From positions 1,081,538-1,145,537 of the forward strand of contig CAVZFU010000005.1 in the NCBI GenBank assembly GCA_963774685.1: a stretch of DNA of 64,000 nt, given 5' to 3'. Both the position numbers and the translations under genes were made by a program. The DNA comes from an uncultured Alphaproteobacteria bacterium (GTDB lineage: Bacteria; Pseudomonadota; Alphaproteobacteria; Rhizobiales; Xanthobacteraceae). The notes below the pieces were generated by a model. It was given only the letters and a program-made list of their open reading frames with translations. It made no database searches and had not been told where the DNA came from. Shown in pieces: positions 1 to 64,000 of the stretch; positions within the stretch are counted from its first letter, which is position 1; every line of letters starts with the position of its first letter.

Positions 1-595
1 TGGTGATGCCGATGAACACCTGGCCGAGCTGGACATTGGGCTCGACCGTGGTGCCGACCCGGCGCACCTTGCCGACGACGTCGCCGCCGCCGATCACCTT
101 GATCTCGGCGTCCTGGCCGGGCTTGAGCTTGGCGAGATTCTCGGTCGGCACCAGGCCGACCAGGTCGAATTCGTTGCGGGCGATGATGGAAAACAGCGCC
201 TCGCCCTTGCCCGACGCATTGGCGCCGATCACCGCCGAGGAGGTGGCGATCAGCCCGCCGACCGGCGCCTGCACCTGCACCGAGCCGCCTTCCGGCAGCG
301 TGAGCCGGGCCAGCACCTGGCCGGCGGTCACGGTATCGCCGGCGTCGGCCAGGATTTCCGCGACTTTCAGGCCCTGCCGCTCGGGGCGGACCATGGTCTC
401 GTCCCGCGCGATCACGGTGCCCGAAACCTCGGCGACGGCGTCAAAGCACGACTTCGCCGCCTTGAGCACGGTGACCGTGGCGCCCTTCGGGGCGTCGGCT
501 TCGTCGGCGGCGAGGGAAGGGGACGCCGCGGCGAGGGTGAGGATGCTGGCGGCCATCGGGACCAGCCACGTCCGCGCGCGTTTGGATGCATTCAT
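1..595 (-). CDS. Efflux RND transporter periplasmic adaptor subunit (3' end outside the window); lacks the alpha-helical hairpin
   Basis: Not in the ORF track; translated manually from ATG at 595: MNASKRARTWLVPMAASILTLAAASPSLAADEADAPKGATVTVLKAAKSCFDAVAEVSGTVIARDETMVRPERQGLKVAEILADAGDTVTAGQVLARLTLPEGGSVQVQAPVGGLIATSS... It has a signal peptide and both lipoyl half-motifs, and resembles the adaptor at 10800-11729. Confidence 0.85.
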   Translation of the reverse strand, partial: MNASKRARTWLVPMAASILTLAAASPSLAADEADAPKGATVTVLKAAKSCFDAVAEVSGTVIARDETMVRPERQGLKVAEILADAGDTVTAGQVLARLTLPEGGSVQVQAPVGGLIATSSAVIGANASGKGEALFSIIARNEFDLVGLVPTENLAKLKPGQDAEIKVIGGGDVVGKVRRVGTTVEPNVQLGQVFIGIT

Positions 596-673
596 TAGCT
601 TTTGATCCCGTTTCCACGGTCATCGATATCAGAAGGCTGGCTTGGGAGCCAAGTGGCATCGAAAAGGTATAAC

Positions 674-710
674 TTGGTTTGCCAATTGGTAACATGTATG
701 GTACCATATG
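674..710 (+). promoter_or_regulatory. Putative sigma70 promoter and operator of the TA operon (leaderless start)
   Basis: TTGGTT(674-679)-N17-TATGGT(697-702), with ATG at 708 and no SD. Perfect palindrome TATGGTACCATA (697-708) overlaps the -10; CCAATTGG (682-689) lies in the spacer. Confidence 0.5.
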
Positions 711-1049
711 ATCGACGTCCAGGAATTCATTACCGAACAGGACGTAAACCCGTTCAGGCGCTGGTTTGACGATCTCGATGCTCAAGCAGCAGCCTGGGTT
801 ACGATTGCAATCGATCGGCTTGGCGAAGGCAACACTTCGAACGCGAAGTCACTTGGCGAAGGCGTTTCGGAACTGCGGATCAATCGAGGCCCCGGCTATC
901 GAATCTACTTCGGCTGGGACAGCAAGGTGCTTGTCATTCTGCTTGGCGGTGGCACCAAGCGACGGCAGCAGAGCGATATACAGACCGCGTTACATCACTG
1001 GCGTACATATAAGGCGCGCAAAGTGTCCGGACGGGCGAAGAGGGAGTAA
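708..1049 (+). CDS. Type II TA toxin, RelE/ParE superfamily (addiction module killer type)
   Basis: 113 aa with PFRRWFDDL...RLGEGN...GEGVSELRINRGPGYRIYF...LLGGGTK..QQSDI, characteristic of this family. Confidence 0.9.
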   Translation: MIDVQEFITEQDVNPFRRWFDDLDAQAAAWVTIAIDRLGEGNTSNAKSLGEGVSELRINRGPGYRIYFGWDSKVLVILLGGGTKRRQQSDIQTALHHWRTYKARKVSGRAKRE

Positions 1050-1051
1050 TC

Positions 1052-1378
1052 ATGCCGCTGACAAGAAGCTTTCGCGAGACGGTGCAAGCGCGGGCCCGCC
1101 GCGACGTCAAATTCCGGCAAGCATTACTAGCTGAAGCGATGCAGTTGCTGCTGGACGGCAATTTAGAGGAGGGGCGCTCTGCCTTGCGCTCGTGCATCAA
1201 CGCCACGGTCGGTTTCGAAAAACTTGGCAAAGCACTCGGCAGATCGCCAAAGAGCCTGATGCGCATGTTCGGACCGTCAGGCAATCCTACTGCGGAAAAT
1301 CTGCTTGCAGTGATCGGTCTGTTGCAGGAGGAGACCGGCGTTCGCCTCCACGTGCGTGCCGCGGCCGACGCTGCTTGA
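1052..1378 (+). CDS. Cognate HTH antitoxin / transcriptional regulator
   Basis: 108 aa, 2 nt after the toxin; INATVGFEKLGKALGRSPKSLMRMFGPSGNPTAENL is a Cro/C1-type HTH with the GNPT motif typical of these antidotes. Confidence 0.85.
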   Translation: MPLTRSFRETVQARARRDVKFRQALLAEAMQLLLDGNLEEGRSALRSCINATVGFEKLGKALGRSPKSLMRMFGPSGNPTAENLLAVIGLLQEETGVRLHVRAAADAA

Positions 1379-1440
1379 CGAAAGTCAAGCTTTGTAACTT
1401 GTCGCCTCTTGGCGAATTCTCCTGTCGTATCAATATGCTC

Positions 1441-1935
1441 TTACCCGACGGGCAAATCACCAAATCCTGTCAAGCCCCTCGCGTAAAAATATTCTGTTTT
1501 TCAGAAACGCGAATCAGCGCTATATCCATTCCGTCTCGCCCCCTGCAGGGGCGCTCGCGATCGTCACGGACGCGGGGCGGGATGCGGTGGACGCGGATGG
1601 CGCTGTTGACGAACAGCGCTTGACGCGGACGGTGAAGCCGTGTGGTCCTGACGCCTCGACGCCGGCGTCAAGTTTGCGAATTTTCGCAAATGACGGTGAC
1701 AAGAAAGCCCGATCACCGGGGAGAGCACGGAGTAAGCCGTAAACCATTGTGCGGGGAATGCCGGGTGATTCCGGTGTGACCGTGGTGACTGTTACTACTG
1801 GCATGGCTTGTTTTTCTGCCCTGCCAGGCTGCGGGCGCATTGGGCGCCCGGCATTCCCTGCGCCCTCTGTTTTCGAGGCGAAGGATTCTTTTACAACCCG
1901 GGTGGAATCGCGCCGCGGGATCGCGGAGGTACGTT
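1441..1935. repeat. Large, highly structured intergenic element (recalled as a dispersed Bradyrhizobiaceae repeat; possible ncRNA or non-autonomous element)
   Basis: Many hairpins: CGCCCC-TGCA-GGGGCG, GCGCTGTT-GACG-AACAGCGC, TTTGCGAA-TT-TTCGCAAA, CGGGCGC-ATTG-GCGCCCG, plus long-range GGGGAATGCCGGG / CCCGGCATTCCCT pairing. No credible ORF. The dispersed nature is recalled, not verifiable here. Confidence 0.6.
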
Positions 1936-1972
1936 TGTCGTTCCTGTGAACGCCCGCACTCGCCGCGGTTCT

Positions 1973-2125
1973 CCCTCGCCCCGCGCTTGCGGAGTCGAGA
2001 CGAGCGGAGCTCGCTCTTAGAGCGTCGGGGTGAGGGGCTCTCTCAACAGGCAGACTCGTGGAGGGTCCCCCTCACCCGAAATTCGCGATAGCGAATTTCG
2101 ACCTCTCCCCGCAAGCGGGGCGAGG
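1973..2125. repeat. REP/REPIN-like nested inverted repeat
   Basis: CCTCGCCCCGC..TTGCGG pairs with CCGCAAGCGGGGCGAGG; GGGGTGAGGGG pairs with CCCCTCACCC; internal hairpin CGAAATTCGC-GATA-GCGAATTTCG. Confidence 0.75.
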
Positions 2126-2131
2126 TAAAGT

Positions 2132-4615
2132 TTACGACGACAACTGGCTGCGCCGCGGCTCTGTGGCGGACACGTCATTCGCGGCCTCGGTCGGCTCGCC
2201 GTCGCCGATCCAGCGCAGGATATCCATGGCCAGCACCGGATGATTGAAACCCTTCAGCTGCAGGTCGTCGAGCTGGGCGGCTTCGACCCATTCCTCGACG
2301 ATGCCATAGACGCGCCGGGAGACCACGACCTGGCCGGCCTTGGCTTCGTCGCACAGCCGCGACGCCAGATTGGTGACGCTGCCGATCGCGGCATATTCCA
2401 GCCGTTGTTCGAATCCGATCTGGCCCAGCGTCGCATAGCCGAGCGCGATGCCGACGCCGAATCCGAGGCTGTGGCCGCGGTTGCGCCATTTCTGGGTCAA
2501 CAGGCCGATGGCGTCGCGCATCTCGACCGCCATCTTGACCGCGCGCCTGGTGTGGTCGGCAAACTTGATCGGCGCGTTGAACAGGATCATCACGCCGTCG
2601 CCGGCATAGCGGTCGAGCGTGCCTTCGTAGCGGAAGATCAGTTCGCCCAGTGCGGCATGATATTCGCGCAGCACGTTCATGGCTTCCTCGGGCTCGGTGG
2701 CCTCGGTGAAAGCGGTGAAGCCGCGCAGGTCGCAGAACACCACCGTCACTTCGCGGCGGTGGCTGTCGAGCAGCGAATCCTGGCCGTCGGAGGAGGCGAT
2801 CAGTTGCGCGACCTGCGGCGGCAGGAAGCGCTCGAGCCGGCGGATGCGCTCGATTTCGCCGATCTGCTTCTCGACCCGTTCTTCCAGCGACTTGTTCCAG
2901 TCCAGGAGCTGCTCGGTCTGTTCCTGCAGCTTGCCGGCCTGTTGCTGCACGATCGAATGCGCGGAGGCCAGTTCGCGGCCCTTATGGTCGACTTCGGTGA
3001 ACAGCCGCGCGTTGCGCATGGCGAGCACCGATTGATGCGCAAAGGTCCGCATCAGTCCGATCAGGTTCGGCGAGAATTCGCCGGTGGCCCGGCGCAGCAC
3101 CACCAGCGATCCGAGCGTGCCCTGCTGGTCGACCAGCGGCACCACCAGCACCGATTGAAAGCCGGCCTTGAGCGCGATATCGCGCAACAGGTTGTCGTCG
3201 GCGCCGGCAAGGTCGGAAATCGCGATCGGCTCGTCCCTGGTGGCGGCTTCGCCGAGCACGCTGGCGCCGTAGTCGATCGCAAGGTGCGCGCCTTCGGCGG
3301 TCTTGTCGATGCCGATGGCCTCGGTCAGGTTGAACTGCTGCTTTGCCGCGTCATAGCCGTAGATCAGCACCGCGTCGGCATGGGTGATTTCGAGCGCGCG
3401 CGCCGCCACCGTCGGCAGCACGGCGTTGAGATCGAGCGAGGAGGAGACGGCGCGGCCGACTTCCTCGAGCACTTTGAGTTCGTTGACCGAGCGCGCCAGA
3501 TCGCGGGTGCGCTCCTGGACCTTGGATTCAAGGCCCGAATAGGTCTCGGCGAGCTGGCCCGCCATGCTGTTGAACTGGTCGGCGAGCTCCTTCAGCTCAT
3601 CCCTGGTGCGCACTTCGATGCGGTGGCTGAAATCGCCTTCGCCGAGACGGCGCGCGCCGCTGCGCAAGGCGGTGATCGGGATCAGCATGCGTCGCGCCAG
3701 CACGGTGCCGGCGAGACTCGCCACCACCAGCCCGAGCATGATCAACAGCACGATCCGCGCCAGCTGATCGCGGATCGGCGCCATCGCCTGGCTGGTCGGT
3801 TGCTCGAAGAACACGTACCAGCCGAGTTTCGGCAGTCCGTTCGATGCGGTCAGCACCGCATGGCCGTCGGTATCGGTGCCCGAGGTCGGAGCCTGGCTCG
3901 CCGAGGTCAGGCGTGCGGCGACCTGCGGCAGGGTCGCGACGTTCTTGCCGACCTCCGGGCCCTTCGACGAACTCGCCAGCACCTGGCCTTTCGGATCGAC
4001 CACATAGGCAAAGGCGGCCCTGCCGACCTGGGCGTCGCCGATAAATTCCGACAGGAAATGCAGGTCGATATCGGCGATGGTGACCCCGGCGTTGTAGCCG
4101 GAATGCGACACCGAGATCGACATGAAGGGCTGCCGCTCCCGGAAGAACGCCGGCGAGTAGCTGACGCCCCTCGCAACGGTTTCGGTGAATCTCGGGTCGT
4201 GGGAGAGGTCGGCCTTGCTGCCGACCGCAATCGTCAGGCGCGACAGCCGCAACAGTTCACGGCCGCTGCCGTCGATCAGCGAGAGCTGGTTGACCGCGGG
4301 CACCTGGTTGAGCAGCTGGGCATAGTCGGCGCGGTGCTGTTCGAGCGGCGCGCGCGCTGCGTCCGAACTGGCGCGGGTCACCCAGCTGATCTGCCGCTCG
4401 AGTTCGGAGACCGACTGTTCGATCCGCCGCGCGGTGGTCTCGGCCTTGTCCGACATCGCCCCGGTCAGCGTGGTCTTGATGCTGCTGTAGCTGATCCAGG
4501 TTTCCAGCGCGCCGTTGACCGCGAGCACGAACACGACAAGACCAACCAGCGCGATCACGTATTTGGCGAACAGGCCCTCGCGCAGACGTCCAATTTTTTC
4601 CCTGAAACCGCTCAT
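2132..4615 (-). CDS. Membrane class III adenylate/guanylate cyclase (TM-Cache-TM-HAMP-GAF-cyclase)
   Basis: 827 aa with two TM segments, HAMP (DELKELADQFNSM), GAF (GTLGSLVV...TFAHQSVLAM) and catalytic motifs FCDLRGFT, AGDGVM, NLASRL. Confidence 0.92.
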   Translation of the reverse strand: MSGFREKIGRLREGLFAKYVIALVGLVVFVLAVNGALETWISYSSIKTTLTGAMSDKAETTARRIEQSVSELERQISWVTRASSDAARAPLEQHRADYAQLLNQVPAVNQLSLIDGSGRELLRLSRLTIAVGSKADLSHDPRFTETVARGVSYSPAFFRERQPFMSISVSHSGYNAGVTIADIDLHFLSEFIGDAQVGRAAFAYVVDPKGQVLASSSKGPEVGKNVATLPQVAARLTSASQAPTSGTDTDGHAVLTASNGLPKLGWYVFFEQPTSQAMAPIRDQLARIVLLIMLGLVVASLAGTVLARRMLIPITALRSGARRLGEGDFSHRIEVRTRDELKELADQFNSMAGQLAETYSGLESKVQERTRDLARSVNELKVLEEVGRAVSSSLDLNAVLPTVAARALEITHADAVLIYGYDAAKQQFNLTEAIGIDKTAEGAHLAIDYGASVLGEAATRDEPIAISDLAGADDNLLRDIALKAGFQSVLVVPLVDQQGTLGSLVVLRRATGEFSPNLIGLMRTFAHQSVLAMRNARLFTEVDHKGRELASAHSIVQQQAGKLQEQTEQLLDWNKSLEERVEKQIGEIERIRRLERFLPPQVAQLIASSDGQDSLLDSHRREVTVVFCDLRGFTAFTEATEPEEAMNVLREYHAALGELIFRYEGTLDRYAGDGVMILFNAPIKFADHTRRAVKMAVEMRDAIGLLTQKWRNRGHSLGFGVGIALGYATLGQIGFEQRLEYAAIGSVTNLASRLCDEAKAGQVVVSRRVYGIVEEWVEAAQLDDLQLKGFNHPVLAMDILRWIGDGEPTEAANDVSATEPRRSQLSS

Positions 4616-4732
4616 CCAGTCCCCTCGTGCGCCATTCCTAGCACAAATCGGGGGGTTTTGGCCGGGGACTGCCGGTGTGGTTAGCCGGGATTTTGGGCCG
4701 TTAATGCTAATTCCGGCGGCAGTGATGGAGGC

Positions 4733-6716
4733 CTAGCGATTGAATAACTGCTTGAGGACGTTGTTCATCGGCTGGCTGTCCTGCGGGGGCTGCGACGTCG
4801 AGTTGCTCTGCGCGCGGAGGCGTTGCGGCCGGCGGCGCGGCCGGGTTGGGGGGGCCGCCTTGCACGTTGCGGTTATTGCCCAATCCCTGCTGCAGCAGGT
4901 TACCGAGGGTCTCGCCGAGCTTGCCGCCGAGCAGGCCGGACTGGTCGGTGCCGCCGCCGATCCGGGGCCGCCAGATTGCGAGGTTGCCGAGACCGCCGCC
5001 TGCGAACAGGCCTTTGCCCATCTCCCTGAGCTTGGCATAGGCCGCGTCGGGGTTGTCGAAAATGCCGTTCATTTCCGGATAGATGCGCGGCTGGGCCCAG
5101 GGGCCGTCGATGATGACGGGAATGCCGAGCCCGACCGGGTCGCCGGCGCGGCCCTGGCCTTCGGTGGTCATCACGAGCTTCGGCTCGACCCGGAACGCGA
5201 GCTGCTTGCCGATCAGGTCGATGGTGCCGGCGCCGGTCATTTTAACCAGCGGGCCCACCAGGGTGAGATCGGAGGTGGTGGCCTGGCCCTTGTCGAGCCG
5301 GAACGAGGCGCTGAGCTGCGCAAGGTCGGTGGCTTGTCCTTTGCCTTCCTGCCAACCCGACAGCGTTCCCGAGGTCAGCGAACGGATCATCTGGGCGACG
5401 TTGAGGCCGCGGATCGCGCCGTCCTGGAAAATCGCGAACACCGTTCCGTTCAAATTCGAGACGATCTCGCGCGGGCTGTTGCCGGAGGAGTTTACAACGA
5501 TCTTGGCCTGCATCTTTCCATCGAGCTTGTCGAAATCGGCCGCGCTCTTGAGCAGCGCCAGCGCGCCAACCCCGGCAAGATCGCTGCGCAGCGTGTAGGC
5601 CGGATAGGCTGCGGATACATCGACGGTGAGTTGGCCGCCGGCCTGGCCGTCATAGGCCCCGAGATTGGGGAAGTCGGCCTTGAGCACGCCGCTGACGAGC
5701 GTGGTGTCGATCGCAGCGGGGGCGAAATGCGCCGCGCCGATGTTCAATTCGGCGGCGGAAACCCTGACCTGGAGGTCGATATAGTTCAGCCGGTTGACGT
5801 CGATCGATTCGGTGCTCCAGCCCTGCTGGGAAGCCTGCGAAGCAACCGGGGCGGCAGCCGCCGGTGTCGTGATGTCAAGCCGCTGGAAGTCGAGATCGAC
5901 TTTTACCAGCGGCTTGCTGGAGAGATCGACCGATGCCCATCCGTTGAATGCGCCATCGCCGATCGTCCCGCTCAGGCCGTTGATCATGGCGACCGAACCG
6001 TTGAGCCGGACGTCGGCCTTGCCCGACAGCGGAGCCTGCAGACGATTCGGGTCGTCGAGGGTCAGTTCGACCGGAAAGTTTTGCCGCTCGATCGGGGAAG
6101 CCGGCAGCGCCGCCCTGATTCCGAATTTGATCGGGCGTTCGCCCGCGCCGGCACTGCCGTTGATCTCGATCCTTCGATCGTCGCCGATCTTGATATCGGC
6201 ATTGATGTTGTCGATACGGCTGTTGACGAGGTCCCGCACGTTGGAAAATACCGCGGTGCCGTCGGTGACCGTCACGTGATCGATGACGAAAGCCTTCGCA
6301 TCGGTCGTGCTGGAGGATGTCGCCGGCCGGGGCGGCAAATTGGGTGCAATGGTGCGTTCGCGCAGCAGCGGGATGTGGACGGTCGGGTGAACAATCGCAA
6401 GCTCGGTGACTTGCGGATGACCCGACCATACGCTGGCAAGCGTCACATCGGCCTCGACGCTGCCGATGGTCAGGTGCTTGCTGATGTCGCGTTGTTGCGG
6501 GTCCTCAAGCGTGAGGTCTTTCAACGTCAGGTGCAGCGACGGCCAGATGCCGATTTTGGTCCCGCCGTGGATGGTCAGCTGATAGCCGGTTTCGCGCTCG
6601 ACCTGGTCCTGTATCGCCGACGTCAGAAAGCCGGAGGGAACGCCGACGATCAGCAACAGGATCGCGACAACCACCACGGCAGCGATGGTTGTGCCTGCAA
6701 TTTTCAGTGCTTTCAT
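4733..6716 (-). CDS. AsmA family protein (apparent +1 frameshift near 4815)
   Basis: N-terminal anchor with AsmA-like N and C domains. The plausible C-terminus QDSQPMNNVLKQLFNR* lies in another frame ending at 4733. Confidence 0.8.
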
Positions 6717-6848
6717 ATCGTCGTTCCAAACCGGGCAAGCAGCATCTAGGTAGCCCGTCGCGATCGGGCGTTGCTAATCATTCAAGCTTATCCCGGAGGG
6801 GAAACAGCTCAAAGCGACCAAAAATTAAGCGGGGGTGCTGCAAAGTTA

Positions 6849-6864
6849 TGTGACTTATGGCACA
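6849..6864. promoter_or_regulatory. CRP-type box between asmA and crp
   Basis: TGTGA-CTTATG-GCACA, one mismatch to TGTGA-N6-TCACA. Confidence 0.55.
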
Positions 6865-6922
6865 CTTCGAACGAAGCGGGTTTCGTACGATCCCTGTTGG
6901 CCACCTCAAGTAGCCGGAAGGC

Positions 6923-7603
6923 ATGGCAATGAGCAAACAGAGCGAATTCGCGGTTATTTTGAAGATGAATCCGATGTTCGCGGACCTCGGCGCCGACGAA
7001 TTGCAGCGAATCTCCGGTCTTTGTCATACCCAGCAGCTTTCAGTGGGCGGGGTGCTGTTCCAGAAAGGCGACAGCGGTGACGCCCTGTATGGGGTCCGCC
7101 GCGGCCAGATCCGGATCGAAACCGGCGCCTCCGATGGCAGCCGCCTGACCCTCAATTTCCTGGGTCCGGGCGACGTATTCGGCGAGGTCGCAGTGCTCGA
7201 CGGCGAGACCCGCACCGCGGACGCCACCGCAGGCGAGCCGACCGAATTGTTCGTGCTCCGGCGGGAAGACTTTCTCGCCCATCTCGAACGCGAGCCGCGC
7301 GTGGCGATCAAGCTGATCCAGCTTCTGTGCCAGCGGATTCGCTGGCAGAGCGAGCGGATGGAGGAATCGGTGCTGCAGCCGCTGCCGGTACGGCTGGCGC
7401 GACGGCTCTGCGCGCTCGCCTCCGATTTCGGCTCCGAGGTGCATATCTCCCAGGAGCAGCTCGGCGTTTTCGTCGGAGCGGCGCGCGAAAGCGTCAACCG
7501 TCAACTGCAGCAATGGCGCAAGGACGGCATCCTGGACCTGCAGCGCGGCCGGATTTTATTGCGAAACATCGGCCGGCTGACCGCAGTGGCGCGCAACGAA
7601 TAG
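6923..7603 (+). CDS. Crp/Fnr family transcriptional regulator (cNMP-binding)
   Basis: Phosphate-binding cassette GEVAVLDGETRTADA; HTH SQEQLGVFVGAARESVNRQL retains the CRP R-E-x3-R recognition residues. Confidence 0.93.
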   Translation: MAMSKQSEFAVILKMNPMFADLGADELQRISGLCHTQQLSVGGVLFQKGDSGDALYGVRRGQIRIETGASDGSRLTLNFLGPGDVFGEVAVLDGETRTADATAGEPTELFVLRREDFLAHLEREPRVAIKLIQLLCQRIRWQSERMEESVLQPLPVRLARRLCALASDFGSEVHISQEQLGVFVGAARESVNRQLQQWRKDGILDLQRGRILLRNIGRLTAVARNE

Positions 7604-7656
7604 CGCAAGGCTGCGCCCGCTCGCGGTACGACCGCGATGCGCTCCTCGGCTGATCG

Positions 7657-10600
7657 TTATTCCGCGGCCGGCGAATGTACGATGCTCGGCGGAGGTTTGG
7701 GATCTCCGGAATGATCGGCCGGCGGTTGCTCGGTATCGGTATTTGTAGAGACCAGTTTGTGGCCGAGCCGACTGAACAGCACGGCCACATCATCCATCAT
7801 CATGAACATCGCCGGCACGAACACCAGCGACAGCACGGTGGAGAATATCAGGCCGCCGATCACGGCCAGCGCCATCGGCGAGCGGAATTCACCACCGGCG
7901 CCTTCTGCCAACGCGCTCGGCGTCATGCCGGCCGCCATGGCAATGGTCGTCATGACGATGGGTCGGGCGCGCTTCATGCCGGCGTCGATGATCGCTTCGG
8001 TGCGGGGTTTGCCTTCGCGGATCGCTTCGACCGCGAATTCCACCAGCATGATGGCGTTCTTGGTAACGATGCCCATCAGCATCAGCATGCCGATATAGAC
8101 CGGAACCGTCAGCTGGTTGCCGGTCAGCAGCAATGCCCCGATCGCGCCGCCGATCGAGAGCGGCAGCGAGAACAGGATGGTGATCGGCTGCAGGAACGTT
8201 CCGAACAGCAGCACCAGGACGGCGTAAACAATCATCAAGCCCAGGGTCATCGCGGTGACAAAGCCGCTCGCCAGATCCTTGAGGGCTTCAGCATCGCCGG
8301 AGGGGGCGACCGTGACGCCCTTCGGCAGGCTTTTCTTGACGGGCAGCTCATCGATCCTCTTGGTGGCTTCGCCCAACGCCGCGGATCCGACGAGGTCGGC
8401 AGCAACCGTCGCCTGGCGTTGCCGGTCGTAGCGATTGATGCTGGTGGGGCCCTGATCGAGCTTGATGTCGGCGACAACGGACAGCGGCACGCCGCCCTTT
8501 TCGCCGCGCTGGCCCAAAGGGACCCTCAATTGCTCGAGGATCGGCAGATCGCCGCGCGCTGAATCCTCGAGCTGGACCCGGATCGGCACCAGCCGGTCGC
8601 CGGCGTCGAACTTGGCAAGCGCCGGACCGACGTCGCCGATGGTGGCGACCCGAATCGTCTGCGACAGGCTTTCGGTGGAAACGCCGAGCCGCGCCGCCAG
8701 ATCCGCCCGCGGCTGGATCCGTAATTCGGGACGGTCGAGCGAGGTCTCGGAGATCACGTCCGAGATCAGCGGAATCCGCTTCATCTGCGTCGCCAGCTCG
8801 TTGGCGACGTTGCCGACCACGTTGCTGTCCACGCCGGTCACGACCAGCGATATGGCGCGCTGACCATTCTCGTCGAGGAACCAGTACCGGATGTCCGGAA
8901 CATTTTCGAGGTCCTTGGCGATCGAAAGCTCAAGTTGGCGTTGCGTGATCTTGCGTTCGCCTTTCGGCGTGTAGTTGATGATCAATGCCGCGCGACGTAC
9001 TTCGAGCGTTCCCGGCGGCACCCGGCCGCCATCGACGAACACGCTCTTGACCTCCGGCCGCTTGCGCAGACGCGCGACAATTTCTTCGGTGACCTTCTCG
9101 GTGAAAGCGAGCTGCGAGCCGGGCGGCAACTCCATTGCCAGCAGCGAGCGCGCCGCGTCCTGGGCCGGAAGGTAACCTTGTGGCAGCTGGGTAATGCTCC
9201 AGATCGAGGCTGCGAAGATTCCGAAGCCGACCAGCACGGTGATGAAATAGTGCTGCACCGACCAGGCTACGAGGCGATGATAGCTTTGCAGCGCGCGTCC
9301 CGGCGGCGGATCTTCGTGCGTATGATGCTTCAAGAAATAAGCGGCCAGCATCGGCGTGACGAAGCGGGCCGCTAGCAATGAAAAGAATACCTGCACCGAC
9401 ACCGTAATGCCGAACTGCTTGAAGAATTGACCGGCGATCCCGGACATGAAGCTTGCAGGTGCAAAGATCGCGATGATGGTCAGGCTGATCGCGATAACGG
9501 CCAGCCCGATTTCGTCGGCGGCCTCGAGGGCCGCACGATAGGGCGTCTTGCCCATCCGCATGTGCCGGACGATGTTCTCGATCTCGACGATGGCGTCATC
9601 GACCAGAATGCCGGTCGAAAGGGTGATGGCAAGAAAACTGATGAGGTTGAGCGAGAACCCGAGAATGTCCATCGCCCAGAATGCCGGGAAAATCGACAGT
9701 GGTAGCGAGATCGCCGCGATGGCGGTGGCGCGGATGTCGCGCAGGAACAGCAGGACGATGATGACGGCGAGAATGGCGCCCTCGAACAGCGTCCGGATGG
9801 CAGCCTCGTAGTTGCCTTTGGTGAAGTCGACCGACGTGTCGATCAGCTTGAGATCGACATCGGGATACTGATCCTTGAGGGCATCGATGCGTTTCTGGAT
9901 CGCCGCTGCGACGACCACGTCGCTGGCGCCCTTCGAACGTTTGATGCCGAGCGCGACCACCGGTTCGCCGTTGAAGCGGGCAAATGTCCGGCGGTCGGCG
10001 ATGGTGTCGGTCACGGTCCCGAGATCGTCCAGGCGTACTTCGCCGCCGCCGAATAGCGGAATCATGGTTCCGGCGAGATCGTTGAGCGTCTTGGCGCCCG
10101 CCAGCGTCCGGATCGCCTGATCGTTCTTTCCAATCTCAGCCCGGCCGCCGGCAAGGTCGACATTGGTGCCGCGCAGGCTTTGGCTGACGTTGACGGCGGT
10201 CAGGCCGGCGGCCTGCAACCGGTCGGGATCGAGCGACACCAGGATTTCGCGCTCGACGCCGCCGATGCGCTCGACCTGGGCGACGTTGCGCACGCCTTGC
10301 AGCGCGCGCTTGACCACATCGTCGACGAAGTAAGACAACTGTTCGGGCGTCTTGCCGGGCGAGATCGCGGCATAGGTGACGATGGGCAGACCGATCACAT
10401 CAACGCGTTGAATCAGCGGCTCGTTGACGTTTTGCGGCAGATTGCTTCGAACGCTGGTGACGGCATCCTTGACGTCATTCAGCGCCCGGTCGGTGTTGGT
10501 TTCGAGCGCGAACTCGATCGTCGTCAACGACAGTCCGTCGGTGATCGAGGATGAGATGTGCCGCACGCCCTCGACGCCTGATACGCCGTCTTCGATGGTC

Positions 10601-10803
10601 TTGGTAACCTGCAATTCCAGTTCGGCCGGGGCGGCGCCGAATTGTGCTACCGCAACCGAAATCACGGGGATATCGGCGCTGGGAAGGCGGGTCACCGCGA
10701 GCTTGGTGAAACTCATCCAGCCCAAAACCAGCAGGATGATCGAAAAAACGATGGACGGAAGCGGGTTTCGAATCGACCACGCCGAGATATTCAGAGCCAT
10801 CAA
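7657..10803 (-). CDS. RND efflux permease (AcrB/D/F family)
   Basis: 1048 aa; proton-relay motifs GILVDDAIVEIENI, GIVTKNAI and RARPIVMT are intact. Confidence 0.95.
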   Translation of the reverse strand: MMALNISAWSIRNPLPSIVFSIILLVLGWMSFTKLAVTRLPSADIPVISVAVAQFGAAPAELELQVTKTIEDGVSGVEGVRHISSSITDGLSLTTIEFALETNTDRALNDVKDAVTSVRSNLPQNVNEPLIQRVDVIGLPIVTYAAISPGKTPEQLSYFVDDVVKRALQGVRNVAQVERIGGVEREILVSLDPDRLQAAGLTAVNVSQSLRGTNVDLAGGRAEIGKNDQAIRTLAGAKTLNDLAGTMIPLFGGGEVRLDDLGTVTDTIADRRTFARFNGEPVVALGIKRSKGASDVVVAAAIQKRIDALKDQYPDVDLKLIDTSVDFTKGNYEAAIRTLFEGAILAVIIVLLFLRDIRATAIAAISLPLSIFPAFWAMDILGFSLNLISFLAITLSTGILVDDAIVEIENIVRHMRMGKTPYRAALEAADEIGLAVIAISLTIIAIFAPASFMSGIAGQFFKQFGITVSVQVFFSLLAARFVTPMLAAYFLKHHTHEDPPPGRALQSYHRLVAWSVQHYFITVLVGFGIFAASIWSITQLPQGYLPAQDAARSLLAMELPPGSQLAFTEKVTEEIVARLRKRPEVKSVFVDGGRVPPGTLEVRRAALIINYTPKGERKITQRQLELSIAKDLENVPDIRYWFLDENGQRAISLVVTGVDSNVVGNVANELATQMKRIPLISDVISETSLDRPELRIQPRADLAARLGVSTESLSQTIRVATIGDVGPALAKFDAGDRLVPIRVQLEDSARGDLPILEQLRVPLGQRGEKGGVPLSVVADIKLDQGPTSINRYDRQRQATVAADLVGSAALGEATKRIDELPVKKSLPKGVTVAPSGDAEALKDLASGFVTAMTLGLMIVYAVLVLLFGTFLQPITILFSLPLSIGGAIGALLLTGNQLTVPVYIGMLMLMGIVTKNAIMLVEFAVEAIREGKPRTEAIIDAGMKRARPIVMTTIAMAAGMTPSALAEGAGGEFRSPMALAVIGGLIFSTVLSLVFVPAMFMMMDDVAVLFSRLGHKLVSTNTDTEQPPADHSGDPKPPPSIVHSPAAE

Positions 10804-11729
10804 CGTCCCCGCGTTCGATCGAGGTCCTCGGCGAATATGGTCTTGATCTGGTCGCCGTCATGCAGCGAACTGCCGGCGTCGGCCACGACGGTTTCGCCTA
10901 CGTCGAGACCTTCCAGGATTTCCGTCGAGGTGTCGGACACCAGTCCGACACGAACCTTTCGCGTCTCGACCGTATTCCCTTTGACCACCTGAACGGTCAG
11001 ATGGTCAATGGCGGTGCGCGGGACGGAAACGCCGTTGCAGCTTTGTTTGGCGTTGATGTTGGCGCGGGCGAACATGCCTACCTTGAGGGACGGATTGTTG
11101 GTGAGCGATATCCTGACATGGCCGAGCTGGGTCGCGCGATCGATTTGCGGCGACACCTGCCTGACGCGCCCGACGAGATCCGGCGCGTTATCCCGGCTGA
11201 TCCGTACTATCGCTCCCGGATTGAGCTTCGTCATGTGGAAGGCAGGTACTTCGGCGTCGAGTTCGATTTCGTTGTTGACGGAAATTCGAAACATCGGACC
11301 GGCCTGCGGCGAGGCCGGCGCTCCGACGATGGTATTGACCTGGATGACCAGCCCGGCGGCCGGCGCACGCAGCGAGGTCGGAGCGGATCGCGCGCCGCCG
11401 GCGGGAGCTCCGGGCTGCGCCGGCGGAGGCGTCAAGCGGGCCAGTTCCTGATTGTCGGTAACCGTGTCGCCTTCGTGGACCAGAAGATCGGAAACCTTGG
11501 ATCCCTCCTGGTCGACCCCGACAACCGCTTCCCGGCGGGGCACGACAAATCCGGTGGCCCGCACCAGGTCGGAGAAACAGGCATTGGTGGATTTGGTCAC
11601 GACAACCAGGGCTTTGCCCGGCGCTTCCTTGTCTTCGACAGGGGGACGATGCTCGAACCAGTACCATGCGCCACCCAGGGCAATCACGGCAACCGCGGCT
11701 ATCGCGGGTTTGAAGTATGCGGAGAGCAT
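10800..11729 (-). CDS. RND periplasmic adaptor, hairpin-less
   Basis: N-terminal TM; lipoyl halves VHEGDTVTDNQELARL and LRAPAAGLV joined by a ~20 aa Pro/Gly/Ala linker; beta-barrel and membrane-proximal domains (GLDVGETVV). Overlaps the permease start. Confidence 0.88.
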   Translation of the reverse strand: MLSAYFKPAIAAVAVIALGGAWYWFEHRPPVEDKEAPGKALVVVTKSTNACFSDLVRATGFVVPRREAVVGVDQEGSKVSDLLVHEGDTVTDNQELARLTPPPAQPGAPAGGARSAPTSLRAPAAGLVIQVNTIVGAPASPQAGPMFRISVNNEIELDAEVPAFHMTKLNPGAIVRISRDNAPDLVGRVRQVSPQIDRATQLGHVRISLTNNPSLKVGMFARANINAKQSCNGVSVPRTAIDHLTVQVVKGNTVETRKVRVGLVSDTSTEILEGLDVGETVVADAGSSLHDGDQIKTIFAEDLDRTRGR

Positions 11730-11776
11730 CATCGCCGGATCAATCCAGGCCCTGTGTCGGGAGGAGCGTTTTGGAT

Positions 11777-11818
11777 CGTCATTCCGGAGCGAAGCGAAGC
11801 ATCGAATCCCGGATCTCG
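11777..11818. repeat. Partial REP-like element
   Basis: CGTCATTCCGGAGCGAAGCGAAGC...; shares GAGCGAAGCGAAGC with 16716-16746. Confidence 0.45.
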
Positions 11819-11938
11819 AACCACCGTGTCCGTGCCAGCGCACCATCCCTGAATGGCAAAGAATGCGTCCCGCAAGGCTGCGGGACGCATAACGGTTGCA
11901 GAACTTTACTCAGTGCCAGCGCCTGTCGACGGGTCCGT

Positions 11939-12598
11939 TCACTTGTTGGACGCGGTGGTCTTGTTCTCCATATTCACGACCTGCACGCGACGGTTCGCCT
12001 CAGCCAGCGGGTCGCTCTGGTTCTTGAGCTTGGTCTTGCCATAGCCGACCGTCACGAGATCGGGGGCGGCGATACCGAACTTGCTCATCAGGTAACGCTT
12101 GATCGAGTCCGCGCGCCGCTCGGACAGGTCCTGGTTGAAGGAGTCACCGCCGGCGGCGTCGGTATGGCCCGCGACGAGGAAGGTCGACCCCTTCAGGTCG
12201 GGATTGGTAAGCGCTCTTCCGAGAGCCTGAACCGCCGGCAATGATTTGGCGCTGATATCGGCTGAATTGTAGTCGAAAGTGATTTCCAGATCGATATTCG
12301 GCTTGTCCTTGACCATGGTGGCGATTTCTTCGCGCTCGACGTTCGAGAGCGAGCGGGTCGACCGGTTGCGAATGGTGCTGACAAAACGCCCTTCGCGGGC
12401 GACGGCCTCCGGATCGACCTGTGGGCCCACCGACAAGCCTCTGGTCAAGACCGGCTTGACCGGAACCAGCGCCTTGACGATTTGATCCTCAGTGACATCG
12501 CCGGCGACGGCTCTTCCCACGCCAAAGGAAAGTGTCACGGCAATCGTCGCGATCGAAAGGATCGCGGTGAGATTTTTCCTTCCAGACATCTTCAACAT
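11939..12598 (-). CDS. OmpA/MotB C-terminal-like peptidoglycan-binding protein
   Basis: Signal peptide; ITFDYNSADI, VAGHTDAAGGDSFNQDLSERRADSIK, NRRVQV. No beta-barrel. Confidence 0.9.
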   Translation of the reverse strand: MLKMSGRKNLTAILSIATIAVTLSFGVGRAVAGDVTEDQIVKALVPVKPVLTRGLSVGPQVDPEAVAREGRFVSTIRNRSTRSLSNVEREEIATMVKDKPNIDLEITFDYNSADISAKSLPAVQALGRALTNPDLKGSTFLVAGHTDAAGGDSFNQDLSERRADSIKRYLMSKFGIAAPDLVTVGYGKTKLKNQSDPLAEANRRVQVVNMENKTTASNK

Positions 12599-12766
12599 TT
12601 CCCAGTCCTCCTGCGCTGCCCGCGCGGTTCAAATCGATTTGCAAACAAGCTGCCGGACAATAATTCATCGCGGCCGGTTCTTCCGAATTTTGACTGCTTC
12701 GTCCTTTGTCTCCGGTGCAGGCCCTCAGGTTCGAGGAAACACCGTTCCTCCCACTCAAATTACCCG

Positions 12767-14284
12767 TCAATTTACCCCATAACTCGCGAATTCCTTAGCA
12801 ATATTTGGGTCCATGGCCTTGGCGTTGTTTATATCCAGGTTGCCCTCCTCCGTCGCGCCATTGCGTTGCTTGGCGAGGCCGCGCCCGTACAGGGACGAAG
12901 TCAGCCTCGGATTGATCTTCAGGGCGGCGTCGAAATCGGCAATCGCATTCTTGGTCTGCCCGCTCTTCAGGTTCACGAGGCCACGGCTGTCGAGGGCGTC
13001 GACAAAGTTCGGGCGCAACCGAAGCGCCTCGTTGCAATCCTTCAAGGCGGCCTGCAGGTCGCCGATCACCGTGCGCGCCCAGCACCGGTTGTTGTAGGCC
13101 TCGACGTCCTTGGGATTGAGCCGCAGCGAGTCGTCGAAGTCCCTGATTGCAAGGCTATAAGCTCCCTTGCTGGCGTAGACCTGTCCGCGCCGGTAAAGCG
13201 AGGCCGAGTCGTCCGGGTTTTCGATCAGCTTGGCCGTCAGGCTTTTGATGGTCGGGTCATCTGCGAATGTGTCGTTTTTGGCTACCGATGTAATCGGGGG
13301 AGTGACCGGAGCAGCGACTGGCGGAGCCACCGGAGCAGCGACCGGGGGAGTAACCGGTGGGGCGACTGGGGGAGCAACGGGTGGCGCGACTGGCGGGGCA
13401 ATCGGCGGTGCGACCGAAACCTCCGGCGATTTTGGAGGCAAAGGCGGCAGCGGTGGCGGCTGTGGCGGCAGCGGCGGGGGTTCGTGAGCGGGGACCGATG
13501 CTACCGGACCGGGCGGCCGCGGGCTCGAACCCGGCGTACCCGGGATAAACGAAAAATCCTCAGCCAGAGAGGACGAAATCCATGGCACCTGTTCGAGGCG
13601 GGATGCGCGGGTGACGCCGACGCGGGTTCGATTGAGCGTCTCTTCAGCCATCAGGTCGGGAACGCGAATTTCCTTGAGCAGCTCTTGTACGAACAGGCTG
13701 CGGTCGCCGCCATCATCTGAGACGACCGAACTAAGCGCCGCCGAGTACATCACCAGCGTTCCGTTCGGCGCGATCACCGGTGCGAGACCGGCCGAAAAAC
13801 TCCGGAATCGGCGCTCAAAGGGATTGCGCCTGCTGGCGTCGATCAGTGCGATTTTGACGCCGGCGCCGCGGCTGTTGATTTCGCTCAGCACCGTTTCGAG
13901 GCTGAAACCATCGCGGCGCACGTCAGGCTCGGTCCAGATCTGCGCATCGACCGGGATCATGTAGCTCTGGCGGGCTGACTGTACGCCGAATCCGCTGAAG
14001 AAAATCAGCGCAATAGAGCCGGGCTTGATGCGAGCGTAGAGGCGATCGAAGGCGCGGCGCATGTTTTCGCCGGTCAGGTTTTCGCCGATTTCGACGCTAA
14101 ACCCGTCGCGCTTGAGCTCGTCGGCGACGTCACGGGCGTCGTTTATCGGTTCCTTGAGCGGCGCATCGGCGTCGGGATATTTGGCGTTGCCGATGACCAG
14201 AGCGAACCGGTCGGCCGCAGCCGACGGGGCGGCTGGCGCGATCGAAAAAATCAAGATCAGAAGCAGTGCAAGGCGCGTTCTCAT
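12767..14284 (-). CDS. Secreted caspase-like (peptidase C14) domain + Pro-rich linker + TPR repeats; catalytic dyad substituted
   Basis: RFALVIGNAKY...PINDA; FFSGFG replaces the usual AGHG and DASR replaces DACR; C-terminal TPRs (AYNNRCWAR, ALDSRGLVNL). Confidence 0.9.
   Translation of the reverse strand: MRTRLALLLILIFSIAPAAPSAAADRFALVIGNAKYPDADAPLKEPINDARDVADELKRDGFSVEIGENLTGENMRRAFDRLYARIKPGSIALIFFSGFGVQSARQSYMIPVDAQIWTEPDVRRDGFSLETVLSEINSRGAGVKIALIDASRRNPFERRFRSFSAGLAPVIAPNGTLVMYSAALSSVVSDDGGDRSLFVQELLKEIRVPDLMAEETLNRTRVGVTRASRLEQVPWISSSLAEDFSFIPGTPGSSPRPPGPVASVPAHEPPPLPPQPPPLPPLPPKSPEVSVAPPIAPPVAPPVAPPVAPPVTPPVAAPVAPPVAAPVTPPITSVAKNDTFADDPTIKSLTAKLIENPDDSASLYRRGQVYASKGAYSLAIRDFDDSLRLNPKDVEAYNNRCWARTVIGDLQAALKDCNEALRLRPNFVDALDSRGLVNLKSGQTKNAIADFDAALKINPRLTSSLYGRGLAKQRNGATEEGNLDINNAKAMDPNIAKEFASYGVN
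13290..13414 (-). repeat. Degenerate 12-nt tandem repeat encoding about ten PPVA-like units
   Basis: Protein VAPPIAPPVAPPVAPPVAPPVTPPVAAPVAPPVAAPVTPPIT. Confidence 0.9.
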
Positions 14285-14507
14285 ACGACGGCAGTCCAGC
14301 CCACAACAGGCGCCGATCCGAGCTTGCGCCGCGGCGACCTTACTCTACGGAAACTCCATTATCAAACCGGCTGATCGAGGCCTGTCAACTGGCACAAAGC
14401 CGCTGATAACAGTGACAATTAACCGCGACGGCGCATCGCAGAACCTTACTCGAAATCGGTCAACGGGACAGCCGCGGAGCGACGCATTTCGCACCGCAAT
14501 GACATAA

Positions 14508-14523
14508 TGTGATGAATATCACA
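14508..14523. promoter_or_regulatory. Perfect CRP-type box
   Basis: TGTGA-TGAATA-TCACA within ATGTGATGAATATCACAT, between the divergent caspase-like and lactonase-like genes. Confidence 0.65.
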
Positions 14524-14647
14524 TAGCGGCATAACAGTATCCGCGCGGGTTTGACCTTTGTCGATGACGGTGGCTTGGTGCGACGATCGGTCATAGGCCC
14601 CGAAAATTGGTGCCCGAGAAGCTGGCACCCAAGAAAAAGTGAAACCG

Positions 14648-15454
14648 ATGGGAAACGTCTACGAAATTTACGCGCTCCGCTACGCAACCATGTCGCCGCG
14701 CACGCCCCAGATGAATTATCTCACGCCGGATCCTCACGAAACCACGGCCTCTGATCTCGATTACTTCGTGTGGCTGATCCGGGGCGGCGGCCGCGATATC
14801 CTGGTCGACACCGGCTTCAATGCCGCCGAGGCGCAGGCGCGAAACCGCAAGCTGACGCTCAATCCGGTCGATGCGCTGGCGCGCTTCGATGTCCGCGCCG
14901 ACGACATCAGGGACGTGGTCGTCACCCATCTGCATTACGACCATGCCGGTAATCTCGATCGTTTTCCCAAGGCGCGATTCCATCTGCAGGATCGAGAGAT
15001 GAGTTTCGCCACCGGACGCTGCATGTGCTTCGGGACTTTGCGTCATCCGTTCTCGGTCGAACATGTCACGCTGATGGTCCGCCACGTCTATGGCGAACGC
15101 GTCACCTTTCATTCCGGTGACGGCGAGGTTGCGCCGGGCGTGACGGTGCATCGGGTCGGCGGCCATTCCGATGGCTTGCAGGTGGTGCGGGTCGAAACCG
15201 CGCGCGGAGCGGTGGTACTGGCGTCGGATGCGGCGCATTACTACGGCAATCTGCATCGCCGCAGTCCGTTTCCGATCGTCTATAACGTCGGCGATATGTG
15301 CGTAGGCTGGGAAATTGTCGAGCGTCTGGCCGGCCATCCCGACCGCGTCATTCCCGGGCACGATCCGCTGGTTGCCGAGATCTATCCGCGCGCCAGCGAC
15401 AAGGTCGATGCCTATTCGTTGCATCTGCAGCCTTCTCGCTCCTTCGTCAAATAG
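14648..15454 (+). CDS. N-acyl homoserine lactonase-like MBL-fold hydrolase
   Basis: LVDTG, THLHYDHAGN (HxHxDH), GGHSDG, LASDA, PGHDP. Confidence 0.85.
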   Translation: MGNVYEIYALRYATMSPRTPQMNYLTPDPHETTASDLDYFVWLIRGGGRDILVDTGFNAAEAQARNRKLTLNPVDALARFDVRADDIRDVVVTHLHYDHAGNLDRFPKARFHLQDREMSFATGRCMCFGTLRHPFSVEHVTLMVRHVYGERVTFHSGDGEVAPGVTVHRVGGHSDGLQVVRVETARGAVVLASDAAHYYGNLHRRSPFPIVYNVGDMCVGWEIVERLAGHPDRVIPGHDPLVAEIYPRASDKVDAYSLHLQPSRSFVK

Positions 15455-15471
15455 CTCGTGGCGAAGCGAAA

Positions 15472-16365
15472 ATGACGTCACCAACCAGCACCATCGGCTT
15501 TGTCGGTCTCGGCGTGATGGGTGAGCCGATCTGCCGGAATCTCGTGAAGAAGAGCGGCGCAGCCGTGATCGCCTTCGATCTGTCGCAGGAAGCACTATCG
15601 CGGCTGCGCGCGGAGGGCGCGGCGATTGCCGGTTCGGTTGCCGAAATCGTCGGCAAAAGCGAAATCCTGTTCCTGTGCCTTCCCAGCGCCAAACATGTGC
15701 GCAGCGTGTTTGAAGGCGACGGCATCCTGAAAAATATCCGAAAGCGCCAGGTCGTGGTCGATCTCGGAACTTCATCGGTGAAACTCACCCGCGATTTCGC
15801 CGGGCAGTTAAAGTCCAAGGGCGCATGCTGGGCGGATGCGCCGATCGCGCGTACCCGTCAGGCGGCGCAGGATGGCACGCTCAGCGTCATGGTCGGCGCC
15901 ACGCCGGAATTATTCGCCCGGATCGAACCCTTGATCCGCTGCTTTGCCACCGACGTCACCCACTGTGGCGGCATTGGAGCCGGACAAGTAACAAAGATCC
16001 TCAACAACATGGTGCTGTTCGAAACCGTCAACGCGCTGGCCGAGGCGGTTGCGGTGGCCAAACGCAATGGCGTCGATCCGGCATTGCTGCTGGACACCTT
16101 GTCGAAGGGCTCGGCCGACAGCTTTGCGCTGCGTAATCATGGCATGAAGGCCATCGTTCCCGGTAACTTTCCCGAGCGCGCGTTCTCGGCCGAGTACGCG
16201 CTAAAGGACTTGTCCTATGCGCTGGAACTGGCCGGCGATGCCGGCATCAAAATCCGCGGCGCCGAATTGATCGGCAAGGTTTTACAGGAGGCGATCGATG
16301 CCGGTTCGGGGGATGCGTATTTTCCGGTGATCGCCAAGCACATCGGTGGAGGGAGCAAGCCATGA
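15472..16365 (+). CDS. NAD(P)-dependent oxidoreductase, 3-hydroxyisobutyrate dehydrogenase family
   Basis: IGFVGLGVMG, DAPIAR, GAGQVTKILNN. Confidence 0.88.
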   Translation: MTSPTSTIGFVGLGVMGEPICRNLVKKSGAAVIAFDLSQEALSRLRAEGAAIAGSVAEIVGKSEILFLCLPSAKHVRSVFEGDGILKNIRKRQVVVDLGTSSVKLTRDFAGQLKSKGACWADAPIARTRQAAQDGTLSVMVGATPELFARIEPLIRCFATDVTHCGGIGAGQVTKILNNMVLFETVNALAEAVAVAKRNGVDPALLLDTLSKGSADSFALRNHGMKAIVPGNFPERAFSAEYALKDLSYALELAGDAGIKIRGAELIGKVLQEAIDAGSGDAYFPVIAKHIGGGSKP

Positions 16366-16706
16366 TCGATCGTTTTGCCGGCCTGACGCCAACCCGCAGC
16401 CGTGCCGTCACTCACGATGGCCTTGTGTTCACCGTGGCGGTCGCGCCCGATCCGGTGACGTCCTCGATGTACGAACAGACCGTCAAGGCGCTCGCCCGCA
16501 TCGACGAAAGCCTCGCATTATGCGGATCCGACAAGAGCAGGATCCTCTCGGCCATCGTCTATGTCGCCGACATCAGGCGCAAAGCCGAGATGAACCGCGC
16601 CTGGGATGAATGGGTCGATGCAAAGAATCCGCCGATGCGGGCCTGCATCGGCGTCGATCTCGAACCTCCGCATATCGTGGAGATCGTGGTGACGGCTGTG
16701 AAATAG
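16362..16706 (+). CDS. RidA/YjgF family protein
   Basis: 114 aa; EQT..ALARID..L..GSDKSRIL...MNRAWDEW...PPMRACI..VEI. Confidence 0.85.
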   Translation: MIDRFAGLTPTRSRAVTHDGLVFTVAVAPDPVTSSMYEQTVKALARIDESLALCGSDKSRILSAIVYVADIRRKAEMNRAWDEWVDAKNPPMRACIGVDLEPPHIVEIVVTAVK

Positions 16707-16715
16707 GCCTGCCCG

Positions 16716-16746
16716 TTCATTATTGCGAGCGAAGCGAAGCCAATCC
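16716..16746. repeat. Partial REP-like element
   Basis: TTATTGCGAGCGAAGCGAAGCCAATCC between convergent ridA and marR. Confidence 0.45.
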
Positions 16747-16791
16747 GTAGCAATTCATCGCGTGCAAGCGCGCATGGGGAAAGGTTCGCGC

Positions 16792-17331
16792 TCAATACGC
16801 CTCGCTGGCGCCAGCTTCCTCGCTGTTCTGCACGAGATCGAGACTGCCCTCGATTTTGCCGAGCAGCCGCGCAAACTCCTTGCGTTCCGCGGCCGAGAGG
16901 CATGACAGGATCTCCTGTTCCTTGCGCAACAGGCGCGGAATCAGTTCCTGGTACAGCGTCCTGCCCTTCCGCGTCATGCGCAAAACGAACTCACGGCGGT
17001 CGTCTTCATTCTCGATGCGCTCGACGAGTTGCCGTTTCATCAGTGCCGTGACGGCGCGGCTGATGGTGGACTTATGGGTGCGGGTGCAATGCACGATGTA
17101 TTGCGCGCTGCAGGCGTCATTACGGAAACCGAGCGTCGCCAGCACGCGCCATTCCGGGATATCCAGCCCGTAGCGCGCTTGATATTCGCCGGATAGCGCG
17201 GCGCTGACCTCGGCCGCCAGCCGGTTCAGCCGGAACGGCACAAACCTGAAGAGATCGAGTGTGGAGCCTCTTTTGGACGCGGTTTCGTCGCGCCAGCCGG
17301 TACCCGCTTCGCCTGCCAACGCTTTTGTCAA
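16792..17331 (-). CDS. MarR family regulator
   Basis: EWRVLATL...STISRAVTALMKRQLVERIENEDDRR...TRKG winged helix. Confidence 0.9.
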   Translation of the reverse strand: MTKALAGEAGTGWRDETASKRGSTLDLFRFVPFRLNRLAAEVSAALSGEYQARYGLDIPEWRVLATLGFRNDACSAQYIVHCTRTHKSTISRAVTALMKRQLVERIENEDDRREFVLRMTRKGRTLYQELIPRLLRKEQEILSCLSAAERKEFARLLGKIEGSLDLVQNSEEAGASEAY

Positions 17332-17375
17332 AAATCGCTCCGATGGGAGTTGACGCCGGAACGCCAGAGGCGTTT

Positions 17376-17399
17376 AGATAGTTGCAGCTGAGACTATCT
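17376..17399. promoter_or_regulatory. Candidate MarR operator
   Basis: AGATAGT-N10-ACTATCT inverted repeat between marR and the monooxygenase. Confidence 0.5.
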
Positions 17400-17439
17400 T
17401 AGCGTACGTGGATTTCCTTGGCCAGAGCAATGTGAGCGG

Positions 17440-19036
17440 ATGGCGCAGCAGTCCAAAATCCAGTTCGGCTATCGCCGGCATCCCGATCAGGATCGCGCCG
17501 ATGCGGCTGAGCATCCGGTGGTGGTGATCGGCGCCGGGCCGGTGGGACTGTCGCTGGCGATCGACCTGGCGCAGCGCGGCCAACCGGTCGTGCTGCTCGA
17601 CGATGCCGACCGGATCGGCGAAGGGTCGCGCGCCATCTGTTTTTCCAAGCGCTCGCTCGAGTACTGGGATCGGTTGGGCACGGGCCAGCGCATGGTCGAC
17701 AAGGGCGTGGTGTGGAGCGTCGGCAAGATCTTCCACGGCGCGTCGCAGCTTTATCAGTTCAACCTGCTGCCGGAGCAGGGACACAAGCGGCCCGCCTTCA
17801 TCAACCTGCAGCAATTCCATGCCGAAGCCTACCTGGTCGATCGCGTCCGCGAGCTTTCGGCGGTCGATCTGCGCTGGCGCAACAAGGTGATCGGGCTGGA
17901 ACAGCGCAACGACCATGTGATGCTGACCATCGAGACGCCGGATGGGCCCTATCCGATACGCGCGCAATATGTTGTCGCCTGCGATGGGGCACGATCGTCA
18001 TTGCGGCAGATGGTCGGCGCCGAATTCGAGGGGCAGGTGTTCGAGGATCAATTCCTGATCGCAGACGTCAGGATGACGGCGGAATTTCCAACCGAACGCT
18101 GGTTCTGGTTCGACCCGCCGTTTCACGCCGGCCGCTCGGCGCTGTTGCACAAGCAGCCGGACGACATCTGGCGGATCGATCTTCAACTCCATCCGGATGC
18201 CGACCCCGTCGATCGAGAAGCGGCCGGAAAAGGTGCGGCCGCGGATCGCGCGCATGCTCGGGCATGACAAGTTCGATTTCGAATGGATCTCGCTTTATAA
18301 ATTCCAGTGCCGCCGGATGGAAAAATTCATCCATGGCCGGGTGATGTTCGCCGGCGATGCCGCGCATCAGGTCTCGCCGTTCGGCGCGCGCGGCGCCAAT
18401 TCCGGGCTGGAAGACGCCGAGAACCTGGCGTGGAAACTCGATCGCGTGCTGCGCCGGAGTTCTCCGGAAGCCTTGCTCGAGACCTATCATATCGAACGCA
18501 GCGCCGCGGCCGACGAGAACATCCGGGAATCCACCCGCTCGACCGATTTCATGGCACCCAGCTCTCGCCAGGAGGCGCGGCTGCGCAAGGCGGTGCTGTC
18601 GCTGGCCAAAGAAACGGAATTCGGCAAGCGCATGATCAATGGTGGACGGCTGTCGGTTCCCTCGATCTACGACACGCCGCTTTCGACCGCGGATACCGAG
18701 GTATGGCGCGGCGGCCCGCGGCCCGGCTCCTCGATGCCGGATGCTCCGCTCGACGCGCGCCCCGGCGGCCCAGGATTCTTGACCGAAGCCTTTATCGAGG
18801 CGGGAACACGGTTCACGCTGCTGGCGTTTTCCAATGGCGCGGCGGTCGATCCGCCCGATGGCGTCGGCGCGATCCGTATCGGTGTCAACGATGGGGATCT
18901 GGTCGCCACACGCTACGATGCCGCGCCCGGCACCGCCTATCTGTTGCGGCCCGATGGCTATGTCGCCGCGCGTTTCCGGCATCCGACCCGCGCCATACTC
19001 GACGCCGCGTTGGCGCGGGCCGCCGGCATCAATTGA
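17440..19036 (+). CDS. FAD-dependent aromatic monooxygenase (MhpA/MhaA-like); apparent +1 frameshift near 18211
   Basis: GAGPVG, VACDGARS, FAGDAAHQVSPFGARGANSG, LLRPDGYV. The gene is split across ORFs 17440-18267 and 18197-19036. Confidence 0.85.
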
Positions 19037-19044
19037 GGTTTCCA

Positions 19045-19272
19045 ATGGCGCTGTCCACCCGTTCGAATTTCGCCAAGCCGGATGACGCGTTTCGTGCCGT
19101 GGTCGAGGCGCATCGTGGCTTGAGCGACGAGCAAAGCGCCGATCTCGACGCGGCGCTGGTCCTGATCCTCGCCAATCATATCGGCGATCTCGAGGTGCTG
19201 CGCGAGGCGATCGAGCTTGCCAGGCGGCGGATGCTGGATGCCAGCCAGCAACAACAGCAGCAACAACAATAA
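19045..19272 (+). CDS. DUF2783-like small protein with poly-Gln tail
   Basis: PDDAFRAVVEAHRGLSDEQSADLDAALVLILANHIGD...QQQQQQQQ*. Confidence 0.85.
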   Translation: MALSTRSNFAKPDDAFRAVVEAHRGLSDEQSADLDAALVLILANHIGDLEVLREAIELARRRMLDASQQQQQQQQ

Positions 19273-19292
19273 GCACAGAGGGAATCGAATCG

Positions 19293-20246
19293 ATGGCCAA
19301 GGGTTTTGCATCCACCACCGACATGGCGGAGAAGAAGGTCACCTTCTCCGAGATCGGTACCGATCTCTATGCCTTCACCGCCGAAGGCGATCCGAATTCC
19401 GCTGTCATCGTCGGCGATGACGGCTGCATCGTATTCGATGCGCAGGCGACGCCGGCGATGGCGAATAAAGTGATCGAACGGGTGCGCACCGTCACCGACA
19501 AGCCGATCAAATATGTGGTGCTGTCGCATTATCATGCGGTGCGGGTGCTCGGCGCGTCGGCCTACAAGGCGCAGGCCGTGATTGCGTCTTCGGAAACCTA
19601 TCGGCTGGTCGAGGAACGCGGCCAGCAGGACTGGGATTCGGAATACGGCCGCTTTCCGCGGCTGTTCCAGGATGCCCAGAGCATTCCCGGGCTGACCTGG
19701 CCGACGCTGACTTTCGAAGGCGCGATGTCGATCTATCTCGGCAAGCGCGAAGTGCAGTTGATGCAGCTCGGCGCCGGACATACGTCGGGCGATATTGTCG
19801 CCTGGGTGCCGGACGCCGAGGTGATGTTTTCCGGTGACCTGATCGAATATCATTCGGCCTGCTATTGCGGCGACGCGCATTTGCGCGAATGGCCGACGAC
19901 GCTGAACGAAATCCGCGCCTTCAATCCCAGGGCGATCGCGCCGGGGCGCGGCGATGCGCTCAAGGGGCTCGCTACCGCGCGCGACGCCATCGCGATGACG
20001 CGCGATTTCGTCACCACGCTGTTCGGCGCCGCCGAGACCGCGGTCGCCAAGGGCCGCAACCTCAAGCAGACCATGGCGGCGGCGCGCGAGGTGATGGACC
20101 CGAAGTTTTCCAGTTTCGCGATCTACGAACACTGCCTGCCGTTCAACGTGTCGCGCGCCTTCGATGAAGCATCGGGAATCGACGATCCCGTGATCTGGAC
20201 CGACAAGCGCGACCAGGAAATGTGGGCGGCCCTGCAAGGAGGATGA
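19293..20246 (+). CDS. MBL-fold metallohydrolase with degenerate metal motif
   Basis: FDAQATP; SHYHAVR replaces HxHxDH; GHTSGD, FSGDL, PGRG. Confidence 0.8.
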
Positions 20247-20248
20247 CC

Positions 20249-21595
20249 ATGAATATCAACACGTCGCCGGACGTTATCAGCCGCAGTACCGTCAATATCA
20301 CGCCGGGCTACATGTCCGGCTTCGGCAACAGTTTCGAGACCGAGGCACTGCCCGGCGCGCTGCCGATCGGACGAAATTCACCGCAGCGTTGCGCCTACGG
20401 CCTTTATGCCGAGCAACTATCGGGCTCGCCGTTCACGGCACCCCGCGGCAGCAACGAGCGCTCATGGCTGTATCGAATCAGGCCTTCGGTGCGGCATTCC
20501 GGGCGCTTCGCCAAGGTCGATGCCGGATTGTGGCGCACCGCGCCCTGTCATGAGTACGAGCTGCCGATCGCGCAATTGCGCTGGGATCCGGCGCCGATCC
20601 CGAAACAGGACATGACGTTCCTGCAGGGCGTGCAGACCATGACCACGGCGGGAGACGCCAACACCCAGGCCGGCATGGCGGCGCACGTCTATCTCATCAC
20701 GCGATCGATGGTCGATCAGCATTTCTACAATGCCGACGGCGAGATGATGTTCGTGCCGCAGCAGGGCAGTCTGCGCTTCGTTACCGAGTTTGGCCGCATC
20801 GATGTCGAGCCCGGCGAGATCGCGGTGATCCCGCGCGGCGTTAAATTCCGCGTCGAGATCACCGCCGGCCCCGCCCGCGGCTATCTCTGCGAAAATTACG
20901 GCGGCGCCTTTACGCTGCCCGAGCGCGGCCCGATCGGCGCCAATTGCCTCGCCAATGCGCGGGATTTCCTCACCCCGGTTGCGGCCTATGAGGACAAGGA
21001 CACGCCGACCGAATTGTTCGTCAAATGGGGCGGCTCGTTGTTCAAGACGACATTGCCGCATTCGCCGATCGACGTGGTGGCGTGGCATGGCAACTACGCG
21101 CCGTACAAATACGACCTGCGGACCTTCTCGCCGGTCGGCGCCATCGGATTCGACCATCCCGATCCGTCGATCTTCACCGTGCTGACGTCGCCGTCGGAAA
21201 CCGCCGGCACCGCAAATATCGACTTCGTGATTTTCCCGGAGCGCTGGGCGGTGGCGGAAAACACCTTCCGCCCGCCCTGGTATCACATGAACATCATGTC
21301 GGAGTTCATGGGGCTGATCTACGGCGTCTACGACGCCAAGCCGGAAGGCTTCACGCCCGGCGGCATCAGCCTGCACAACCAGATGCTGCCGCACGGCCCG
21401 GATCGCCAGGCCTTCGAGCACGCCAGCAATTCGGAACTGAAGCCGGTCAAGCTGACGGGCACCATGGCCTTCATGTTCGAAACCCGATACCCGCAGCGCG
21501 TCACCGCGCATGCCGCGAAGTCCTCGACCTTGCAGGATGATTATGCGGATTGCTGGAAGGGACTGGAAAAGCGGTTCGATCCGAACAAGCCGTGA
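20249..21595 (+). CDS. hmgA: Homogentisate 1,2-dioxygenase
   Basis: [44 protein letters not shown]. Confidence 0.97.
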
Positions 21596-21608
21596 GATGC
21601 TTTCTGCC

Positions 21609-21685
21609 CGTCATCGCCGGGCCTGACCCGGCGATCCATCTGCTTCTTTGAAAGCTGGATGCCCGGGTCAAGCCCGGGCATGACG
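21609..21685. repeat. REP doublet
   Basis: CGTCATCGCCGGGCCTGACCCGGCGATCC and inverted GGATGCCCGGGTCAAGCCCGGGCATGACG. Confidence 0.8.
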
Positions 21686-21707
21686 ATTTACTGATTGGAG
21701 AAATATT

Positions 21708-22979
21708 TTGCCCCATCCCAACGATCCGAGCCTCCGCTCCTTCATCGACGTCGATCCCGCATCGGACTTCTCCATCCAGAACCTGCCTTATGGGGTGTTT
21801 TCGGCCAAGGATGGCCTGGCCCCTCGCGTCGGGGTTGCGATCGGCGATTATGTGCTCGATCTCTGGGAGCTTGAACAGGATGGACGGCTGGATGTCGGCG
21901 AACTCGGCGTGTTTGCCGCACCGATGCTCAATCCGTTCATGGCGCTGGGGCCGAAAGTGTGGTCGCGCACCCGCGCGCGGATCAGCGAGCTATTGCGTCA
22001 CGACAATCCGGAACTGCGCGACAACGACGAGTTGCGCAAGCGCGCGCTGGTGCCGATGGCGAATGTCAAACTGTATCTGCCGATCGCGGTCTCGGGCTAC
22101 ACTGATTTCTATTCGTCAAAGGAGCATGCCACCAATGTCGGCGTCATGTTTCGCGGCAAGGACAATGCGCTGCAGCCGAACTGGCTGCACATGCCGATCG
22201 GCTACAACGGCCGGGCATCGACCGTGGTGGTCAGCGGCACCAAAGTCCGCAGGCCGCGCGGGCAGTTGAAGCCGCCGAACGCCGACGCGCCCTCGTTCGG
22301 TCCCTGCAAGCGGCTCGATTTTGAACTCGAGATGGGCGTCGTGATCGGGCAGCCATCGCCGATCGGCGAGATGCTCACCGAGAAGCAGGCGGAGCAGATG
22401 ATCTTCGGCTTTGTGCTGCTCAACGACTGGAGCGCGCGGGATATCCAGCAATGGGAATACGTGCCGCTCGGCCCGTTCCAGGCCAAGGCGTTCGCAACCT
22501 CGATCAGTCCCTGGATCGTGACGCGCGAGGCGCTGGAGCCGTTTCGCGTTCACGGCCCGGCGCAGGATCCGGCGCCGCTGCTCTATCTGCAGCAGGCACA
22601 GCCGAACAATTACGACCTTGAACTTGATGTCGGCTTGCGCGCTGCCTCAATGAACGAAGCCGTCGGTATCTGCCGCACCAATTTCAAGTACATGTATTGG
22701 TCATCGGTGCAACAACTGGTGCATCACGCTTCGTCCGGCTGCGCCATGAATGTCGGCGATCTCCTGGGGAGCGGCACCATCAGCGGTCCCGACAAGCATC
22801 AGCGCGGCAGCCTTCTCGAAATAAGCTGGAACGGCACGGAGCCGATTGAACTGGCCGGCGGCGTCAAGCGGACCTTTCTCGAAGACGGCGATTCGCTTGT
22901 GATGCGCGGCTGGTGCCAGGGCGAGGGCTACCGCGTCGGCTTCGGCGAAGTCGAGGGAACGATAGTGGCGGCGGCCTAG
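21708..22979 (+). CDS. fahA: Fumarylacetoacetase
   Basis: FSIQNLPYGVF, YTDFYSSKEHATNVG, LDFELE, NDWSARDIQQWEYVPLGPF. Confidence 0.96.
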   Translation: MPHPNDPSLRSFIDVDPASDFSIQNLPYGVFSAKDGLAPRVGVAIGDYVLDLWELEQDGRLDVGELGVFAAPMLNPFMALGPKVWSRTRARISELLRHDNPELRDNDELRKRALVPMANVKLYLPIAVSGYTDFYSSKEHATNVGVMFRGKDNALQPNWLHMPIGYNGRASTVVVSGTKVRRPRGQLKPPNADAPSFGPCKRLDFELEMGVVIGQPSPIGEMLTEKQAEQMIFGFVLLNDWSARDIQQWEYVPLGPFQAKAFATSISPWIVTREALEPFRVHGPAQDPAPLLYLQQAQPNNYDLELDVGLRAASMNEAVGICRTNFKYMYWSSVQQLVHHASSGCAMNVGDLLGSGTISGPDKHQRGSLLEISWNGTEPIELAGGVKRTFLEDGDSLVMRGWCQGEGYRVGFGEVEGTIVAAA

Positions 22980-23287
22980 CGCTCTTCCGGCGGAATGCCT
23001 CGAATCCGCGCCGAATGCGCGGCGACGTCGTCATGGCCAAAGGACAACTGGACCCGCTTGGTCGACGGCGGATGCTTTTCGACGGATATGCCGGGCCGCC
23101 ATTCCTTTGCCGGCCGGATCGGCCGCGGGACGAAACCGCCGCCGCAGTTCGGGCATACATTGTTCAGTTTGGTCTCGACGCAATCGGCGCAGAACGTGCA
23201 TTCATAGCTGCAGATGCGCGCTTCTGTCGAATTTGGCGGAAGGTCCTTGTCGCAATACTCGCAGTTCGGTCGCAGTTGCAGCGCCAT
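22976..23287 (-). CDS. DUF1272-like Cys-rich protein
   Basis: LRPNCEYCDKDLPP...ICSYECTFCADC...CPNCGG. Confidence 0.85.
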   Translation of the reverse strand: MALQLRPNCEYCDKDLPPNSTEARICSYECTFCADCVETKLNNVCPNCGGGFVPRPIRPAKEWRPGISVEKHPPSTKRVQLSFGHDDVAAHSARIRGIPPEER

Positions 23288-23379
23288 GGCGGTCTCGTGG
23301 TTGTCCGGACGTAGCGGATGATCGCAAATCGATCGCCTGAACCGAATGACGAATATCCCTCGATTTCAGCCATGCGGTC

Positions 23380-23853
23380 TCAGCGCAGGGATTTTAGCGG
23401 CAGCTTTTGCGTCTCCTTCAGGCGATCGAGCACGATCGAGGAGCGCACATGCGCCACGCTCTGGTGCGGCATCAGCACGTTGTTGACGATATCCGACAGG
23501 CTCTTGAGATCGCGCAGCACCGCCTTCAGCAGATAATCGGCGTCGCCGGTGAGCGAATAGGCTTCCTGGATATCGTCGACGCGATTGACCAGCGTGCGAA
23601 ACCGCTTGGCATTATCTGGCGAATGCGTTGCGAGCGTGATGTGAATGAAGGCGATGACATTGAAGCCGAGCGGCTCGCTGGCAAGGTCGGCATGATAGCC
23701 CGAGATGACCTTGTCCTGCTCCAGCCGCATGCGCCGCCGCGAGCATTGCGACGCCGACAGGCCGGCCACGTCGGCGAGCTGCTGGTTGGTCAGGCGGCCG
23801 TCATCCTGCAGCGCGGCCAGTATTTTGAGGTCGAAGGCGTCAACCGATATCAT
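23380..23853 (-). CDS. Lrp/AsnC regulator
   Basis: DAFDLKILAALQDDGRLTNQQLA..GLSASQCSRR; LTGDADYLL. Confidence 0.9.
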   Translation of the reverse strand: MISVDAFDLKILAALQDDGRLTNQQLADVAGLSASQCSRRRMRLEQDKVISGYHADLASEPLGFNVIAFIHITLATHSPDNAKRFRTLVNRVDDIQEAYSLTGDADYLLKAVLRDLKSLSDIVNNVLMPHQSVAHVRSSIVLDRLKETQKLPLKSLR

Positions 23854-23872
23854 GCGTGAAATGCCATATTTG

Positions 23873-23887
23873 TGCACAGATTGTGCA
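23873..23887. promoter_or_regulatory. Candidate operator between lrp and hppD
   Basis: TGCACA-GAT-TGTGCA inverted repeat. Confidence 0.35.
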
Positions 23888-23975
23888 TATCCATAGCACA
23901 AGACGGCTCCATTTGCATACACATTGCGCGTCATGTGGCTGATGATGCACGTCAGCAAAATCAGGGAGATCAGCC

Positions 23976-25094
23976 ATGGGTCCGTTTCCGCACGACGCGC
24001 CGGCCGCCAGGATTTCCGCCGACAACCCGATGGGGACCGACGGTTTCGAGTTCGTTGAATATGCGCATCCCCGGCCCGAAGAACTGCACGCGCTGTTCAA
24101 GCTGATGGGCTATGTGCCGGTCGCGCGCCACAGGACGAAAAAGATCACGGTCTATCGCCAGGGCGACATCAATTATCTCGTCAACGAGCAGCCCGGTACC
24201 CACGGCGTCGATTTCGTTGCCGCGCATGGTCCCTGCGCGCCATCGATGGCGTTTCGCGTGGTCGATGCAAAGCAGGCCTATGAGCGTGCATTGTCGCTTG
24301 GCGCCGAACCCGCCGGCGTTTCCTCAGCGCAGAAGACGCTCGATGTTCCCGCCATCAAGGGCATTGGCGGCAGCTTGCTGTATTTCGTCGATCGCTATGG
24401 CGCCAAGGGTTCGGCCTACGATGCTGAATTCGAGTGGCTGGGTGCCGGAAATCCGCGGCCCGAGGGCGCGGGGCTGTTTTATCTCGATCACCTCACCCAT
24501 AACGTCCATCGCGGGCGGATGGACGTCTGGACCGGTTTCTACGAAAGACTGTTCAACTTCCGGCAGATTCGCTTTTTCGATATCGAAGGCCGCGCATCCG
24601 GCCTGTTCTCGCGGGCGCTGACCAGTCCTGACGGCAAGATCCGGATTCCAATCAACGAGGATGCGGGCGATTCCGGCCAGATCGAGGAATATCTCAACGT
24701 CTATCGCGGCGAGGGCATCCAGCATATCGCCTGCGGGGCAAAGGATATCTATCGCACCGTCGAGGCGTTGCGCACGGACGGCCTGCCGTTCATGCCGTCG
24801 CCGCCTGCCACCTATTTCGAGAAGATCGACGCGCGCCTGCCCAAGCACGGCGAGGACGTTGCGCGGCTTACGCGCGATGGCATCCTGATCGACGGCGAAG
24901 GCGTCGTCGAAGGCGGCCATACCAAGGTGCTGCTGCAGATTTTCTCCGCCAACGCCATCGGGCCGATCTTCTTCGAGTTCATCCAGCGCAAGGGCGATGA
25001 CGGCTTCGGCGAAGGCAACTTCAAGGCGCTGTTCGAATTGATCGAGGAAGACCAGATCCGCCGCGGTGTACTGAAGGTAGAGGACGCGGCGTAG
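23976..25094 (+). CDS. hppD: 4-hydroxyphenylpyruvate dioxygenase
   Basis: NPMGTDGFEFVE, DHLTHNV, GEGIQHIA, FFEFIQRKGDDGFGEGNFKALFE. Confidence 0.96.
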   Translation: MGPFPHDAPAARISADNPMGTDGFEFVEYAHPRPEELHALFKLMGYVPVARHRTKKITVYRQGDINYLVNEQPGTHGVDFVAAHGPCAPSMAFRVVDAKQAYERALSLGAEPAGVSSAQKTLDVPAIKGIGGSLLYFVDRYGAKGSAYDAEFEWLGAGNPRPEGAGLFYLDHLTHNVHRGRMDVWTGFYERLFNFRQIRFFDIEGRASGLFSRALTSPDGKIRIPINEDAGDSGQIEEYLNVYRGEGIQHIACGAKDIYRTVEALRTDGLPFMPSPPATYFEKIDARLPKHGEDVARLTRDGILIDGEGVVEGGHTKVLLQIFSANAIGPIFFEFIQRKGDDGFGEGNFKALFELIEEDQIRRGVLKVEDAA

Positions 25095-25102
25095 TAAACG
25101 AT

Positions 25103-25222
25103 GTCGTCCCGGCCTCCGAGCCGGGACCCATATGCCGCGGCTTTGCGTTTGGGTGCAATGTTAGAGACCTTCTACAACAACAGATGACCGGGATTATGGG
25201 TCCCGGCGTTCGCCGGGACGAC
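25103..25222. repeat. REP doublet with spacer
   Basis: GTCGTCCCGGCCTCCGAGCCGGGACCCATA ... TATGGGTCCCGGCGTTCGCCGGGACGAC. Confidence 0.8.
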
Positions 25223-25227
25223 CAAGG

Positions 25228-26340
25228 TTACTTTCCGCTCTGCCACTCCCGCGTGACTTCGGCGATATCGGCCGTTGCGGCCTCACGGATCGCCGAGGGC
25301 GTGCGTGAAAAACGTGGCGCGGGCGCCGGCTGGGTGACGCCGTGGCGGGTGACGAAAATCTCGCGTGCCTTCATGTGCGGATGTTCCGGCGCTTCTTTCA
25401 TGGTCAGAACCGGCGCGAAGCAGATGTCGGTGCCTTCCATGATGGTGCACCACTCGTCGCGGGTCTTGCTCTTGAACACATCCACCAGCTTCTGCTTGAG
25501 CGCGGGCCAGGCCTTGCGATCCATCTGATGATCGAAGTCGGCGTCCGAAAGGCCGGCGTGCTGGCGCAGCAGCGCGTAGAATTGCGGCTCGATCGAACCG
25601 ATCGAAATGAACCGGCCGCAGCCGCATTCATAGACGCCATAGAAGTGCGCACCGCCATCGAGGAAATTGCTCTCGCGCTGTTCGGTCCATCGTCCCGCAG
25701 CCGTCATGTCGAAGAACATCGACATCAACGAAGCTGCACCATCGCACATCGCAGCATCCACCACCTGCCCCTTGCCCGATTTCTGCGCTTCCAATAGCGC
25801 AGCGAGCACACCGACCACGAGGTAGAGCGCGCCGCCGCCGAAGTCGCCGACCAGATTGAGCGGCGGCACCGGTTTGTCCTTGCCGCCGATCGCAGCCAGC
25901 GCGCCGGTCACCGAGATGTAGTTGATGTCGTGGCCGGCGGCCTGCGCCAGCGGGCCTTGCTGACCCCATCCGGTCATCCGGCCGTAGACCAGGCGCGGAT
26001 TACGCGCCTGCACAACATCGGGCCCAAGCCCCAATCGCTCCATCACGCCGGGCCGAAAGCCTTCGATCAGCGCGTCGGCATTGGCCAGAAGGTCGAGTGC
26101 CTGCGCGATGGCGGCCTTGTCCTTCAGGTCGAGTTCGACGACCTTTCGCCCGCGCCCCGCGATCGATTTCAAATTCTTCCTGGCACCGACGCGATCGAGC
26201 GTGATGACCTCCGCGCCCATGTCCGCCAGCAGCATGCAGGCAAAGGGACCGGGCCCGATACCGGCAAATTCGACGATGCGAAAACCTGCCAGCGGGCCGG
26301 AGGTGCGGGTGGAGGATTGCGGGGCTGATTTGTCGAGCAC
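25228..26340 (-). CDS. CaiB/BaiF CoA-transferase / alpha-methylacyl-CoA racemase family
   Basis: [38 protein letters not shown]. Confidence 0.92.
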
Positions 26341-26367
26341 GTTGTTTTCCGTTGATGAATCAAGGAA

Positions 26368-27684
26368 TCATGAAGTTGCGGAAGTCTTGGTGCCGTGGCG
26401 TCCAGGGTCGCTCAACGTCACCTTGGCGGCGTCCGCCCACAGTTTGGCGTTCTGCTTTTGCCGTTCGGTGCCGGTGCCTTCTTCCGCCACCTTGCGGCCG
26501 AGCGCGATGAAGACCGGAATTTCGTCGTCACGCATCGGTTTGACGGCTTGCTTGCGTGCCATCGCCTTCTCGATATAGGGCGCGAGTTCTTCCTGCTTCT
26601 GCTTTTCCCGCTCGATTTCGCGCGCCCTGAATTCCGGCATCACGTCCCTGGCGAACAGCTCCAGTGCCTCGCAGATGTCCTTGTGCTGGTTGCGGCCGCC
26701 CTGCTGGATGAACACGGTCTGGTCGACACCCGATTCCTCGAAGTGCCGCAGATGGGTCCGCAACTGGTCGGGCGTGCCGATGCCGTGATCGGCGCCGGCC
26801 GGCGGCAACGCGTGCCGGGCCTTTTCGAAATTGGCCCAGATGTCGGTGCGTCCCGGCTTGTGCTCGCCGAAGATATAATGATGCGCGAGACCGTAGCGGA
26901 AAAACCGCAGGCCGTCCTCGCCGCGGCGGCGCGATTCCATTTCATCGGCATGTACCGAGAAGCCGGTCACCATCGCAACGTTGGGATTGACGGCATGGCC
27001 GATCGGTACGCATTCCTCCTTGAAGATGCGGTAGTAGTCATCGACCCATTGCCGGGCTTCACGCGGATCGACAAAGGCGAAGGTCAGCGCGCCGATGCCG
27101 CACCGCGCCGCCATCTTGATGGTCTCGCGATTGGAGCAGGCAACCCAGAGCGGAGGATGCGGCTTCTGCAGCGGCTTCGGCACCACGTTGCGGCACGGCA
27201 TCTCGAAGAACTCGCCCTTGAAGCCGGGATAGGGGTCCATCGCCATCATGTCGGTGCATTGCTCGACGCCTTCTTTCCACATCCGCCGCTTCTCGACCGG
27301 ATCGAAACCGACGTTGAAGCCGCCGAGCTCCATCAGCGAAGCACTTTCGCCGGTGCCGAATTCGACGCGACCGTTGGAGACGAGATCGAGCGTGGCGATG
27401 CGCTCGGCGACCCGCGCCGGATGATTGTATTTCGGCGGCATCAGGCAGATGCCGTGGCCGAGCCGGATTCTGCTGGTGCGCTGTGAGCACGCCGCGAGGA
27501 ATATTTCGGGCGCGGAGGAATGCGAATATTCCTCGAGGAAGTGATGCTCGACTTCCCAGGCGTAATCGATGCCGAGTTTGTCGGCGAGTTCGACCTGATC
27601 GAGCGCCTCCTGGAACAGCCGGTGCTCGTCGCCCTCGTTCCACGGGCGCGGCAACTGGTGCTCGTAGAAAATCCCGAATTTCAT
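26368..27684 (-). CDS. LLM class flavin-dependent oxidoreductase
   Basis: AWEVEHHF, RIRLGHG, HPARVAERIATLDLVSNGRVEFGTG. Confidence 0.9.
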   Translation of the reverse strand: MKFGIFYEHQLPRPWNEGDEHRLFQEALDQVELADKLGIDYAWEVEHHFLEEYSHSSAPEIFLAACSQRTSRIRLGHGICLMPPKYNHPARVAERIATLDLVSNGRVEFGTGESASLMELGGFNVGFDPVEKRRMWKEGVEQCTDMMAMDPYPGFKGEFFEMPCRNVVPKPLQKPHPPLWVACSNRETIKMAARCGIGALTFAFVDPREARQWVDDYYRIFKEECVPIGHAVNPNVAMVTGFSVHADEMESRRRGEDGLRFFRYGLAHHYIFGEHKPGRTDIWANFEKARHALPPAGADHGIGTPDQLRTHLRHFEESGVDQTVFIQQGGRNQHKDICEALELFARDVMPEFRAREIEREKQKQEELAPYIEKAMARKQAVKPMRDDEIPVFIALGRKVAEEGTGTERQKQNAKLWADAAKVTLSDPGRHGTKTSATS

Positions 27685-27773
27685 GGGCGCTCCCGAAATG
27701 CTTGTTTTGGGGAAATTGTCTAGCGTTGCGGGGAGGGTGGCAAGCGGCTTTTGATGCGAATATGGCTAAATAG

Positions 27774-27808
27774 AAAGCGGCGCGCATTGCTGCACGCCGC
27801 TTGTTTTT
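27774..27808. terminator. Probable intrinsic terminator downstream of coxM
   Basis: AAGCGGCG...CGCCGCTT stem flanked by A- and T-tracts. Confidence 0.5.
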
Positions 27809-27823
27809 AACGCGAAATAACGA

Positions 27824-28624
27824 TCAGCCGGCGTCGGCAACCGCGCGCTGCGCCATCACCTTGATCAGGTTGGCGCGATAGGCCGACGATCCATGGATGT
27901 CGGTCAACAATCCGTCGGCGGAAATCTTGACGTTGTCGAGCGCGCCGGGGGACCAGTTGGCCTTGAGCGCCGCCTCGATCGCCGGTACCCGCATGACGCC
28001 GTTCTGCGAGGCGCCGGTGGCGGCGACACGGACATCGCCCGCCTTGGTCTTGACCACGAACACGCCGGTCAGGGCAAAGCGCGAGGCCGGATGGCGCATT
28101 TTCGAATATCCCGCCTTGGCCGGAATCGGGAACGACACCGCGGTGATAATCTCGTCATCCGCCAGCGCAGTTGCGAACAGGCCCTTGAAGAAATCATCCG
28201 CCGGTATCGAGCGCTTGTTGGTCTTGACGGTGGCGCCGAGCGCCAGCACCGCGGCCGGATAGTCCGCCGCCGGATCGTTGTTGGCGATCGAGCCGCCGAT
28301 GGTGCCGCGATAACGCACTTGGGGATCGCCAAGCACCGACGTCAGATGCACGATCGCGGGGATCGCTTTCTTGGCATCGGCGCTCTGCAGGATGTCGAAA
28401 TAGGTGGTCGCAGCCTTGATGGTCAGCGCATCGGCTGAAAGTTCGATACCGACCAGTTCCTTGATCTTTCCGAGATCGATCACGTCGGATGGCGAGGCCA
28501 GCCGCTGTTTCATCACCGGAAGCAAGGTATGGCCACCGGCGAGATATTTTGACTCGGCGCCCTTGGCGAACAAGGCGGCAGCTTCTGCGACGGTGGAGGG
28601 GCGATGATAGGTTGTCTGGTACAT
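27824..28624 (-). CDS. coxM: Molybdo-flavoenzyme FAD subunit (CoxM/CutM-like)
   Basis: KYLAGGHTLLP, RYRGTIGGSIANNDPAADYP. Confidence 0.85.
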   Translation of the reverse strand: MYQTTYHRPSTVAEAAALFAKGAESKYLAGGHTLLPVMKQRLASPSDVIDLGKIKELVGIELSADALTIKAATTYFDILQSADAKKAIPAIVHLTSVLGDPQVRYRGTIGGSIANNDPAADYPAAVLALGATVKTNKRSIPADDFFKGLFATALADDEIITAVSFPIPAKAGYSKMRHPASRFALTGVFVVKTKAGDVRVAATGASQNGVMRVPAIEAALKANWSPGALDNVKISADGLLTDIHGSSAYRANLIKVMAQRAVADAG

Positions 28625-28638
28625 GGCAGTATTCCCTC

Positions 28639-30978
28639 TCAACCGTGAATGGCGTGCCACACCCGGTCGGGTGTCGCCGGCATTTCCAGCTTGTTGTTGC
28701 CGATCGCGTCCGTGATGGCGTTGATGACGGCGGCGGATGCGCCGATCGCGCCGGCCTCGCCGCAACCCTTGACGCCCAAAGGATTGCCCGGACACAGCGT
28801 CGTGGTGTGGGACAACTTGAACGACGGCAGGTCGTCGGCGCGCGGCATGGTGTAGTCCATGAACGACGCGGTCACGAGCTGGCCGCTGGAATCGTAGACC
28901 GCGCCTTCCAAAAGCGCCTGGCCGATGCCCTGGGCGAGGCCGCCATGGACCTGGCCTTCGACGATCATCGGATTGATCATCCGGCCGAAATCGTCGGCGG
29001 CGACGAAGTTGACGAATGAAGTCTTGCCGGTGCCGGCGTCGACCTCGATTTCGCAGATGTAGGCGCCGGCCGGGAAGGTGAAGTTGGTGGGATCATAGAA
29101 CGCGGTCTCCTTCAGGCCGGGCTCCATGCCGTCGGGCAGGTTATGCGCGGTATAGGCCGCAAGCGCCACCATCGGCAGCGCGATCGACTTGTCGGTGCCG
29201 GTGACCTTGAACTCGCCGTTCTCGATCACGATGTCGTTCTCCGACGCCTCCAGCGCATGGGCTGCGATCTTCTTGGCCTTGGCTTCGACCTTCTCCATCG
29301 CCTTGATGATGGCGGTGCCGCCAACCGCGATCGAGCGCGAACCGTATGTGCCCATGCCGAATTGCACCTTGTCGGTGTCGCCATGGACGATCTGGACCTG
29401 GCTGATCGGAACGCCCAGGCGTTCGGCGACCAGCTGGCAGAAGGTGGTCTCATGGCCCTGGCCGTGGCTGTGCGAACCGGTGAGGATTTCGATGGTGCCG
29501 ACCGGATTGACGCGGACTTCTGCGGATTCCCACAGGCCGACGCCGGCGCCGAGGCTGCCGACCGCTTTGGAGGGCGCGATGCCGCAGGCTTCGATGTAGC
29601 AGGAGAAGCCGATGCCGCGGAGCTTGCCTTCTTTCTTGGCTTTATCTTTACGCGCCGGGAAGCCTTTGTAATCGATCGCCTTCAAGGCGGAGTCGAGCGA
29701 GGCGCCGAAATCTCCGACGTCGTAGGCCATGATCACGGGGGTCTGGTGCGGGAAGCTGGTGATGAAGTTCTTGCGACGAAGTTCCGCCGGATCGACCTTC
29801 AATTGACGCGCCGCGGTTTCCATCAGCCGTTCCACCACGAAACTGGCTTCGGGCCGGCCCGCGCCACGGTAGGCATCGACCGGGACGGTATTGGTGTAGA
29901 CGCTGATCACCTCGGCGAAGATGTTGGGGATGTTGTACTGGCCCGACAGCAGCGTCGCGTAGAGATAGGTCGGCACCGACGACGAGAACAGCGACATATA
30001 GGCGCCGAGATTGGCGTGGGTCTTCACGCGCAGCCCGGTGATCTTGTTGTCCTTGTCGAAAGCAATCTCGGCCTTGGTGAGGTGATCGCGGCCATGGGCA
30101 TCGGTCAGGAAGGCCTCGGTGCGATCTCCGGTCCACTTCACCGGCCGCCGCACTTTCTTGGAGGCCCAGAGTGCCACCATTTCTTCGGGATAGATGAAGA
30201 TCTTCGAGCCGAAACCGCCGCCGACATCGGGCGCTACCACCCGCAGCTTGTGTTCCGGCGCGATGTTATAGAAAGCCGACAGCACCAGACGCGCGACGTG
30301 CGGATTCTGCGACGTCGTGTACAGCGTGAAATGCTCTTCGGCGTCGTTGTATTCCGCAATCGCCGCACGCGGCTCCATCGCGTTCGGGACCAGCCGGTTG
30401 TTGGTGATGTCGAGCGAGACGACGTTCGCGGCCGATTTGAATGCCGCCTCCGTCGCCGCTTCGTCGCCGATGGTCCAGTCGTAGATCACGTTACCGGCTG
30501 CTTCCGGATGAAGCTGCGGCGCGCCCGGTTTGATCGCCGCGCGAATATCGGGGACCGCCGGAAGCTCCTCGTAATTGACGACGACGGCTTCCGCCGCATC
30601 CTTGGCCTGGTTCTTGGTCTCGGCGATCACCACGGCGACCGCCTGGCCGACAAAGCGCACCGTCTCCGGCGCCATCGCCGGCCATGCGCCCATCTTCATC
30701 GGCGTGCCGTCCTTGGATGTGATGGCCCAGCCGCAGATCAGATTGCCGACCTTGTCATCGACGATCTGTTGTCCGGTCAGCACGTCGACCACGCCCGGCA
30801 TTTTCATCGCCGCCGACGAGTCGATGCTCTTCACTTTGGCGTGCGCATGCGGGCTGCGGACGAAGTGGGCGTGGGTCATGCCCTGAAGCTTGATGTCGTC
30901 GACGTAACGGCCGCGGCCTGTAATGAAACGGCGGTCTTCCTTGCGCACCACGCTTGCGCCAATGCCTTCAACGCCCAT
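28639..30978 (-). CDS. coxL: Molybdopterin large subunit, form II CoxL-like
   Basis: GGGFGSK; active-site AYRGAGR (form I would be AYRCSFR); SHGQGHET; KGCGEAG. Confidence 0.88.
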
Positions 30979-31067
30979 GTCCTGATCTCCCAACCGGAGT
31001 TTTTGTTTCCGCCATTTCCATCGAAATTCGGCGGTCTTGAATTCAGCAATTGCTGGTTTTCAGGCCG

Positions 31068-31553
<486 letters not shown>

Positions 31554-31912
31554 GCCTGATACCTCCCGATGCTCTTTAATTATTCTAATTAGAAACAGGG
31601 GTGGGGGACTTTGCAACTGGAATTTCGTCGCGGAGCGTCATCGTGATGCGGGTTCGCGCGAGATATTTTTATTCCTTCGGGGAGGGGACCGAGGGTGGCG
31701 AGGGCGCCCTCGTGGCCGGAGATGCGAAAGCACCCTTTCGAACCGGAAGGCTGCCCATTTTCCGAAATGCGGCCCGAAACCGCTTCCTGGGGGGAGGATT
31801 GGCGGCAAATTTACGCCCCCTTATCCATTCTCCCCTAAATCTTCAGGGTGGATTCGGGCGGCTCACGCTGCTCCGATTTCGCTGGTTTTCTTCACGAAGA
31901 CGGGGGTTCGGG

Positions 31913-33960
31913 GTGGGGTTATCAAAGCGCACCTGGCGGCAGTCGATCTCGCCGAAAATCCCGACCTTGCGGTTTCGCGCCAAGGTCATGCTCGGTTTCG
32001 CCGTGGTGCTCGCCATATCGGCCGCCAGCCTCGGGATTGCCTATCTGGGATTCGAACGGATCTCGACTGGCGTGACGCTCTATCGCGATAGCGTGTCGCA
32101 AGCCGATCTGGCGCGCAACATCGACCGCGAACTGATTTCGTACCGGGCGCTGGCGCGATATTACGTGGTGACCGGCAAAGACGATGACGCCAACGCGGCG
32201 CTGACCGCCGAAGCGAGCCTGAAGGACGCCATCGATCAATCGATGAGGGGCACCACCAATCCGGAGAGCCTCGATCATCTCACGCGCCTCGCCAGGGAAT
32301 TCAATATCTTCACCAGGATTTTTGCCGATATCCTGAAGGTCAAGCGCGACAACGCCTTTATCACGCAGAATCAACTCACGCGCGGCGGTACCATGCTGCG
32401 CTACAAGCTCGACGATCTCGCGAGCATTGCCGCCGAGGCCGGGCTTCCGGCAGTCGAACTCGGCGCCAAGCAAGTCATGGCGCAATATCTGGCGGTGATG
32501 GCGCTTGCCAATACGTTCGTCATCAATTCCGATCAGACGGTCGCCGCCAGTACATTGTCGCGTCTCACATTCGTCGATAATTCGCTGCAGGCGATATCGT
32601 CGACCGATGAAAAGGTCGTGCAGGCGCTCAGGGAGATTTCGGGATTGCTGGAGGAATACCGGCAATCCTTCGGCTAAACTGGTCGAGAATTCCAAATCGA
32701 TTGATGAACTGACAGCGGAGATGGCTGATTCTGCGACCGCGATCATGCAGGGATCGAGTGCCATGAAGGCCGAACTGCTTTCCGAGCAACAGCGGCTTGA
32801 AATCCGAATCGAACGCGATCGTCGGCGAGACCGAACGCCTGATCGTGATGCTCGCGGCCGGCGGATTGCTGCTGGGAGGAGCGCTGGCTCTGATGCTCGG
32901 CAGGGGAATTTCCGCACCCATGACCGCGATGTGCAAGGCGATGCGCAAACTCGCCGGCGGCAATTTCGATGTCGTGCTGCCCGGCCTCGGCCGCAAGGAT
33001 GAACTCGGCGAGATGGCGGACGCGGTGGAAGAATTCAAGGTGCAGGCCATTGCCAAGGCCGAACGCGACGCCGCCGCGCATGACGCCCAGAACAGGGCTG
33101 CGAGCGCTGCGCGCCGCGCCGAACTCATTCGCTTCGCCGATCAATTCGAAACCGCCGTGGGCTCGATCGTCTCCAATGTTTCGGCATCGGCCGTTCAGCT
33201 TGAATCGGCCGCCGGAGTCCTGACGCGCACCGCGGAGACCACCCAGGGTCTGTCCAGTCAGGTCGCCGGAGCATCGGAAGAAGCCTCCAGCAACATGCAA
33301 TCGGTCGCCGCTGCGACCGAGGAACTGTCCGCGTCGGTCGATGAGATCGGCAGGCGGGTTCGCGAATCCAACCGGATCGCGGAGGCCGCGGTGCTTCAGG
33401 CGCAACAAACCGACGGGCGCATCGGTAAGTTGTCGCGTGCCGCGCAGGAGATCGGTGACGTCGTCAAGCTGATCACGGCGATTGCCGAGCAGACCAATCT
33501 GCTGGCGCTGAATGCAACCATCGAAGCGGCCCGTGCCGGCGAAGCCGGCCGGGGTTTTGCCGTGGTCGCCTCCGAGGTCAAGTCGCTGGCAAGCCAGACC
33601 GCGAAGGCGACCGATGAGATATCGTCGCATATTTCGGGCATGCAGGACGCGACGCAGGAATCGGTCGCAGCCATCAAGGAGATCGGCGGCACCATCGCCC
33701 AGGTCTCGAGCATCGCTTCGACGATCGCCAGTGCGGTCGAGCAGCAAAGCTCGGCGACACAGGAAATTGCGCGTAGCGTCCAGAACGTCGCCCAAGGTAC
33801 CCAGGAGGTCGCCGCCAACATCACGCAAGTGAATCGCGGCGCCACCGAAACCGGTTCTGCGTCGGAGGATGTATTGAATTCGGCGCGAACGCTCTCGACC
33901 GAAAGCACGCGCCTGCGCGAGGAGCTTAACCGCTTCATGGCGAATATTCGCGCGGCTTAG
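31913..33960 (+). CDS. Methyl-accepting chemotaxis protein (apparent +1 frameshifts near 32672 and 32801)
   Basis: TM, periplasmic helices, HAMP (RKDELGEM) and signalling domain [34 protein letters not shown], split over three frames. Confidence 0.85.
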
Positions 33961-33998
33961 TGTTGATTAGTTGTCCGGCCGCAGGCCGGGACGACGCG

Positions 33999-34322
33999 TT
34001 ATTCCCTTCCAAACTGCCGTTTCAACTCGCCCTTGGCGCGCTCCAGCCGCTCGCGTTGGGTTTTCGGCAGCGTCTTGCCGGCGCGGTTGATGTAGAAGGT
34101 CAGCATCGAGAGCGCCGAACGATAGGCGCCGGTCTTGCGGCGCGAACTGCGCTCCGCCGAGCGCTTGAGCGACGCCGCAATCCGCCTTGGATCCCGCAGC
34201 GTAAACACGCCGCGCTTCAGGTCGAGCGCGTCGCTTTCCCGGGTGACCCGCTGCGACCAGCGCCTGGTCGCTGCCTTCCCGCCGGGCGCAGTCTTTCGTT
34301 TTGTCTTAGCCTTTGCGGCCAT
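33999..34322 (-). CDS. DUF3175-like protein
   Basis: RRWSQRVTRESDALDL...DPRRIAASLKRSAE...RSALSMLTFYINRAG. Confidence 0.85.
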   Translation of the reverse strand: MAAKAKTKRKTAPGGKAATRRWSQRVTRESDALDLKRGVFTLRDPRRIAASLKRSAERSSRRKTGAYRSALSMLTFYINRAGKTLPKTQRERLERAKGELKRQFGRE

Positions 34323-34346
34323 GATCGATCTCCGCGTTTTGTTCAA

Positions 34347-34371
34347 AACCCGAAGCGGCTCAATCGGTTCC
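34347..34371 (-). promoter_or_regulatory. EcfG-type promoter for the DUF3175 gene
   Basis: On the minus strand, GGAAC-N16-GGTT. Confidence 0.6.
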
Positions 34372-34386
34372 GCATGCTCTCGACGC

Positions 34387-34411
34387 GGAACCTGCCCCGT
34401 TGCCGCGCGTT
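34387..34411 (+). promoter_or_regulatory. EcfG-type promoter for MFS-otsB
   Basis: GGAAC-N16-CGTT. Confidence 0.7.
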
Positions 34412-34519
34412 AGCAAGGCAAGCACTGGTAGCCCGGAAGAAAGGTTCCCGGGCTCCATTTTGCTTGGTCCGATCCCGATGTATTTGCCGAAGTCCGATCA
34501 TTTTGCAGGCAGTGATCGA

Positions 34520-35953
34520 ATGACTGAAAGTCGCGTCGTCGAGACCGATATTCCTGCACGGCTCGATAGCCTGTACTGGAGCGGCTTTCACACCCGCGTG
34601 GTGCTGGCGCTCGGCATTACCTGGATCCTGGATGGATTGGAGGTGACGCTGGCCGGCGCCCTGTCGGGGGCGTTGAAGGAAAGTCCGGTGCTTCGATTCA
34701 CGAACTTCGACGTCGGATTTGCCAACAGCGCCTATCTTGCCGGCGCCGTGATCGGCGCGCTCGGGTTCGGTTGGCTCACCGACCGGATCGGACGCAAGAA
34801 ACTGTTCTTCATCACGTTGGCACTCTATCTCACGGCGACGGCCGCAACGGCGCTGTCCTGGAATGTCGGGAGTTACGCATTGTTTCGTTTTCTCACGGGC
34901 GCGGGCATCGGCGGTGAATATACCGCGATCAATTCGACGATTCAGGAATTGGTGCCGGCGCGTTATCGCGGGTGGACCGACCTTTTGATCAATGGCAGCT
35001 TCTGGATCGGTGCGGCGATCGGTGCGACCAGCGCCATCGTGCTGCTCGATCCGGCCATCATTGGCCCCGATCTCGGCTGGCGGCTGGCGTATCTCACCGG
35101 CGCTTGCCTGGGTCTTGTAGTGTTCGTGATGCGGATGTGGATTCCGGAAAGCCCGCGCTGGCTGATGATTCACGGTCATCCCGATCGCGCGCAGGAAATT
35201 GTGAATGATATCGAACGATCGGTCATGGCAACGGCGCAAGATCCATCGAAACAGGCGCTACCGAAAATCAAACTGAAAATGCGCGATCACACCCCGCTGG
35301 GCGAGGTGGCGCGAACGCTATTCTTCAGCTATCGCCAGCGCTCGCTGGTCGGATTGGCGCTGATGATCGCGCAGGCATTTTTCTATAATGCGATCTTCTT
35401 TACGTTTGCGCTGGTGCTGACCGATTTCTTCGGCATCGCCTCGAGCCAGGTCGGCTGGTACATCCTCCCCTTTGCGGCGGGTAATTTTCTGGGTCCGTTG
35501 CTGCTCGGCCGCCTGTTCGATACGCTCGGACGCCGCACGATGATTGCACTGACTTACGGCGTTTCGGGTATTTTGCTCGCGCTCTCTGGATACTTGTTCT
35601 CGATCGGTGCATTGAGCGCGCAGACCCAGACCATCGCATGGATGGTGATTTTCTTTTTTGCGTCTCCTGCCGCAAGTTCCGCCTATCTCACCGTCAGCGA
35701 GACGTTTCCGCTGGAGGTCCGCGCGCTTGCGATTGCACTGTTCTACGCGGTCGGAACCGCCATTGGCGGCGTTGCCGGTCCGGCGCTGTTCGGTGCGCTG
35801 ATCGATACCGGGTCGCGCCAGAGCGTATTCGCGGGCTATCTGTTTGGAGCGGGGTTGATGGTCGTGGCGGCGGCTATTGCGTGGCGTTATTGCATCGCAG
35901 CCGAACGCCAGCCGCTGGAATCGGTTGCACCGCCGCTCGCCTTTGTGGAGTAG
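34520..35953 (+). CDS. MFS transporter
   Basis: DIPARLD; LTDRIGRKK; IPESPRWL; ETFPLEVRA. Confidence 0.9.
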   Translation: MTESRVVETDIPARLDSLYWSGFHTRVVLALGITWILDGLEVTLAGALSGALKESPVLRFTNFDVGFANSAYLAGAVIGALGFGWLTDRIGRKKLFFITLALYLTATAATALSWNVGSYALFRFLTGAGIGGEYTAINSTIQELVPARYRGWTDLLINGSFWIGAAIGATSAIVLLDPAIIGPDLGWRLAYLTGACLGLVVFVMRMWIPESPRWLMIHGHPDRAQEIVNDIERSVMATAQDPSKQALPKIKLKMRDHTPLGEVARTLFFSYRQRSLVGLALMIAQAFFYNAIFFTFALVLTDFFGIASSQVGWYILPFAAGNFLGPLLLGRLFDTLGRRTMIALTYGVSGILLALSGYLFSIGALSAQTQTIAWMVIFFFASPAASSAYLTVSETFPLEVRALAIALFYAVGTAIGGVAGPALFGALIDTGSRQSVFAGYLFGAGLMVVAAAIAWRYCIAAERQPLESVAPPLAFVE

Positions 35954-35959
35954 AATGCG

Positions 35960-36820
35960 ATGACTGAGGACTTGATGGATCAAGATTTGGCTGACATGCC
36001 GCAGGAAGATTTGTCGGAAGAAGAAGCGTCACCGGACGCCGTTCCGGTGCCGCGCTCGCTGGTGCCGCAACTGGATCATTGCGCGATCCTGCTCGATATC
36101 GACGGCACGCTGCTTGATTTCGCGCCGACGCCGCGCGAGATCTGGGTGCCGCCGGGCCTCACAAAAACGCTCAACCGCTTGCTTCAGCGAACTTCGGGAG
36201 CGTTGGCACTGGTCAGCGGACGTTCGCTGAACGATATCGATTTGATCTTTGCTCCCGCTCAATTTCCGGCGGTTGGAGGCCACGGTGCGGAAATGCGAAT
36301 CTCGAGGGATAGCGAAGCCGTCGCCACCCACGCGCCGCCGATGGACAAGGAATTGAAGATACGGCTGGCGGCAATTGCGAAACTCAGCCCGGGCATTCTG
36401 CTCGAGGACAAGGGCTATTCGCTGGCGCTTCATTACCGGCTGGCGCCGCATGCTGAAAAGGCGATTTATGAGGCGGTATCGCTGATACGGGCCGATCTTC
36501 CAAACGCACCGATCGAGGTGCTGCCCGGAAAATGCGTTTGTGAAATCAAGCACTCCGGTTTCACCAAGGCGACGGGTGTCACCGAACTGATAACTCACGA
36601 ACCATTCCGGGGACGCCGCCCCATTTTTATCGGCGACGACGTGACGGACGAGACCGTGTTCGCGATCATGCCCGACCTTGGCGGCCTTGCATTTTCTGTC
36701 GGCCGTCGTGCGCAAGGTGTGGCCGGCCATTTCGACGAGCCTCGCGATGTGCGCGAATGGCTCGCACATCTGCTTGATGACGAAAAGGCGGCGCTGGATT
36801 CACAAGATACGGTCCGTTGA
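35960..36820 (+). CDS. otsB: Trehalose-6-phosphate phosphatase
   Basis: LLDIDGTL, SGRS, IGDDVTDE HAD motifs; adjacent to otsA. Confidence 0.93.
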   Translation: MTEDLMDQDLADMPQEDLSEEEASPDAVPVPRSLVPQLDHCAILLDIDGTLLDFAPTPREIWVPPGLTKTLNRLLQRTSGALALVSGRSLNDIDLIFAPAQFPAVGGHGAEMRISRDSEAVATHAPPMDKELKIRLAAIAKLSPGILLEDKGYSLALHYRLAPHAEKAIYEAVSLIRADLPNAPIEVLPGKCVCEIKHSGFTKATGVTELITHEPFRGRRPIFIGDDVTDETVFAIMPDLGGLAFSVGRRAQGVAGHFDEPRDVREWLAHLLDDEKAALDSQDTVR

Positions 36821-36986
36821 GAAGGCAATGTCGCATGGAACCGGAAGCGGACACTTCTGTCCGGTTGAAAAGTCGAAACAATCTTCTTTGACCGGAATTA
36901 TTCCGACAAATTCTCTGTGTTGTGGATGTGCAAGTTCCGGCGGAGTTCCGCCTGAATTTGGTGCCTTTTCGTTGAAAGGGTGACAC

Positions 36987-37011
36987 GGAACCATATTGAT
37001 GAATGGCTGTT
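36987..37011 (+). promoter_or_regulatory. EcfG-type promoter for otsA
   Basis: GGAAC-N17-GTT. Confidence 0.55.
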
Positions 37012-37040
37012 AACTGGCGATGGACATCAGGAGGGGACCT

Positions 37041-38501
37041 GTGAACCTCGTCGTCGTTTCAAATCGCGTGGCGCGCGGCAAGACCAATGAGCCCATGACG
37101 GGGGGGCTAGCGGCCGCTTTATTGCCGGTGGTGGAGAAATCCGGCGCTATTTGGGTGGGTTCGAGCGGCCGGGTCCGCGATGGCACCCAAAAGGAACCAT
37201 TCGCCGAAATCGAAGCCCTTGGTGCGGGGGCGCTGGCGATGCTGGATCTGCCTGCAGCGCATTACGGCGGATATTACGAGGGTTTTGCCAATTCGGCGTT
37301 ATGGCCGGCGCTGCATTCCCGCACCGATCTGATCCGCTCCTCGCAGCAGGATTATCTCTCCTATCGCGAAGTCAACGCCTTCATGGCGCGGGCGCTGAAG
37401 CAATTCATCAAGCCGGACACCGTGTTCTGGATTCAGGATTATCATTTCCTGGCGCTGGGGGCAGAGTTGCGCGATCTCGGCGTCGCCCAGCCGGTCGGAT
37501 TTTTTCTGCATACGCCCTGGCCCGCGCGTACCATTGTTGCCGGAGTCCCGCACCATCGTGAACTGGTCGAGGCGATGCTGGCTTACGACCTGATCGGGTT
37601 CCAGACCGAGGATGATTATGAAAATTTCCTCGGATATCTCCGGTCGGATCTGGATCTTCGAATCGAGAACGGTGTCGTTACTTCGCGTTACGGCACCTCG
37701 CGCATGGCGGTGTTTCCGATTGGAATCGATCCCGAAAAATTCGCCCGGCAAGCCGCCAAGGCAATATCCCATCCCGACGTATCACGGTTGCGGCGAAGCC
37801 TGAACGGCGAGAGGCTGGCGATCGGTGTCGATCGGCTTGATTATTCCAAGGGACTGGTCAACCGCATCGAGGCTTTCGATCGGATGTGGACCTTGCAGCC
37901 GGCGCTGCAACGCGCGGTCTCCTTGCTGCAGATCGCAACGCCGTCGCGCGGCGCGATCGAAGCCTACGGCAATCTGCAAAACGAAGTCGCAAAACTGGTC
38001 AGCGACGTCAATGGCCGTCATGGCGAAGTCGACTGGACTCCGATCCGCTATCTCAACAAGGGTTTCAGCCAGACCGTACTGTCGGGTCTCTACCGCACCG
38101 CCCAGGTTGGTGTGGTGACACCGTTGCATGACGGAATGAATCTCGTGGCCAAGGAATATGTCGCGGCACAAAATCCCGCCGATCCCGGCGTTCTGGTGTT
38201 GTCAAAATTCGCCGGCGCGGCCAACGAACTGGATACGGCGCTGTTGGTAAATCCTCACGACATCGACGGCATGGCGCGGACCATCGCGCTCGCGCTCTCG
38301 ATGCCGTTGCTGGAACGGCGGATGCGGTGGGAAGCGATGATGACGAAACTTCGCAACCACACCATCCAGCAATGGTTTGCCGATTTCCTCGACGCGCTGC
38401 AGGAGACCCACACCGGAAACGCGCCGGCCCGGCCGCCGATACCCGAACCGCCGACATTATGGCCGCTGCGCTCGGTCAATTCCGGCGTGAGGTATCACTA
38501 G
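37041..38501 (+). CDS. otsA: Trehalose-6-phosphate synthase (GTG start)
   Basis: VVSNRV, YYEGFANSALWPALH, WIQDYH, GVDRLDYSKG, DGMNLVAKEY. Confidence 0.96.
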   Translation: MNLVVVSNRVARGKTNEPMTGGLAAALLPVVEKSGAIWVGSSGRVRDGTQKEPFAEIEALGAGALAMLDLPAAHYGGYYEGFANSALWPALHSRTDLIRSSQQDYLSYREVNAFMARALKQFIKPDTVFWIQDYHFLALGAELRDLGVAQPVGFFLHTPWPARTIVAGVPHHRELVEAMLAYDLIGFQTEDDYENFLGYLRSDLDLRIENGVVTSRYGTSRMAVFPIGIDPEKFARQAAKAISHPDVSRLRRSLNGERLAIGVDRLDYSKGLVNRIEAFDRMWTLQPALQRAVSLLQIATPSRGAIEAYGNLQNEVAKLVSDVNGRHGEVDWTPIRYLNKGFSQTVLSGLYRTAQVGVVTPLHDGMNLVAKEYVAAQNPADPGVLVLSKFAGAANELDTALLVNPHDIDGMARTIALALSMPLLERRMRWEAMMTKLRNHTIQQWFADFLDALQETHTGNAPARPPIPEPPTLWPLRSVNSGVRYH

Positions 38502-38721
38502 CTGCAGCGACATCGGATCCGGCTATCCTTCGAAGCTCGAAAACGCTTGCACCGAAGGATGTTGGGTGCCTGCAACCGGCTTTCGATTCACCGATTTTGG
38601 AAGTTGAAAGCCCGGCTCTCACCGAGATCGGATTATCCATTCCGTTCAGATGTTGCGGAAACTGTAAGTTACGTGGCCCCGGTCGCTTGCAAAAGTCGTC
38701 TCGCCCCTTCAAGAGAGGGTA

Positions 38722-38811
38722 GGAGAGATGGCCGAGTGGCTTAAGGCGCACGCTTGGAAAGCGTGTGTGCGGGAAACCGTACCGTGGGTTCGAATCCCAC
38801 TCTCTCCGCCA
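38722..38811 (+). tRNA. tRNA-Ser (GGA)
   Basis: GGAGAGA acceptor stem, anticodon arm CACGC-TTGGAAA-GCGTG, long variable arm, GGTTCGAATCC, 3' CCA. Confidence 0.97.
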
Positions 38812-38822
38812 GCTTGCCCAAT

Positions 38823-39027
38823 TGTCCGGCCCGGACAGATGGGTAACGGAACGTACCTAAGACATGGGTGACAACCTCGTGCCGAACGGGTTGTCGAGGG
38901 GCTGCAGGGTTTTCTGCTCCAGGTCGAAATATCCGAGATCATAGTGCATGAAGCTGACGAGCCAAATGCCATCGTCGACTTCCTTGATGCCGAGTTTTTG
39001 TCCTGCCAGCACGGTTGAAATGTGACC
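38823..39027 (-). mobile_element. IS481-family remnant (transposase C-terminus and terminal repeat)
   Basis: Minus strand reads ISTVLAGQKLGIKEVDDGIWLVSFMHYDLGYFDLEQKTLQPLDNPFGTRLSPMS*, followed by an end with repeated TACCCAT/CACCCAT motifs terminating in ...GGACA. Confidence 0.8.
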
Positions 39028-39068
39028 CGCTTATCTGGCGACCGTGTTCATCGGCCAACGCGCCGATG

Positions 39069-39133
39069 ATAGCCGAGGGCAACTATATGATAGTTTTTGC
39101 ATATTTGACGGACCGGATGCGGTAGCGCTCCAT
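39069..39133 (+). promoter_or_regulatory. Tandem LysR-type boxes and promoter for panB-like copy 1
   Basis: ATAG-N7-CAAC (39069) and ATAG-N7-ATAT (39090), 21 bp apart, abutting TTGACG-N17-CTCCAT. Confidence 0.6.
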
Positions 39134-39222
39134 GCGCCTGCAACAGAAACGGCCGGGCGGCGAAGGTCGCTGCCGGCTTCTTCAAGGCTTTCGAAATAGG
39201 CTTTGTGAGTGGGGGATTGGTT

Positions 39223-40131
39223 ATGGCTGACGTACCGGCACGGAAGAAGGTCACCATCAACACCTTGATGGCGAAGATGAAGAAGGGCGAGCCGATCACC
39301 CAGCTTGCCGCGTACGATTATCGCACTGCGGTCGTTGCCGACCGCCTTGGCATGGATATCCTGTGCGTATCCGATACCGGCGGCATGATCCTGTTCGGCC
39401 ACAAGAGCACCGTCTCGGTGAGCTTCGACGAAGTCATGATGATGTCGAAGGCGATCGACCGCGGCTCCAAATACGGGCTGCGCATGGTCGACATGCCGTA
39501 TTGGAGCTTCCACGTCTCGCCGGAACAGGCGGTGGCCAATGCCGGCCGCTTCGTGCACGAAGCCAATGCCGAAGTGATGAAATGCGAGGGAAACAAGCAT
39601 CACGCCAGGAATATCGAGGCGATCGTGCGCGCCGGGATCCCGGTGCAGGGCCACATCGGCATCACTCCGATGCGGATGCCGCAGCTTGGCGGCTTCGTCG
39701 CCCAGGGCAAGACCGCCCAGCGCGCCAAGGAGATGGTGGAAGACGCCAAGGCGATGGTCGATGCCGGCTGCTTCTCGATCCTGTGCGAGGTCACGACGTC
39801 TGAAGTTGCCGAATATCTGGCGCAGACGCTGCCGGTGCCGGTCATCAGCCTCGGCGCGGGCAATGCCGCGCATGGCGTTCACATCATATCTTCGGATCTG
39901 TTCCATCTCTGGGAAGAGCATGTTCCGCGCCACTCGCGGATCTACACCGATCTGATCCCGATCATGGAAGACGTCATCTCGCGCTATATGAAGGATGTCG
40001 TTACCCGCAACTATCCCGGTCCGAAGGAAACCGTCTTCATGAGCCCGGAAGAGTGTCTGCTGTTCGCCCAGGACATGAAGTGGGAACGCAAGGTCGATGA
40101 ATTGAGGTCGGTGGCCAAAAAAACCGCCTGA
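39223..40131 (+). CDS. panB: Divergent 3-methyl-2-oxobutanoate hydroxymethyltransferase (PanB)-like, copy 1
   Basis: AAYD, VSDTGGM, VDMPY, KCEG, GHIGITP, GGFVAQGK, LCEV, GAG; no panC nearby. Confidence 0.8.
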   Translation: MADVPARKKVTINTLMAKMKKGEPITQLAAYDYRTAVVADRLGMDILCVSDTGGMILFGHKSTVSVSFDEVMMMSKAIDRGSKYGLRMVDMPYWSFHVSPEQAVANAGRFVHEANAEVMKCEGNKHHARNIEAIVRAGIPVQGHIGITPMRMPQLGGFVAQGKTAQRAKEMVEDAKAMVDAGCFSILCEVTTSEVAEYLAQTLPVPVISLGAGNAAHGVHIISSDLFHLWEEHVPRHSRIYTDLIPIMEDVISRYMKDVVTRNYPGPKETVFMSPEECLLFAQDMKWERKVDELRSVAKKTA

Positions 40132-40275
40132 TCCCGGCTCCCCGCAGATAGCGTCACCAGCGATACTGGAAACGCACAATGGACAGCGTCTAGCCGCCGC
40201 CCGGTTGCTGGCGCTTGTCTAAAGGCTTCGAAAATCCTCGCTTCGCAGCATCCTTGAAGGACACTGGAACTTTCA

Positions 40276-41973
40276 ATGCCCGCATCACAACATCAGTCAC
40301 CGAAGTCCGACATCGAAATCTCGCAGTCCGCCCCGAAGCGGCGAATCGCGGATATCGCCAGCGAAAAGCTTGGCATTGCGGTGGAAAACCTCGAGCCCTA
40401 CGGCCACTACAAGGCCAAGATGTCGATGGACTACATCAAGTCGCTCAAGGACAAGCCGAGCGGCAAGCTGATCCTGGTGACGGCCATCAGCCCGACCCCG
40501 GCCGGTGAGGGCAAGACCACCACCACGGTAGGCCTCACCGACGCGCTCAACCATATCGGCAAGAAGGCGATGCTCTGCCTGCGCGAACCCTCGCTCGGTC
40601 CGTCCTTTGGCATGAAGGGAGGTGCCGCCGGCGGTGGTTATGCCCAGGTGATTCCCATGGAGGATATCAACCTCCACTTCACCGGCGACTTTCACGCCAT
40701 TACCTCGGCCCATAATCTGTTGTCCGCGCTGATCGACAATCACATCCACTGGGGAAATGCGCTCGGCATCGACAGCCGCCGGGTGGCCTGGCGCCGCGTC
40801 ATCGACATGAACGATCGCGCCCTGCGCGAGATCCTCTGTTCGCTCGGCGGCCCCGCCAACGGCTTTCCGCGCGAGGCTGGCTTCGACATCACCGTCGCGT
40901 CCGAGGTCATGGCGATCTTCTGTCTCGCCAGGGACCTTGATGACCTGAGGGAGCGGCTCGGCAACGTCATCATCGCCTATACCCGCGAGCGCAAGCCGAT
41001 CCGCGGCAAGGACATCAAGGCGCATGGCGCCATGACCGCGCTGCTGAAGGATGCGATCGCACCCAACCTCGTGCAGACGCTGGAAGGCACGCCCGCCTTC
41101 ATCCACGGCGGTCCGTTCGCCAACATCGCCCATGGCTGCAACTCGGTGGTCGCTACCTCGACGGCGCTGAAACTTGCCGACTATGTGGTCACGGAAGCCG
41201 GCTTCGGCGCCGACCTCGGCGCGGAGAAGTTCATCGACATCAAGTGCCGCAAGGCCGGTCTGGAGCCGTCCTGCGTGGTGATCGTCGCCACCATCCGCGC
41301 GCTCAAGATGCATGGCGGCGTCAAAAAGGAAGAACTCAAGAAGGAAGACCTCAAGGCGCTGGAAGCCGGCATGGCCAACCTGCGCCGCCATGTCGAGAAC
41401 ATAAAGAAATTCGGTCTGCCGGCGGTGATCTCGATCAACCGCTTCTCAGCCGACACCGACGCCGAGATCGCGCTGGTCAAGGAAAAGTGCAACGCGCTCG
41501 GCGTCGAAGCGGTGATGGCCGATCATTGGGCCCTGGGCGGCGAGGGCGCCGCTGACGTCGCCAGGGCGGTGGTCAAGACCATCGACGCCGGCGGCGGCAA
41601 GCTCAAGTTTCTCTACCCGGACGAGATGCCGCTGTTCGAGAAGATCGAAACCATCGCGCGCGAGATCTACCGCGCCAAGGAAGTCACCGCCGAGAGGTCG
41701 GTCAAGGATCAGCTCAAAACCTGGGAAGAGATGGGCTTCGGCAAGCTGCCGGTCTGCATCGCCAAGACCCAATACAGCTTCTCGACCAATCCGGACGCCA
41801 AGGGCGCACCGGTCGATCATATCATCAATGTGCGGGAGGTGCGGCTTTCGGCGGGTGCGGAATTCGTGGTGGCGGTATGCGGCGAGATCATGACCATGCC
41901 GGGCCTGCCCAAGCTGCCGGCCGCCGACTCAATCGACGTCGGCGCCGACGGCCGGATCGTCGGTCTGTTCTAG
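40276..41973 (+). CDS. fhs: Formate--tetrahydrofolate ligase
   Basis: [48 protein letters not shown]. Confidence 0.97.
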
Positions 41974-42080
41974 CTCTTAACAACAGGCCAAAATCAGCGG
42001 GTTATCTGAATTGAAGATGCAGCTTTTCCGCTGCCCATGGTGGCGCTCCGCGAAGCGCCAAGGTCAAGTTTGCAGCCGAG

Positions 42081-42989
42081 CTATTTCGCGTCGGCCAGAG
42101 CGCCCAGGGCGGCCATCTTAGTCGAAACCTTTATCTGCTGCTGCCATCGTTCGCAGGATCCGATCGTGTTGTACAGCAGCATCGATACCGTCATGGGGCC
42201 AACTCCGCCCGGCACCGGCGTGATGTAGGACGCCTTTGCCGCGACGCCTTCGAAGTCGACGTCGCCAACCAGGGTGCCGTCCGCCAGGCGATTGATGCCG
42301 ACATCGATAACCACAGCACCGGTGCGCACCATCTCGGGACTTATTAGTCTCGGCTTGCCAGCTGCCACGATCAGGATGTCGGCCAGGATGGTGAATTGCG
42401 CCAGATCCCGGGTCTTGGCGTGACAGATGCTGACGGTCGCCTCATGCTGCATCAGCATCAGCGCCATCGGCTTGCCGACGATGTTGCTGGCGCCGACCAC
42501 GACGACATTTCTGCCCTCGATCGGGATCCTTGCGTGTTCGAGCAGTTTCACCACGCCGAACGGGGTGCAGGGCGGAAACACCGTTCCGCCCGCCACCAGG
42601 CCGCCTACATTGTAGAGATGAAACCCATCGACATCCTTCTCGACCGAAATCGTGTGGAGTATTCGGGCAAGATCGAACGAGGCCGGCAGCGGCAGTTGGA
42701 CGAGAATGCCGTGAATAGACGGGTCCTGGTTGAGATCCTCGATCGTGTCGACGACGACTTGCTGGGACACGTCGAGCGGGAAACGGATCTCGCGCGAACG
42801 GATTCCAACGTCGTTGCAGGCGCGAATCTTGTTCCGTACATAAAGCTCCGAAGCGGGATCCGATCCGACGAGCACCACGGCGAGGCCTGGCGGCGTCCCG
42901 CCACGGGCGACAATGCGATCCACGCGCTCGCGGCATTCGCCGCGAATCTCGGCAGCGACGGCCTTACCATCGATAATGATTGCGGTCAC
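42081..42989 (-). CDS. folD: Methylene-THF dehydrogenase / cyclohydrolase (GTG start)
   Basis: IIDGK, GILVQLPLP, KDVDGFH, PCTP, SNIVGKP, GDVD, TPVPGGVGPMT. Confidence 0.96.
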   Translation of the reverse strand: MTAIIIDGKAVAAEIRGECRERVDRIVARGGTPPGLAVVLVGSDPASELYVRNKIRACNDVGIRSREIRFPLDVSQQVVVDTIEDLNQDPSIHGILVQLPLPASFDLARILHTISVEKDVDGFHLYNVGGLVAGGTVFPPCTPFGVVKLLEHARIPIEGRNVVVVGASNIVGKPMALMLMQHEATVSICHAKTRDLAQFTILADILIVAAGKPRLISPEMVRTGAVVIDVGINRLADGTLVGDVDFEGVAAKASYITPVPGGVGPMTVSMLLYNTIGSCERWQQQIKVSTKMAALGALADAK

Positions 42990-43059
42990 AGAAAAATCTT
43001 TCCGTTGGTTCGATTGCGGGTTTCAGAGTGCTGAAGCTTTTGATGCCGATCGTGGCCTG

Positions 43060-43944
43060 TCATTCCTTACTGACGCGCTTCGAGTAGGCTTCGATGAAGT
43101 CGGCAGCCGCCTTGCTGCCGCGGACGAAGGACTTCATCGCTTCCTCGTGCAGAAGTCCCAGTGCCTGCATCTTGATGGCATTGGCCTCATCGCTTTCCGT
43201 GATGTTTTCGACGTTGCGAGGTCGCGGCAGACTGACGTCGATGGAGGCGCGCACCTCGGTCGGGATGTTGGTCATGATCAGGATGCGATCGGCGAGATAG
43301 ATGGCCTCGTCGATATCCGTCGTCACGAAGAACGTCGTGCGCTGAAACTCGCTATAGAGATTGGCATAATATTCCTGCATCAGACGTTTCGTCATGGCGT
43401 CGAGCCCGCGAAATGGCTCGTCGAGGATCATGACGTTCGGCTCGTTGATCATGGCGCGGGCGAGCTCCGCACGCCGCTGCATGCCGCCGGAGAGCTGGGA
43501 CGGGTACTTCTTGCGGAACGCCCCGAGTCCCACTTTCTGCAGCAACATCTCTGCAAGATCGCGGGTCTCCGGGGTGTCCTGGCCGCGGGCGCGCGGGCCG
43601 TACATGATGTTGTCGTAAGTCGACATCCACGGAAAAAGTGCGGTTTCCTGGAACACGACCAGGCGATCGACGCCGGGTCCGGTCATCGGCTTGCCGTCGA
43701 CGGTAATGGTACCGCTGCTGGGACGTTCGAAGCCAGCCAGCAGCCGGATCAACGTGCTCTTGCCGCAGCCGGACGGGCCGATCATCACCGTCAGTTTGCC
43801 CCGCTCCAGCGTGAAGCTGCAGTTGTGGATGACCTGCTTGCCGAAATGCTCGGTGCCGTAGGATTTGCTGACGTTCCGGACGCTGATTTCGCTCCCGAGC
43901 GAAGCTCCACCGTTGGCCGCGAGAATGGGTGTCATTTGCTGCAT
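43060..43944 (-). CDS. ABC ATP-binding subunit (second; nitrate/sulfonate type)
   Basis: GPSGCGKST, LSGGMQRR, ILDEPF; switch reads VTTDIDEA (T in place of the usual H). Confidence 0.9.
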   Translation of the reverse strand: MQQMTPILAANGGASLGSEISVRNVSKSYGTEHFGKQVIHNCSFTLERGKLTVMIGPSGCGKSTLIRLLAGFERPSSGTITVDGKPMTGPGVDRLVVFQETALFPWMSTYDNIMYGPRARGQDTPETRDLAEMLLQKVGLGAFRKKYPSQLSGGMQRRAELARAMINEPNVMILDEPFRGLDAMTKRLMQEYYANLYSEFQRTTFFVTTDIDEAIYLADRILIMTNIPTEVRASIDVSLPRPRNVENITESDEANAIKMQALGLLHEEAMKSFVRGSKAAADFIEAYSKRVSKE

Positions 43945-43964
43945 TGTCCGGTTCCGACCGTCCT

Positions 43965-44786
43965 TCAGTCTTCGTTGAGCCAGGGCGTCATCCATTTGCC
44001 CAGCTTTCGCAGCGCCGCGCTGGAAATGTAGCCGGCAACGCCGATGCTGATCATGCCGGCGACGATTTGGGTGTATGATCCGCCCACGTAGGAATTCCAG
44101 ATAAAGAAGCCGAGCCCGCCGCCGGCGCCGCTGCCGCCGCCGGAAATCATTTCGGCGGCGACCACCACGGCCCAGGTGATGCCGACGCCGACCGTGGCGC
44201 CGACGGCCATCGACGGCAGGGTTGCCGGCAGAATGATGCGCCGGAAAATGTCCCAGGTGGATGAGCCCATCGAGCGAGCCGCCTGGAAATAGCGCACGTC
44301 AATCGCCTGGGCACCGCCGATCACATTGATGACGATGGTGAAGAACGCCCCGAGGAACGTCACGAACGCGATTGAGAGTTCCTGGGTAGGCCAGAAAATG
44401 ATCGACGCGGGAACCCAGGCCAGCGGCGGGATCGGTCGCAGCACCTCGAAAACCGGAAACGTGATTCCATAGAAGGTTCTGCTGACGGCCATGGCGAGGC
44501 CGAGCGGTATGCCGATCACCATCGCGGCGAAAAACCCTTCGAATACCCGCAAGGTGCTGAGAAGCGCGCTCTGCCAGAAGCTGGCTTCGTGAAACAGCGT
44601 GAACAGCTCCCGCATCACCGCGACCGGCGGCGGTATCTGGGAGATCCAGGGCAACGCAAACCCGAACCAGCTCAGCGAGCGCGATCCGGTTTCCCAGAAC
44701 ATCAGAAAAGCCAGGATCGCGACGATACCTCGCCAGAAATCCTCGCCGGTCACGAATCCGCCCGCCTTCAGGGACCAATTCATCAT
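43965..44786 (-). CDS. ABC permease (MsmH-like)
   Basis: LRPIPPLAWVP, AARSMG, VVAAEM. Confidence 0.88.
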   Translation of the reverse strand: MMNWSLKAGGFVTGEDFWRGIVAILAFLMFWETGSRSLSWFGFALPWISQIPPPVAVMRELFTLFHEASFWQSALLSTLRVFEGFFAAMVIGIPLGLAMAVSRTFYGITFPVFEVLRPIPPLAWVPASIIFWPTQELSIAFVTFLGAFFTIVINVIGGAQAIDVRYFQAARSMGSSTWDIFRRIILPATLPSMAVGATVGVGITWAVVVAAEMISGGGSGAGGGLGFFIWNSYVGGSYTQIVAGMISIGVAGYISSAALRKLGKWMTPWLNED

Positions 44787-45682
44787 CAGCGCTCCTTCTC
44801 GCCGGCGGCAAACGCCTTGATCGCTTCTTCGTGGACCGCGGCCGCGGTTTCGTCCATGAACTCGCGGAACCGCTTTGTCGTCAGCACCCCATAGTCCCGC
44901 GGATGCGGAATATCGATGTCGAGTATCTTCTTCGGCCGGCAGGGCCGGCTCGTCATGATCACGACGCGGTGGCCGAGAAAGATCGCTTCTTCCAGGTCGT
45001 GCGTAATGAAGAAGATGGTGACGCGATTCTTGTAGAAGATCTCGAGCAGGGCCTCGTGCATCACCGACTTGGTGAGCGAATCAAGCGCGCGATAGGGTTC
45101 GTCGAGCAACAACACCTTGGGGTCCGTCATCAGCGCGCGTACGATCTCGACCCGGCGGCGAACGCCGGACGAAGTTTCGCCGGGATAATCGCTTTCGATG
45201 TCGCGCAGCCCGGCATCCGCCATCATGTAACGGGCCTTATCGTATGCTTCGGCCTTGGTCATGGTTCCCTGCATGATCGGTCCGAAGGCCACGTTTTCGA
45301 TATTGGTCTTCCACGGAAACAGCGCGCCGTTCTGGAAGACAACGATCCGATCCGGGCCGGGCTCGGCCTGGAGCTTGCCGGGGCCGCACAGCATCTGGTC
45401 GTCGAGATAAATGCTGCCGGACGACAGGCTGTGAAAACCGGCGATGGCATTGAGAAGTGTCGTTTTGCCGCAACCGGAGGGGCCGACCACGACGGTGATT
45501 TCCCCGGGCGGGACGTCGAATGTGCAGTGGTCGACCGCCAGAATGCCGCCGCCTTGCGTGCCGTAGGTCTTGACCGCGTCGACGATGCGAACGCCGCCTT
45601 TGCGCACGATCTCGGGATGTGTCGCAGGCCATGGGCCTTGCGCCGGGGAGGCGCCCGGGGGTGCCGATGGCTGGATGTTCAT
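44786..45682 (-). CDS. ABC ATP-binding subunit (MsmG-like)
   Basis: GPSGCGKTT; signature TSSGVRRR; LLDEPY; ITHDLEEA. Confidence 0.88.
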   Translation of the reverse strand: MNIQPSAPPGASPAQGPWPATHPEIVRKGGVRIVDAVKTYGTQGGGILAVDHCTFDVPPGEITVVVGPSGCGKTTLLNAIAGFHSLSSGSIYLDDQMLCGPGKLQAEPGPDRIVVFQNGALFPWKTNIENVAFGPIMQGTMTKAEAYDKARYMMADAGLRDIESDYPGETSSGVRRRVEIVRALMTDPKVLLLDEPYRALDSLTKSVMHEALLEIFYKNRVTIFFITHDLEEAIFLGHRVVIMTSRPCRPKKILDIDIPHPRDYGVLTTKRFREFMDETAAAVHEEAIKAFAAGEKER

Positions 45683-46596
45683 CTGTCTGCTCCGAGCGCG
45701 AGTTCTCGGGTGCGCCATTGCATCATGTAGTCGCCGAGCATGCGGATCGCGGCACTGGTGAGGTATCCGACGAGTCCAAGCGTTGCCATCGCGATGACGA
45801 TCGTCGGATAGCGAACCATCGTGTAGGAGGTGTTGATGAGGTAGCCCAAGCCGTACTGCCCGGAGACCATTTCACCGGCGACGAGCGAGAACCACGCCAC
45901 GCCGATTGAAATCTGCAACCCGGTGAAAATGAACGGCAACGCCGCCGGCACGATGACTTGGCGGAAGACCTGCCAGCGGTTGGCGCCGAGACAGCTTGCC
46001 GCCCGAATATAGGACACGTCGATGGATTCGACGCCGAGCATGGTGTTGAGCGCGGTCGCGTAGAACGATGCCAGGAAGGTCAGGAAAATGACCGGCGTTT
46101 CGGATCCCTGGAACATGACGATCGCGAGCGGCACCCATGCCAGCGGCGGCACCGGCCGCAGCAATTCGAAAACCGGAAAGACATACTGCTTGAACCGTTG
46201 CGACCAGCCGAGAAACAGCCCGAGCGGGACGCCGATCGCGGTGGCGAGAAAGAACGCTATCGCAATGCGCCGCGTGCTCACCCAGATGTGGAGGTAGTAT
46301 TCGGGGGTGAAGACCGACAGGCCGTAGACCGGATTCCGGCTGAACCATTCACGCAGGACCGCGGTCGGTCCGGGCATCTCGGCGAAGCGAGGCAGCTTCC
46401 ACACTTCCACGGCGAAGTACCAGAAGCCGAGAAACAGAGTGAATCCGATCAGCATCAGGTACGGCCGCGGGCTTCGCAGCCAAAGCGACAAGCGATACAT
46501 CGCGACCGCCAGTGGCGTCTGCTTGCGCGAAGGATGGCTGCCCGTTGCCGGCCCCGCGTTAAGTCCTGGAATGTCAGACGCCGCTGTTTCGCTCAT
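45679..46596 (-). CDS. ABC permease (MsmF-like)
   Basis: LRPVPPLAWVP, AASCLGA, LVAGEM. Confidence 0.88.
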   Translation of the reverse strand: MSETAASDIPGLNAGPATGSHPSRKQTPLAVAMYRLSLWLRSPRPYLMLIGFTLFLGFWYFAVEVWKLPRFAEMPGPTAVLREWFSRNPVYGLSVFTPEYYLHIWVSTRRIAIAFFLATAIGVPLGLFLGWSQRFKQYVFPVFELLRPVPPLAWVPLAIVMFQGSETPVIFLTFLASFYATALNTMLGVESIDVSYIRAASCLGANRWQVFRQVIVPAALPFIFTGLQISIGVAWFSLVAGEMVSGQYGLGYLINTSYTMVRYPTIVIAMATLGLVGYLTSAAIRMLGDYMMQWRTRELALGADR

Positions 46597-46670
46597 ATAG
46601 CTTGTCCTGCTGTAACTAGCCTTGGTCGTGTCCGCTCCGGTTCAGGAGGCTCGCAGAGAACTTGATCTGG

Positions 46671-46728
46671 CGTTTGCCGGGCGGGCGCTTTCTGTCGCGG
46701 CGGATTCCAGCAACCCGCCCGGCAAACG
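46671..46728. other. Intercistronic stem-loop after the binding-protein gene
   Basis: CGTTTGCCGGGCGGG ... CCCGCCCGGCAAACG, a 15-bp perfect inverted repeat. Confidence 0.7.
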
Positions 46729-46732
46729 ACGT

Positions 46733-47911
46733 TCATTTGTCGGTGTACATCTCAACCGGAAGCGCCTTGACCTGCCCCACCGGAGCTTTCAGGCCATGCG
46801 CCTTGAGAATTTCGTCGGTAAATTGCGGTACGACCGCTTCGGGCCGGATTTCCGCCTGGATGCTCTTGATTTCGACCAGGAATTTGGAGGCCTTTTGAAT
46901 CAGCTCATTCGCCTCAGGGGTAAATCCGTAAGGCAGCGTGATACGGATATCGGTGCCGCCCTCGGATGCCGGCGTCTGCCCGAATGCCGACGACCACAGC
47001 GCCTTCTCGGTGAAGCCGGTGGTCTGGCTGGTGGCCATCCTTGCGACATCCATCGCATTCTTGGGATCGACGAAATACTGAGCGGCATCGAGCTCGGCCT
47101 CAAGCCACGCCTTGACGACGTCGGGCCGCTGCTCGATCAGGGCTTGCGGCATCACCATGAAGCCTCCATCGCGCTCGTTGACCGAGACGCCGGACGCAAC
47201 CCTGCGTGCAAGCCCCTCCTGAACGAGGCGCGACGCCGTCGGCTCCCAGATTACGGCGGCGTCCAGTTTGCCGGCGCGCAAGCCGCTGGTGATGACCTCG
47301 ATGCTTTGATTGAGGTATTCCGATGGCGTGATTCCGCGTTCCTTGAACACGGCCTGTGCGAACCGGTCGGTGCAGCTTCCTTTCGGAACCGCGACAATCT
47401 TGCCGTTCAGCCACTTCAACGCTTCATCGGGTGTCTTGAACTGCGGCGCGTCGGGGCGGGTCAGAAAGATATTGCATTGGTCGAAGCCGAGGCCGAGCAC
47501 GGAGACGATGCGGACGTCACGGACTTCCGGATGGCTGGTGGAAACAATCCCGGGCATGTCGCCGACGTAGCCAACGTCGACCTTTCCGGCGAGCATTCCG
47601 TTGACGATAATCGCGCCCTGCAGGCCGATCTGGAAGCTGACATTAGAGCCCTTGGGCAAGTATTTCTCATAGAACTTCTTGTCCCGCATGATCATGCCGG
47701 TCCATGATTCCGTGTAATACGGCTGGTAGCCGATCACGAGTTCGATCGGTTCCCCCGGTTTGCCGTATGCCTTTGACGCGGCCGCGTTAGCGGGCCCGGT
47801 GCCGGCGACAAGCGCCCCGATTGACCACAAACCGGCCAGCAAAAGGCCGAGTGCCCATCCTGATGTCGCAGAGCGCGCGGCGCGTGCGGCTCCCTGGTGC
47901 TTATGTTGCAT
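46733..47911 (-). CDS. ABC substrate-binding protein (MsmE/SsuA-like)
   Basis: Signal peptide; IGYQPY; GKVDVGYVGDMP; GKIVAVPKGS; AAVIWEP. Confidence 0.85.
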   Translation of the reverse strand: MQHKHQGAARAARSATSGWALGLLLAGLWSIGALVAGTGPANAAASKAYGKPGEPIELVIGYQPYYTESWTGMIMRDKKFYEKYLPKGSNVSFQIGLQGAIIVNGMLAGKVDVGYVGDMPGIVSTSHPEVRDVRIVSVLGLGFDQCNIFLTRPDAPQFKTPDEALKWLNGKIVAVPKGSCTDRFAQAVFKERGITPSEYLNQSIEVITSGLRAGKLDAAVIWEPTASRLVQEGLARRVASGVSVNERDGGFMVMPQALIEQRPDVVKAWLEAELDAAQYFVDPKNAMDVARMATSQTTGFTEKALWSSAFGQTPASEGGTDIRITLPYGFTPEANELIQKASKFLVEIKSIQAEIRPEAVVPQFTDEILKAHGLKAPVGQVKALPVEMYTDK

Positions 47912-48094
47912 TGCAAACTCCCCCTGGGTCTTTTGTGTTAAGTGTTGAAACTCTTTGGTTTCTTCGATTGTATCAGTTTGGTTGTTTGTATTTATCCAAT
48001 GCCTTACGTGTCTTGCTCTCGCTCCAAGTTCCAAACCGATCACAGCATGCCAGCACGGCTCATTTGGGAGAAAATCGTTCCTCCAAATGACTCG

Positions 48095-48109
48095 ATAGAG
48101 CAAACCTAT
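48095..48109. promoter_or_regulatory. Perfect LysR-type box between the divergent ABC and msm operons
   Basis: ATAG-AGCAAAC-CTAT (T-N11-A dyad). Confidence 0.6.
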
Positions 48110-48292
48110 GTTTTGGATTTGCGCAAGAGTTTGGTTCAGCCGATGCGTTCGGAATGCGTCCAAACGCGCCTGATCCGAGTTGCCTCCAAAGCTTCAGTCT
48201 ATTGTTAGATAACGAGTTTCGATTGCAGCCTATCTAGCGTTGATGACGCCACGGCTCGTATTGTACGGGTCGTAAGGTCAGCAGAACCTTCA

Positions 48293-49564
48293 ATGATTAC
48301 AGGAGCGAGCGCTGTGGCAGCGAAAAATCATGCGCAATGGCTTTCGGAACCCAATTTGCAGCAGAATGAATGGGTCGATAGCCGGATCTACTCCGACCCG
48401 CAGATCTTCGAAGAAGAAATCGAGAAGATCTTTTCCAAGACCTGGGTTCCCGTCTGTCACGAATCCGAACTGCCGAACGCATACGACTTCCGAACCATGT
48501 CGATCGCGCGCGAACCGGTGATCGTGTGTCGTGGTCCCGACAACGAGGTTCGTGCGTTCCTCAACGTCTGCCCGCATCGCGGCATGATCATCGAGCGCCG
48601 GCCGTCGGGCAGCTTTCTCGAAGGCCAGCCGTCGGGAAATCCGAAGCGGATGACCTGCATGTTCCATGCGTGGCAATACGATATGCGCGGCAATTGCGTC
48701 TATATCAGCCGCGAGAAGGAGGGTTTCCAGGATCGGCTTTGCAAGGAAGACGTCGGGCTGCGCCGGCTGCGCTGCGAGGTGAAGTTCGGCGGCTTCGTCT
48801 GGGTCAACCTGGACGACAATCCGAAGGTGTCGCTGGAGGACTGGGCGGCGCCCGCCTTTAACTGCCTGCGCAAGACGCTCGACGCCGAGCCGATGGAGGT
48901 TTTTCACTATCACAAGGCGATCGTGAACGCGAACTACAAGCTGTGGCATGACACCAACTGTGAATTCTATCACGACTTCATGCACTACCATAACCGCGTC
49001 ACCGGCTTTAACGACGCGTACTTCGCGCGCAAGAACGAATCGTTCGAGCACGGCCACATCGTCGTCGGCACGTTTGAGGTCAATTACGAGAAATACGAAG
49101 GCTTCGACAGCCGCGCGGCGCTCTCGTTCCCGCATCTGCCGCCGAACCAGTGGTACATGATCGATCTGTTCCCAGGCATGAACTTCAATCTGCGCGGTTC
49201 GGCGCTACGTTGCGACATCGTGACGCCGCTCGGTCCGGACAAGATGATGATCGAATTCCGCGGCCTCGGGCTGAAGCGCGATACGCCGGAAGAGCGGCAG
49301 ACCCGCATCAACCACCACAATTCGATCTGGGGTCCGTTCGGCCGCAATCTGCACGAAGATCTGATCGGCGTGCAGGGGCAGGGCACCACGATGCAGACCG
49401 GGTCGGAGCCGCGGAGAATTCTTCACGGCCGTCATGAGAACCAGACCATTCATGACGAGAACGGCATGCGGCACTATTACGAAGAGTGGGGCCGCTGGAT
49501 GAACAGAATGCCCAACCATCCCGACCAGTCGTACTCCGGGGCCGCTTCGATTGCCGCGGAGTAG
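48293..49564 (+). CDS. msmA: Methanesulfonate monooxygenase hydroxylase alpha subunit
   Basis: Rieske motif CPH-X26-CMFH; the 26-residue spacer is the described hallmark of MsmA. Also NYKLWHDTNCEFYHDFMH (mononuclear Fe ligands). The start could be GTG at 48314. Confidence 0.9.
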   Translation: MITGASAVAAKNHAQWLSEPNLQQNEWVDSRIYSDPQIFEEEIEKIFSKTWVPVCHESELPNAYDFRTMSIAREPVIVCRGPDNEVRAFLNVCPHRGMIIERRPSGSFLEGQPSGNPKRMTCMFHAWQYDMRGNCVYISREKEGFQDRLCKEDVGLRRLRCEVKFGGFVWVNLDDNPKVSLEDWAAPAFNCLRKTLDAEPMEVFHYHKAIVNANYKLWHDTNCEFYHDFMHYHNRVTGFNDAYFARKNESFEHGHIVVGTFEVNYEKYEGFDSRAALSFPHLPPNQWYMIDLFPGMNFNLRGSALRCDIVTPLGPDKMMIEFRGLGLKRDTPEERQTRINHHNSIWGPFGRNLHEDLIGVQGQGTTMQTGSEPRRILHGRHENQTIHDENGMRHYYEEWGRWMNRMPNHPDQSYSGAASIAAE

Positions 49565-49679
49565 CCGATGTGTCCCCGGCCGGGCGAGGCACGGCCGGGT
49601 TTCATGATCTGCCAGCGCGTCGCTCGTCTGCGCGGTGACGCCGGTTGCCCGGCCTCTGACGACCAAATGGGGATTAGCT

Positions 49680-50160
49680 GTGGACGTCTACGCTCTCGTT
49701 CGTGACACTGTTTACCGGTCGACCATTCTGCTCGATCAGCAGGACTGGAACGGCTGGCTGGCGCATTGCGACGACCAGTTTCAGTATGCCATCCGTGCAT
49801 GGAGTCCGGAAATCAACAAGGACGTGACGTATCTCTCGCATGACCTGAAAGGTCTCGCGAGCATGGTCAAGCTATTGCCCAAGCATAATACCGATCATTC
49901 GCCGCTGACCCGGCATACGTCGCTCTATACCGTCGATGTCGATGAATCGACGCGCTCGGCCAGGTCGGTCAGTTCGGTCATCGTCTATCAAAACCTTCTC
50001 GACGGTATCAATTCCCACGTCGATGCCGGCGAGAGCCGCTTGTTCCTGGTGGGCAAATACATCGACACCTTCAGGATCGAGTAACAAGGCGACCTTTCTG
50101 AGCCGGGAGGTGCGGATCGAGAATCGTCGGCTGGACAAGGGCTCGCACTGGCCGATTTGA
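49680..50160 (+). CDS. msmB: Methanesulfonate monooxygenase beta subunit (apparent +1 frameshift at 50082)
   Basis: Ring-hydroxylating beta-subunit-like; frame 1 ends YIDTFRIE* and the next frame continues NKATFLSREVRIENRRLDKGSHWPI*. Confidence 0.8.
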
Positions 50161-50217
50161 TAGCGCTTGCGCGAACGCGCTGGCTTCGCGGAAGGCAACG
50201 GTGAAAGAAGTCGAGAA

Positions 50218-50580
50218 ATGACCTGGAAGCGCATATGCGGGTTGAGCGATGTCGCCGAGAACACCGTTAGGAAATTCGACATCGAGGGCATCCCGATCCT
50301 GCTGGTCAATTACGGCGGCGGCTACCGCGCCATCCCGCCGATTTGCCCGCACATGGAAGAACCGCTGGAGGAATCCGGCGTCGTCGTGCGCTGCATCCTG
50401 ACTTGCACCAAACATCTGTGGGCCTGGAAACTCGACACGCTCGAAATGCAGGGAGAGACCGAAAAACCGCTCAAGATCTATGAGACCAAACAGGAAGATG
50501 GTTCGATTCTCGTCAATGTCGAACAGGAACTGGTCTATGAATTCGACGAAGCCGCCGACGACGACGACTTTTTCAAATAG
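50218..50580 (+). CDS. msmC: Rieske ferredoxin
   Basis: CPHMEEPL...CTKH; acidic C-terminus. Confidence 0.85.
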   Translation: MTWKRICGLSDVAENTVRKFDIEGIPILLVNYGGGYRAIPPICPHMEEPLEESGVVVRCILTCTKHLWAWKLDTLEMQGETEKPLKIYETKQEDGSILVNVEQELVYEFDEAADDDDFFK

Positions 50581-50593
50581 CCGCGTCAACTCG

Positions 50594-51626
50594 ATGAAGA
50601 TTGCAGTTCAAAGCAGGAGCGGCGAAACCGCCTTCGAATGCGGAGATGGCGAAGCCATTCTGCACGCGGGATTGCGGCAAGGCATCAGCCTTCCCTATGA
50701 ATGCGCCACCGGTAGCTGCGGGACCTGCCGCGCCCGCGTGGTGAGTGGTGACGTCGACGTGCGCTGGAAGGAAGCGCCCGGTAGCGCACGGCTCAAGCCG
50801 GAAAAAGGCGACATCTTGATGTGCCAGACCAGGGCGCGATCGGATTGCGTCCTCAAGATTCCTTCGGATATCGGGATCGTGGAACAGCGTCCGGCGCCGC
50901 GCCGCGGCGTCATTTGCAATATTCAAAGATTGACCAGGGACGTGGCCCGGTTCGATATCCGTCTTTCGTCGCCGATGCGTTTTGAGGCCGGGCAGTTTGT
51001 CGTTGTCGACTCTTCCCGACCTCGCGGGCGCGCGCGCCTACTCGATGGTCAACTTCGATACCGAGGTAGATCTGATCGAACTGGTCCTCAAACGCAAGCC
51101 CGGCGGGCGATTTAGCGATTGGCTGTTCAGCGCCGGGCAGGAAGATCCGGAAGTCGCGGTATTCGGTCCGCTCGGCCGCGCCGTGTTTCGCCCGCACGAG
51201 GACAAGAACATCCTGTGCATCGCCGGCGGCTCGGGAATCGCCGGAATCATGTCGATCCTCGAATGCGCGGTTCAGGTCGATTACTTTCGCGATCACAAAG
51301 GCTCGGTGTTCTTCGGCGTGCGGACGCTGCAGGATGCCTTCTATCTGGAGGCATTCACCCGGTATGTCGCCTCATCGCACGGCAATCTCGAGGTCACGAT
51401 CGCTTTGTCCGATGAAGCCGCGACGGCCGGCTTTCATGCCGATTACCCGCTGCTGCGGCTCGCAGACGGCTTCGTTCACGAGGTCGCGGGTAAGGCGATG
51501 GCCGGCGAGGCCGGGGACGCGATCGCCTATGTGGCAGGGCCGCCGGTCATGGTGGACAGCGCCATTCGCGGGCTGATTATGTGCGGCATGCCCAGTCGGG
51601 ACATTCGATATGACAAGTTCGGTTAA
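50594..51626 (+). CDS. msmD: Oxygenase reductase, 2Fe-2S/FAD/NAD (apparent +1 frameshift near 51008)
   Basis: CATGSCGTC...C, RAYSM, GPLG, IAGGSGIAG, YVAGPPVMV, YDKF. Confidence 0.85.
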
Positions 51627-51646
51627 GACGCTCGCAAGGCCTGCGA

Positions 51647-52414
51647 TTGATCCGGCGGGATGGCAGTCGGTGCGAGCGCTTGATCTCGATGGTCTTGCGC
51701 AAGGCGAGGGCGGAGACCCTCAATCTCATACAGTGGCTGGCCCGGGTCGCGAACAGTTACGTGCCTGCCGGTTTCCCAGAAGGGCGGCAGCAGCTCGAGT
51801 ACCGGGCCGCCACCGCGACCTTCCTCACCAGGCCTTTCGATAAGGACCTGACCCTCGCCTTGCAGATGCCGACTCTTGAAATGCAATTTCACGGGCACAG
51901 AAAGGCGGAGCCGCATATTTTCGATCCCGAAGAACGCTCGCCGGCGGAAGCCGAGGCGTGGCTGCTGGTCGAACTTCTGCATCGCGGAGTCGATACCGCA
52001 AGGTTCTCGAAAAAGCTGCCCTACGATATTCCCGGTTTGATGACCGGCGATGCCGCTGACCATTCGCCGCAATCGTGTCAACACGCCTTGACGCAATTGA
52101 CCGCCTGGTTTCGCAAGGCGGCAGCGATACTTGATGCCGCGGCCTGGACCTCGGACACCGAACAGACCTGCATTGTCTGCTGGCCGCAGACGCTCAGCCT
52201 CTCATGCGCGTCGAAGGGCGGATCGGCGCGCCCCGACATCGGATTTTCGCCGGGCGATGCGGATCACAACGAGCCGTATTTCTACCGGGGTCATCGGGCG
52301 AGCAACGGACCTGGGACTCGCAAGGGCCGCTCGATTTTGACGGCGTCGGAACTGCTGGCTGCCAGCGATCCGGCCGCCACGGCATTCGGCTTTCTGACCA
52401 CCGCGGCAACGTGA
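51647..52414 (+). CDS. Hypothetical protein, directly after msmD
   Basis: 255 aa ORF; C-terminal WP...GFSPGD..EPYFY is reminiscent of DUF5996-like proteins. The start is uncertain (ATG 51689 possible). Confidence 0.6.
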   Translation: MIRRDGSRCERLISMVLRKARAETLNLIQWLARVANSYVPAGFPEGRQQLEYRAATATFLTRPFDKDLTLALQMPTLEMQFHGHRKAEPHIFDPEERSPAEAEAWLLVELLHRGVDTARFSKKLPYDIPGLMTGDAADHSPQSCQHALTQLTAWFRKAAAILDAAAWTSDTEQTCIVCWPQTLSLSCASKGGSARPDIGFSPGDADHNEPYFYRGHRASNGPGTRKGRSILTASELLAASDPAATAFGFLTTAAT

Positions 52415-52431
52415 ACCTCGGATCGCGGACC

Positions 52432-53403
52432 CTAGACCGCGGTTTTCCGATTCTTGATCGGCCCGTCATAGACGGTGGCGTGATCGCCCTCGATGCGTTT
52501 GCGCAATTCGCCCGACTTGTTCATCGTGCGCACGGCGGATATGAACGCACCAGCCATCGGCAACACGATCTCTCCTTCGGTCCAGAACAGGCCGACCTCC
52601 TGACTGACGGTCGGACTGATCAGCGGTATCGCGCGCGTTCCGCGATGCAGCCCGGGCGCGTGGGCGAAGTGCGATGGGATAATGGTGCAAAGCTCGGTGA
52701 ATTGAACCTGGAACATCAGGTGCAAAATCGATTCGGATTCGATTTGAGCCTCCGGCTTGCAGCCGACGCTGGCGAACACCTGGTCGACAAACCGGCGCTC
52801 ATGCATCGAGGGACGCAGCATCGCCAGCGGATACTTCGCTGCATCCTTCCAGGTGATGGTCTTGCGATTCTGGAATTCGGCCGTATCGGGAACCAGCAGG
52901 CTCAATTGCTCGGTGTAGATCGGCAAGGTGTTCTTGCGTCCGAGATCCGCCTTGTCGAGATAGGTCATCGCGACATCGAGCGCGAAATTGTTAAGTCCGA
53001 GCTTCATCGCCTCGTTGCCGATGAATTGCACGTCGACGCGCAGGCCGGGATATTTCTCCCGCAGGCCCTGCAGCATGAACGGCAGCACCGGCGACATCGA
53101 GGGCATCACACCCATGCGCAAATGGCCGGTCAGGTTATTCTTCATGACCTCGATTTCTTTACGCATCGCGTCACAATGCGCCAACACCGCACGCGACCAT
53201 ATCGCAACGCGCTCGCCTTCCGCCGTCAGCCCCTGAAAGCGCTGGCCGCGACCGCGCAGAAAGATCGGAACGCCAAGCTCCAGCTCCAATTGTGTTATGC
53301 CGCTGGAAAGGCTGGGTTGGGTGACGTTGCAGCGCTGGGCGGCGCGGCCGAAATGGCGTTCTTCCGCAACGGCAACCAGATAGCGAAATTGCCTGAGAAA
53401 CAT
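52432..53403 (-). CDS. LysR family regulator
   Basis: RQFRYLVAVAEERHFGRAAQRCNVTQPSLSSGITQLE. Confidence 0.95.
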   Translation of the reverse strand: MFLRQFRYLVAVAEERHFGRAAQRCNVTQPSLSSGITQLELELGVPIFLRGRGQRFQGLTAEGERVAIWSRAVLAHCDAMRKEIEVMKNNLTGHLRMGVMPSMSPVLPFMLQGLREKYPGLRVDVQFIGNEAMKLGLNNFALDVAMTYLDKADLGRKNTLPIYTEQLSLLVPDTAEFQNRKTITWKDAAKYPLAMLRPSMHERRFVDQVFASVGCKPEAQIESESILHLMFQVQFTELCTIIPSHFAHAPGLHRGTRAIPLISPTVSQEVGLFWTEGEIVLPMAGAFISAVRTMNKSGELRKRIEGDHATVYDGPIKNRKTAV

Positions 53404-53456
53404 GGATAGGCTCGGTGCGACGCTGGACCTGAAATCACGATAGCGGAAATTTCAGA

Positions 53457-53471
53457 ATAGACCAGATGTAT
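53457..53471. promoter_or_regulatory. LysR-type box between lysR and tauE
   Basis: ATAG-ACCAGAT-GTAT; a further ATAG at 53488. Confidence 0.5.
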
Positions 53472-53556
53472 CGAGTCGGACGAGACGATAGGCACGGTAT
53501 TGTTTGTTGCGACGCACAACGCATGATCCGCGCGCGAAGGAAGTGGGGCGACGTCA

Positions 53557-54315
53557 GTGGCAATATCGAGTCTGATTTGGATATCGCTCCTGGGACTGAC
53601 TTCCGGCCTGATGATCGGATGCGTCGGCATTGGCGGCGTGATCCTGGTACCGGCGCTGGTGTTTCTTGCCGACATTCCGATCGAGACCAGCATTCCGGCG
53701 GCGCTGATGGCCTACGTGCTGCCCGGCCTCGTCGCGACAATCGTGTTTGCGCGTAACAAATCCATCCGTTGGGACATCGCGACATGGCTGTGCGTGGGCG
53801 CGGTGCCGACCGCGTTTGTCGGGGCGTGGGCGGTCAGCGTCGTCAATCCCCGATTACTGGAGGCGTGTCTCGGCCTTCTGACATTCCTGTCGGGCCTCAA
53901 TTCGCTAAGGACACAAAGCGCGGCCGGCAAACTCGAGTGCGTTCCGTCCAGCACGCGGCTGCTTGTCGTCGGAGCGGTGACCGGGTTTCTGTCGTCGATC
54001 ACCGGCACAGGGGGTCCCCTGGTGCTGGTGTCGATCGTCATTTCCATGAGCGTGCCGGTGCTGGTCGCGGTCGGGCTGAGCCAGGTGATTCAGCTTCCGG
54101 TGGCGATCGTCGCAACCTTCGGTAATCTGCTCTACGGACAGCTTGACTTTGAGTTGGGCGGCGTTCTGGCGGTGTCCTTGACCATCGGATCCTGGTACGG
54201 GGCAAAGCTTGTCCACGCCGTGCCGCGCACGACCTTGCACTGGATCGTATCGGTCGTGCTCGTGGTGGTAGGCGCTTTCATTCTTGGAAATGTCATTTGG
54301 CGGCTGTGGAAGTAA
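53557..54315 (+). CDS. TauE/SafE (TSUP) sulfite exporter family
   Basis: GCVGIGGVILVP and SITGTGGPLV internal repeat; about 8 TMs. Confidence 0.88.
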   Translation: MAISSLIWISLLGLTSGLMIGCVGIGGVILVPALVFLADIPIETSIPAALMAYVLPGLVATIVFARNKSIRWDIATWLCVGAVPTAFVGAWAVSVVNPRLLEACLGLLTFLSGLNSLRTQSAAGKLECVPSSTRLLVVGAVTGFLSSITGTGGPLVLVSIVISMSVPVLVAVGLSQVIQLPVAIVATFGNLLYGQLDFELGGVLAVSLTIGSWYGAKLVHAVPRTTLHWIVSVVLVVVGAFILGNVIWRLWK

Positions 54316-54318
54316 GCG

Positions 54319-55338
54319 ATGGCGCTGGAAGGATTTAAGCTTATCTACGATTTCGGCGACCCCGCAGCCGAGGCGAAGACATGCCGGACGGACTGTGCGC
54401 TGTTCGATTTCTCCTTCCTGGAATGTGCGCGGCTTGCCGGGAATCGCGCGTGCGACCTCATCGAGAGGTTCACCGGAAGGTCAATGGCCACGTTGAGGGA
54501 AAACGAGATATTTTATGCCTTGCGCGTTGATTCCGACGGCCGAATAACTGCCGATTGGACCGTGTGGAAGATCGCTGAGAATTCGTTCGATGTGATGAGC
54601 GGGCGCCGCGAGGATATTCTGGATTTGCTCGCGTGCTCCGGTCCGGGCGTTGCCGTCGTCGACATGACGGCGGATCGAGCGACGTTCGCGCTGCAGGGTC
54701 CCCGTGCGCTGGATATGTTGCGCAAACTCGGCGACGTCGGTCACATCGGCTCGCTCAAATACTTCACGTTCGACCACGCCCGTCTTGCGGGCATTCCCTG
54801 CACGATTGGTCGGCTCGGCTATACCGGGGAGCCCGGCTTCGAGATCATCGCAGAGCAGGGGAAAGCGCGCGATCTGTGGGACGCATTGTCCGCCCGTGTC
54901 GCCGCCGCGGGATTCATTGCGGCCGATATCCTGCGCATCGAGGCTGGCTTTATTCTGTTCAGCAATGAGTTCCGGCTACCCGTGTCGCCCTCTGAAGTCG
55001 GTCTTGGGAAATTCAGCCGTCCCGTCGATCCGCTTGAACCCGCCATAAAGCTGGTCTCGTTCCTCGCCGATGCGCAACCCCAGTCGTGGCCCTGGCGGCC
55101 GTCGCGCGACCTGCAGCGGCCCTCCGGGCTCGGGGCAATCGCGGTGACGTCGGCCTGCCAAAGCGTTGCGGCCGGCGGAATTCTCGGTCTTGGCTATGTC
55201 CTCGCCGAAGCATCGCCCGACACGGTTCTGCGCGATGAAGCAGGCAACTTCCGCAATATTCGTTTGGCGCCGAGGCCATTTTACGACACCGCAAAACAAC
55301 GTCCTCGCGAGCCCTGGCAGCAATCAGGCGACCGGTAA
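54319..55338 (+). CDS. Stand-alone GcvT-like folate-binding aminomethyltransferase family protein
   Basis: ALFDFS, GRITAD, FALQGPRA, RLGYTGEPGFEI, LRIEAG; no gcvH/P in the window. Confidence 0.85.
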   Translation: MALEGFKLIYDFGDPAAEAKTCRTDCALFDFSFLECARLAGNRACDLIERFTGRSMATLRENEIFYALRVDSDGRITADWTVWKIAENSFDVMSGRREDILDLLACSGPGVAVVDMTADRATFALQGPRALDMLRKLGDVGHIGSLKYFTFDHARLAGIPCTIGRLGYTGEPGFEIIAEQGKARDLWDALSARVAAAGFIAADILRIEAGFILFSNEFRLPVSPSEVGLGKFSRPVDPLEPAIKLVSFLADAQPQSWPWRPSRDLQRPSGLGAIAVTSACQSVAAGGILGLGYVLAEASPDTVLRDEAGNFRNIRLAPRPFYDTAKQRPREPWQQSGDR

Positions 55339-55349
55339 TCGCGGTGATC

Positions 55350-55414
55350 ATAGCCCGGGGCAACTATAAGATAGCTTTTGCGTATTTGACGGACCGGAGG
55401 CCGCAGCGCCCAAT
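55350..55414 (+). promoter_or_regulatory. Tandem LysR-type boxes and promoter for metF (homologous to the panB leaders)
   Basis: ATAG-N7-CAAC (55350), ATAG-N7-GTAT (55371), TTGACG-N17-CCCAAT. Confidence 0.6.
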
Positions 55415-55576
55415 GTTCCCGCAAACGAGAAGCGGCGGATTGGCGTTCACCGCTGCCGGGTTCTGCAAGACCATTTGGAGCGATTGCTACCTCGAAAACT
55501 CCCAATCCCCGCTGACGATGTCGCCGAGGACGATGGTTTCGCCATGCGGAGCTATGGCATTGAGAGACCGCCGCCC

Positions 55577-56458
55577 ATGACGATGGAATCGCGCGCGCAG
55601 CGAAACTCGACAGCAAACTGCGTCTCGTCATTGATGCAGGATCTTTCCATAGAGGCCACGCTGCCAAACCAAATGGAATTGGAGTCGCTGCGCGACATCC
55701 TTCCCTCTACGACTCAGATCTTTGTTGCAGCTCCACCGGGTCGTCCGTATTTGCGGCTGGTAGAAACGGCAATACAAATTCGCAAAGCCGGTTTTGAACC
55801 GGTTCCGCATATCGCGGCCCGAAATTATGAATCTCTGAAAGCCCTCGGCGACTTCGTCGCGCGGATATGCGGCGAATCCGGTGCGCGACGGGTTTTGGTA
55901 ATTGCCGGCGATGTCGATCGCCCGGCGGGACCATTTTTGGGGGCCAACGCGGTCATCGAGAGTGATCTCCTGCAGCGCTACGGAATTCGCGAGATCGGGG
56001 TCTCCGGATACCCGGACGGCCATCCGAAGCTAAGCGACGCAATTGTAATCGGTGCTCTGAGACGAAAGCTGAATTCGGCAAAGGAGAGAAATCTAAAGGT
56101 AACAATTGTCTCTCAACTGTGTTTTGACGCGGACCAAATCACCGCTTGGGTGAAGTCGTTGCGGAGCTCGGGCATCAGTGTGCCAGTTAGTATCGGTCTC
56201 GCAGGGCCGACAAGCATCAGAGGACTGGCGCGTTTTGCCTTAATGTGCGGTGTGCGCAATTCTTTCAAGGCATTTGTCGACGGCAAGACAAGTCAACTCT
56301 TCGGCGAAGCGTCGCCGGGCGACATCATCCATGACCTCAGCGAAGCCCTCGATCTATCGATGCCGGGGCAAATTTCCCTGCACCTCTACGCGTACGGCGG
56401 TCTGGTCCGAACGGTGAACTGGGCAAAGGATTTTCAAACTCGTTTCGGGGACGTTTAG
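55577..56458 (+). CDS. metF: Methylenetetrahydrofolate reductase-like
   Basis: PVPHIAAR, VIAGD, SGYPDGHP, SQLCFD, GLAGP, LHLYAYGG. Confidence 0.85.
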   Translation: MTMESRAQRNSTANCVSSLMQDLSIEATLPNQMELESLRDILPSTTQIFVAAPPGRPYLRLVETAIQIRKAGFEPVPHIAARNYESLKALGDFVARICGESGARRVLVIAGDVDRPAGPFLGANAVIESDLLQRYGIREIGVSGYPDGHPKLSDAIVIGALRRKLNSAKERNLKVTIVSQLCFDADQITAWVKSLRSSGISVPVSIGLAGPTSIRGLARFALMCGVRNSFKAFVDGKTSQLFGEASPGDIIHDLSEALDLSMPGQISLHLYAYGGLVRTVNWAKDFQTRFGDV

Positions 56459-56490
56459 CGTGAGCGCGGCTCCGGGCGTAGGCCCGAGCC

Positions 56491-57569
56491 GCCAACGCGC
56501 CGATGATAGCCGAGGGCAACTATATGATAGTTTTTGCATATTTGACGGACCGGATGCGGTAGCGCTCCATGCGCCTGCAACTGAAACGGCCGGGCGGCGA
56601 AGGTCGCTGCCGGCTTCTTCAAGGCTTTCGAAAACTAGGCTTGTGAGTGGGGGATTGGTTATGGCTGACGTACCGGCACGGAAGAAGGTCACCATCAACA
56701 CCTTGATGGCGAAGATGAAGAAGGGCGAACCGATCACCCAGCTTGCCGCGTACGATTATCGCACTGCGGTCGTTGCCGACCGCCTTGGCATGGATATCCT
56801 GTGCGTATCCGATACCGGCGGCATGATCCTGTTCGGCCACAAGAGCACCGTCTCGGTGAGCTTCGACGAAGTCATGATGATGTCGAAGGCGATCGACCGC
56901 GGCTCCAAATACGGGCTGCGCATGGTCGACATGCCGTATTGGAGCTTCCACGTCTCGCCGGAACAGGCGGTGGCCAATGCCGGCCGCTTCGTGCACGAAG
57001 CCAATGCCGAAGTGATGAAATGCGAGGGAAACAAGCATCACGCCAGGAATATCGAGGCGATCGTGCGCGCCGGGATCCCGGTGCAGGGCCACATCGGCAT
57101 CACGCCGATGCGGATGCCGCAGCTTGGCGGCTTCGTCGCCCAGGGCAAGACCGCCCAGCGCGCCAAGGAGATGGTGGAAGACGCCAAGGCGATGGTCGAT
57201 GCCGGCTGCTTCTCGATCCTGTGCGAGGTCACGACGTCTGAAGTTGCCGAATATCTGGCGCAGACGCTGCCGGTGCCGGTCATCAGCCTCGGCGCGGGCA
57301 ATGCCGCGCATGGCGTTCACATCATATCTTCGGATCTGTTCCATCTCTGGGAAGAGCATGTTCCGCGCCACTCGCGGATCTACACCGATCTGATCCCGAT
57401 CATGGAAGACGTCATCTCGCGCTATATGAAGGATGTCGTTACCCGCAACTATCCCGGTCCGAAGGAAACCGTCTTCATGAGCCCGGAAGAGTGTCTGCTG
57501 TTCGCCCAGGACATGAAGTGGGAGCGCAAGGTCGATGAATTGAGGTCGGTGGCCAAAAAAACCGCCTGA
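56491..57569 (+). repeat. Direct repeat copy 2 (panB-like gene plus promoter)
   Basis: See copy 1; LysR-type boxes at 56506 and 56527, TTGACG at 56542. Confidence 0.95.
56661..57569 (+). CDS. panB: Divergent PanB-like, copy 2
   Basis: Translation is identical to copy 1 from MADVPARKK onward. Confidence 0.8.
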   Translation: MADVPARKKVTINTLMAKMKKGEPITQLAAYDYRTAVVADRLGMDILCVSDTGGMILFGHKSTVSVSFDEVMMMSKAIDRGSKYGLRMVDMPYWSFHVSPEQAVANAGRFVHEANAEVMKCEGNKHHARNIEAIVRAGIPVQGHIGITPMRMPQLGGFVAQGKTAQRAKEMVEDAKAMVDAGCFSILCEVTTSEVAEYLAQTLPVPVISLGAGNAAHGVHIISSDLFHLWEEHVPRHSRIYTDLIPIMEDVISRYMKDVVTRNYPGPKETVFMSPEECLLFAQDMKWERKVDELRSVAKKTA

Positions 57570-57646
57570 GTTACGGTGGCGCATGAAGCCGCGCCAACAA
57601 GCAACTCTGACGTTCTGACGGAATAAGAAAAATTTTGGGAGAAGCA

Positions 57647-59071
57647 ATGGATCTCGCGGTCATTCATAACGGTGTGGCCGCTCCTGCGGCCAGCGAAGCG
57701 GTGCGGCTCAACATTCCAGGGCGGCTCGAGCGCTTGCCGATGACGGCGTATCAAAAGCGGATGTTTGCGATTGTTGCCACCGCGTGGCTCGCCGATCAGG
57801 TGGACGTTGCGCTGCTGGTATTTCTGGTCGGCGCTCTTAAAAACTATTTCAATCTTACGGCAGTGCAGATCGGTTTTCTTTCGTCGATGACCTTCCTCGG
57901 CCAGCTCGTCGGCAATCTGCTGATTGGCTCGATCTCCGACCTGTACGGCCGTCGCATAGCTTTTCAAAGCACGATGGTGATTTGGGGCGTTGCGAGCTTC
58001 CTGGCCGCGGGTGCGTGGGACGTCACCTCGCTCATGGTGTTCCGTTTCCTCATTGGAGTCGGTGTTGGTGGCGAAGCGCCGGTCGCGCAGGCTGTTCTGT
58101 CGGAGATTATTCCCGCGAATGTGCGTGCAAAATATATCGCATTTATGGAGGGATTTTGGGCGGTCGGCTTCGTCATCTCCGGCACGATCGCCTATACGGT
58201 GCTGCCCTACGCCGGGTGGCGTTGGGTTTTCGTGGTGGTCGGCATGTTCTCGTTGGTGGTATTTTGGGTGCGCCGCAGTTTGCTCGAATCGCCACGCTGG
58301 TTAGCGGATCATGGTCGGTACGCCGAAGCAGAGCAGGTCATGTCCGAGATCGAGGCCGGCGTTCAGAAAGCCAGCGGGGTCAAGCTCGCAGCAGCCAAGC
58401 CATTTCTTGCAGAAACCTCGCTCGAGACCCGAAATCCGCTCGGCGTGTTGTTTTCGCGGTTCTATCTGCGCGCCAATACCATGATCTTCAGCGTATGGTT
58501 TTTTGCGCTGCTCGGCTATTTCGGCCTGACGTCATGGCTCGGCATTATTCTGGGCGAGCATGGATTTTCTATCGTGACGTCGATTGGATTCATAACCCTG
58601 ATCACGCTCGGCGGTATTCCAGGGTTTTATAGTGCTGCCTTGCTGCTGGAGCGGATCGGGCGAAAGCCGACCACTGCCGTGTTTCTCTTCGCAAGCGCCT
58701 TGATGGCCTATGTGTATGGTCACGCGACGAATGACGTGATGTTGTTCTGCAGCGGCTTCGTCATGCAGTTCTTCATGTTCGGAATGTGGTCTTGCCTTTA
58801 TGCCTATACACCCGAGCTCTATCCAACGCGGGCGCGGTCGACTGCGGCCGGGATGGCGTCTGCCTTTGGTCGATTGGGTGCGATAACCGGGCCGATTGTG
58901 GTCGGCTATATTATCAGCTCGGTTGGCGCGACCGGCGTGTTTACATTGGGCGCCATGAGTTTCGTGATCGCCGCACTTATCGTGCTGATTCTCGGCATCG
59001 AGACCAGGGGCCGTACGCTGGAAGAGATTTGCCGCGAAGAGGAAGTGGTTGGTCTGCATTCAGCGGCTTAG
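57647..59071 (+). CDS. MFS transporter (organic acid / sugar-porter-like)
   Basis: RLERLP, SDLYGRR, ESPRWL, ELYPTRARSTAAG, IETRGRTLE. Confidence 0.9.
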   Translation: MDLAVIHNGVAAPAASEAVRLNIPGRLERLPMTAYQKRMFAIVATAWLADQVDVALLVFLVGALKNYFNLTAVQIGFLSSMTFLGQLVGNLLIGSISDLYGRRIAFQSTMVIWGVASFLAAGAWDVTSLMVFRFLIGVGVGGEAPVAQAVLSEIIPANVRAKYIAFMEGFWAVGFVISGTIAYTVLPYAGWRWVFVVVGMFSLVVFWVRRSLLESPRWLADHGRYAEAEQVMSEIEAGVQKASGVKLAAAKPFLAETSLETRNPLGVLFSRFYLRANTMIFSVWFFALLGYFGLTSWLGIILGEHGFSIVTSIGFITLITLGGIPGFYSAALLLERIGRKPTTAVFLFASALMAYVYGHATNDVMLFCSGFVMQFFMFGMWSCLYAYTPELYPTRARSTAAGMASAFGRLGAITGPIVVGYIISSVGATGVFTLGAMSFVIAALIVLILGIETRGRTLEEICREEEVVGLHSAA

Positions 59072-59125
59072 AGACCTTCACCCCCGGGGCCTGGCTGTGT
59101 CCGATAGCTCATTGGATTATCTGCA

Positions 59126-59824
59126 ATGATCGACAAAGACGACGTTGACAAGGAGCGGGCCTTGCCTGTTCGCGTCACTGATGAAGTCGATCCTGCGGTT
59201 TCAGGTATTTACGCAGAGGATGGCGCCGCCAATCATCGGGATGTGATGCAGTGGCGAAAGGCGGAGAGGGCCCGATTAATCGACGAACGACTTCAGGTTA
59301 GCGCCGATACACGCAAGAAAAACTCCGATTTCATCGCAGGGCACCTCGACGTGGCGATTGGTGATCCATGCGGGCGCGTCGTGAGTGGATATTGGCCGTT
59401 CCGCGGCGAGCCCGATTTGCGTGAATGGCTCGAAGGCCTGGAAGGCCGCGGCGGCCGATGTGCGTTGCCAGTGGTTATTGAGGCGAAAGCGCCCCTGGTC
59501 TTCCGCATCTGGAAACGGGGCGAGAAGCTGGAGCGAGGTGTGTGGGACATTCCCGTGCCAGCCGCCGGGGAAGAGGTGTGCCCGGACGTCGTCATTGCAC
59601 CGATCGTTGGCTATGATCGAGATGCATACAGGCTTGGGTATGGTGGCGGATATTTCGACAGGACACTCGCCGTCATGCAGAAGCGGCCGCTGGTCATCGG
59701 TGTTGGGTACAGCCACGCCGCAATACCGACAATCTACCCCAAGCTACATGATATTCCGATGGACAAGATTGTGACGGAACGGGGGATTGTTCTTCCTGCG
59801 AGGAGCAGGGCGCAATGCAGTTAG
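59126..59824 (+). CDS. 5-formyltetrahydrofolate cyclo-ligase
   Basis: YWPFRGEPDL, IAPIVGYD...RLGYGGGYFDRTL, HDIPMDKIVTE. Confidence 0.92.
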   Translation: MIDKDDVDKERALPVRVTDEVDPAVSGIYAEDGAANHRDVMQWRKAERARLIDERLQVSADTRKKNSDFIAGHLDVAIGDPCGRVVSGYWPFRGEPDLREWLEGLEGRGGRCALPVVIEAKAPLVFRIWKRGEKLERGVWDIPVPAAGEEVCPDVVIAPIVGYDRDAYRLGYGGGYFDRTLAVMQKRPLVIGVGYSHAAIPTIYPKLHDIPMDKIVTERGIVLPARSRAQCS

Positions 59825-59854
59825 AATTGCCCGAAAGCTGGGAGCAGATCGGGA

Positions 59855-60223
59855 TTGATGCCACTTTGCGAGTTCGAGCGCCGTTTGATCGCGCCTTTAG
59901 AAGCGGTAGCAATCAAACTGAACGGTCCGGCGGACTCTGTCGCAAAGGAGCCATCGATTCATACGCAAAATAAGCCTCGTTCAAGCGGCAAGTTGGAAGA
60001 GAAGAAAAGCAAAATTGCCTGGATCGACGTCGAGCACGTCGCAGAGCCAGGCGACTACAAATTCCGTGATGGCATTGTCCGCATCAAACGCAAACATCTA
60101 ACTACCTGGAAAAAAGACCCAGACGCTACGTTCACCTTGGTCCGCTTCGTGCCAAGCGTCGGTAATTTTCAAATGTACGGACTATATCCGGACAATTTTC
60201 TCGAGGGTGAGCAGCGGACGTAG
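59855..60223 (+). CDS. Hypothetical protein
   Basis: 122 aa ORF with no recognised motif. Confidence 0.35.
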   Translation: MMPLCEFERRLIAPLEAVAIKLNGPADSVAKEPSIHTQNKPRSSGKLEEKKSKIAWIDVEHVAEPGDYKFRDGIVRIKRKHLTTWKKDPDATFTLVRFVPSVGNFQMYGLYPDNFLEGEQRT

Positions 60224-60558
60224 CGTGCGAAAAATTCCGGAAAATAGCGGACCTGAACGGCGGCATGCTCCGCGCACTTGGCGCAATTGATAGCTGCACG
60301 CCGCGGCCTCGGTTTATTGGCGGAGCCAATATGTCGCCATTATCAAAACGAGGATGCTAGCTTTGCTGAAATCGGCCGCGGCTGGCCGATCCGGCCAATC
60401 AGAGGGCTCGCTGCGGGCTTGGTCGAGGCGCGGGGCGGTCTTGCTGCACTCATTGGGGGCAGCGCTCTACCGGCCCTGGGAGGCGTGGGGCCCGTAGGAT
60501 ATCGCTGGCCCCAGGGTTGCTACAAACAATCTCCGGCGGCTCGGGGCCTTGAGGAGAT

Positions 60559-60589
60559 GGTTCGACCCCCAGTTTCTCTCCCTCCGCCA
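60559..60589 (+). other. Degenerate tRNA 3'-end-like sequence (possible att scar)
   Basis: GGTTCGACCCCCAGTTTCTCTCCCTCCGCCA versus the tRNA-Ser end GGTTCGAATCCCACTCTCTCCGCCA, same orientation, followed by an AT-rich tract. Confidence 0.35.
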
Positions 60590-61030
60590 GAAAATTAACT
60601 CAACAAATTGATTTCATTAGATATTTTTTGGAATACTGATGCTCGTCCCCAAATAAGTCCACGATCATCTGCGGGACCGGCGAATTCAGCCGAGCGCAAG
60701 ATTGTTCTGACGTTCGATATTCTCAGTCCGTTTGGAGTTTGTCTGTGGCGCAAGGGAAATGGTTAGCCGTTTCGTCCCGCGTTTGAAAGGCAGACGCTGC
60801 GGCCCATGCGCCGGCGATGGGCCTAAGGCGCTCGATCGAACAGCGTTCGCGGTTCACGAAATAGTAGATAGAGCGAGGGCGCTGCATAAGAAATACCAGG
60901 AAGCGTCCGAGCAGGGACAAACGCTGCTGGGAGTCTGTGCGCAGGATTAGCGCGACTGTGGCCTAAAGGCGACACGGTTTTCGCTCGCAAAGTGTTATCC
61001 CTCGCGCATCAAGCGTCGGGGAGAAGAACA

Positions 61031-61804
61031 ATGCGTCGGACACTATTGGCGGTAGCTTCGGTTCTCGCAAGCAGCATCCTTACCGCCAATGCCGCAGACA
61101 TGGCGGCCCGCCCGACTTACAAGGCGCCTCCGCCTCCGCCAGCGCCAGTCTTTAGCTGGACGGGCTGCTACGTCGGCGGCAATCTCGGTGGCGGACGGAC
61201 CCATAAGCATTTTGAATTCGCGGCGGATGGAGGGGAGCTTTTTGACGAAGGCACTCTAGACCAGGGCGGCTTTGTCGGCGGCGGGCAACTCGGCTGCGAC
61301 TACCAGTTCGGATCGAACTTCGTGGTCGGCGTGCAAGGCATGTTCGATGGCACCTCCATCAAGGGCACGGAGACCTTTTTCTCTGGCATCGACCAGTTCA
61401 ACGAGCAGTATGCGGTGAGCCTGCACTGGTTCACGACCTTGACGGGGCGCGTGGGTTTCCTCGCCACCCCATCGTTACTCCTCTACGGCAAGGGTGGCGC
61501 GGCTTGGGTCAATGAAAAGATCGACTATGTGCCGGGAGTGGAGGTCGTAGCAAGCACCGGGAACACCACCCGGAGCGGCTGGGACGCAGGCGCCGGAATC
61601 GAGTGGATGTTTGCGCCGCAATGGTCGGCGTTTGTCGAATACAATCACATGGGCTTCGGCACCAAGGACATGAATTTAAACTTTGTAGTTGGCGGCAGCT
61701 TTGACTTCACCGAGCACGTGAAGCAAAGCGTCGACATGGTGGTGGTCGGTGTGAACTGGCGGTTTAACCCGACCACGCCCGGCGCAGCGGCCACGCGCTA
61801 CTGA
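61031..61804 (+). CDS. Outer-membrane beta-barrel protein (Omp25/RopB-like)
   Basis: AADMAARPTYKAPPPP..FSWTGCYVGGNLG, GGGQLGCDYQF, GAGIEWMFAPQWSAFVEY. Confidence 0.9.
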   Translation: MRRTLLAVASVLASSILTANAADMAARPTYKAPPPPPAPVFSWTGCYVGGNLGGGRTHKHFEFAADGGELFDEGTLDQGGFVGGGQLGCDYQFGSNFVVGVQGMFDGTSIKGTETFFSGIDQFNEQYAVSLHWFTTLTGRVGFLATPSLLLYGKGGAAWVNEKIDYVPGVEVVASTGNTTRSGWDAGAGIEWMFAPQWSAFVEYNHMGFGTKDMNLNFVVGGSFDFTEHVKQSVDMVVVGVNWRFNPTTPGAAATRY

Positions 61805-62282
61805 AACAGCCTGTCAGGAGACACGGAATACCTGCCATTGCGGGCCGCGCGGGCGACCGTTGATATCATTAATGTTATGTAGGAAACCGCTCTGCGCCGG
61901 ACCTTCCACCTGCGGCGAGCAGAAGCAGATGCCCTGACTACGCATTATATCGATGCCCACACGCCGCGCCGTGTGGCATGCCCGTCCTGACCAGCGGCCG
62001 GCGAATGTCACGTCCTCTTCTGACAGAAACACCGCCCGTCCAACCCTCCGGCAGCACGCTATTCCTCGTTGATAACTCGGCCTCAGAATCGAAAGCCGGA
62101 TTTGCGCCATTGCCGCTAGCGGTTTTTGCACGTGGCTTGGCGCTGCCGAATACATCGAACCGTTGAACCGCCGTGGTTTCGATTGACACCGGTATCTTCA
62201 ACGGTAGGCTGACCAACCGGAAAGCTTTTCCGCAAAGAACAAAGAAAAGGGCAGGGAACGCCGTGAAACGCTTCATCGCATC

Positions 62283-63548
62283 TTGAGCGGATCTGCGCGG
62301 ACTTCCGTGCTGGCGCCATTTCGCATCCGCAACTACCGCTATCAATGGCCCTCCGATCTGCTCACCTCCTGGGCGTTTGAGATAGAGACGCTTGTGCTCG
62401 GCTGGTACATCATGGTTGAGACCGGCTCGGTGCTGCTGCTGACGGTGCTCGCATCGTTGCAATATGTCGGGACACTGATTGCGCCGGTATTGGGGATGAT
62501 CGGGGACCGGATGGGGCATCGGGACCTTTTGGCCGCGATGCGCTTCATCTATACTGCACTCTCCGCGACCATCATGACGATCGCGCTGACCGGCCATCTG
62601 ACTCCGCTCAATGTCATGATCATCGTCGCGATCATGGGCTTGGTACGCCCTTCGGATCTCGGCGTACGCGCTGCGTTGCTTGCCGACATCATGCCGGTCG
62701 AGCAACTGGTGGGGGCAATCAGCCTTTCGCGCACGACCCAAGACAGCGCGCGCATTGCCGGCGCTTTGACCGGTGCTGGACTATTTTCAATCCTTGGCCT
62801 TGGTTTCGTGTACGTGGCGGTCACTTGTCTCTATCTCACGGCCGCCATCCTGATGTTATGCCTGACCCGGCCGGCACAATCTCACGGCTCGGTCGATCAG
62901 CTATCAGATGGTTTGCCCGGGTCCTCGCTCCTGCGGGACCTGAAGGAGGGCATTGTTTACGCCTGGAGCGGTCCCGGTATGCGCGCAGCACTCTGCGTCG
63001 CTTTTCTCGCCAACCTGACTGCGTTTCCGCTGACGTCGGGATTACTTCCTTACGTGGCGCGCGAAATCTTTCACACCAACCAGACCGGTCTCGGCTATTT
63101 GTCGGCAACCTTCGCCGTGGGCTCGCTGACCGGTTCGATAATCACGGTTAGTTTGGCGGGCGGGCTGCGCATCGCCAGGCTTTTGATCGGTGCGACGCTT
63201 GCCTGGTACGCGATGCTGCTGGTGTTCGTGGAGATCAGGAGCATGCCGGCGGCGATGGCCTGTCTCGTACTCGCCGGCATAGCACAGAGCATGTCGATGA
63301 TTTCGGCCGCCGTGATCCTGATGCGTACCGCGAGCGCGCATCTTCGCGGCCGCGTCATGGGGGTGCGCATGATGGTAATCTACGGCCTGCCGCTCGGACT
63401 GCTTGCGGCCGGCAGCCTGATCGATCTCATCGGTTATTCGGCGACCGGCACGCTCTATGCGGCCTCGGGATTTATCGCGATGACCGCGATCGCGCTGTAT
63501 TGGCGCTTCGATCTCTGGCCGGTGCACGCACCGGCGAATGCACGGTAA
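62283..63548 (+). CDS. MFS transporter (start uncertain, TTG)
   Basis: APFRIRNYR, GDRMGHR, RGRVMG; about 12 TMs. Confidence 0.85.
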   Translation: MSGSARTSVLAPFRIRNYRYQWPSDLLTSWAFEIETLVLGWYIMVETGSVLLLTVLASLQYVGTLIAPVLGMIGDRMGHRDLLAAMRFIYTALSATIMTIALTGHLTPLNVMIIVAIMGLVRPSDLGVRAALLADIMPVEQLVGAISLSRTTQDSARIAGALTGAGLFSILGLGFVYVAVTCLYLTAAILMLCLTRPAQSHGSVDQLSDGLPGSSLLRDLKEGIVYAWSGPGMRAALCVAFLANLTAFPLTSGLLPYVAREIFHTNQTGLGYLSATFAVGSLTGSIITVSLAGGLRIARLLIGATLAWYAMLLVFVEIRSMPAAMACLVLAGIAQSMSMISAAVILMRTASAHLRGRVMGVRMMVIYGLPLGLLAAGSLIDLIGYSATGTLYAASGFIAMTAIALYWRFDLWPVHAPANAR

Positions 63549-63630
63549 ACCAATTCCGTACCGCTTTTCAAAAACCGACTTGTGGATTTGGAAAACAAGG
63601 ACCGGAGCCTGAGCCGAGATTGACATACGA

Positions 63631-64000
63631 CTATGAAACTCGCTTGCGCTTTCGATCGGGCCCGAGCCCGTTATTCGTGCGATCGTTCGCAGTTAGGCCT
63701 TCGGCATGCGCGGATTCAAGTGGCCTGGCTGCAGCGTTCATAAACTGCCAGATCGGGGTTCGGCCCTGATCAGGGTCGAACGAGACCGACAAAACGCCGG
63801 CATCCTCTTTGCTGACCGATATGTAGACATGTGGCATGGAGCTATCGAAATATGCGCTCTCTCCCTGATTCAGACGAAACGGCGCGTAAAATTCGGTATG
63901 GATCTCAACTGCGCCAGACAGCACGTAAACGAATTCCTCGCCATTGTGCTGGCTCCAGTGATCGAACTCCGTGACGGCGCGTGCACGTACCTTCATCACC
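63631..64000 (-). CDS. Cupin-domain (probably XRE-cupin) protein, 5' end outside the window
   Basis: HNGEEFVYVLSGAVEIH...LNQGESAYFDSSMPH. Confidence 0.85.
   Translation of the reverse strand, partial: VMKVRARAVTEFDHWSQHNGEEFVYVLSGAVEIHTEFYAPFRLNQGESAYFDSSMPHVYISVSKEDAGVLSVSFDPDQGRTPIWQFMNAAARPLESAHAEGLTANDRTNNGLGPDRKRKRVS

Follow-up and report, generated by a model that had tools for sequence, protein, structure and literature searches.

Two RND periplasmic adaptors, MFP1 and MFP2, encoded in alphaproteobacterial DNA lack the α-hairpin, and gene order and phylogeny indicate that they are paralogues serving one RND permease and not two pumps. They represent a second hairpin-less lineage besides BesA, one that is much larger and probably of independent origin. 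Their genes are co-inherited with those for an OmpA-C protein, for catalytically dead caspase-like proteins and, in most cases, for an AsmA-like protein.

The DNA analysed, termed the window, is 64,000 nt in length (assembly GCA_963774685.1, contig CAVZFU010000005.1:1,081,538–1,145,537, forward strand). It comes from an uncultured member of the Alphaproteobacteria (Rhizobiales; GTDB family Xanthobacteraceae) that is treated here as Bradyrhizobium. Features are listed in Table 1. The span 1–11729 also includes unrelated or inserted genes, i.e. those of a HigB-like toxin, the cyclase, the AsmA-like protein and the Crp regulator.

Table 1. Coordinates of the adaptor module and its neighbours in the window
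Feature	Position	Strand	Basis or remark
MFP1, hairpin-less RND periplasmic adaptor, 310 aa	10800..11732	-	TIGR01730, AF2 model
MFP1 linker TPPPAQPGAPAGGARSAP, residues 101-118, in place of the α-hairpin	11379..11432	-	
MFP1 Cys52, first Cys of the conserved pair	11577..11579	-	Alignment to AcrA Pro49
MFP1 Cys232, second Cys of the conserved pair	11037..11039	-	Alignment to AcrA Pro303
RND permease, HAE1/MdtB-like	7657..10803	-	Proton relay and docking domain intact
MFP2, first 198 of 296 aa	2..595	-	Full gene at genome C5:1081242-1082132
MFP2 loop LPEGG, residues 100-104, in place of the hairpin	284..298	-	
MFP2 Cys50	446..448	-	Partner Cys219 encoded beyond the window
OmpA-C protein, exported, peptidoglycan-binding, 219 aa	11939..12598	-	Conserved neighbour upstream of MFP1
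C14-TPR pseudo-caspase, exported; first gene of the module	12767..14284	-	Dyad replaced (SGFG, DASR)
AsmA-like protein, membrane-anchored	4707..6716	-	
Crp/Fnr-type cNMP-binding regulator	6923..7603	+	
Cache-HAMP-GAF nucleotide cyclase	2132..4615	-	

Absence of the α-hairpin

The initial annotation described the lipoyl half-motifs of both adaptors as joined by short linkers, and all of its statements on the sequence hold. In MFP1 the half-motifs ...ELARL and APAAG are bridged by TPPPAQPGAPAGGARSAP, whereas TLPEGGSVQVQ bridges the MFP2 motifs LARL and APVGG. Three lines of analysis agree that the hairpin, also reported missing at that stage, is absent from both proteins. The TIGR01730 match covers profile positions 1–57 and then 135–320, skipping the hairpin columns 58–134. 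A MAFFT alignment opens a gap precisely over residues 99–172 of E. coli AcrA, which from the AcrA domain boundaries we take to be the hairpin; BesA (4kks) aligns without a break. AlphaFold predicts no hairpin in either adaptor. The MFP1 model (AF2, pLDDT 82.5) has no helix between strands E96–101 and E119–122, its only domains being lipoyl, β-barrel and membrane-proximal (MP), and the MFP2 model (pLDDT 86.4) has a 5-residue loop at the hairpin site. In Foldseek searches against the PDB, the best eight matches of each model are BesA chains, with E ~1e-17. Across the hairpin-less family the stretch between the motifs is 11–47 aa in length, rich in P, G, A and Q, and unconserved.

Membership of the RND adaptors is well marked in other respects. 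With TIGR01730 (RND_mfp; cut-off 94.9 bits), MFP1 scores 105.6 bits and MFP2 95.9 bits, the latter as the sum of two pieces in frame. Orthologues have precomputed Pfam matches to PF25954 and PF25989 (YknX_C), both AF2 models are all-β, and fold searches return adaptors only.

The conserved start of MFP1 is MML at 11732/11729. A 348-aa frame from the ATG at 11846 was rejected, as same-genus orthologues open only eight codons before the conserved Met and have a stop just upstream. The MFP1 stop and the RND start overlap as TGATG, and the two genes are translationally coupled. MFP1 has an uncleaved N-terminal membrane anchor (signal anchor); MFP2 has a cleavable Sec signal peptide and is predicted to be soluble.

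Cysteine residues in both adaptors had been remarked on earlier, and these prove to be a conserved, co-varying pair, the second Cys of MFP2 (within KSCN) having been found outside the window. MFP1 Cys52 is within NACFS and Cys232 within QSCN; MFP2 Cys50 is within KSCFD. Of 44 hairpin-less members, 43 have both residues and one has neither; all 13 of the nearest hairpin-bearing relatives have neither. Cys52 and Cys232 align with AcrA Pro49 and Pro303, presumably at the barrel/MP boundary if the AcrA domain limits are followed. The pair thus maps to the hinge between the β-barrel and membrane-proximal domains, and therefore is likely to form a disulfide staple.

Distribution and relationship to known adaptors

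Hairpin-less adaptors had been described as rare, and the genome surveys bear this out. Of the adaptor genes of the window genome, roughly a dozen or more, only MFP1 and MFP2 skip the hairpin, and a sample of 301 genomes across the class yielded no further matches above 190 bits over the full length. The family is found in 70 of 251 genomes and 22 of 62 genera of the GTDB family to which the window belongs, and is nearly absent elsewhere. This taxonomic range is taken from genome searches; the homologue search listed mainly Bradyrhizobium sequences, and a related-locus search with a single protein gave Bradyrhizobium matches only. The module is also found in cultured Bradyrhizobium strains, B. 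erythrophlei GAS478 among them.

BesA of Borrelia burgdorferi (4KKS/4KKT/4KKU) resembles MFP1 and MFP2 in having lipoyl, β-barrel and membrane-proximal domains and a short loop in place of the hairpin. It superimposes on the two models with TM-scores of 0.55–0.72 (normalized to the BesA chain), although identity is only ~18%. Unlike BesA, MFP1 and MFP2 have no lipobox, occur as two paralogues per pump, carry the conserved Cys pair and have no OMF gene in the locus. BesA is a lipoprotein and the sole adaptor of its genome, and is encoded with the OMF gene besC (besCAB); the one characterized hairpin-less adaptor, it functions with the TolC homologue BesC (Greene et al., 2013; PMC3807786).

At the sequence level the family lies closer to hairpin-bearing proteins. 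With phmmer, BesA gives E = 8e-6, weaker than the 1.6e-11 of the hairpin-bearing TriAB chain, and the best PDB sequence match is the fused TriA–TriB chain 6vej. The closest sequence relatives are hairpin-bearing alphaproteobacterial adaptors, beside which the family branches in a tree built without BesA. Because of these relatives, and with the tree limited in this way, the hairpin was probably lost independently of its loss in BesA.

TriA and TriB bear α-hairpins, unlike the Bradyrhizobium pair. In Pseudomonas aeruginosa TriABC–OpmH (6VEJ) there are likewise two distinct adaptors per RND permease, with a TriA–TriB identity of 36%, about the same as that between MFP1 and MFP2, and TriABC pairs with the outer-membrane channel OpmH. 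Canonical RND adaptors, such as AcrA and MexA, have in common with MFP1 and MFP2 the lipoyl, β-barrel and MP domains, gene coupling with an HAE1-type permease and the TIGR01730 match. In contrast to these, MFP1 and MFP2 have the hairpin deleted, an anchor that is not of the lipoprotein type, and a Cys pair at the barrel/MP hinge.

Two adaptors and one permease

The earlier wording, 'two RND adaptors', implied two pumps. Synteny points instead to two paralogous adaptors and one permease. No RND gene of its own adjoins MFP2 in the window genome. MFP1 and the RND gene are immediate neighbours in 23 of 26 genomes; in three genera MFP1 is not directly beside an RND gene. MFP2 adjoins the RND gene in some relatives only.

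Certain features might suggest separate machines, with MFP1 serving the RND permease and MFP2, as an orphan, partnering some other transporter or the adjacent pseudo-caspase alone. MFP2 is ~10 kb from the permease in the window genome, past the cyclase and a toxin gene, and is convergent with a second pseudo-caspase gene; in genome G600 the copies are megabases apart. We regard this arrangement as quite improbable, in view of gene orders elsewhere and of the pattern of inheritance. MFP2 is directly 3′ of the RND gene in G505, G614 and G822, the order in G505 being MFP1-RND-MFP2. The AsmA gene alone separates RND and MFP2 in G661 and G634, and the G661 locus (L035) reads OmpA-MFP1-RND-AsmA-MFP2 with gaps of no more than ~30 nt. 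In G835 the adaptors are in tandem (MFP2-MFP1-RND). Copy number is nearly always exactly two (61 of 70 positive genomes), and the MFP1 and MFP2 clades are co-inherited.

In the phylogenetic tree the hairpin-less proteins form one group, separate from the nearest hairpin-bearing relatives, and within it are one MFP1-type clade (SH-aLRT 99) and one MFP2-type clade (92). Each genome with both copies in the tree has one of each type. The two paralogue clades are old, and the topology is consistent with a single loss of the hairpin followed by the MFP1/MFP2 split.

The proton relay of the permease, initially described as intact, is indeed so. The permease has all of D407, D408, K940, R971 and T978 (AcrB numbering), and in an alignment of 11 sequences the five are conserved in every one. 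The PF00873 match extends over positions 2–1020 of 1021. The docking domain (DN/DC) is complete, with just 2–4 residue indels relative to AcrB; it is collinear with that of permeases from hairpin-bearing relatives and is conserved as well as the rest of the protein. A search of the docking domain for a compensating elaboration found none.

Accessory genes

The C14 pseudo-caspase gene is present at the loci of 24 of 26 genomes and the OmpA-C gene at ~18 of 26. This supports OmpA-C and C14-TPR genes as conserved partners, whose co-occurrence with hairpin-less adaptors had been suggested as a check. Most of the genera examined have a Crp/Fnr-type gene between those for RND and AsmA, and a cyclase gene between AsmA and MFP2. 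An MFP–RND pair with none of the accessory genes is what G560, G532 and G529, the closest hairpin-bearing relatives, possess.

AsmA-family proteins are lipid conduits that span the periplasm. Perhaps, then, the module exports a lipid or other envelope component, the permease extracting hydrophobic cargo that the AsmA-like bridge conveys to the outer membrane with no channel involved. In keeping with this, the AsmA-like gene is near the module in ~17 of 26 genomes, and its position between RND and MFP2 in G661 places it within a tight operon. However, ~9 of 26 genomes, among them G505 with its compact arrangement, have no such gene at the locus, and the permease is of the HAE1/MdtB type with a funnel and not of the HpnN/MmpL type. 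Such an exporter would come as a surprise.

The neighbouring C14 genes fit the catalogued FS-with-TPR and YS types. The catalogue (Klemencic et al., 2019; PMC6426788) contains no occurrence of 'efflux', 'OmpA' or 'neighbo', and gives no genomic context or link to a pump. A literature search found no match linking Bradyrhizobium RND, caspase and OmpA. The module places the Rhizobiales pseudo-caspases, which are catalogued but have no assigned function, in a concrete context.

The outlet of the pump

A gene of the OMF/TolC family was found at none of the loci of 26 genomes and at none of the 35 loci examined. It should be pointed out that nothing follows from the lack of an OMF gene nearby, as adaptor genes in this genome number roughly a dozen or more and OMF genes just three.

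One of the three OMFs, OMF_c, was tested as a dedicated partner in trans. Its orthologue is more common in module-bearing genomes (22 of 26 vs 9 of 22). It was nevertheless rejected in that role, as it persists in module-less genomes of the same genus (G612 and G617) and is missing from the complete module-bearing genomes G741 and G596.

We favour, at a probability of about 0.45, a ring of two adaptors on one RND permease, partnered by the OmpA-C/pseudo-caspase/AsmA-like set, with cargo transferred at the cell wall. Membrane-anchored MFP1 and soluble MFP2 would most likely form a mixed ring round one proton-driven RND trimer, much as TriA and TriB do round TriC, and the Cys pair would form a disulfide in both adaptors. 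A ring without hairpins would be unable to build the coiled-coil tube that links RND pumps to TolC tip to tip, and therefore another partner would engage the top of the pump, i.e. permease crown and lipoyl ring, directly. The candidate partner is the co-inherited periplasmic set, in which peptidoglycan-binding OmpA-C and the TPR pseudo-caspases are accompanied, in most lineages, by an AsmA-like bridge. Cargo would be passed on at the cell wall and not expelled through a shared TolC duct.

Several observations count against this two-adaptor proposal. OmpA-C and AsmA are each absent from a number of loci, and therefore neither can be an obligatory outlet. BesA, itself hairpin-less, pairs with a TolC homologue, and the docking domain of the permease is conserved. 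In addition, MFP1 is not beside the RND gene in three genera.

A tripartite pump resembling BesABC is a possibility to be taken seriously, if with some reserve. The hairpin-less ring and the crown would dock a TolC-family channel encoded elsewhere and cargo would exit the cell, with OmpA-C, pseudo-caspase and AsmA acting as regulators or stabilizers, or being unrelated. BesABC itself is a precedent, and the docking domain is complete and conserved. The three OMF genes are in any case shared in trans by the many adaptor genes, and the hairpin-bearing relatives likewise have no adjoining OMF gene. On the other hand, the OMFs of the genome presumably serve ordinary hairpin-bearing pumps, and reviews propose that adaptor hairpins unlock the gates of OMFs; the gate system of BesC, according to reviews, is disrupted. 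The lack of an OMF gene at 35 loci and the distribution of OMF_c, which is kept in same-genus genomes without the module and absent from two complete genomes that carry it, also argue against this type of pump.

The favoured two-adaptor ring can be taken a step further, to an envelope machine that is independent of TolC, in which a disulfide-stiffened ring would couple the RND motor to a cell-wall-anchored assembly of OmpA-C and dead-caspase TPR proteins, with the AsmA-like bridge in most lineages. This fuller version is doubtful, TolC independence of the pump being something that we only infer, as did the initial annotation, which had cargo going to the periplasm or cell wall.

Significance

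Current thinking on how tripartite pumps assemble is built on adaptor hairpins that meet TolC tip to tip, and BesA has stood as the single awkward exception; a 2026 review of adaptors does not mention it. What is new here are the paralogues that appear to share one permease, their standing as a group apart in the tree, the Cys pair and the co-inherited accessory set. At stake is what takes the place of the hairpin, and whether RND pumps are able to function in the absence of a TolC duct. The derived characters of the lineage (the Cys pair and the presence of two paralogues for each pump), together with fixed candidate partner genes and the availability of cultured strains, make this open question testable. 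A TolC-independent machine, if true, would be a new way to connect an RND pump with the outer layers of the Gram-negative envelope. The design is present in about one in three of the sampled genera of the family, and is a second, uncharacterized test case for pump assembly.

Adaptors without an alpha-hairpin

The locus lies in DNA of about 62% G+C from a Bradyrhizobium-like genome, and its nearest named homologues are from 'Bradyrhizobium sp.' MFP2 is cut by the window edge; completed from the whole-genome sequence, it is a 296 aa protein with a cleavable signal peptide.

Genes of the locus (positions are those of the window unless C5, the window's own contig, is named; C14, caspase-like family)
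Feature	Position	Strand	Remarks
C14-TPR protein, exported	14284-12767	minus	first in transcription order
OmpA-C protein, exported	12598-11939	minus	second in transcription order
MFP1 adaptor	11732-10800	minus	third in transcription order
RND permease	10803-7657	minus	fourth in transcription order
Crp-type regulator	6923-7603	plus	divergent
AsmA-like protein	6716-4707	minus	
Cache-HAMP-GAF cyclase	4615-2132	minus	
Small ORF	1052-1378	plus	directly after toxin gene
HigB/Gp49-like toxin gene	708-1049	plus	
MFP2 adaptor, first 198 codons	595-2	minus	rest of gene beyond window
C14b protein, exported	C5 ~1080201-1081190	plus	just beyond window; convergent with MFP2
P0127, 621 aa, no Pfam match	C5:1078131-1079996 (L034:8594-10459)	minus	outside window

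Four independent lines of evidence confirm that MFP1 and MFP2 lack the alpha-hairpin, and the linkers and Cys motifs are as the initial annotation described them. The RND_mfp profile aligns in two pieces, positions 1-57 and 135-320, and the hairpin columns between them are left out. MFP1 aligns contiguously with BesA of Borrelia, the only hairpin-less adaptor with a solved structure. In a MAFFT alignment that includes E. coli AcrA and the closest relative with a hairpin, the gap matches AcrA residues 99-172 exactly, which from the AcrA domain boundaries we take to be the hairpin. AlphaFold2 models of MFP1 (pLDDT 82.5) and MFP2 (pLDDT 86.4) are all-beta in this region, with loops of 17 and 5 residues, respectively, and both models have BesA chains as their eight best matches in a PDB fold comparison. 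The genome has at least a dozen or so adaptor genes, and the hairpin is skipped in these two only.

Hairpin-less adaptors also carry a pair of cysteines. MFP1 Cys52 and Cys232 are at least 90% conserved in 41 sequences chosen to represent 50%-identity clusters. In a set of 57 sequences, 43 of the 44 hairpin-less proteins have both residues, one has neither and none has a single one; neither residue is found in the 13 hairpin-bearing relatives, most of which have no Cys at all. In many family members the pair represents the sole Cys residues of the protein. This conservation and co-occurrence, together with the alignment of the two positions with AcrA residues 49 and 303, suggest an intramolecular disulfide that would stiffen the hinge between beta-barrel and membrane-proximal domain.

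Probably two adaptors for a single pump

No transporter gene adjoins MFP2 in its own genome, where its downstream neighbour is C14b, whose reading frame stays open across the MFP2 gene on the opposite strand. That MFP1 and MFP2 belong together is based on gene orders in relatives. Genome G505 has C14-TPR, OmpA, MFP1, RND, MFP2, C14b; G661 (locus L035) has a tightly spaced operon of C14-TPR, OmpA, MFP1, RND, AsmA, MFP2, with a 4-nt overlap of OmpA and MFP1; and G835, representing one genus, has MFP2, MFP1 and RND in tandem (L126, G835:C1:9296-14279). It should be pointed out that L035, an ENA metagenome contig of 144,318 bp, is the same sequence as contig C28 of G661 (cf. L127), with an identical MFP2, and therefore is no independent lineage. 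A Crp-AsmA-cyclase block lies between RND and MFP2 in the genus to which the window belongs and in the majority of the other genera examined. The toxin gene and the small ORF following it are probably a toxin-antitoxin pair inserted between cyclase and MFP2.

A shared pump also fits the copy numbers and the phylogeny. Exactly two copies are present in 61 of the 70 positive genomes of the family. In a tree built without the hairpin columns, a branch with SH-aLRT 96 separates the hairpin-less proteins from the 13 hairpin-bearing relatives nearest to them. The hairpin-less proteins divide into an MFP1-type clade (SH-aLRT 99) and an MFP2-type clade (SH-aLRT 92); each genome with both copies in the tree contributes one of each type. 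The closest analogue is TriABC of Pseudomonas, the only RND pump so far characterised that uses two different adaptors; TriA and TriB are 36% identical, about the same as MFP1 and MFP2.

Conserved neighbours

The proteins of the window served as tblastn queries to count neighbours in 26 genomes. The locus includes a C14 pseudo-caspase in 24, OmpA-C in ~18 and an AsmA-like gene in ~17, and MFP1 directly adjoins an RND gene in 23. Variant layouts occur in three genera (e.g. L114, G667:C45; L123, G741:C18), where no RND gene adjoins MFP1 and one of 62-64% identity is a few kb from it or absent from the 20-kb stretch.

Both C14 proteins have the catalytic His and Cys replaced (SGFG/DASR in C14-TPR, GGYG/DASR in C14b). 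They fit the FS-with-TPR and YS classes, the genomic context of which is not discussed by the authors who catalogued them (Klemencic et al., 2019; PMC6426788). P0127 may be a further member of the module. Its gene adjoins the MFP2/C14b end, followed by SNase and LssY_C genes, and is found there in at least 10 genomes (e.g. G505, G600, G611, G630, G631, G647 and G654).

In the nearest relatives with a hairpin (G560, G532, G529), an MFP-RND pair stands without any of the accessory genes. Thus four changes go together: the hairpin was lost, the Cys pair gained, the adaptor duplicated, and the pseudo-caspase and OmpA-C genes acquired. Two of these relatives, at L107 (G560:C2) and L108 (G532:C52), encode adaptors of ~398 aa with no Cys and permeases 57-59% identical to that of the window, with no OmpA-C, C14 or AsmA neighbours. 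These adaptors offer a natural comparison and could also donate a hairpin in experiments.

The question of TolC

The initial annotation proposed a TolC-independent pump with an intact proton relay, a reading that is supported in part. The relay is indeed kept (AcrB D407, D408, K940, R971 and T978) in the window permease and ten relatives, and the hairpin loss stands; TolC independence itself can be put forward only tentatively. Perhaps the co-inherited set of OmpA-C and pseudo-caspase, often with the AsmA-like protein, replaces the TolC duct as the partner of the pump. We give this a probability of about 0.45, weighing the points on both sides. Somewhat less probable is that the pump, like BesABC, docks a TolC-family outer-membrane channel (OMF) encoded elsewhere. 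BesA operates with the TolC homologue BesC, and the docking domain of the permease is complete, equals the remainder of the protein in conservation (73-81% vs 72-77% overall) and is collinear with its counterpart in the permeases of relatives that have a hairpin. The genome also has three OMF genes, which most of its pumps must share in trans anyway. On the other hand, both adaptors lack the hairpin, and adaptor hairpins have been proposed in reviews to unlock OMF gates, the gate system of BesC being disrupted. Moreover, no OMF gene was found in the loci of the 26 genomes (a control search of the own genome was positive), and the adaptors are inherited together with a fixed set of exported partner proteins.

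One of the three channels, OMF_c (lipoprotein type), occurs more often in genomes that carry the module. Its persistence in module-less genomes of the same genus and its absence from two complete genomes with the module rule it out as a dedicated partner.

Distribution and significance

With a full-length contiguous match of >260 bits taken as positive, 70 of 251 genomes, from 22 of 62 genera, carry the adaptors within the GTDB family to which the window belongs. Outside the family, one genome (G596) was positive among 301 sampled across the order, and no other among 301 sampled across the class. G596 has a third hairpin-less copy in a 551-aa ORF (L106, G596:C8:167130-167948), the upstream part of which resembles a nucleotide cyclase domain; this is either a fusion or an upstream gene sharing the frame.

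Reviews treat BesA as the sole 'aberrant' adaptor, and Greene et al. (PMC3807786) mention comparable sequences 'rarely in proteobacteria (e.g. Legionella)'. A 2026 adaptor review does not mention hairpin-less forms, and our literature search found no papers that connect RND pumps of Bradyrhizobium with OmpA-C or caspase-like genes. The MFP1/MFP2 family is a second lineage of hairpin-less adaptors, well defined and fairly widespread. B. erythrophlei, B. cenepequi and B. archetypum are among the carriers in culture, and the lineage is testable in culturable strains.

Follow-up and report, generated by a model that had tools for sequence, protein, structure and literature searches.

A dispersed multicopy family encoding a candidate large structured RNA in Bradyrhizobium-type genomes

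OLE, ROOL, GOLLD and the raiA motif RNA are RNAs of more than 350 nt with several domains and covarying long-range helices. They are non-coding, independent of the downstream gene, and were of unknown function when discovered. The large RNA predicted from the locus described here resembles them in each of these respects, but in Rfam 15 it matches none of them in sequence or structure. Members of these classes are usually single-copy or prophage-borne, whereas the large RNA is chromosomal, dispersed and homogenised, with up to at least 40 copies. OLE adjoins genes for dedicated partner proteins, and none is seen next to the large RNA. The HEARO/IscB and TnpB omega-RNAs are also large and structured, occur in dozens per genome, and often lack an adjacent protein gene. 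Unlike these RNAs, the large RNA has neither an Rfam HEARO match nor a guide segment at an end, and the TnpB zinc-ribbon and Y1 domains that belong to omega-RNA systems are absent from its high-copy genomes (one weak PF07282 match in genome G012 excepted).

REP/BIME elements, MITEs, and the Br-REP1 and Br-REP2 elements of Bradyrhizobium (PMC5082802) are likewise dispersed and intergenic, with copy numbers that vary among relatives, and REP/BIME-type elements physically adjoin the large RNA unit. REPs, however, are palindromes of 20-40 nt, and MITEs are marked by inverted repeats at their ends and by duplicated targets, whereas the unit is ~500 nt long, asymmetric, lacks both of these end features, and bears a promoter-like region. 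Both the REPs and the sRNAs of Bradyrhizobium treated in that paper are much smaller than, and different from, the large RNA (PMC5082802). Eukaryotic SINEs (Alu and B1, from 7SL) are also folded, promoter-bearing RNAs with many dispersed copies that cluster by genome. The SINE promoter is internal, but that of the large RNA lies upstream, so an RNA intermediate would not carry it. Also unlike SINEs, the large RNA has no reverse transcriptase (RT) in its high-copy genomes and no A-tails, truncations or target duplications. Finally, multigene sRNA families under one regulator, such as Qrr1-5 and the CsrB/CsrC-type sponges, are paralogous RNA genes with one promoter signature and a dosage set by copy number, features that the large RNA may share. 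Each of these families consists of 2-5 RNAs of ~100-350 nt whose hairpins are simple and repeated, whereas the large RNA has tens of members and is larger and more intricate.

The window, meaning the whole stretch of 64,000 nt that was analysed, comes from a Bradyrhizobium-type genome of the Xanthobacteraceae (GCA_963774685.1, contig CAVZFU010000005.1, positions 1,081,538-1,145,537, forward; 5.3 Mb in 6 contigs, labelled G000). The element stands in a 750-nt spacer (window 1380-2131) between a toxin gene pair and a cyclase gene (Table 1). BLAST of this spacer against its own genome reveals two unrelated repeat families: a unit of ~490 nt and a REP-like family of 110-160 nt, the second of which explains a sub-threshold whalefall-1 Rfam match in the spacer. 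An earlier note, made from the letters of the window, had drawn the element at 1441-1935, and was right to do so, as own-genome BLAST and nhmmer place the unit at ~1440-1937. The longest matches extend from query positions 36-63 to 548-552, or about window 1415-1442 to 1927-1931, and a conserved 3' tail motif sets the right limit at ~1937.

Table 1. Features of the locus and outlying copies in the same genome (window positions unless a contig is given)
Feature	Position	Strand	Remarks
Gp49/HigB-like toxin gene	708-1049		One flank of the spacer
Gene for 108-aa partner of the toxin	1052-1378		Same flank as the toxin
Whole repeat unit: upstream control region and RNA-coding part	1440-1937	+	BLAST, nhmmer, 3' tail motif
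Distal promoter-like module CTTACCCGACGGGCAAATCA	1440-1459	+	Left boundary
Conserved upstream block CTGTCAAGCCCC	1467-1478	+	
A/T-rich block GTAAAAATATT	1483-1493	+	UP-element-like placing
Palindrome TTCTG-N5-CAGAA	1492-1506	+	Across the -35 position
Spacer motif GAATCA, then -10-like TATATC (1521-1526)	1511-1526	+	Family consensus of spacer motif AAATCA
Domain I	1532-1584	+	Helix P1 (1532-1542 with 1574-1584) around small hairpins P1a and P1b
Domain II	1586-1748	+	P2 (1586-1590 with 1744-1748) closing multi-way junction P3 to P8
Domain III	1749-1863	+	19-bp P9 (1749-1767 with 1845-1863), P10, P10b, apical hairpin P11 (1798-1806 with 1819-1827)
Variable linker	1864-1896	+	Local hairpin from CCCUCU
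3' hairpin P13 and conserved tail	1897-1937	+	P13, 1897-1904 with 1911-1919; tail ..GCGGAG-N-YRTRTY
REP-like repeat	1969-2130		110-160-nt family, ~45 copies in own genome (own-genome BLAST)
dCache-HAMP-GAF-cyclase gene	2132-4615	-	Convergent; other flank
Truncated copy of the unit	C3:185683-185956		Profile search
Divergent copy of the unit	C5:684361-684860		Profile search

The note's statement that related sequences are dispersed in such genomes also proves right. BLAST and the nhmmer profile search recover 41 copies of full length in the same genome, besides a truncated and a divergent one, so that the unit is anything but single-copy, and a conserved 21-mer has matches at 118 or more loci of Bradyrhizobium genomes and soil MAGs. 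The copies in this genome are 78-95% identical, with no pair above 95%.

Evidence for a structured RNA comes from an alignment of 114 distinct copies, made up of the window copy, 28 paralogues from its own genome, and 85 copies from Bradyrhizobium genomes and soil MAGs collected through the conserved 21-mer; mean pairwise identity is 66%. The RNAalifold consensus contains 113 pairs in 19 helices. Standard pairs occupy 93.7% of its cells, compared with 35-50% when every 3' partner is slid by one to three columns, and 50 pairs are changed on both sides. Compensatory cells number 694 against 196 ± 17.5 in shuffled alignments, and none of 500 shuffles reaches the observed value in any of five measures; the shuffle control may be inflated by kinship among the copies, yet the slid controls, which preserve kinship, are also far lower. 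For the window copy, the minimum free energy is -204.8 kcal/mol on the plus strand (z = -5.0, 100 shuffles) and -168.9 on the minus strand (z = -3.9). The local hairpins and the long-range helix that the note had seen by eye are therefore real and beyond chance by these z-scores and by the slid and shuffled controls, and the covariation check that it proposed supports the fold.

Base-pair composition distinguishes the two strands. Among paired cells, G·U makes up 13.1% and A·C 2.1%, a ratio of six to one, and several positions are G·U in most copies. This excess indicates that the plus strand is the folded strand, consistent with an RNA. The three-domain fold is recovered whole in other genera of the family. 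Helices P3, P7 and P11 are free to vary in sequence and length but retain pairing, whereas long blocks are invariant in 114 of 114 copies beside hairpins that have been rewritten.

In domain I, the 11 pairs of P1 are 92% paired and seven of them are changed on both sides. The G·U-rich P2 that closes domain II is 100% paired, and P4, P5, P6 and P8 are 99-100% paired and covarying. The variable hairpin P7 has changes on both sides at 8 of 10 pairs, and domain II also contains the invariant blocks AAGUCGUGUGGUCCUGAC and GGAGAGCACGAAGGAA. Two purine-rich segments that had been read as single-stranded linkers need some correction. The first, GACAAGAAAGCCC, is the loop of hairpin P8. Within the second, GGAGAGCACGGAGTAAGCC, AGUAAG is indeed an unpaired junction, but GGAGAGCACGG is the 3' strand of P5 and the final CC opens the 3' strand of P4.

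Domain III is built on P9, which is 95% paired with six pairs changed on both sides. Its core is the long-range helix of GGGGAATGCCGGG with CCCGGCATTCCCT to which the note had drawn attention, and it covaries between copies (for example, GCGCG..UGCGC versus GUGUG..CACGC). The apical hairpin P11 is 98% paired, with both-side changes at 7 of 8 pairs, and a single-sequence minimum free energy fold recovers the same domain III helices. The linker that follows keeps its hairpin although the sequence differs, as in CCCUCUGAUCGGAGGG, CGCCCUCUUGGGCG and GCCUUCUUUUCGGAGAAGGC, and no U-tract comes after it. P13 has eight pairs, four of them changed on both sides, and is 95% paired; the tail motif beyond it is conserved across genomes, and similarity stops just past the tail. 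A candidate pseudoknot would join GAGGG in domain I to CCCUC after P9. The frequencies of G/A and C/U at these positions suggest pairing, but there are 10 A-C cases and a competing local hairpin.

Among 29 own-genome copies, with a mean identity of 85.5%, 57% of columns never vary, and variation at paired columns is half that at unpaired ones. In own-genome copies, private substitutions in paired columns break the pair as often as they preserve it (18 against 18), and the balance is similar elsewhere (30 against 40). As pairs are broken as often as they are kept, selection on any single copy is not strong. Positional homologues of the window copy (66-77% identical) are no more alike than third codon positions of the adjacent gene (71-78%). 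The invariant blocks beside rewritten hairpins fit either constraint on every copy or frequent conversion from constrained ones.

A promoter-like region precedes the RNA-coding part. Its blocks were counted over 111 copies at positions relative to the first base of P1, and upstream blocks stand at fixed spacing in 70-84% of copies. At the distal end, 68 of 111 copies have GGCAAATC or its reverse complement at a distance of 75-100 nt before P1. GTC[CA]AG follows at -64 ± 1 (81/111) and AAA[AT]AT[AT] at -47 ± 2 (79/111); the position of this A/T-rich block suggests that it may act as an UP element. The palindrome in the window copy may be an operator; 28 of 111 copies, most of them from the window's own genome, have it in the form TTCYGA-N3-TYRGAA. 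Nearest the RNA, 93 of 111 copies have AAATCA at -22 ± 1 and 45 of 111 a -10-like hexamer at -12, and a CTTG or -35-like box stands at -37 in ~40%. From the -10 position, transcription is predicted to start at ~1531-1534. In the window copy, a strict scan with the E. coli-type sigma-70 consensus calls neither a promoter nor an intrinsic terminator, so the promoter assignment there rests on conservation. One guess is that the palindromic REPs downstream might define or protect the 3' end of the large RNA.

A second RNA gene in the same genome bears on this assignment. It encodes a ~55-nt sRNA present in four copies (three in tandem at C3:117377-117820 and one at C5:398603), ends in a textbook intrinsic terminator of hairpin and U-run, and has no Rfam match. 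Before its copies, after an A-rich tract, stands TTGAC-N-CGTCGGGCAAATCA-N4-CATATC. The distal module of the large RNA, CTTACCCGACGGGCAAATCA, differs by three mismatches from the core TTGACNCGTCGGGCAAATCA that precedes this terminator-bearing gene, and the exact spacer CCGTCGGGCAAATCA is found in front of the large RNA in many other genomes. From these shared motifs, we infer a real promoter class, with a specific dedicated factor, that would serve both the large RNA and the sRNA. To our knowledge, none of FixK, Irr, PhoB, LexA, CtrA, EcfG or RpoH fits the upstream motif convincingly.

The distribution of the family suggests both long residence and turnover. In 13 genomes of the same genus, the conserved core occurs 0, 1, 1, 1, 2, 4, 5, 10, 16, 21 and, three times, at least 40 times. 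Copy number is inverse to genome size (Spearman -0.71, p = 0.006, n = 13, with no correction for phylogeny). A covariance model of domain II, with up to 22 candidates scored per genome, detects the RNA in 11 of the family's 62 genera and in 23 of 151 genomes, where copies mostly number 1-16, and full-length three-domain homologues are present in genera detected this way. Cultivated strains with the family include Bradyrhizobium sp. S69, B. erythrophlei GAS478, B. lablabi SZCCT0422 and Bradyrhizobium sp. DOA9. No copies were found among 72,556 plasmids and 50,697 phages; in IMG/VR three contigs are touched, each match lying near an end of the fetched stretch.

The site of the window copy, just downstream of the cyclase gene, is old: in the same orientation, it holds full copies in 8 and partial or divergent copies in 5 of 29 other species. 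The closest genome at this locus is ~89% identical. Elsewhere most sites differ between species. When loci occupied in other species were placed by their flanks in the window's genome, 17 of 19 proved empty. Empty sites of the kind that the note proposed to look for thus exist, but the species pairs are only ~85% identical and the sites hold other REPs too, so that the junctions are blurred. Because copies are gained and lost, as these empty sites and the range of 0 to >40 copies show, some means of spread is needed.

In the window's genome, sequence type follows the genome rather than the site. All 29 own copies in a tree form one clade, and the homologues that occupy the window copy's site in other species fail to cluster; the window copy is 66-77% identical to them but up to 84-87% identical to its own paralogues. 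In other genomes, clustering of copies by genome is partial, with 26 label changes where the minimum is 16 and shuffles give 38.5. Furthermore, 5' and 3' modules are visibly reshuffled from copy to copy. An old site with a genome-specific sequence type, together with reshuffled modules, makes recombination or gene conversion the best explanation for the likeness of copies within a genome, although a hot spot that received several insertions is also conceivable.

Taken together, covariation, strand asymmetry, the promoter-like region, the absence of an ORF and the absence of an Rfam match support the note's suggestion of a large structured RNA. With more than 300 nt and a covarying multi-helix fold, the unit has the form of a large structured non-coding RNA gene. 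It is also neighbour-independent and non-coding, given its mixed orientation, the lack of a recurrent neighbouring family, and the lack of a conserved ORF. Searches of Rfam 15 gave nothing inside the element (window 1-6000, E ≤ 1) or noise only (1430-1960, E ≤ 10; sX6 at 11 bits against 40, mir-638 at 17.6 against 87), so the match to a described family that would have spoken against the note was not found. A full-text literature search, as far as the texts were available in it, yielded no description of the large RNA.

We consider it probable, with some reserve, that the family is a dispersed, homogenised set of genes for a ~400-nt trans-acting structured RNA with a dedicated promoter signal. 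The window copy would be one gene of this family, with RNA polymerase starting from the upstream promoter at the predicted site. A dedicated factor would read the GGGCAAATCA-type motif common to the sRNA gene, placing all copies in one regulon, and copy number would set RNA dosage. The RNA would bind proteins or serve as a scaffold, acting in trans and not in cis. Recombination or gene conversion would keep the copies alike, while a process at the DNA level would gain and lose them. We rate a large structured non-coding RNA gene in the form of a multi-dozen-copy, concertedly evolving family as a form not described before.

A bolder version of this proposal is possible but doubtful. In it, the large RNA would be a new bacterial RNA class, a promoter-carrying cassette that multiplies and is homogenised without a recognisable transposase, RT or RNA-guided nuclease, under one promoter signal. 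If this were true, both the job of the RNA (e.g. in a new ribonucleoprotein or as a self-assembling RNA) and the spread of its genes would be new; the category itself would be new if what the RNA does, or how it spreads, had no precedent.

Against the reading as a gene family stand the negative promoter and terminator scan of the window copy, the private substitutions that break pairs as often as not, and the low identity of positional homologues. In addition, the range of 0 to >40 copies and the 17 of 19 empty sites would suit selfish spread equally, and no partner protein or phenotype indicates a function. The leading alternative, which we regard as unlikely but retain because gain and loss of copies call for some mechanism, is a selfish non-autonomous element, mobilised in trans by a machine that recognises the folded RNA or single-stranded DNA, in which case the promoter would serve only to make the intermediate. 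Variants of this alternative are a SINE-like retroelement and a relic of a transposon end or guide RNA. Besides the variable copy number within the genus, which rises as genomes shrink, and the empty sites, it draws on the exclusively intergenic placing of copies with a tilt to gene 3' ends, the burst-like single clade of own copies, the breaking of pairs by half of private paired-column substitutions, and the reshuffling of modules.

Direct traces of mobility are, however, missing where they were sought. There are no terminal inverted repeats, as CTTACCCGACGGG... at one end does not recur in inverted form in ...GCGGAGGTACGTTTG at the other. The longest word common to both flanks averages 4.65 nt, which is at the level of mismatched flank pairs (4.39 ± 0.20) and gives no target-site duplication above chance. 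No longer, ORF-bearing version of the element was found, nor any Rfam intron or retron match within it, nor a variable guide segment of fixed length at either end. No transposase, nuclease or RT gene lies within or adjoining copies, apart from an IS3 transposase among the neighbours in low-copy genera. A six-frame search for RT, Y1 transposase and TnpB zinc-ribbon domains covered four genomes with 16 to >40 copies (G000, G003, G010 and G012). RVT_1 (PF00078) has no match in any of the four, whereas low-copy genomes have up to 13; Y1_Tnp (PF01797) also has none, with control genomes positive. The TnpB zinc ribbon (PF07282) is absent from G000, G003 and G010, again with positive control genomes, and G012 (>40 copies) has one weak match over the cut-off (E = 3e-6, 30.3 bits).

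Other features of the family argue in the same direction. The lack of any pair above 95% identity implies no recent activity; 41 of 43 copies are full length, without 5' truncations or A-tails; plasmids and phages carry none; and one site has been kept in at least 13 species. The earlier note's alternative, a non-autonomous mobile element with a partner enzyme, is thus unsupported in that form: inverted repeats and target-site duplications, a partner family, plasmid or phage copies, and RT, Y1 and TnpB enzymes in the high-copy genomes (the weak PF07282 match in G012 aside) all failed to appear, and its proposed look for copies flanking a nuclease, transposase or RT gene turned up no protein family that recurs beside them.

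It is improbable that the element acts in cis, whether as a riboswitch-like leader, as a stabiliser or terminator at mRNA 3' ends, or as a DNA repeat of the REP/BIME type. Such a role would account for the intergenic position of 41 of 41 full copies, for the convergent genes around 15 of them, for their being somewhat commoner at gene 3' ends, and for the palindromic REP elements that usually come after the unit; in addition, Bradyrhizobium REPs are transcribed inside 3' UTRs, according to PMC5082802. The remaining copies are nonetheless set in every orientation (9 and 8 co-directional, 6 divergent, 3 without a called upstream gene), and the downstream gene is on the opposite strand from the element at 24 of 41 copies. 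Clustering of the flanking proteins of own copies gives only four unrelated pairs and no recurrent family, and Pfam assigns the neighbours in low-copy genera to unrelated families (permease, PhaR, glyoxalase, Crp, AcrB and the IS3 transposase). The constant same-strand position before a coherent gene set that is expected of a riboswitch or leader is thus not seen. The unit is also ~10 times the size of a REP, multi-domain with long-range helices, and equipped with its own promoter-like region, and its G·U asymmetry indicates a single folded strand rather than a signal in duplex DNA. Across 130 loci, the only recurrent small "ORFs" near copies are pseudo-frames derived from REPs.

Hok-type mRNAs are ~400 nt long, highly folded and multicopy. 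A small protein gene or a hok-type type I toxin mRNA inside a structured transcript is nevertheless very improbable here: ORFs of 50-106 codons do occur on both strands, and about half of the copies keep open a plus-strand frame that starts at the ATG in GGGAUGCGG and stops at the UAA in CCGUAAAA, but the best frame is open in only ~48% of 114 copies, 1-2-nt indels are common within every frame, the four window ORFs have no Pfam match, conservation tracks base pairing and not codons, and GC-rich DNA gives open frames by chance. The note's statement that the element has no credible ORF therefore holds, as every frame is interrupted in about half of the copies or more.

Bradyrhizobium and related bacteria, with major legume symbionts among them, belong to the most abundant groups in soil. 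To what has been seen in the family as a whole, the window adds the high end of the copy-number range, the inverse relation to genome size, and the contrast between one ancient site and lineage-specific sites, as well as the monophyly of copies within a genome, the promoter signature shared with an sRNA, and the absence of the usual mobility enzymes. Covariation data for this RNA are unusually rich, with hundreds of genomes to draw on and dozens of paralogues in a genome, and the GGGCAAATCA-type promoter defines a candidate regulon. The copies, which are now unannotated or miscalled as hypothetical ORFs, can break short-read assemblies. The family also offers a case in which to study how non-coding genes can multiply, yet remain similar, when no known mobility enzyme is at hand. 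An undescribed RNA of ~400 nt that fills ~0.4% of a genome and is found in at least 11 genera would be a sizeable blind spot for this group.

In one subfamily of the large RNA, the multicopy structured non-coding unit of about 400 nt, the 5' part of the fold has taken a separate course. The profile match begins only at about position 100 in the loci of five large-genome strains, Bradyrhizobium sp. McL0616, cir1, CCBAU 43298, sp. 141 and DOA9 (L077, L083, L142, L146 and L052, respectively), so that domain I, comprising helix P1 with hairpins P1a and P1b, is, judged by sequence comparison, replaced or highly diverged there.

The 3' flank of the large RNA has a feature of its own. A long palindromic REP of one of a few types (including CGTCATTGCGAGCGAAGCGAAGCAATCC...GGATTGCTTCG.., GTAGGGTGGGCAAAGGCGC.. 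and GTCGTCCCTGCGAAAGCAGGGAC...), very often follows the 3' tail directly, as at L014, L013 and L021 in the source genome and at L100, L140 and L108 in other genomes. These REPs might serve to terminate the transcript or to shield its 3' end; alternatively, they may simply favor sites like the 3' flanks of the RNA.

The remainder of the spacer that holds the RNA is a second, unrelated repeat family of nested palindromes, with about 45 copies in the genome, each of 110-160 nt. Within it lies a sub-threshold match to whalefall-1 (28.1 bits versus 37). The "TA pair" in the title of the earlier note corresponds to a Gp49/HigB-like toxin gene and an overlapping partner gene, whose 108-aa product has no match in Pfam.

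Locations of the features discussed
Feature	Location	Strand	Detail
Toxin and overlapping partner	window 708-1378		toxin: PF05973, E = 5e-7
Second repeat family	window 1969-2130		
whalefall-1 match	window 2068-2128	minus	sub-threshold
sRNA gene, three tandem copies	C3:117377-117820	minus	~211 nt spacing
sRNA gene, fourth copy	C5:398603	plus	
Divergent large-RNA copy	C5:684262-684860		nhmmer pieces, profile positions 2-79 and 83-415

A promoter signature, GGGCAAATCA, is common to the large RNA and a small sRNA gene of about 55 nt, all four copies of which in the source genome lie outside the window. Across these four the promoter reads AAAAAGAATTTGAC(A/C)CGTCGGGCAAATCAC(C/T)GGCA(C/T)ATC, and the transcript (..GUCGCAAGAAUUAAGCCCGCGCCGGGAAACCGGUCGCGGGCUUUUU) ends in a clear intrinsic terminator. 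The sRNA has no match in Rfam at E <= 0.1.

One further copy of the large RNA in the source genome is divergent; it was recovered in two pieces and lies at a site that is likewise occupied in another species (L121). This copy may belong to a lineage within the family that is older or in decay.

Follow-up and report, generated by a model that had tools for sequence, protein, structure and literature searches.

An envelope gene cluster conserved in Bradyrhizobium and related genera as the proposed hub of a cNMP-Crp regulon

The Pseudomonas TriABC pump needs two different adaptors, Borrelia BesA is without a hairpin, and both systems work with a TolC-type channel. Pseudo-orthocaspases of the Rhizobiales were catalogued in the FS and YS classes by Klemencic et al. 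2019, in a survey that suggests a connection with photosynthesis and does not describe the gene context (PMC6426788). Sinorhizobium Clr controls envelope genes and has linked cyclases (PMC10187061, PMC4222275). Cell-envelope genes make up most of its regulon, and its sites lie at -42 to -76 (PMC10127613, PMC10187061, PMC4222275); its recognition helix is RPKVNR and its site GTNNC-N4-GNNAC (PMC10187061).

The window analysed here is the whole 64,000-nt stretch of DNA from an uncultured Alphaproteobacteria bacterium (GCA_963774685.1 CAVZFU010000005.1:1081538-1145537). It holds most of an envelope gene cluster that is conserved in Bradyrhizobium, where we place it, and in related genera (Table 1). 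The cluster encodes a single proton-driven RND pump, two adaptors that lack the hairpin, a pair of secreted dead caspases, a peptidoglycan-binding OmpA_C protein and an AsmA-like protein. A putative second-messenger pair, made up of a class III cyclase predicted to sense the periplasm and a Clr-like Crp, lies between the genes for the pump and for adaptor 2. All the genes of the initial annotation were recovered by a Pfam profile search of the window, and both of its Crp-type boxes are present, the one at 6849 with one mismatch and the one at 14508 perfect. The explanation that we regard as probable, with some reserve, is a cNMP-Crp envelope regulon that has its hub at this cluster and extends beyond it. 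It draws on gene content, synteny, site conservation and the co-occurrence of sites with crp, whereas binding, direction of regulation, promoter classes, ligand and pump substrate enter it as predictions.

Table 1. Features of the cluster in the window
Feature	Position	Strand	Evidence
Adaptor 2, 5' part	2..595	-	HlyD_3 / RND_mfp matches
Sensor class III nucleotidyl cyclase, dCache_1-HAMP-GAF-Guanylate_cyc	2132..4615	-	Pfam
AsmA-family protein	4707..6716	-	PF05170, 100 bits; sequence; synteny
Candidate -10 hexamer TAATTT, asmA side	6822..6827	-	Consensus of 61 loci; promoter role inferred
Crp-type box TGTGACTTATGGCACA	6849..6864	no strand	crp/asmA divergent region
cNMP-type Crp, cNMP_binding + HTH_Crp_2	6923..7603	+	Pfam; sequence
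RND permease, HAE1-like	7657..10803	-	ACR_tran, 757 bits
Adaptor 1, HlyD-type	10800..11846	-	Sequence; TIGR01730
Exported OmpA_C-type peptidoglycan-binding protein	11939..12598	-	PF00691, 74 bits; sequence
Secreted pseudo-orthocaspase, Peptidase_C14 + TPR	12767..14284	-	Pfam; SGFG/DASR
Sigma-70-like promoter candidate, pseudocaspase run	14358..14388	-	Alignment and spacing; role inferred
Perfect Crp-type box TGTGATGAATATCACA	14508..14523	no strand	Between lactonase-like and pseudocaspase genes
-35-like TTGACC, lactonase side	14551..14556	+	Alignment and spacing; inferred
Metallo-beta-lactamase-fold hydrolase (lactonase-like)	14639..15454	+	Profile matches

The RND permease is a 12-TM ACR_tran protein whose best solved relative is MdtB; its Asp-Asp / Lys / Arg proton relay is intact and its motifs are VDDAIV, KNAIM and RARPIVMTT. 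The adaptor 1 gene overlaps rnd by 4 nt, and its product likely starts at Met39. The lipoyl halves of adaptor 1 are joined by TPPPAQPGAPAGGARSAPTS, a Pro/Ala/Gly loop of ~20 residues that replaces the hairpin, and its sequence contains no alpha-helical hairpin that would reach an outer-membrane channel. The alignment with relatives in other orders starts only at residue ~153 and contains a ~100-aa insert. The best solved match is the TriA-TriB fusion (6vej) and the only contiguous full-length one is BesA (4kks). As had been observed before, no TolC gene accompanies the pump: the cluster contains no OEP domain (Pfam) and the three OEP genes of the genome all lie on another contig; an OEP/TolC partner may be encoded unlinked.

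Adaptor 2, a hairpin-less membrane-fusion protein of 296 aa, shares 34% identity with adaptor 1; its gene is cut by the left edge of the window, and the full ORF was taken from the genome. Adaptor 2 had been read as part of a paralogous neighbouring module, but the gene order of relatives, in which it lies after asmA(-cyclase) or, in crp-less genomes, directly after rnd, shows it to be a constant part of this cluster. Here it is split from the cyclase gene by a toxin-antitoxin insertion, and the cyclase-adaptor 2 part of the circuit may therefore be broken in this genome. An open frame opposite the adaptor 2 gene, at 2-598 (+), is the read-through tail of the second pseudocaspase.

The pseudocaspase in the window has lost its catalytic dyad, His being replaced by Phe (SGFG) and Cys by Ser (DASR). 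With a p20 domain, C-terminal TPRs and no p10 it belongs to the FS class as defined in PMC6426788; it is secreted and has a Pro-rich linker. The dyad of the second pseudocaspase is Tyr-Ser. The OmpA protein has a signal peptide and an OmpA_C domain only, and neither a beta-barrel nor a lipobox was found in its sequence. The AsmA protein has an AsmA domain and an N-terminal membrane anchor, and scored 76 bits with the AsmA equivalog model, far under the cut-off of 412.

The expected co-occurrence of these genes was borne out by a neighbourhood check, which found the cluster in ~12 genera of the family, the genes staying linked through rearrangements. The order lact / pcasp-ompA-mfp-rnd / crp / asmA-cyclase (lactonase-like, pseudocaspase, OmpA_C, adaptor 1 and pump genes, followed by crp, asmA and the cyclase gene) recurs across 80 Bradyrhizobium loci where the contig extends far enough, and in other genera at 66-91% Crp identity. 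The fullest form, seen in other genera, has in addition an OmpA-like gene, an active caspase, the second pseudocaspase and a 621-aa protein of no assigned function. It could be argued that this adjacency reflects descent only, the Crp and the cyclase being a general second-messenger pair and the pump and pseudocaspases not being tied to cNMP signalling. The core cluster indeed lacks both crp and cyclase in a second family, in genome G038 (with adaptor 2 directly after rnd) and in ~9 Bradyrhizobium species; the pump run is preceded by a strong promoter-like element of its own, and the regulon reaches metabolic genes such as the IlvD/Edd-like and lactonase operons. However, the linkage has outlasted an inversion (g35, where cyclase, adaptor 2 and the second pseudocaspase are still linked), gene losses (G092, G102, G011) and reduction to crp-mfp-rnd (g43), relocated members retain Crp boxes, and the cyclase lies inside the asmA-adaptor 2 unit; we find descent alone a rather doubtful explanation. 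In g43, where only crp-mfp-rnd are still together and which is the sole lineage with crp directly upstream of mfp-rnd, no TGTGA box was found at up to two mismatches.

The Crp has a cNMP-binding domain (PF00027, 77 bits) and an HTH domain (PF13545, 55 bits), both detected with Pfam, and likely starts at the second ATG, at 6929. Its phosphate-binding cassette FGE...RTA is intact (VFGEVAVLDGETRTADATA, aligned to the Clr cassette) and its recognition helix, RESVNR, is of the full R-E-x3-R type. Among solved structures it is closest to S. meliloti Clr (7pza, E 2.3e-30), which is also its closest regulatory analogue. It is not a Clr orthologue, since its helix is not RPKVNR and the sites are TGTGA-N6-TCACA rather than GTNNC-N4-GNNAC (definition PMC10187061); nor is it an E. 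coli-type CRP equivalog (NF008732), with 61.8 bits against a cut-off of 266.

The catalytic domain of the cyclase (PF00211, 71 bits) has the metal-binding Asp pair and the Asn/Arg transition-state pair, as judged by eye (FCDLRGFT, AGDG, TNLASR), and its orthologues keep FCDLRGFT, (D/E)R(Y/F)AGDG and Y(A/S)A(I/V)GSVTNLASR. The substrate pair of class III cyclases is Lys/Asp for ATP and of the Glu/Cys type for GTP. At the positions that we take to specify the substrate, by alignment to the canonical class III motifs, the enzyme and its orthologues have Arg/Ala, so that by sequence its product may be either cAMP or cGMP.

By count alone, the boxes in the window are not above chance: three with at most one mismatch were found against 1.04 expected, a number reached in 12 of 100 shuffles, and 12 with at most two mismatches against 16 expected. 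Their conservation across species nevertheless shows them to be real, and the Crp-type boxes at the cluster are under purifying selection. Within Bradyrhizobium, 51 of 52 loci keep the 6849 box with at most one mismatch, and across genera 61 of 65 related loci do so, although here, as in all species counts for boxes, the species are not phylogenetically independent. Its centre lies ~67.5 nt from the crp start and ~142.5 nt from that of asmA, which synteny makes the first gene of the asmA-cyclase(-adaptor 2) unit. The consensus of 61 loci shows ~45 conserved nt next to the box towards asmA and none towards crp; this flank agrees with a class II Crp-dependent promoter driving asmA-cyclase(-adaptor 2), and a conserved A/T-rich hexamer (TAATTT, - strand), 32 bp from the box centre, is its candidate -10.

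In the regulon proposed here, the cyclase would make cAMP or cGMP on a periplasmic ligand, and Crp-cNMP would bind (A/T)ATGTGA-N6-TCACAT sites. From the site centred at ~-41.5 it would activate asmA-cyclase(-adaptor 2), which would feed back positively on the cyclase and, in genomes with an intact operon, would control adaptor 2 supply; the same site would probably also autoregulate the divergent crp. The genome encodes a second Crp paralogue (G000 C2:235928-236650) with the helix RESVNK, which might itself read TGTGA-N6-TCACA, leaving the window's Crp to read something else or its own promoter only. In this paralogue the FGE...RT cassette is intact and the helix is of the RE...K type, the protein is found in more genera than the window's Crp, and a perfect box adjoins its gene. 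Against this, the window's Crp has the full helix, and the most conserved site overall is the one directly upstream of its gene. Moreover, box presence tracks crp presence: the box between the lactonase-like and pseudocaspase genes occurs with at most one mismatch in 36 of 49 crp+ loci and in one of 10 crp- loci (Fisher p = 3e-4). Assigning the sites to the paralogue thus appears quite improbable.

The box at 14508 is perfect in 40 of the 80 Bradyrhizobium species, with 25 different spacers. Promoter elements around it were derived from an alignment of 21 intergenic regions and from spacing statistics. The candidate for the pseudocaspase run consists here of TTGACA, 19 nt and GATAAT (the spacing is 17 nt in most species) and is followed by a conserved leader of ~75 nt; its distance from the box is not fixed, being ~130 bp here and 75-275 bp elsewhere. 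On the other side, the conserved -35-like TTGACC of the lactonase-like gene is 38 bp from the box centre, which would put the box near -72. The initial annotation had assigned this box to the pump run; the perfect box does lie upstream of it, but its placement is better for the lactonase operon, an outcome that the annotation had itself named as contrary to its proposal and that concerns this box only. With the box so much closer to the lactonase-side hexamer than to the pump-run promoter, and with a conserved sigma-70-like promoter belonging to the pseudocaspase-OmpA-adaptor-RND run itself, direct Crp control of the pump operon from this box is at most possible. Boxes are absent from the gaps between the genes of the run, and in most other genera none was found within 900 nt of the first pseudocaspase gene itself. 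The lactonase-like gene, with a metallo-beta-lactamase fold and weak lactonase matches, is the first gene of a small operon that also encodes a HIBADH-like dehydrogenase and a RidA-like protein, and this operon is what the box most likely switches on.

Genome-wide, 12 of the 14 perfect boxes are intergenic (vs 16.5% intergenic DNA), spread over four contigs and mostly upstream of small exported proteins. An N-terminal hydrophobic segment was found in 10 of 13 ORFs adjoining boxes, vs a background of 29% (p = 5e-4), the small target ORFs having been chosen by eye. Two members of the fullest cluster form are relocated in this genome and have kept their boxes. The unlinked OmpA paralogue has a box with at most one mismatch at -78 to -113 in 79 of 79 Bradyrhizobium loci. 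For the relocated active caspase, 21 of the 37 scored loci show a box within 400 nt, and in five further loci, with an OmpA-like gene upstream, the box is ~950-1040 nt upstream. Where an OmpA-like gene heads the array, a box lies 63-100 nt upstream of it (in g35, g53 (G102), five further genera and three Bradyrhizobium species).

These data bear on the idea of a closed local module, in which Crp would have two targets only, the pseudocaspase-OmpA-adaptor-RND run from 14508 and its own gene from 6849. In favour of this, the cluster is flanked by the two boxes, each of them conserved, and in genomes where an OmpA-like gene heads the array the box upstream of that gene could give read-through into the pump genes. 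The perfect intergenic boxes on four contigs, those kept at the unlinked OmpA paralogue and active caspase, and the distance of the 14508 box from the pump-run element compared with the lactonase one all speak against it, and we regard it as very improbable. The term 'self-contained' was accordingly abandoned, the motif being found also upstream of relocated members and of ~10 other exported-protein genes elsewhere. Dispersed boxes, together with a pump run that has its own promoter, point to a dispersed envelope regulon with its hub here, whose other sites would switch on OmpA-like proteins, caspase homologues and small exported proteins.

A more speculative reading, which we consider unlikely as a whole, would join the products into a TolC-free trans-envelope machine, composed of the RND pump and two stubby adaptors, OmpA_C wall ties, a caspase-TPR scaffold and an AsmA-like lipid bridge. 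Rather than expelling drugs it would deliver a lipid or other envelope component, and its assembly would be gated by the periplasm-sensing cyclase via Crp, with positive feedback because Crp would control the second adaptor.

Among known systems, the cluster resembles TriABC in having two adaptors, TriA-TriB (6vej) being the best adaptor match, and BesA (4kks) in that adaptor 1 aligns with it contiguously over the whole protein. It differs from both in the absence of a linked TolC-type gene and in its neighbours, which are OmpA_C, AsmA and pseudocaspase-TPR proteins. With E. coli CRP/CAP the window's Crp shares the R-E-x3-R helix, the 16-bp palindrome, the presence of a site next to the crp gene and, as predicted here, a class I/II promoter geometry (described in part in PMC10187061). 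Its cyclase, however, is a class III membrane sensor and not a class I CyaA, and its predicted targets are envelope and exported proteins instead of catabolic operons. Like S. meliloti Clr, a cluster G Crp with the cyclases CyaD1, CyaD2 and CyaK, it is an alphaproteobacterial cNMP-Crp with class III cyclases, but its helix is RESVNR and its conserved sites are CAP-like (TGTGA-N6-TCACA), and the papers on Clr (PMC10127613, PMC10187061, PMC4222275) mention no pump, pseudocaspase or AsmA cluster. The pseudocaspases correspond to the catalogued FS and YS classes, the one in the window being Phe-Ser with C-terminal TPRs and the second Tyr-Ser. In contrast to the account given in PMC6426788, they are found here at both ends of a pump cluster, within a Crp-box regulon and, in other genera, next to an active caspase.

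The genes named in the initial annotation were all found in the window by Pfam and NCBIfam scans (see table). As annotated, the caspase domain of the first pseudocaspase gene (pcasp1) has lost its dyad, with Phe in place of His (SGFG) and Ser in place of Cys (DASR), and the Crp regulator has an FGE...RTA cassette and the helix RESVNR. The proton relay of the RND permease is intact. The metallo-beta-lactamase-fold gene, referred to here as the lactonase gene, is the head of a small operon with genes for a HIBADH-like dehydrogenase and a RidA-like protein. At the positions that specify the substrate, adenylate cyclases carry Lys/Asp and guanylate cyclases a Glu/Cys-type pair. The cyclase of the cluster carries Arg/Ala at these positions (motif assignment by eye), a pair that is kept in its orthologues and fits neither class, so that its product may be cAMP or cGMP.

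Features of the cluster in window coordinates
Feature	Position	Strand	Source or remark
Membrane sensor cyclase (dCache_1, HAMP, GAF, Guanylate_cyc)	2132-4615	-	Pfam/NCBIfam
AsmA-family protein	4707-6716	-	Pfam/NCBIfam
Crp regulator	6923-7603	+	Pfam/NCBIfam
RND permease	7657-10803	-	Pfam/NCBIfam; 4-nt overlap with adaptor gene
HlyD-type adaptor (adaptor 1, mfp1)	10800-11846	-	Pfam/NCBIfam
Exported protein, OmpA_C peptidoglycan-binding domain only	11939-12598	-	Pfam/NCBIfam
Secreted caspase-domain protein with TPRs (pcasp1)	12767-14284	-	Pfam/NCBIfam
Metallo-beta-lactamase-fold hydrolase	14639-15454	+	Divergent from pseudocaspase gene

Of the 62 genera sampled in the family, 14 contain orthologues of this Crp with at least 57% identity, and neighbourhoods of 20 kb each were compared in 18 genomes. 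The cluster genes co-occur in other genera in a recurring order, consisting of pcasp1-ompA-mfp1-rnd, crp on the other strand, asmA-cyclase-mfp2 and a convergent second pseudocaspase gene, pcasp2. The cyclase gene is missing from two of these genomes and asmA from one. In one genome outside Bradyrhizobium (g35) the cyclase-mfp2-pcasp2 segment is inverted, yet linked with the remaining cluster, and in another (g43) just crp-mfp-rnd is left, on one strand. Approximately nine Bradyrhizobium species lack crp at this place, and a core without crp and cyclase was found in a genome of a different family (G442). In many genera an OmpA-like gene and the gene of an active caspase (~744 aa, His-Cys dyad intact) are located upstream of pcasp1. 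Other genera also contain, divergent from pcasp2, the gene of a conserved 621-aa protein that has no match in Pfam, NCBIfam or PDB. In the window's own genome (G000), this protein (576-621 aa, encoded divergently from pcasp2 in at least five genera) maps directly to the left of the window at C5:1078131-1079996(-), and a one-mismatch Crp-type site is present in the upstream region common to its gene and pcasp2.

The second adaptor gene, mfp2 (5' part at 2-595), had initially been taken as a sign of a paralogous neighbouring module. However, mfp2 is a fixed part of the recurring order and directly follows rnd in one genome without crp and cyclase (G038). Being placed after asmA-cyclase or rnd in the relatives, adaptor 2 therefore belongs to this pump. 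In the present genome, the cyclase gene and mfp2 are separated by an insertion (window 708-1378(+) and 1441-1935), made up of a toxin-antitoxin pair, in which a Gp49/HigB-like toxin gene has a 108-aa partner, and ~500 nt of non-coding DNA; this gap is only ~200-300 nt in other genera. The pcasp2 gene (Tyr-Ser dyad) forms a 644-aa open frame from window 2-598(+) leftward to G000 C5:1080201, crossing adaptor 2 on its antisense strand. The pcasp2 genes of other genera encode 290-303 aa and stop before the adaptor gene, and the 644-aa frame appears to result from the loss of a stop codon or from an error in the sequence.

In adaptor 1, a Pro/Ala/Gly loop of ~20 residues joins the lipoyl halves, at the place where other adaptors have a coiled-coil hairpin, and the sole solved structure aligning over its whole length is that of the hairpin-less BesA. 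On these two grounds, adaptor 1 is considered hairpin-less. The reported absence of TolC was confirmed, as no OEP/TolC domain is encoded in the cluster and the three OEP genes of the genome are on another contig. A perfect TGTGA-N6-TCACA site (hereafter box; G000 C2:1277188), situated 2 kb ahead of an OEP gene, suggested a channel under Crp control, a candidate that was dropped because the gene of a small exported protein and a tRNA gene intervene. RND homologues in other orders (47-59% identity) are partnered with ordinary hairpin-bearing adaptors and lack all of the accessory genes, which argues that this cluster was derived from an ordinary efflux pump. Adaptors of this kind cannot contact TolC as other adaptors do, so that both the route of export and the compound exported by this RND pump come into question; the substrate of the pump, like the roles of the pseudocaspases, is a matter of inference.

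Both boxes of the initial annotation are present, the one at 6849 between crp and asmA with one mismatch and the one at 14508 between the lactonase gene and pcasp1 as a perfect site. Their number alone is unremarkable (3 matches with at most one mismatch in 64 kb versus 1.04 expected), and the case for the boxes thus rests on conservation. The third match (TGTGAATTCTATCACG, one mismatch) is located at window 48959-48974, in the methanesulfonate island part. Among 80 Bradyrhizobium loci retrieved via the pseudocaspase, the crp-proximal box was detected in 51 of the 52 having crp, where the position of the mismatch never varies, and in 61 of 65 loci with adjacent crp and asmA when other genera are included. 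The box is centred ~67.5 nt away from the start of crp and ~142.5 nt away from that of asmA. In a consensus of 61 distinct sequences, ~45 nt are conserved on the asmA side, including an A/T-rich hexamer (TAATTT here) centred 32 bp from the box centre; the crp side shows no conservation beyond 4 nt. This geometry matches a class II Crp promoter that would read into asmA-cyclase(-mfp2) from a site at approximately -41.5, and it places the predicted transcription start of asmA ~41 nt from the box centre, near window position 6815 on the - strand. Crp-cNMP would activate this unit, creating a positive feedback on the cyclase, and where the operon is intact Crp would also control the supply of adaptor 2. 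The box is also close to the start of crp, whose autoregulation it probably mediates.

The 14508-type box is perfect in 40 of 80 Bradyrhizobium species with 25 different spacers, a pattern expected if only the half-sites were under selection. The genome also encodes a second cNMP-type Crp at G000 C2:235928-236650(-), which is 34% identical and has the helix RESVNK. This paralogue is commoner in the family than the window's Crp and could read the same motif. Of the loci with crp, however, 36 of 49 have a box with at most one mismatch, compared with 1 of the 10 scored as crp-less (Fisher p = 3e-4). The species behind these counts are not independent, and one of the ten, L048, in fact has crp. 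This co-occurrence argues for an action of the window's Crp at least at the lactonase/pcasp1 site.

An alignment of 21 intergenic regions between the lactonase and pseudocaspase genes revealed two conserved promoter-like elements. In the window, 38 bp separate the box centre from the lactonase-side TTGACC (mostly 21-94 bp in the other sequences), and the strong pseudocaspase-side TTGAC-N17-GATAAT (N19 in the window) is at a distance of 130 bp (75-275 bp in the others). For the lactonase-like operon, the box is thus located where an activator would normally bind, whereas the promoter of the pump run (pcasp1-ompA-mfp1-rnd) is unusually remote from it. No further boxes were found in the gaps inside this run, and in most other genera there is none within 900 nt of pcasp1. 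Where the lactonase gene is unlinked in other genera, no box lies upstream of it, which largely restricts the 14508-type box to Bradyrhizobium. Nevertheless, a box serving the lactonase operon only is too simple a reading, because the OmpA-like gene heading the array has a box 63-100 nt upstream in g35 and G102 (both outside Bradyrhizobium), in three Bradyrhizobium species and in five other genera; g35 is without any lactonase orthologue. Crp may control the pump operon directly, but these sites do not indicate it, and no box was found near crp-mfp-rnd of g43 at up to two mismatches. A consensus promoter/terminator scan was uninformative (2 promoter-like sites versus 3.2 expected). The case calls for caution with predicted sites, as even a perfect match in front of an operon may serve the gene that diverges from it.

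A strongly conserved leader of ~75 nt precedes the pseudocaspase start (window 14290-14357(-), CGTAGAGTAAGGTCGCCGCGGCGCAAGCT..GGCGCC). This leader could form a hairpin and might act in post-transcriptional control. Four loci without the TGTGA box (L041, L044, L050 and L078) contain a TGTC-N8-GACA palindrome in the same intergenic region; in L078 its distance to the start of the lactonase gene is about that of the box. The palindrome may represent a variant of the box or be bound by a different regulator.

The window's genome contains 14 perfect boxes, 12 of which are intergenic, versus 16.5% of the genome being intergenic as called by a codon log-odds gene caller. Two cluster members of other genera are relocated in this genome, and both have boxes: an OmpA paralogue on contig C1 with two perfect boxes, and the active caspase on C3 with a one-mismatch box 141 nt upstream. 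At the OmpA paralogue, a box with at most one mismatch is present at -78 to -113 in 79 of 79 scorable Bradyrhizobium loci. For the active caspase, 37 loci were scored; 21 of them have a box at up to 400 nt, and five more, with an OmpA-like gene upstream, have it ~950-1040 nt upstream. Most of the other perfect boxes precede, by 35-90 nt, small ORFs whose N-termini resemble signal peptides or span the membrane. Of 13 adjacent ORFs, 10 are export-like, versus a background of 29% (p = 5e-4, ORFs picked by eye). The small ORFs include two paralogous pairs, each with a perfect box 44-90 nt upstream (G000 C2:1277188 and C5:919741; C2:235865 and C3:562666). One pair encodes secreted Cys-rich proteins of ~82-91 aa and the other single-pass membrane proteins of ~69-84 aa.

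With boxes at the relocated OmpA paralogue, at the active caspase and at other intergenic sites, the predicted regulon is dispersed, and the module proposed initially is not self-contained. The underlying observations were correct, and of their interpretation the conserved envelope cluster with a Crp circuit built into it stands, whereas the closed module and the paralogous adaptor module do not. As judged by the distribution of its sites, the predicted cNMP-Crp circuit is the hub of a dispersed regulon.

Our literature search found no paper on this cluster and nothing specific on Bradyrhizobium or Rhodopseudomonas cAMP-Crp, or on later work on Rhizobiales pseudo-orthocaspases. If true, this would be the first cNMP-Crp regulon, with a CAP-like motif, to be defined in Bradyrhizobium and related bacteria, whose genomes encode numerous cyclases without an assigned role. 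Pseudo-orthocaspases, of which the pseudocaspase classes have already been catalogued (PMC6426788), would gain a regulatory and genomic setting, with a pump, an active caspase and cell-wall anchors. The best solved relative of the window's Crp is Clr of S. meliloti, whose regulon has been described as mostly envelope-related, with cyclases partly linked. The two systems differ in recognition helix and motif, but are alike in their envelope-centred regulon and linked cyclase.

Follow-up and report, generated by a model that had tools for sequence, protein, structure and literature searches.

The closest described systems are the methanesulfonate (MSA) monooxygenase clusters of Methylosulfonomonas methylovora M2 and of Filomicrobium strains Y and W, which encode an A-B-C-D four-component oxygenase with an X26 spacer in the Rieske motif of MsmA and, divergently, an SsuA-type ABC importer that includes an extra ATPase (PMC4433239). 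The long X26 spacer of MsmA has been tied to proven MSA degraders (PMC4433239), and Table 1 of the same paper, from 2015, already lists msm, TauE, GcvT and PanB genes as neighbours in Filomicrobium strain Y (PMC4433239). We found the same oxygenase, the same kind of importer and the LysR-TauE-GcvT-PanB neighbours of Filomicrobium in a window of 64,000 nucleotides (the whole stretch of DNA analysed) from the genome of a Bradyrhizobium-like soil bacterium (Xanthobacteraceae), where msm and folate genes form an island at 39054-59824. Unlike M2 and Filomicrobium, the window carries its cluster in a non-methylotroph-like genome without H4MPT, and it has PanB direct repeats, FolD, Fhs, a type-4 MTHFR, an MFS transporter and MTHFS; in Filomicrobium, SoxCD adjoins the cluster instead (PMC4433239).

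Two other C1 systems are ligM-metF-ligH of Sphingobium lignivorans SYK-6 and cmu metF-folD-purU of Methylorubrum extorquens CM4 (PMC11868366). Like the window, they encode a GcvT-family protein together with an S6MTHFR-type MTHFR and a formyl-THF enzyme (Fhs or LigH), a grouping that implies a catabolic C1 flow through THF. SYK-6 and CM4 start from methyl transfer to THF, whereas the C1 unit of the window should arise as formaldehyde; in addition, GcvT, Tdm and DMGO are nearer to the GcvT-like protein of the window than LigM is, and the MTHFR is missing from most msm loci. In dimethylglycine oxidase (DMGO), sarcosine oxidase and Tdm, the GcvT fold lies beside a formaldehyde-releasing oxidation and nascent formaldehyde is converted to methylene-THF. 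The GcvT fold is fused to the oxidase in those enzymes, whereas the GcvT-like protein of the window stands alone and appears to be operonic with the sulfite exporter.

Organization of the island

The features of the island and its left border are as follows.

38722..38811, plus strand: tRNA-Ser(GGA), a conserved core gene
39054..40131, plus strand: direct repeat copy 1, a 170-nt leader and PanB-like gene 1 (CDS 39223-40131)
40276..41973, plus strand: fhs, formate-tetrahydrofolate ligase (PF01268, 905 bits)
42081..42989, minus strand: folD, island-specific copy
43060..47911, minus strand: msmEFGH-type sulfonate ABC importer with an extra ATPase, five genes (next five lines), divergent from msmA
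43060-43995, minus strand: ABC ATPase
43965-44786, minus strand: ABC permease
44786-45718, minus strand: ABC ATPase
45679-46596, minus strand: ABC permease
46733-47911, minus strand: SsuA-like binding protein
48293..49564, plus strand: msmA, hydroxylase alpha subunit
49680..50160, plus strand: msmB, hydroxylase beta subunit, frame break at ~50079-50082
50218..50580, plus strand: msmC, Rieske-type ferredoxin (CXH-X17-CXXH)
50594..51626, plus strand: msmD, reductase (Fer2, FAD and NAD domains), frame break at ~51025-51040
51610..52414, plus strand: conserved msm-linked gene, fold without a match, frame break at ~51700
52432..53403, minus strand: lysR, LysR-family regulator, divergent from tauE
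53557..54315, plus strand: tauE, predicted TauE/SafE sulfite exporter (PF01925)
54319..55338, plus strand: stand-alone GcvT-like folate-binding protein, 339 aa (PF01571, 161 bits)
55329..55424, plus strand: leader box, copy 3, with 77% identity to the panB leaders; precedes the MTHFR gene
55475..56458, plus strand: type-4 (S6MTHFR-like) methylene-THF reductase homologue, probable CDS start ~55577
56491..57569, plus strand: direct repeat copy 2, leader and PanB-like gene 2 (CDS 56661-57569)
57635..59071, plus strand: MFS transporter of the aromatic-acid/H+ symporter (carboxylate) type
59126..59824, plus strand: MTHFS, 5-formyl-THF cyclo-ligase

Every gene named in the original prediction, which described an MSA monooxygenase packaged with folate enzymes and a sulfite exporter, was present at its predicted coordinates. 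The list stands as far as it went; it had overlooked the GcvT-like gene, the duplicated PanB-like paralogue, the gene after msmD and the type of the MTHFR, and it named neither lysR nor the MFS transporter. The oxygenase components follow the order alpha, beta, ferredoxin, reductase with their domains present, msmB and msmD each having one frame break in the assembly. MsmA carries the predicted 26-residue Rieske spacer (CPH-X26-CMFH, starting at C93); its identity is 81-94% with 80 MsmA homologues, and 82-85% with sequences from Filomicrobium, Hyphomicrobium, Methylobacterium and Hansschlegelia, all of them genera in which MSA degraders are proven. The msmA phylogeny that had been proposed as a check placed the window MsmA inside a clade of soil Xanthobacteraceae bearing the order divergent importer, then msmABCD-unknown-lysR-tauE-gcvT-panB. 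The view that Msm is confined to a few methylotrophs did not hold, as a search of species-representative genomes gave 260 relatives.

We compared neighbourhoods across 80 msmA loci from other genomes. The five importer genes lie in a divergent operon, as predicted, and encode an SsuA/NMT1-type binding protein, two permeases and ATPases; their order was kept in 50 of the 80 loci and in Filomicrobium Y (PMC4433239). The LysR gene recurred in 64/80 loci (61-92% identity), and tauE, whose product scored 131.4 bits with PF01925 against a gathering score of 32.6, as expected for the TauE/SafE protein, adjoined the msmA locus in 61/80. Other parts of the genome hold genes for candidate molybdenum sulfite dehydrogenases. 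The gene after msmD gave a faint match to DUF5996 and no other Pfam or NCBIfam family, and a PDB fold search with its confidently modelled structure returned no match. The core order from importer to panB recurred in ~44/80 loci, and the msm genes are thus packaged, physically and evolutionarily, with TauE and folate enzymes, in line with the original prediction. Because the core order is this frequent and was tabulated for Filomicrobium in 2015, the packaging of msm with tauE-gcvT-panB is not new.

The window holds a known kind of cluster in unusually complete form. Judged by gene content, the fuller toolkit with Fhs, type-4 MTHFR and MTHFS is a rarer variant that is common to the window and one metagenome contig, L135, which has the same gcvT-MTHFR-panB-MFS-MTHFS order and an MFS transporter 96% identical to that of the window. 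L135 is collinear with positions 49403-59826 and all its genes are intact.

Acquisition of the island

The island is acquired and foreign to its genus. It begins ~240 nt downstream of the conserved tRNA-Ser(GGA), whose 3' flank of ~220 nt (to ~39032) is itself conserved, so that the junction lies after the flank; the same 220-nt flank is also found behind tRNA-Ser(CGA) at C5:1050368. Both otsA and the tRNA-Ser were kept in 30/30 genomes of the same genus, and the msm DNA and the right flank were missing from all 30 of these sampled congeners. The locus therefore has the character of a tRNA-associated genomic island, adjoining a tRNA gene and absent from relatives with conserved flanks. The proposal of a portable cassette found no backing among mobility genes, as no PF00589 integrase match was obtained across the ~85-kb variable region (C5:1120396 to C5:1206023). 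Att repeats were not found either, the only repeats of the island being the panB copies.

Folate genes, the GcvT-like protein and the PanB-like paralogue

Curated family models confirmed fhs (NF010030, 936 bits against a cut-off of 652), folD (NF008058, 371 against 355) and the 5-formyl-THF cyclo-ligase (TIGR02727, 131 against 84.9). The fhs gene is the sole copy in the genome and lies beside msmA in 4/80 loci. The genome has two other FolD copies, with which the island FolD shares 47-49% identity; it shares 69-85% with those encoded beside msm importers, where folD occurs in 33/80 loci. The predicted lack of H4MPT- and glutathione-dependent formaldehyde genes extends from the island to the whole genome, where Mch, the H4MPT marker, was not found and no glutathione-dependent formaldehyde dehydrogenase scored above the cut-off. 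Mch was present in 7/25 genomes with the folate module and in 21/25 without it (Fisher p = 1.5e-4), a difference confounded by phylogeny and MAG incompleteness.

The gcvT-like gene starts 3 nt past tauE. Its product was nearest to the GcvT family, then to Tdm, SoxA and DmdA, and its nearest PDB entries were GcvT, DMGO and Tdm. It falls short of a true GcvT (132 against 300 bits with PRK00389, 99 against 236 with TIGR00528, and alignment over residues 4-231 only), and neither gcvH nor gcvP was found in the island. These scores place the protein in the GCV_T fold family and no more narrowly. Most plausibly, it would provide the formaldehyde-to-THF step, which the original prediction had missed.

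What had been called metF is indeed an MTHFR homologue, but one closest to the S6MTHFR type, a CH3-THF-oxidising class that fits poorly with a simple formaldehyde route (PDB 7xg9, E 1.6e-55, against 2.6e-11 for the canonical Thermus thermophilus MTHFR). Of the S6MTHFR-specific motif regions that we considered (Leu48, Arg78 and Pro268), the first has Pro, not Gly, at the Leu48 position, and Asn seems to occupy that of Arg78. The presence of a type-4 MTHFR points to CH3-THF, a compound that does not arise from MSA oxidation. A canonical metF, itself with a frame break, lies elsewhere in the genome.

The PanB direct repeats are 1078 nt (1.08 kb) long and ~99.4% identical, and they bracket 17.4 kb; position 39054 is the exact first base of the left copy, whose leader carries the box ATAGCCGAGGGCAACTATATGATAG. 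A riboswitch in the shared leader was rejected, since Rfam at the gathering threshold returned tRNA as the sole match in the window. The PanB-like protein shares its fold family and catalytic residues with PanB (E. coli 1m3u, M. tuberculosis 1oy0), a family whose hydroxymethyl donor is methylene-THF, and keeps the Mg and catalytic residues D45, D84, K112, E114, H136 and E181 (E. coli numbering). Unlike PanB, it is co-inherited with msm, has no panC nearby and scores at or below the NCBIfam cut-offs (209 bits against 207.55 with TIGR00222, borderline; 249 against 272 with PRK00311). Identity was 85-95% across msm loci compared to 33-37% with the housekeeping PanB of the genus, and a canonical PanB was also present in 25 of the 26 genomes carrying the PanB-like protein. 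By these comparisons, it is a paralogue distinct from housekeeping PanB.

Frame breaks and alternative explanations

The frameshifts in msmB and msmD that the original prediction had flagged for confirmation are features of the assembled sequence. Compared to two relatives, L001 and L135, the msmB break lacks 2 nt and the msmD break has 1 extra nt, and we found a third frameshift, also of 1 extra nt, in the gene after msmD. A programmed +1 frameshift in msmB was suggested by the loosely prfB-like context AGGATCGAG-TAA-C, but was rejected in view of L001, L135 and six other relatives, which are in frame with 2 more nt, and of the indel-rich assembly. An island in decay, with real frameshifts, a lost capacity for MSA oxidation and a folate module kept for another use, has a precedent within the lineage in Bradyrhizobium sp. 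Ash2021, where gcvT-panB-MTHFS-MTHFR-folD-folC is intact beside msm remains (msmA, msmD and an ATPase reduced to fragments, tauE split). The three breaks of the window also lie within 1.7 kb (P ~0.1 for at least three in the 4.1-kb stretch from msmA to the gene after msmD), none of them in a long homopolymer. However, measured against the closest relative, coding DNA across the assembly has ~1 frame break every 3.8 kb, highly conserved genes included; this rate predicts three breaks in the 14.5 kb of comparable island DNA, the number seen. Because of this rate, the three frameshifts are probably assembly indel errors, and msmB and msmD cannot be taken as the true pseudogenes that would have undone the original prediction. 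Single indels aside, the genes are full length, with 86-95% protein and 87-88% nucleotide identity to L135, and we consider decay unlikely. On C3 and in the remainder of the island, frame breaks hampered ORF calling. The assembly is MAG-like (6 contigs, 92.7% complete, many indels) and the left repeat begins exactly at the junction between core and island, as might be expected if the panB duplication and the permuted gene order came from a mis-join at the repeat. We regard such a mis-join as highly improbable: each copy has unique flanks on both sides, the copies differ at a few positions, and panB-fhs adjacency in L014, L022 and L045 and MTHFR-panB-MFS adjacency in L135 show that both junction types are natural.

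The folate genes could instead serve a separate THF-dependent demethylation merely co-located with msm, in which a GcvT-like methyltransferase makes CH3-THF from another methylated substrate for oxidation by the type-4 MTHFR, FolD and Fhs. Type-4 MTHFRs have been reported paired with THF-dependent demethylases, several of them of the GcvT family (PMC11868366), the folate module survives without msm in Ash2021, and the MTHFR and panB genes have the same leader box upstream. We consider this decidedly unlikely. The GcvT-like and PanB-like genes lie beside msmA in 44/80 loci, with the GcvT-like gene coupled to tauE and the msm-linked LysR gene in 44, and in 43 msm loci that have the GcvT-like gene no type-4 MTHFR is within reach. 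The protein itself scores far higher with GcvT (132 bits) and Tdm (107) than with DmdA (70) and LigM (27), and is closer to the makers of methylene-THF (GcvT, Tdm, DMGO, SoxA) than to the methyl-transferring DmdA and LigM.

Proposed function

We consider it fairly probable that the window carries an acquired island for MSA catabolism whose folate module handles the C1 unit and whose frameshifts are errors of assembly. In this proposal, MSA would be taken up by the ABC importer and MsmABCD would hydroxylate its methyl group to hydroxymethanesulfonate, yielding formaldehyde and sulfite, with sulfite exported via TauE. Tetrahydrofolate would accept the C1 unit and carry it as 5,10-methylene-THF, most plausibly through the action of the stand-alone GcvT-like protein, and the same methylene-THF pool would serve the PanB-like paralogue. 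Methylene-THF could then be converted by FolD and Fhs to formate with a gain of ATP, or be assimilated by GlyA, which is encoded elsewhere in the genome, while MTHFS and the type-4 MTHFR would maintain a usable folate pool. The folate enzymes most likely handle toxic formaldehyde, and the module would substitute for the H4MPT and glutathione routes missing from the genome. A single regulon is suggested by the LysR regulator and by the common leader box, which precedes both panB copies and the MTHFR gene.

Hydroxymethanesulfonate is a stable formaldehyde-bisulfite adduct. The PanB-like protein, the GcvT-like protein and the post-msmD protein might together perform an undescribed THF-dependent step acting on it, as the true product of the oxygenase, or on nascent formaldehyde, with release of sulfite and transfer of the hydroxymethyl group to THF or a 2-oxo acid, a possibility that we hold only tentatively. 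The three are conserved candidates for the missing C1-capture chemistry and, if the step is real, the PanB-like protein would represent a new hydroxymethyltransferase activity, and bacteria lacking the H4MPT and glutathione routes would possess a dedicated means of using MSA.

Rain brings methanesulfonate, a major sulfur product of the atmosphere, to soil and sea, where non-methylotrophs that break it down must also deal with formaldehyde and sulfite. From the few cultured degraders one would expect msm genes to be far rarer in soil bacteria than they are. If our proposal is true, the island and ~45 related loci from uncultured soil Xanthobacteraceae would indicate a folate-linked solution that replaces H4MPT.

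Gene content and conservation of the msm island

We mapped the methanesulfonate island (39054-59824) from the ORF listing and family scans. Every gene that the original prediction had listed was found there; the GcvT-like gene, the two PanB-like genes, lysR, the conserved gene after msmD and the MFS transporter had been omitted.

Genes of the island (window coordinates, strand, assignment)
39223-40131, +, PanB-like 1
40276-41973, +, fhs
42081-42989, -, folD
43060-47911, -, sulfonate-type ABC importer, five genes (ATPase, permease, ATPase, permease, SsuA-like binding protein)
48293-49564, +, msmA (CPH-X26-CMFH)
49680-50160, +, msmB, frame break ~50079
50218-50580, +, msmC
50594-51626, +, msmD, frame break ~51030
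51610-52414, +, conserved gene without Pfam family, frame break ~51700
52432-53403, -, lysR
53557-54315, +, tauE
54319-55338, +, GcvT-like gene (PF01571)
55475-56458, +, MTHFR homologue (nearest S6MTHFR structure 7xg9)
56661-57569, +, PanB-like 2, in the right-hand direct repeat
57635-59071, +, MFS transporter
59126-59824, +, MTHFS

The window MsmA contains the CPH-X26-CMFH motif, whose long X26 spacer is taken as specific to MsmA from proven methanesulfonate degraders (PMC4433239). Scanning species-representative genomes with MsmA gave 260 relatives, and the best 80 of the 260 were used for neighbourhood analysis. These 80 were 81-93% identical to the window MsmA and came chiefly from uncultured soil Xanthobacteraceae and Pseudolabrys MAGs, with Hyphomicrobium, Filomicrobium, Methylobacterium, Hansschlegelia, Methylocella and others also included. 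Within 10 kb of msmA we counted lysR in 64/80 loci, tauE in 61/80, the conserved gene after msmD in 60/80, the importer in ~50/80, the GcvT-like and PanB-like genes in 44/80, folD in 33/80 and fhs in 4/80; MTHFR and MTHFS occurred in 0/80 at that distance. The commonest order was folD<-importer<- / msmABCD-conserved gene-lysR<-tauE-gcvT-panB(-fhs), and in the MsmA tree the window protein fell within the clade that carries the module of adjoining GcvT-like and PanB-like genes.

A search with MTHFR recovered L135, a contig from a JGI metagenome. It is collinear with the window over 49403-59826 (87-88% nucleotide identity) and has the same order, gcvT-MTHFR-panB-MFS-MTHFS, followed by a molybdenum sulfite-oxidase-like gene. 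The gene order of the window resembles a recombination product in which a 'panB-fhs' type and a 'MTHFR-panB-MFS-MTHFS' type are joined at panB. The sulfite-handling genes attached 3' of the module differ between relatives: L135:10861-13496 holds the molybdenum sulfite-oxidase-like gene and a YeiH-family membrane protein, and a by-eye reading of comparison locus L001 (18255-21269) gave a putative AprB/AprA with a membrane anchor.

Repeats and island borders

Two direct repeats (39054-40131 and 56491-57569) with ~99.4% identity are spaced 17,438 nt apart, and each consists of a 170-nt leader and a PanB-like gene, terminating precisely at the stop codon. The 25-nt box ATAGCCNNGGGCAACTATANGATAG occurs three times in the whole window, ahead of each panB copy and ahead of the MTHFR gene, against a chance expectation of none. 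This box, ATAGCC-N2-GGGCAACTATA, may be a candidate LysR-binding site.

On the left, otsA and tRNA-Ser(GGA) (38722-38811) are kept in 30/30 same-genus genomes. We placed the island junction at 39033-39054, where the left repeat starts, because the ~220 nt after this tRNA gene are also found downstream of a second tRNA-Ser gene and belong to the core. The segment 38812-39032, a conserved or dispersed element, recurs at 89% identity 70 kb further upstream, after tRNA-Ser(CGA) (C5:1050368-1050587); other genomes of the genus also hold it at several loci. No msm DNA was found in any of the 24 same-genus genomes searched, and a search of 30 with the right flank (57600-61900) gave no substantial match. 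Synteny with a relative restarts only at C5:1206023, and the variable region is therefore ~85 kb long. It runs ~60 kb past the window end (C5:1145537-1206023), where a by-eye reading gave further putative catabolic genes, for a class-V aminotransferase (serine-glyoxylate aminotransferase-like), a TPP enzyme, another NMT1-like binding protein, MFS transporters and an IclR regulator.

The original prediction described the island as a portable cassette for methanesulfonate use. This interpretation is partly supported: the msm/tauE/folate neighbourhood does recur in other loci, but portability found no support, as mobility genes were not demonstrated and no tyrosine recombinase was found inside the ~85-kb variable region. 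The cluster type was, moreover, already published: Henriques and De Marco (2015) recorded LysR, TauE, a 'glycine cleavage T protein' and a '3-methyl-2-oxobutanoate hydroxymethyltransferase' beside msm in Filomicrobium Y, giving these neighbours a one-line comment only (PMC4433239).

Frame breaks in the msm genes

Compared with all comparators, which gave the same verdict, msmB lacks 2 nt at ~50079, and msmD and the conserved gene after it each carry 1 extra nt (~51030 and ~51700). To obtain a background rate, we selected ORFs encoding 250 aa or more in 376 kb of sequence from the closest relative (85-87% identical in nucleotides) and placed them on the genome, with C5:761000-1112500 as the sample. 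We found 49 distinct frame-switch junctions in 187 kb of aligned coding DNA, or ~1 per 3.8 kb, some of them in proteins 96-99% identical to the closest relative; canonical metF is also split (C5:262445-263294). The assembly consists of 6 contigs, with a completeness of 92.7%. The three island frameshifts are probably assembly errors, since the genome-wide rate predicts that number, 3 breaks, in ~14.5 kb of comparable island DNA, and it is only slightly unusual for them to cluster within 1.7 kb.

Real decay of msm islands does happen, as Bradyrhizobium sp. Ash2021 (CP100604.1:5992243-6013220), also recovered by the MTHFR search, shows. In that genome only fragments of msmA, msmD and the ATPase gene persist and tauE is split, while gcvT, panB, MTHFS, MTHFR, folD and folC are whole; therefore, the folate module outlives the oxygenase. 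Transposases lie close to this decayed island. Although assembly error is our preferred reading for the window, msmB and msmD can be called neither intact nor broken from the assembly, and 'pseudogene' calls anywhere in this genome need read support at such a rate of frame breaks.

Folate-linked, PanB-like and conserved proteins

The GcvT-like protein carries PF01571, a folate-binding domain (161 bits), and matched GcvT, Tdm, SoxA and DMGO best, all of which make methylene-THF, and the methyltransferases DmdA and LigM more weakly; it fell under every equivalog cut-off, and no GcvH or GcvP partners were found. The island MTHFR matched the S6MTHFR structure 7xg9 (E 1.6e-55), a type that oxidises CH3-THF and has THF-dependent demethylases as partners (PMC11868366). 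The island fhs is the sole copy in the genome, and the island folD differs from the other two copies. A 1029-aa sarcosine-oxidase-alpha-like ORF (C3:753084-756173) lies close to a second folD and to a gene for an SsuA-like binding protein, and marks another putative THF-linked C1 locus of this genome.

The PanB-like protein keeps D45, D84, K112, E114, H136 and E181 (E. coli numbering), the catalytic residues in KPHMT structures. It shares only 33-37% identity with the housekeeping PanB of the genus and, at 85-95% identity among msm loci, is the best-conserved protein of the cluster. Canonical PanB accompanies it in 25/26 carrier genomes. The only PanB homologues in the window's genome are the two msm-type copies; the housekeeping type, present in 21/31 congeners, is absent.

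The conserved gene directly 3' of msmD encodes a 267-aa protein (members: window 51610-52414; L001:13329-14132; L135:2223-3026) whose sole Pfam signal is a faint DUF5996 match. Its AF2 model is confident (pLDDT 89.7, pTM 0.87) and has two helix-plus-sheet halves and no fold match in the PDB (best TM 0.15). Invariant H102, E115, E121, H124 and D147 suggest a putative metal site.

Proposed route of methanesulfonate carbon and sulfur

Mch, the H4MPT marker, was not found in the genome, and no S-(hydroxymethyl)glutathione dehydrogenase scored above cut-off (best match 310 bits vs 544). One glyA copy is on another contig, and four Oxidored_molyb proteins outside the island are candidate sulfite dehydrogenases. 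Among 50 msm genomes, Mch was present in 7/25 with the adjacent GcvT/PanB module versus 21/25 without it (Fisher p = 1.5e-4), a comparison confounded by phylogeny and MAG incompleteness.

Gene content and conservation are the demonstrated part of our model, from which we infer the remaining steps. After import, methanesulfonate would be hydroxylated by MsmABCD, giving hydroxymethanesulfonate, the stable yet reversible formaldehyde-bisulfite adduct (PMC6459274). TauE would provide the exit for sulfite, and the C1 unit would pass to THF, most plausibly via the GcvT-like protein. FolD and Fhs might then convert C1-THF to formate, gaining ATP; alternatively, GlyA might direct it to serine. MTHFS and the type-4 MTHFR would service the folate pool. 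The island represents a published cluster type in a richer form.
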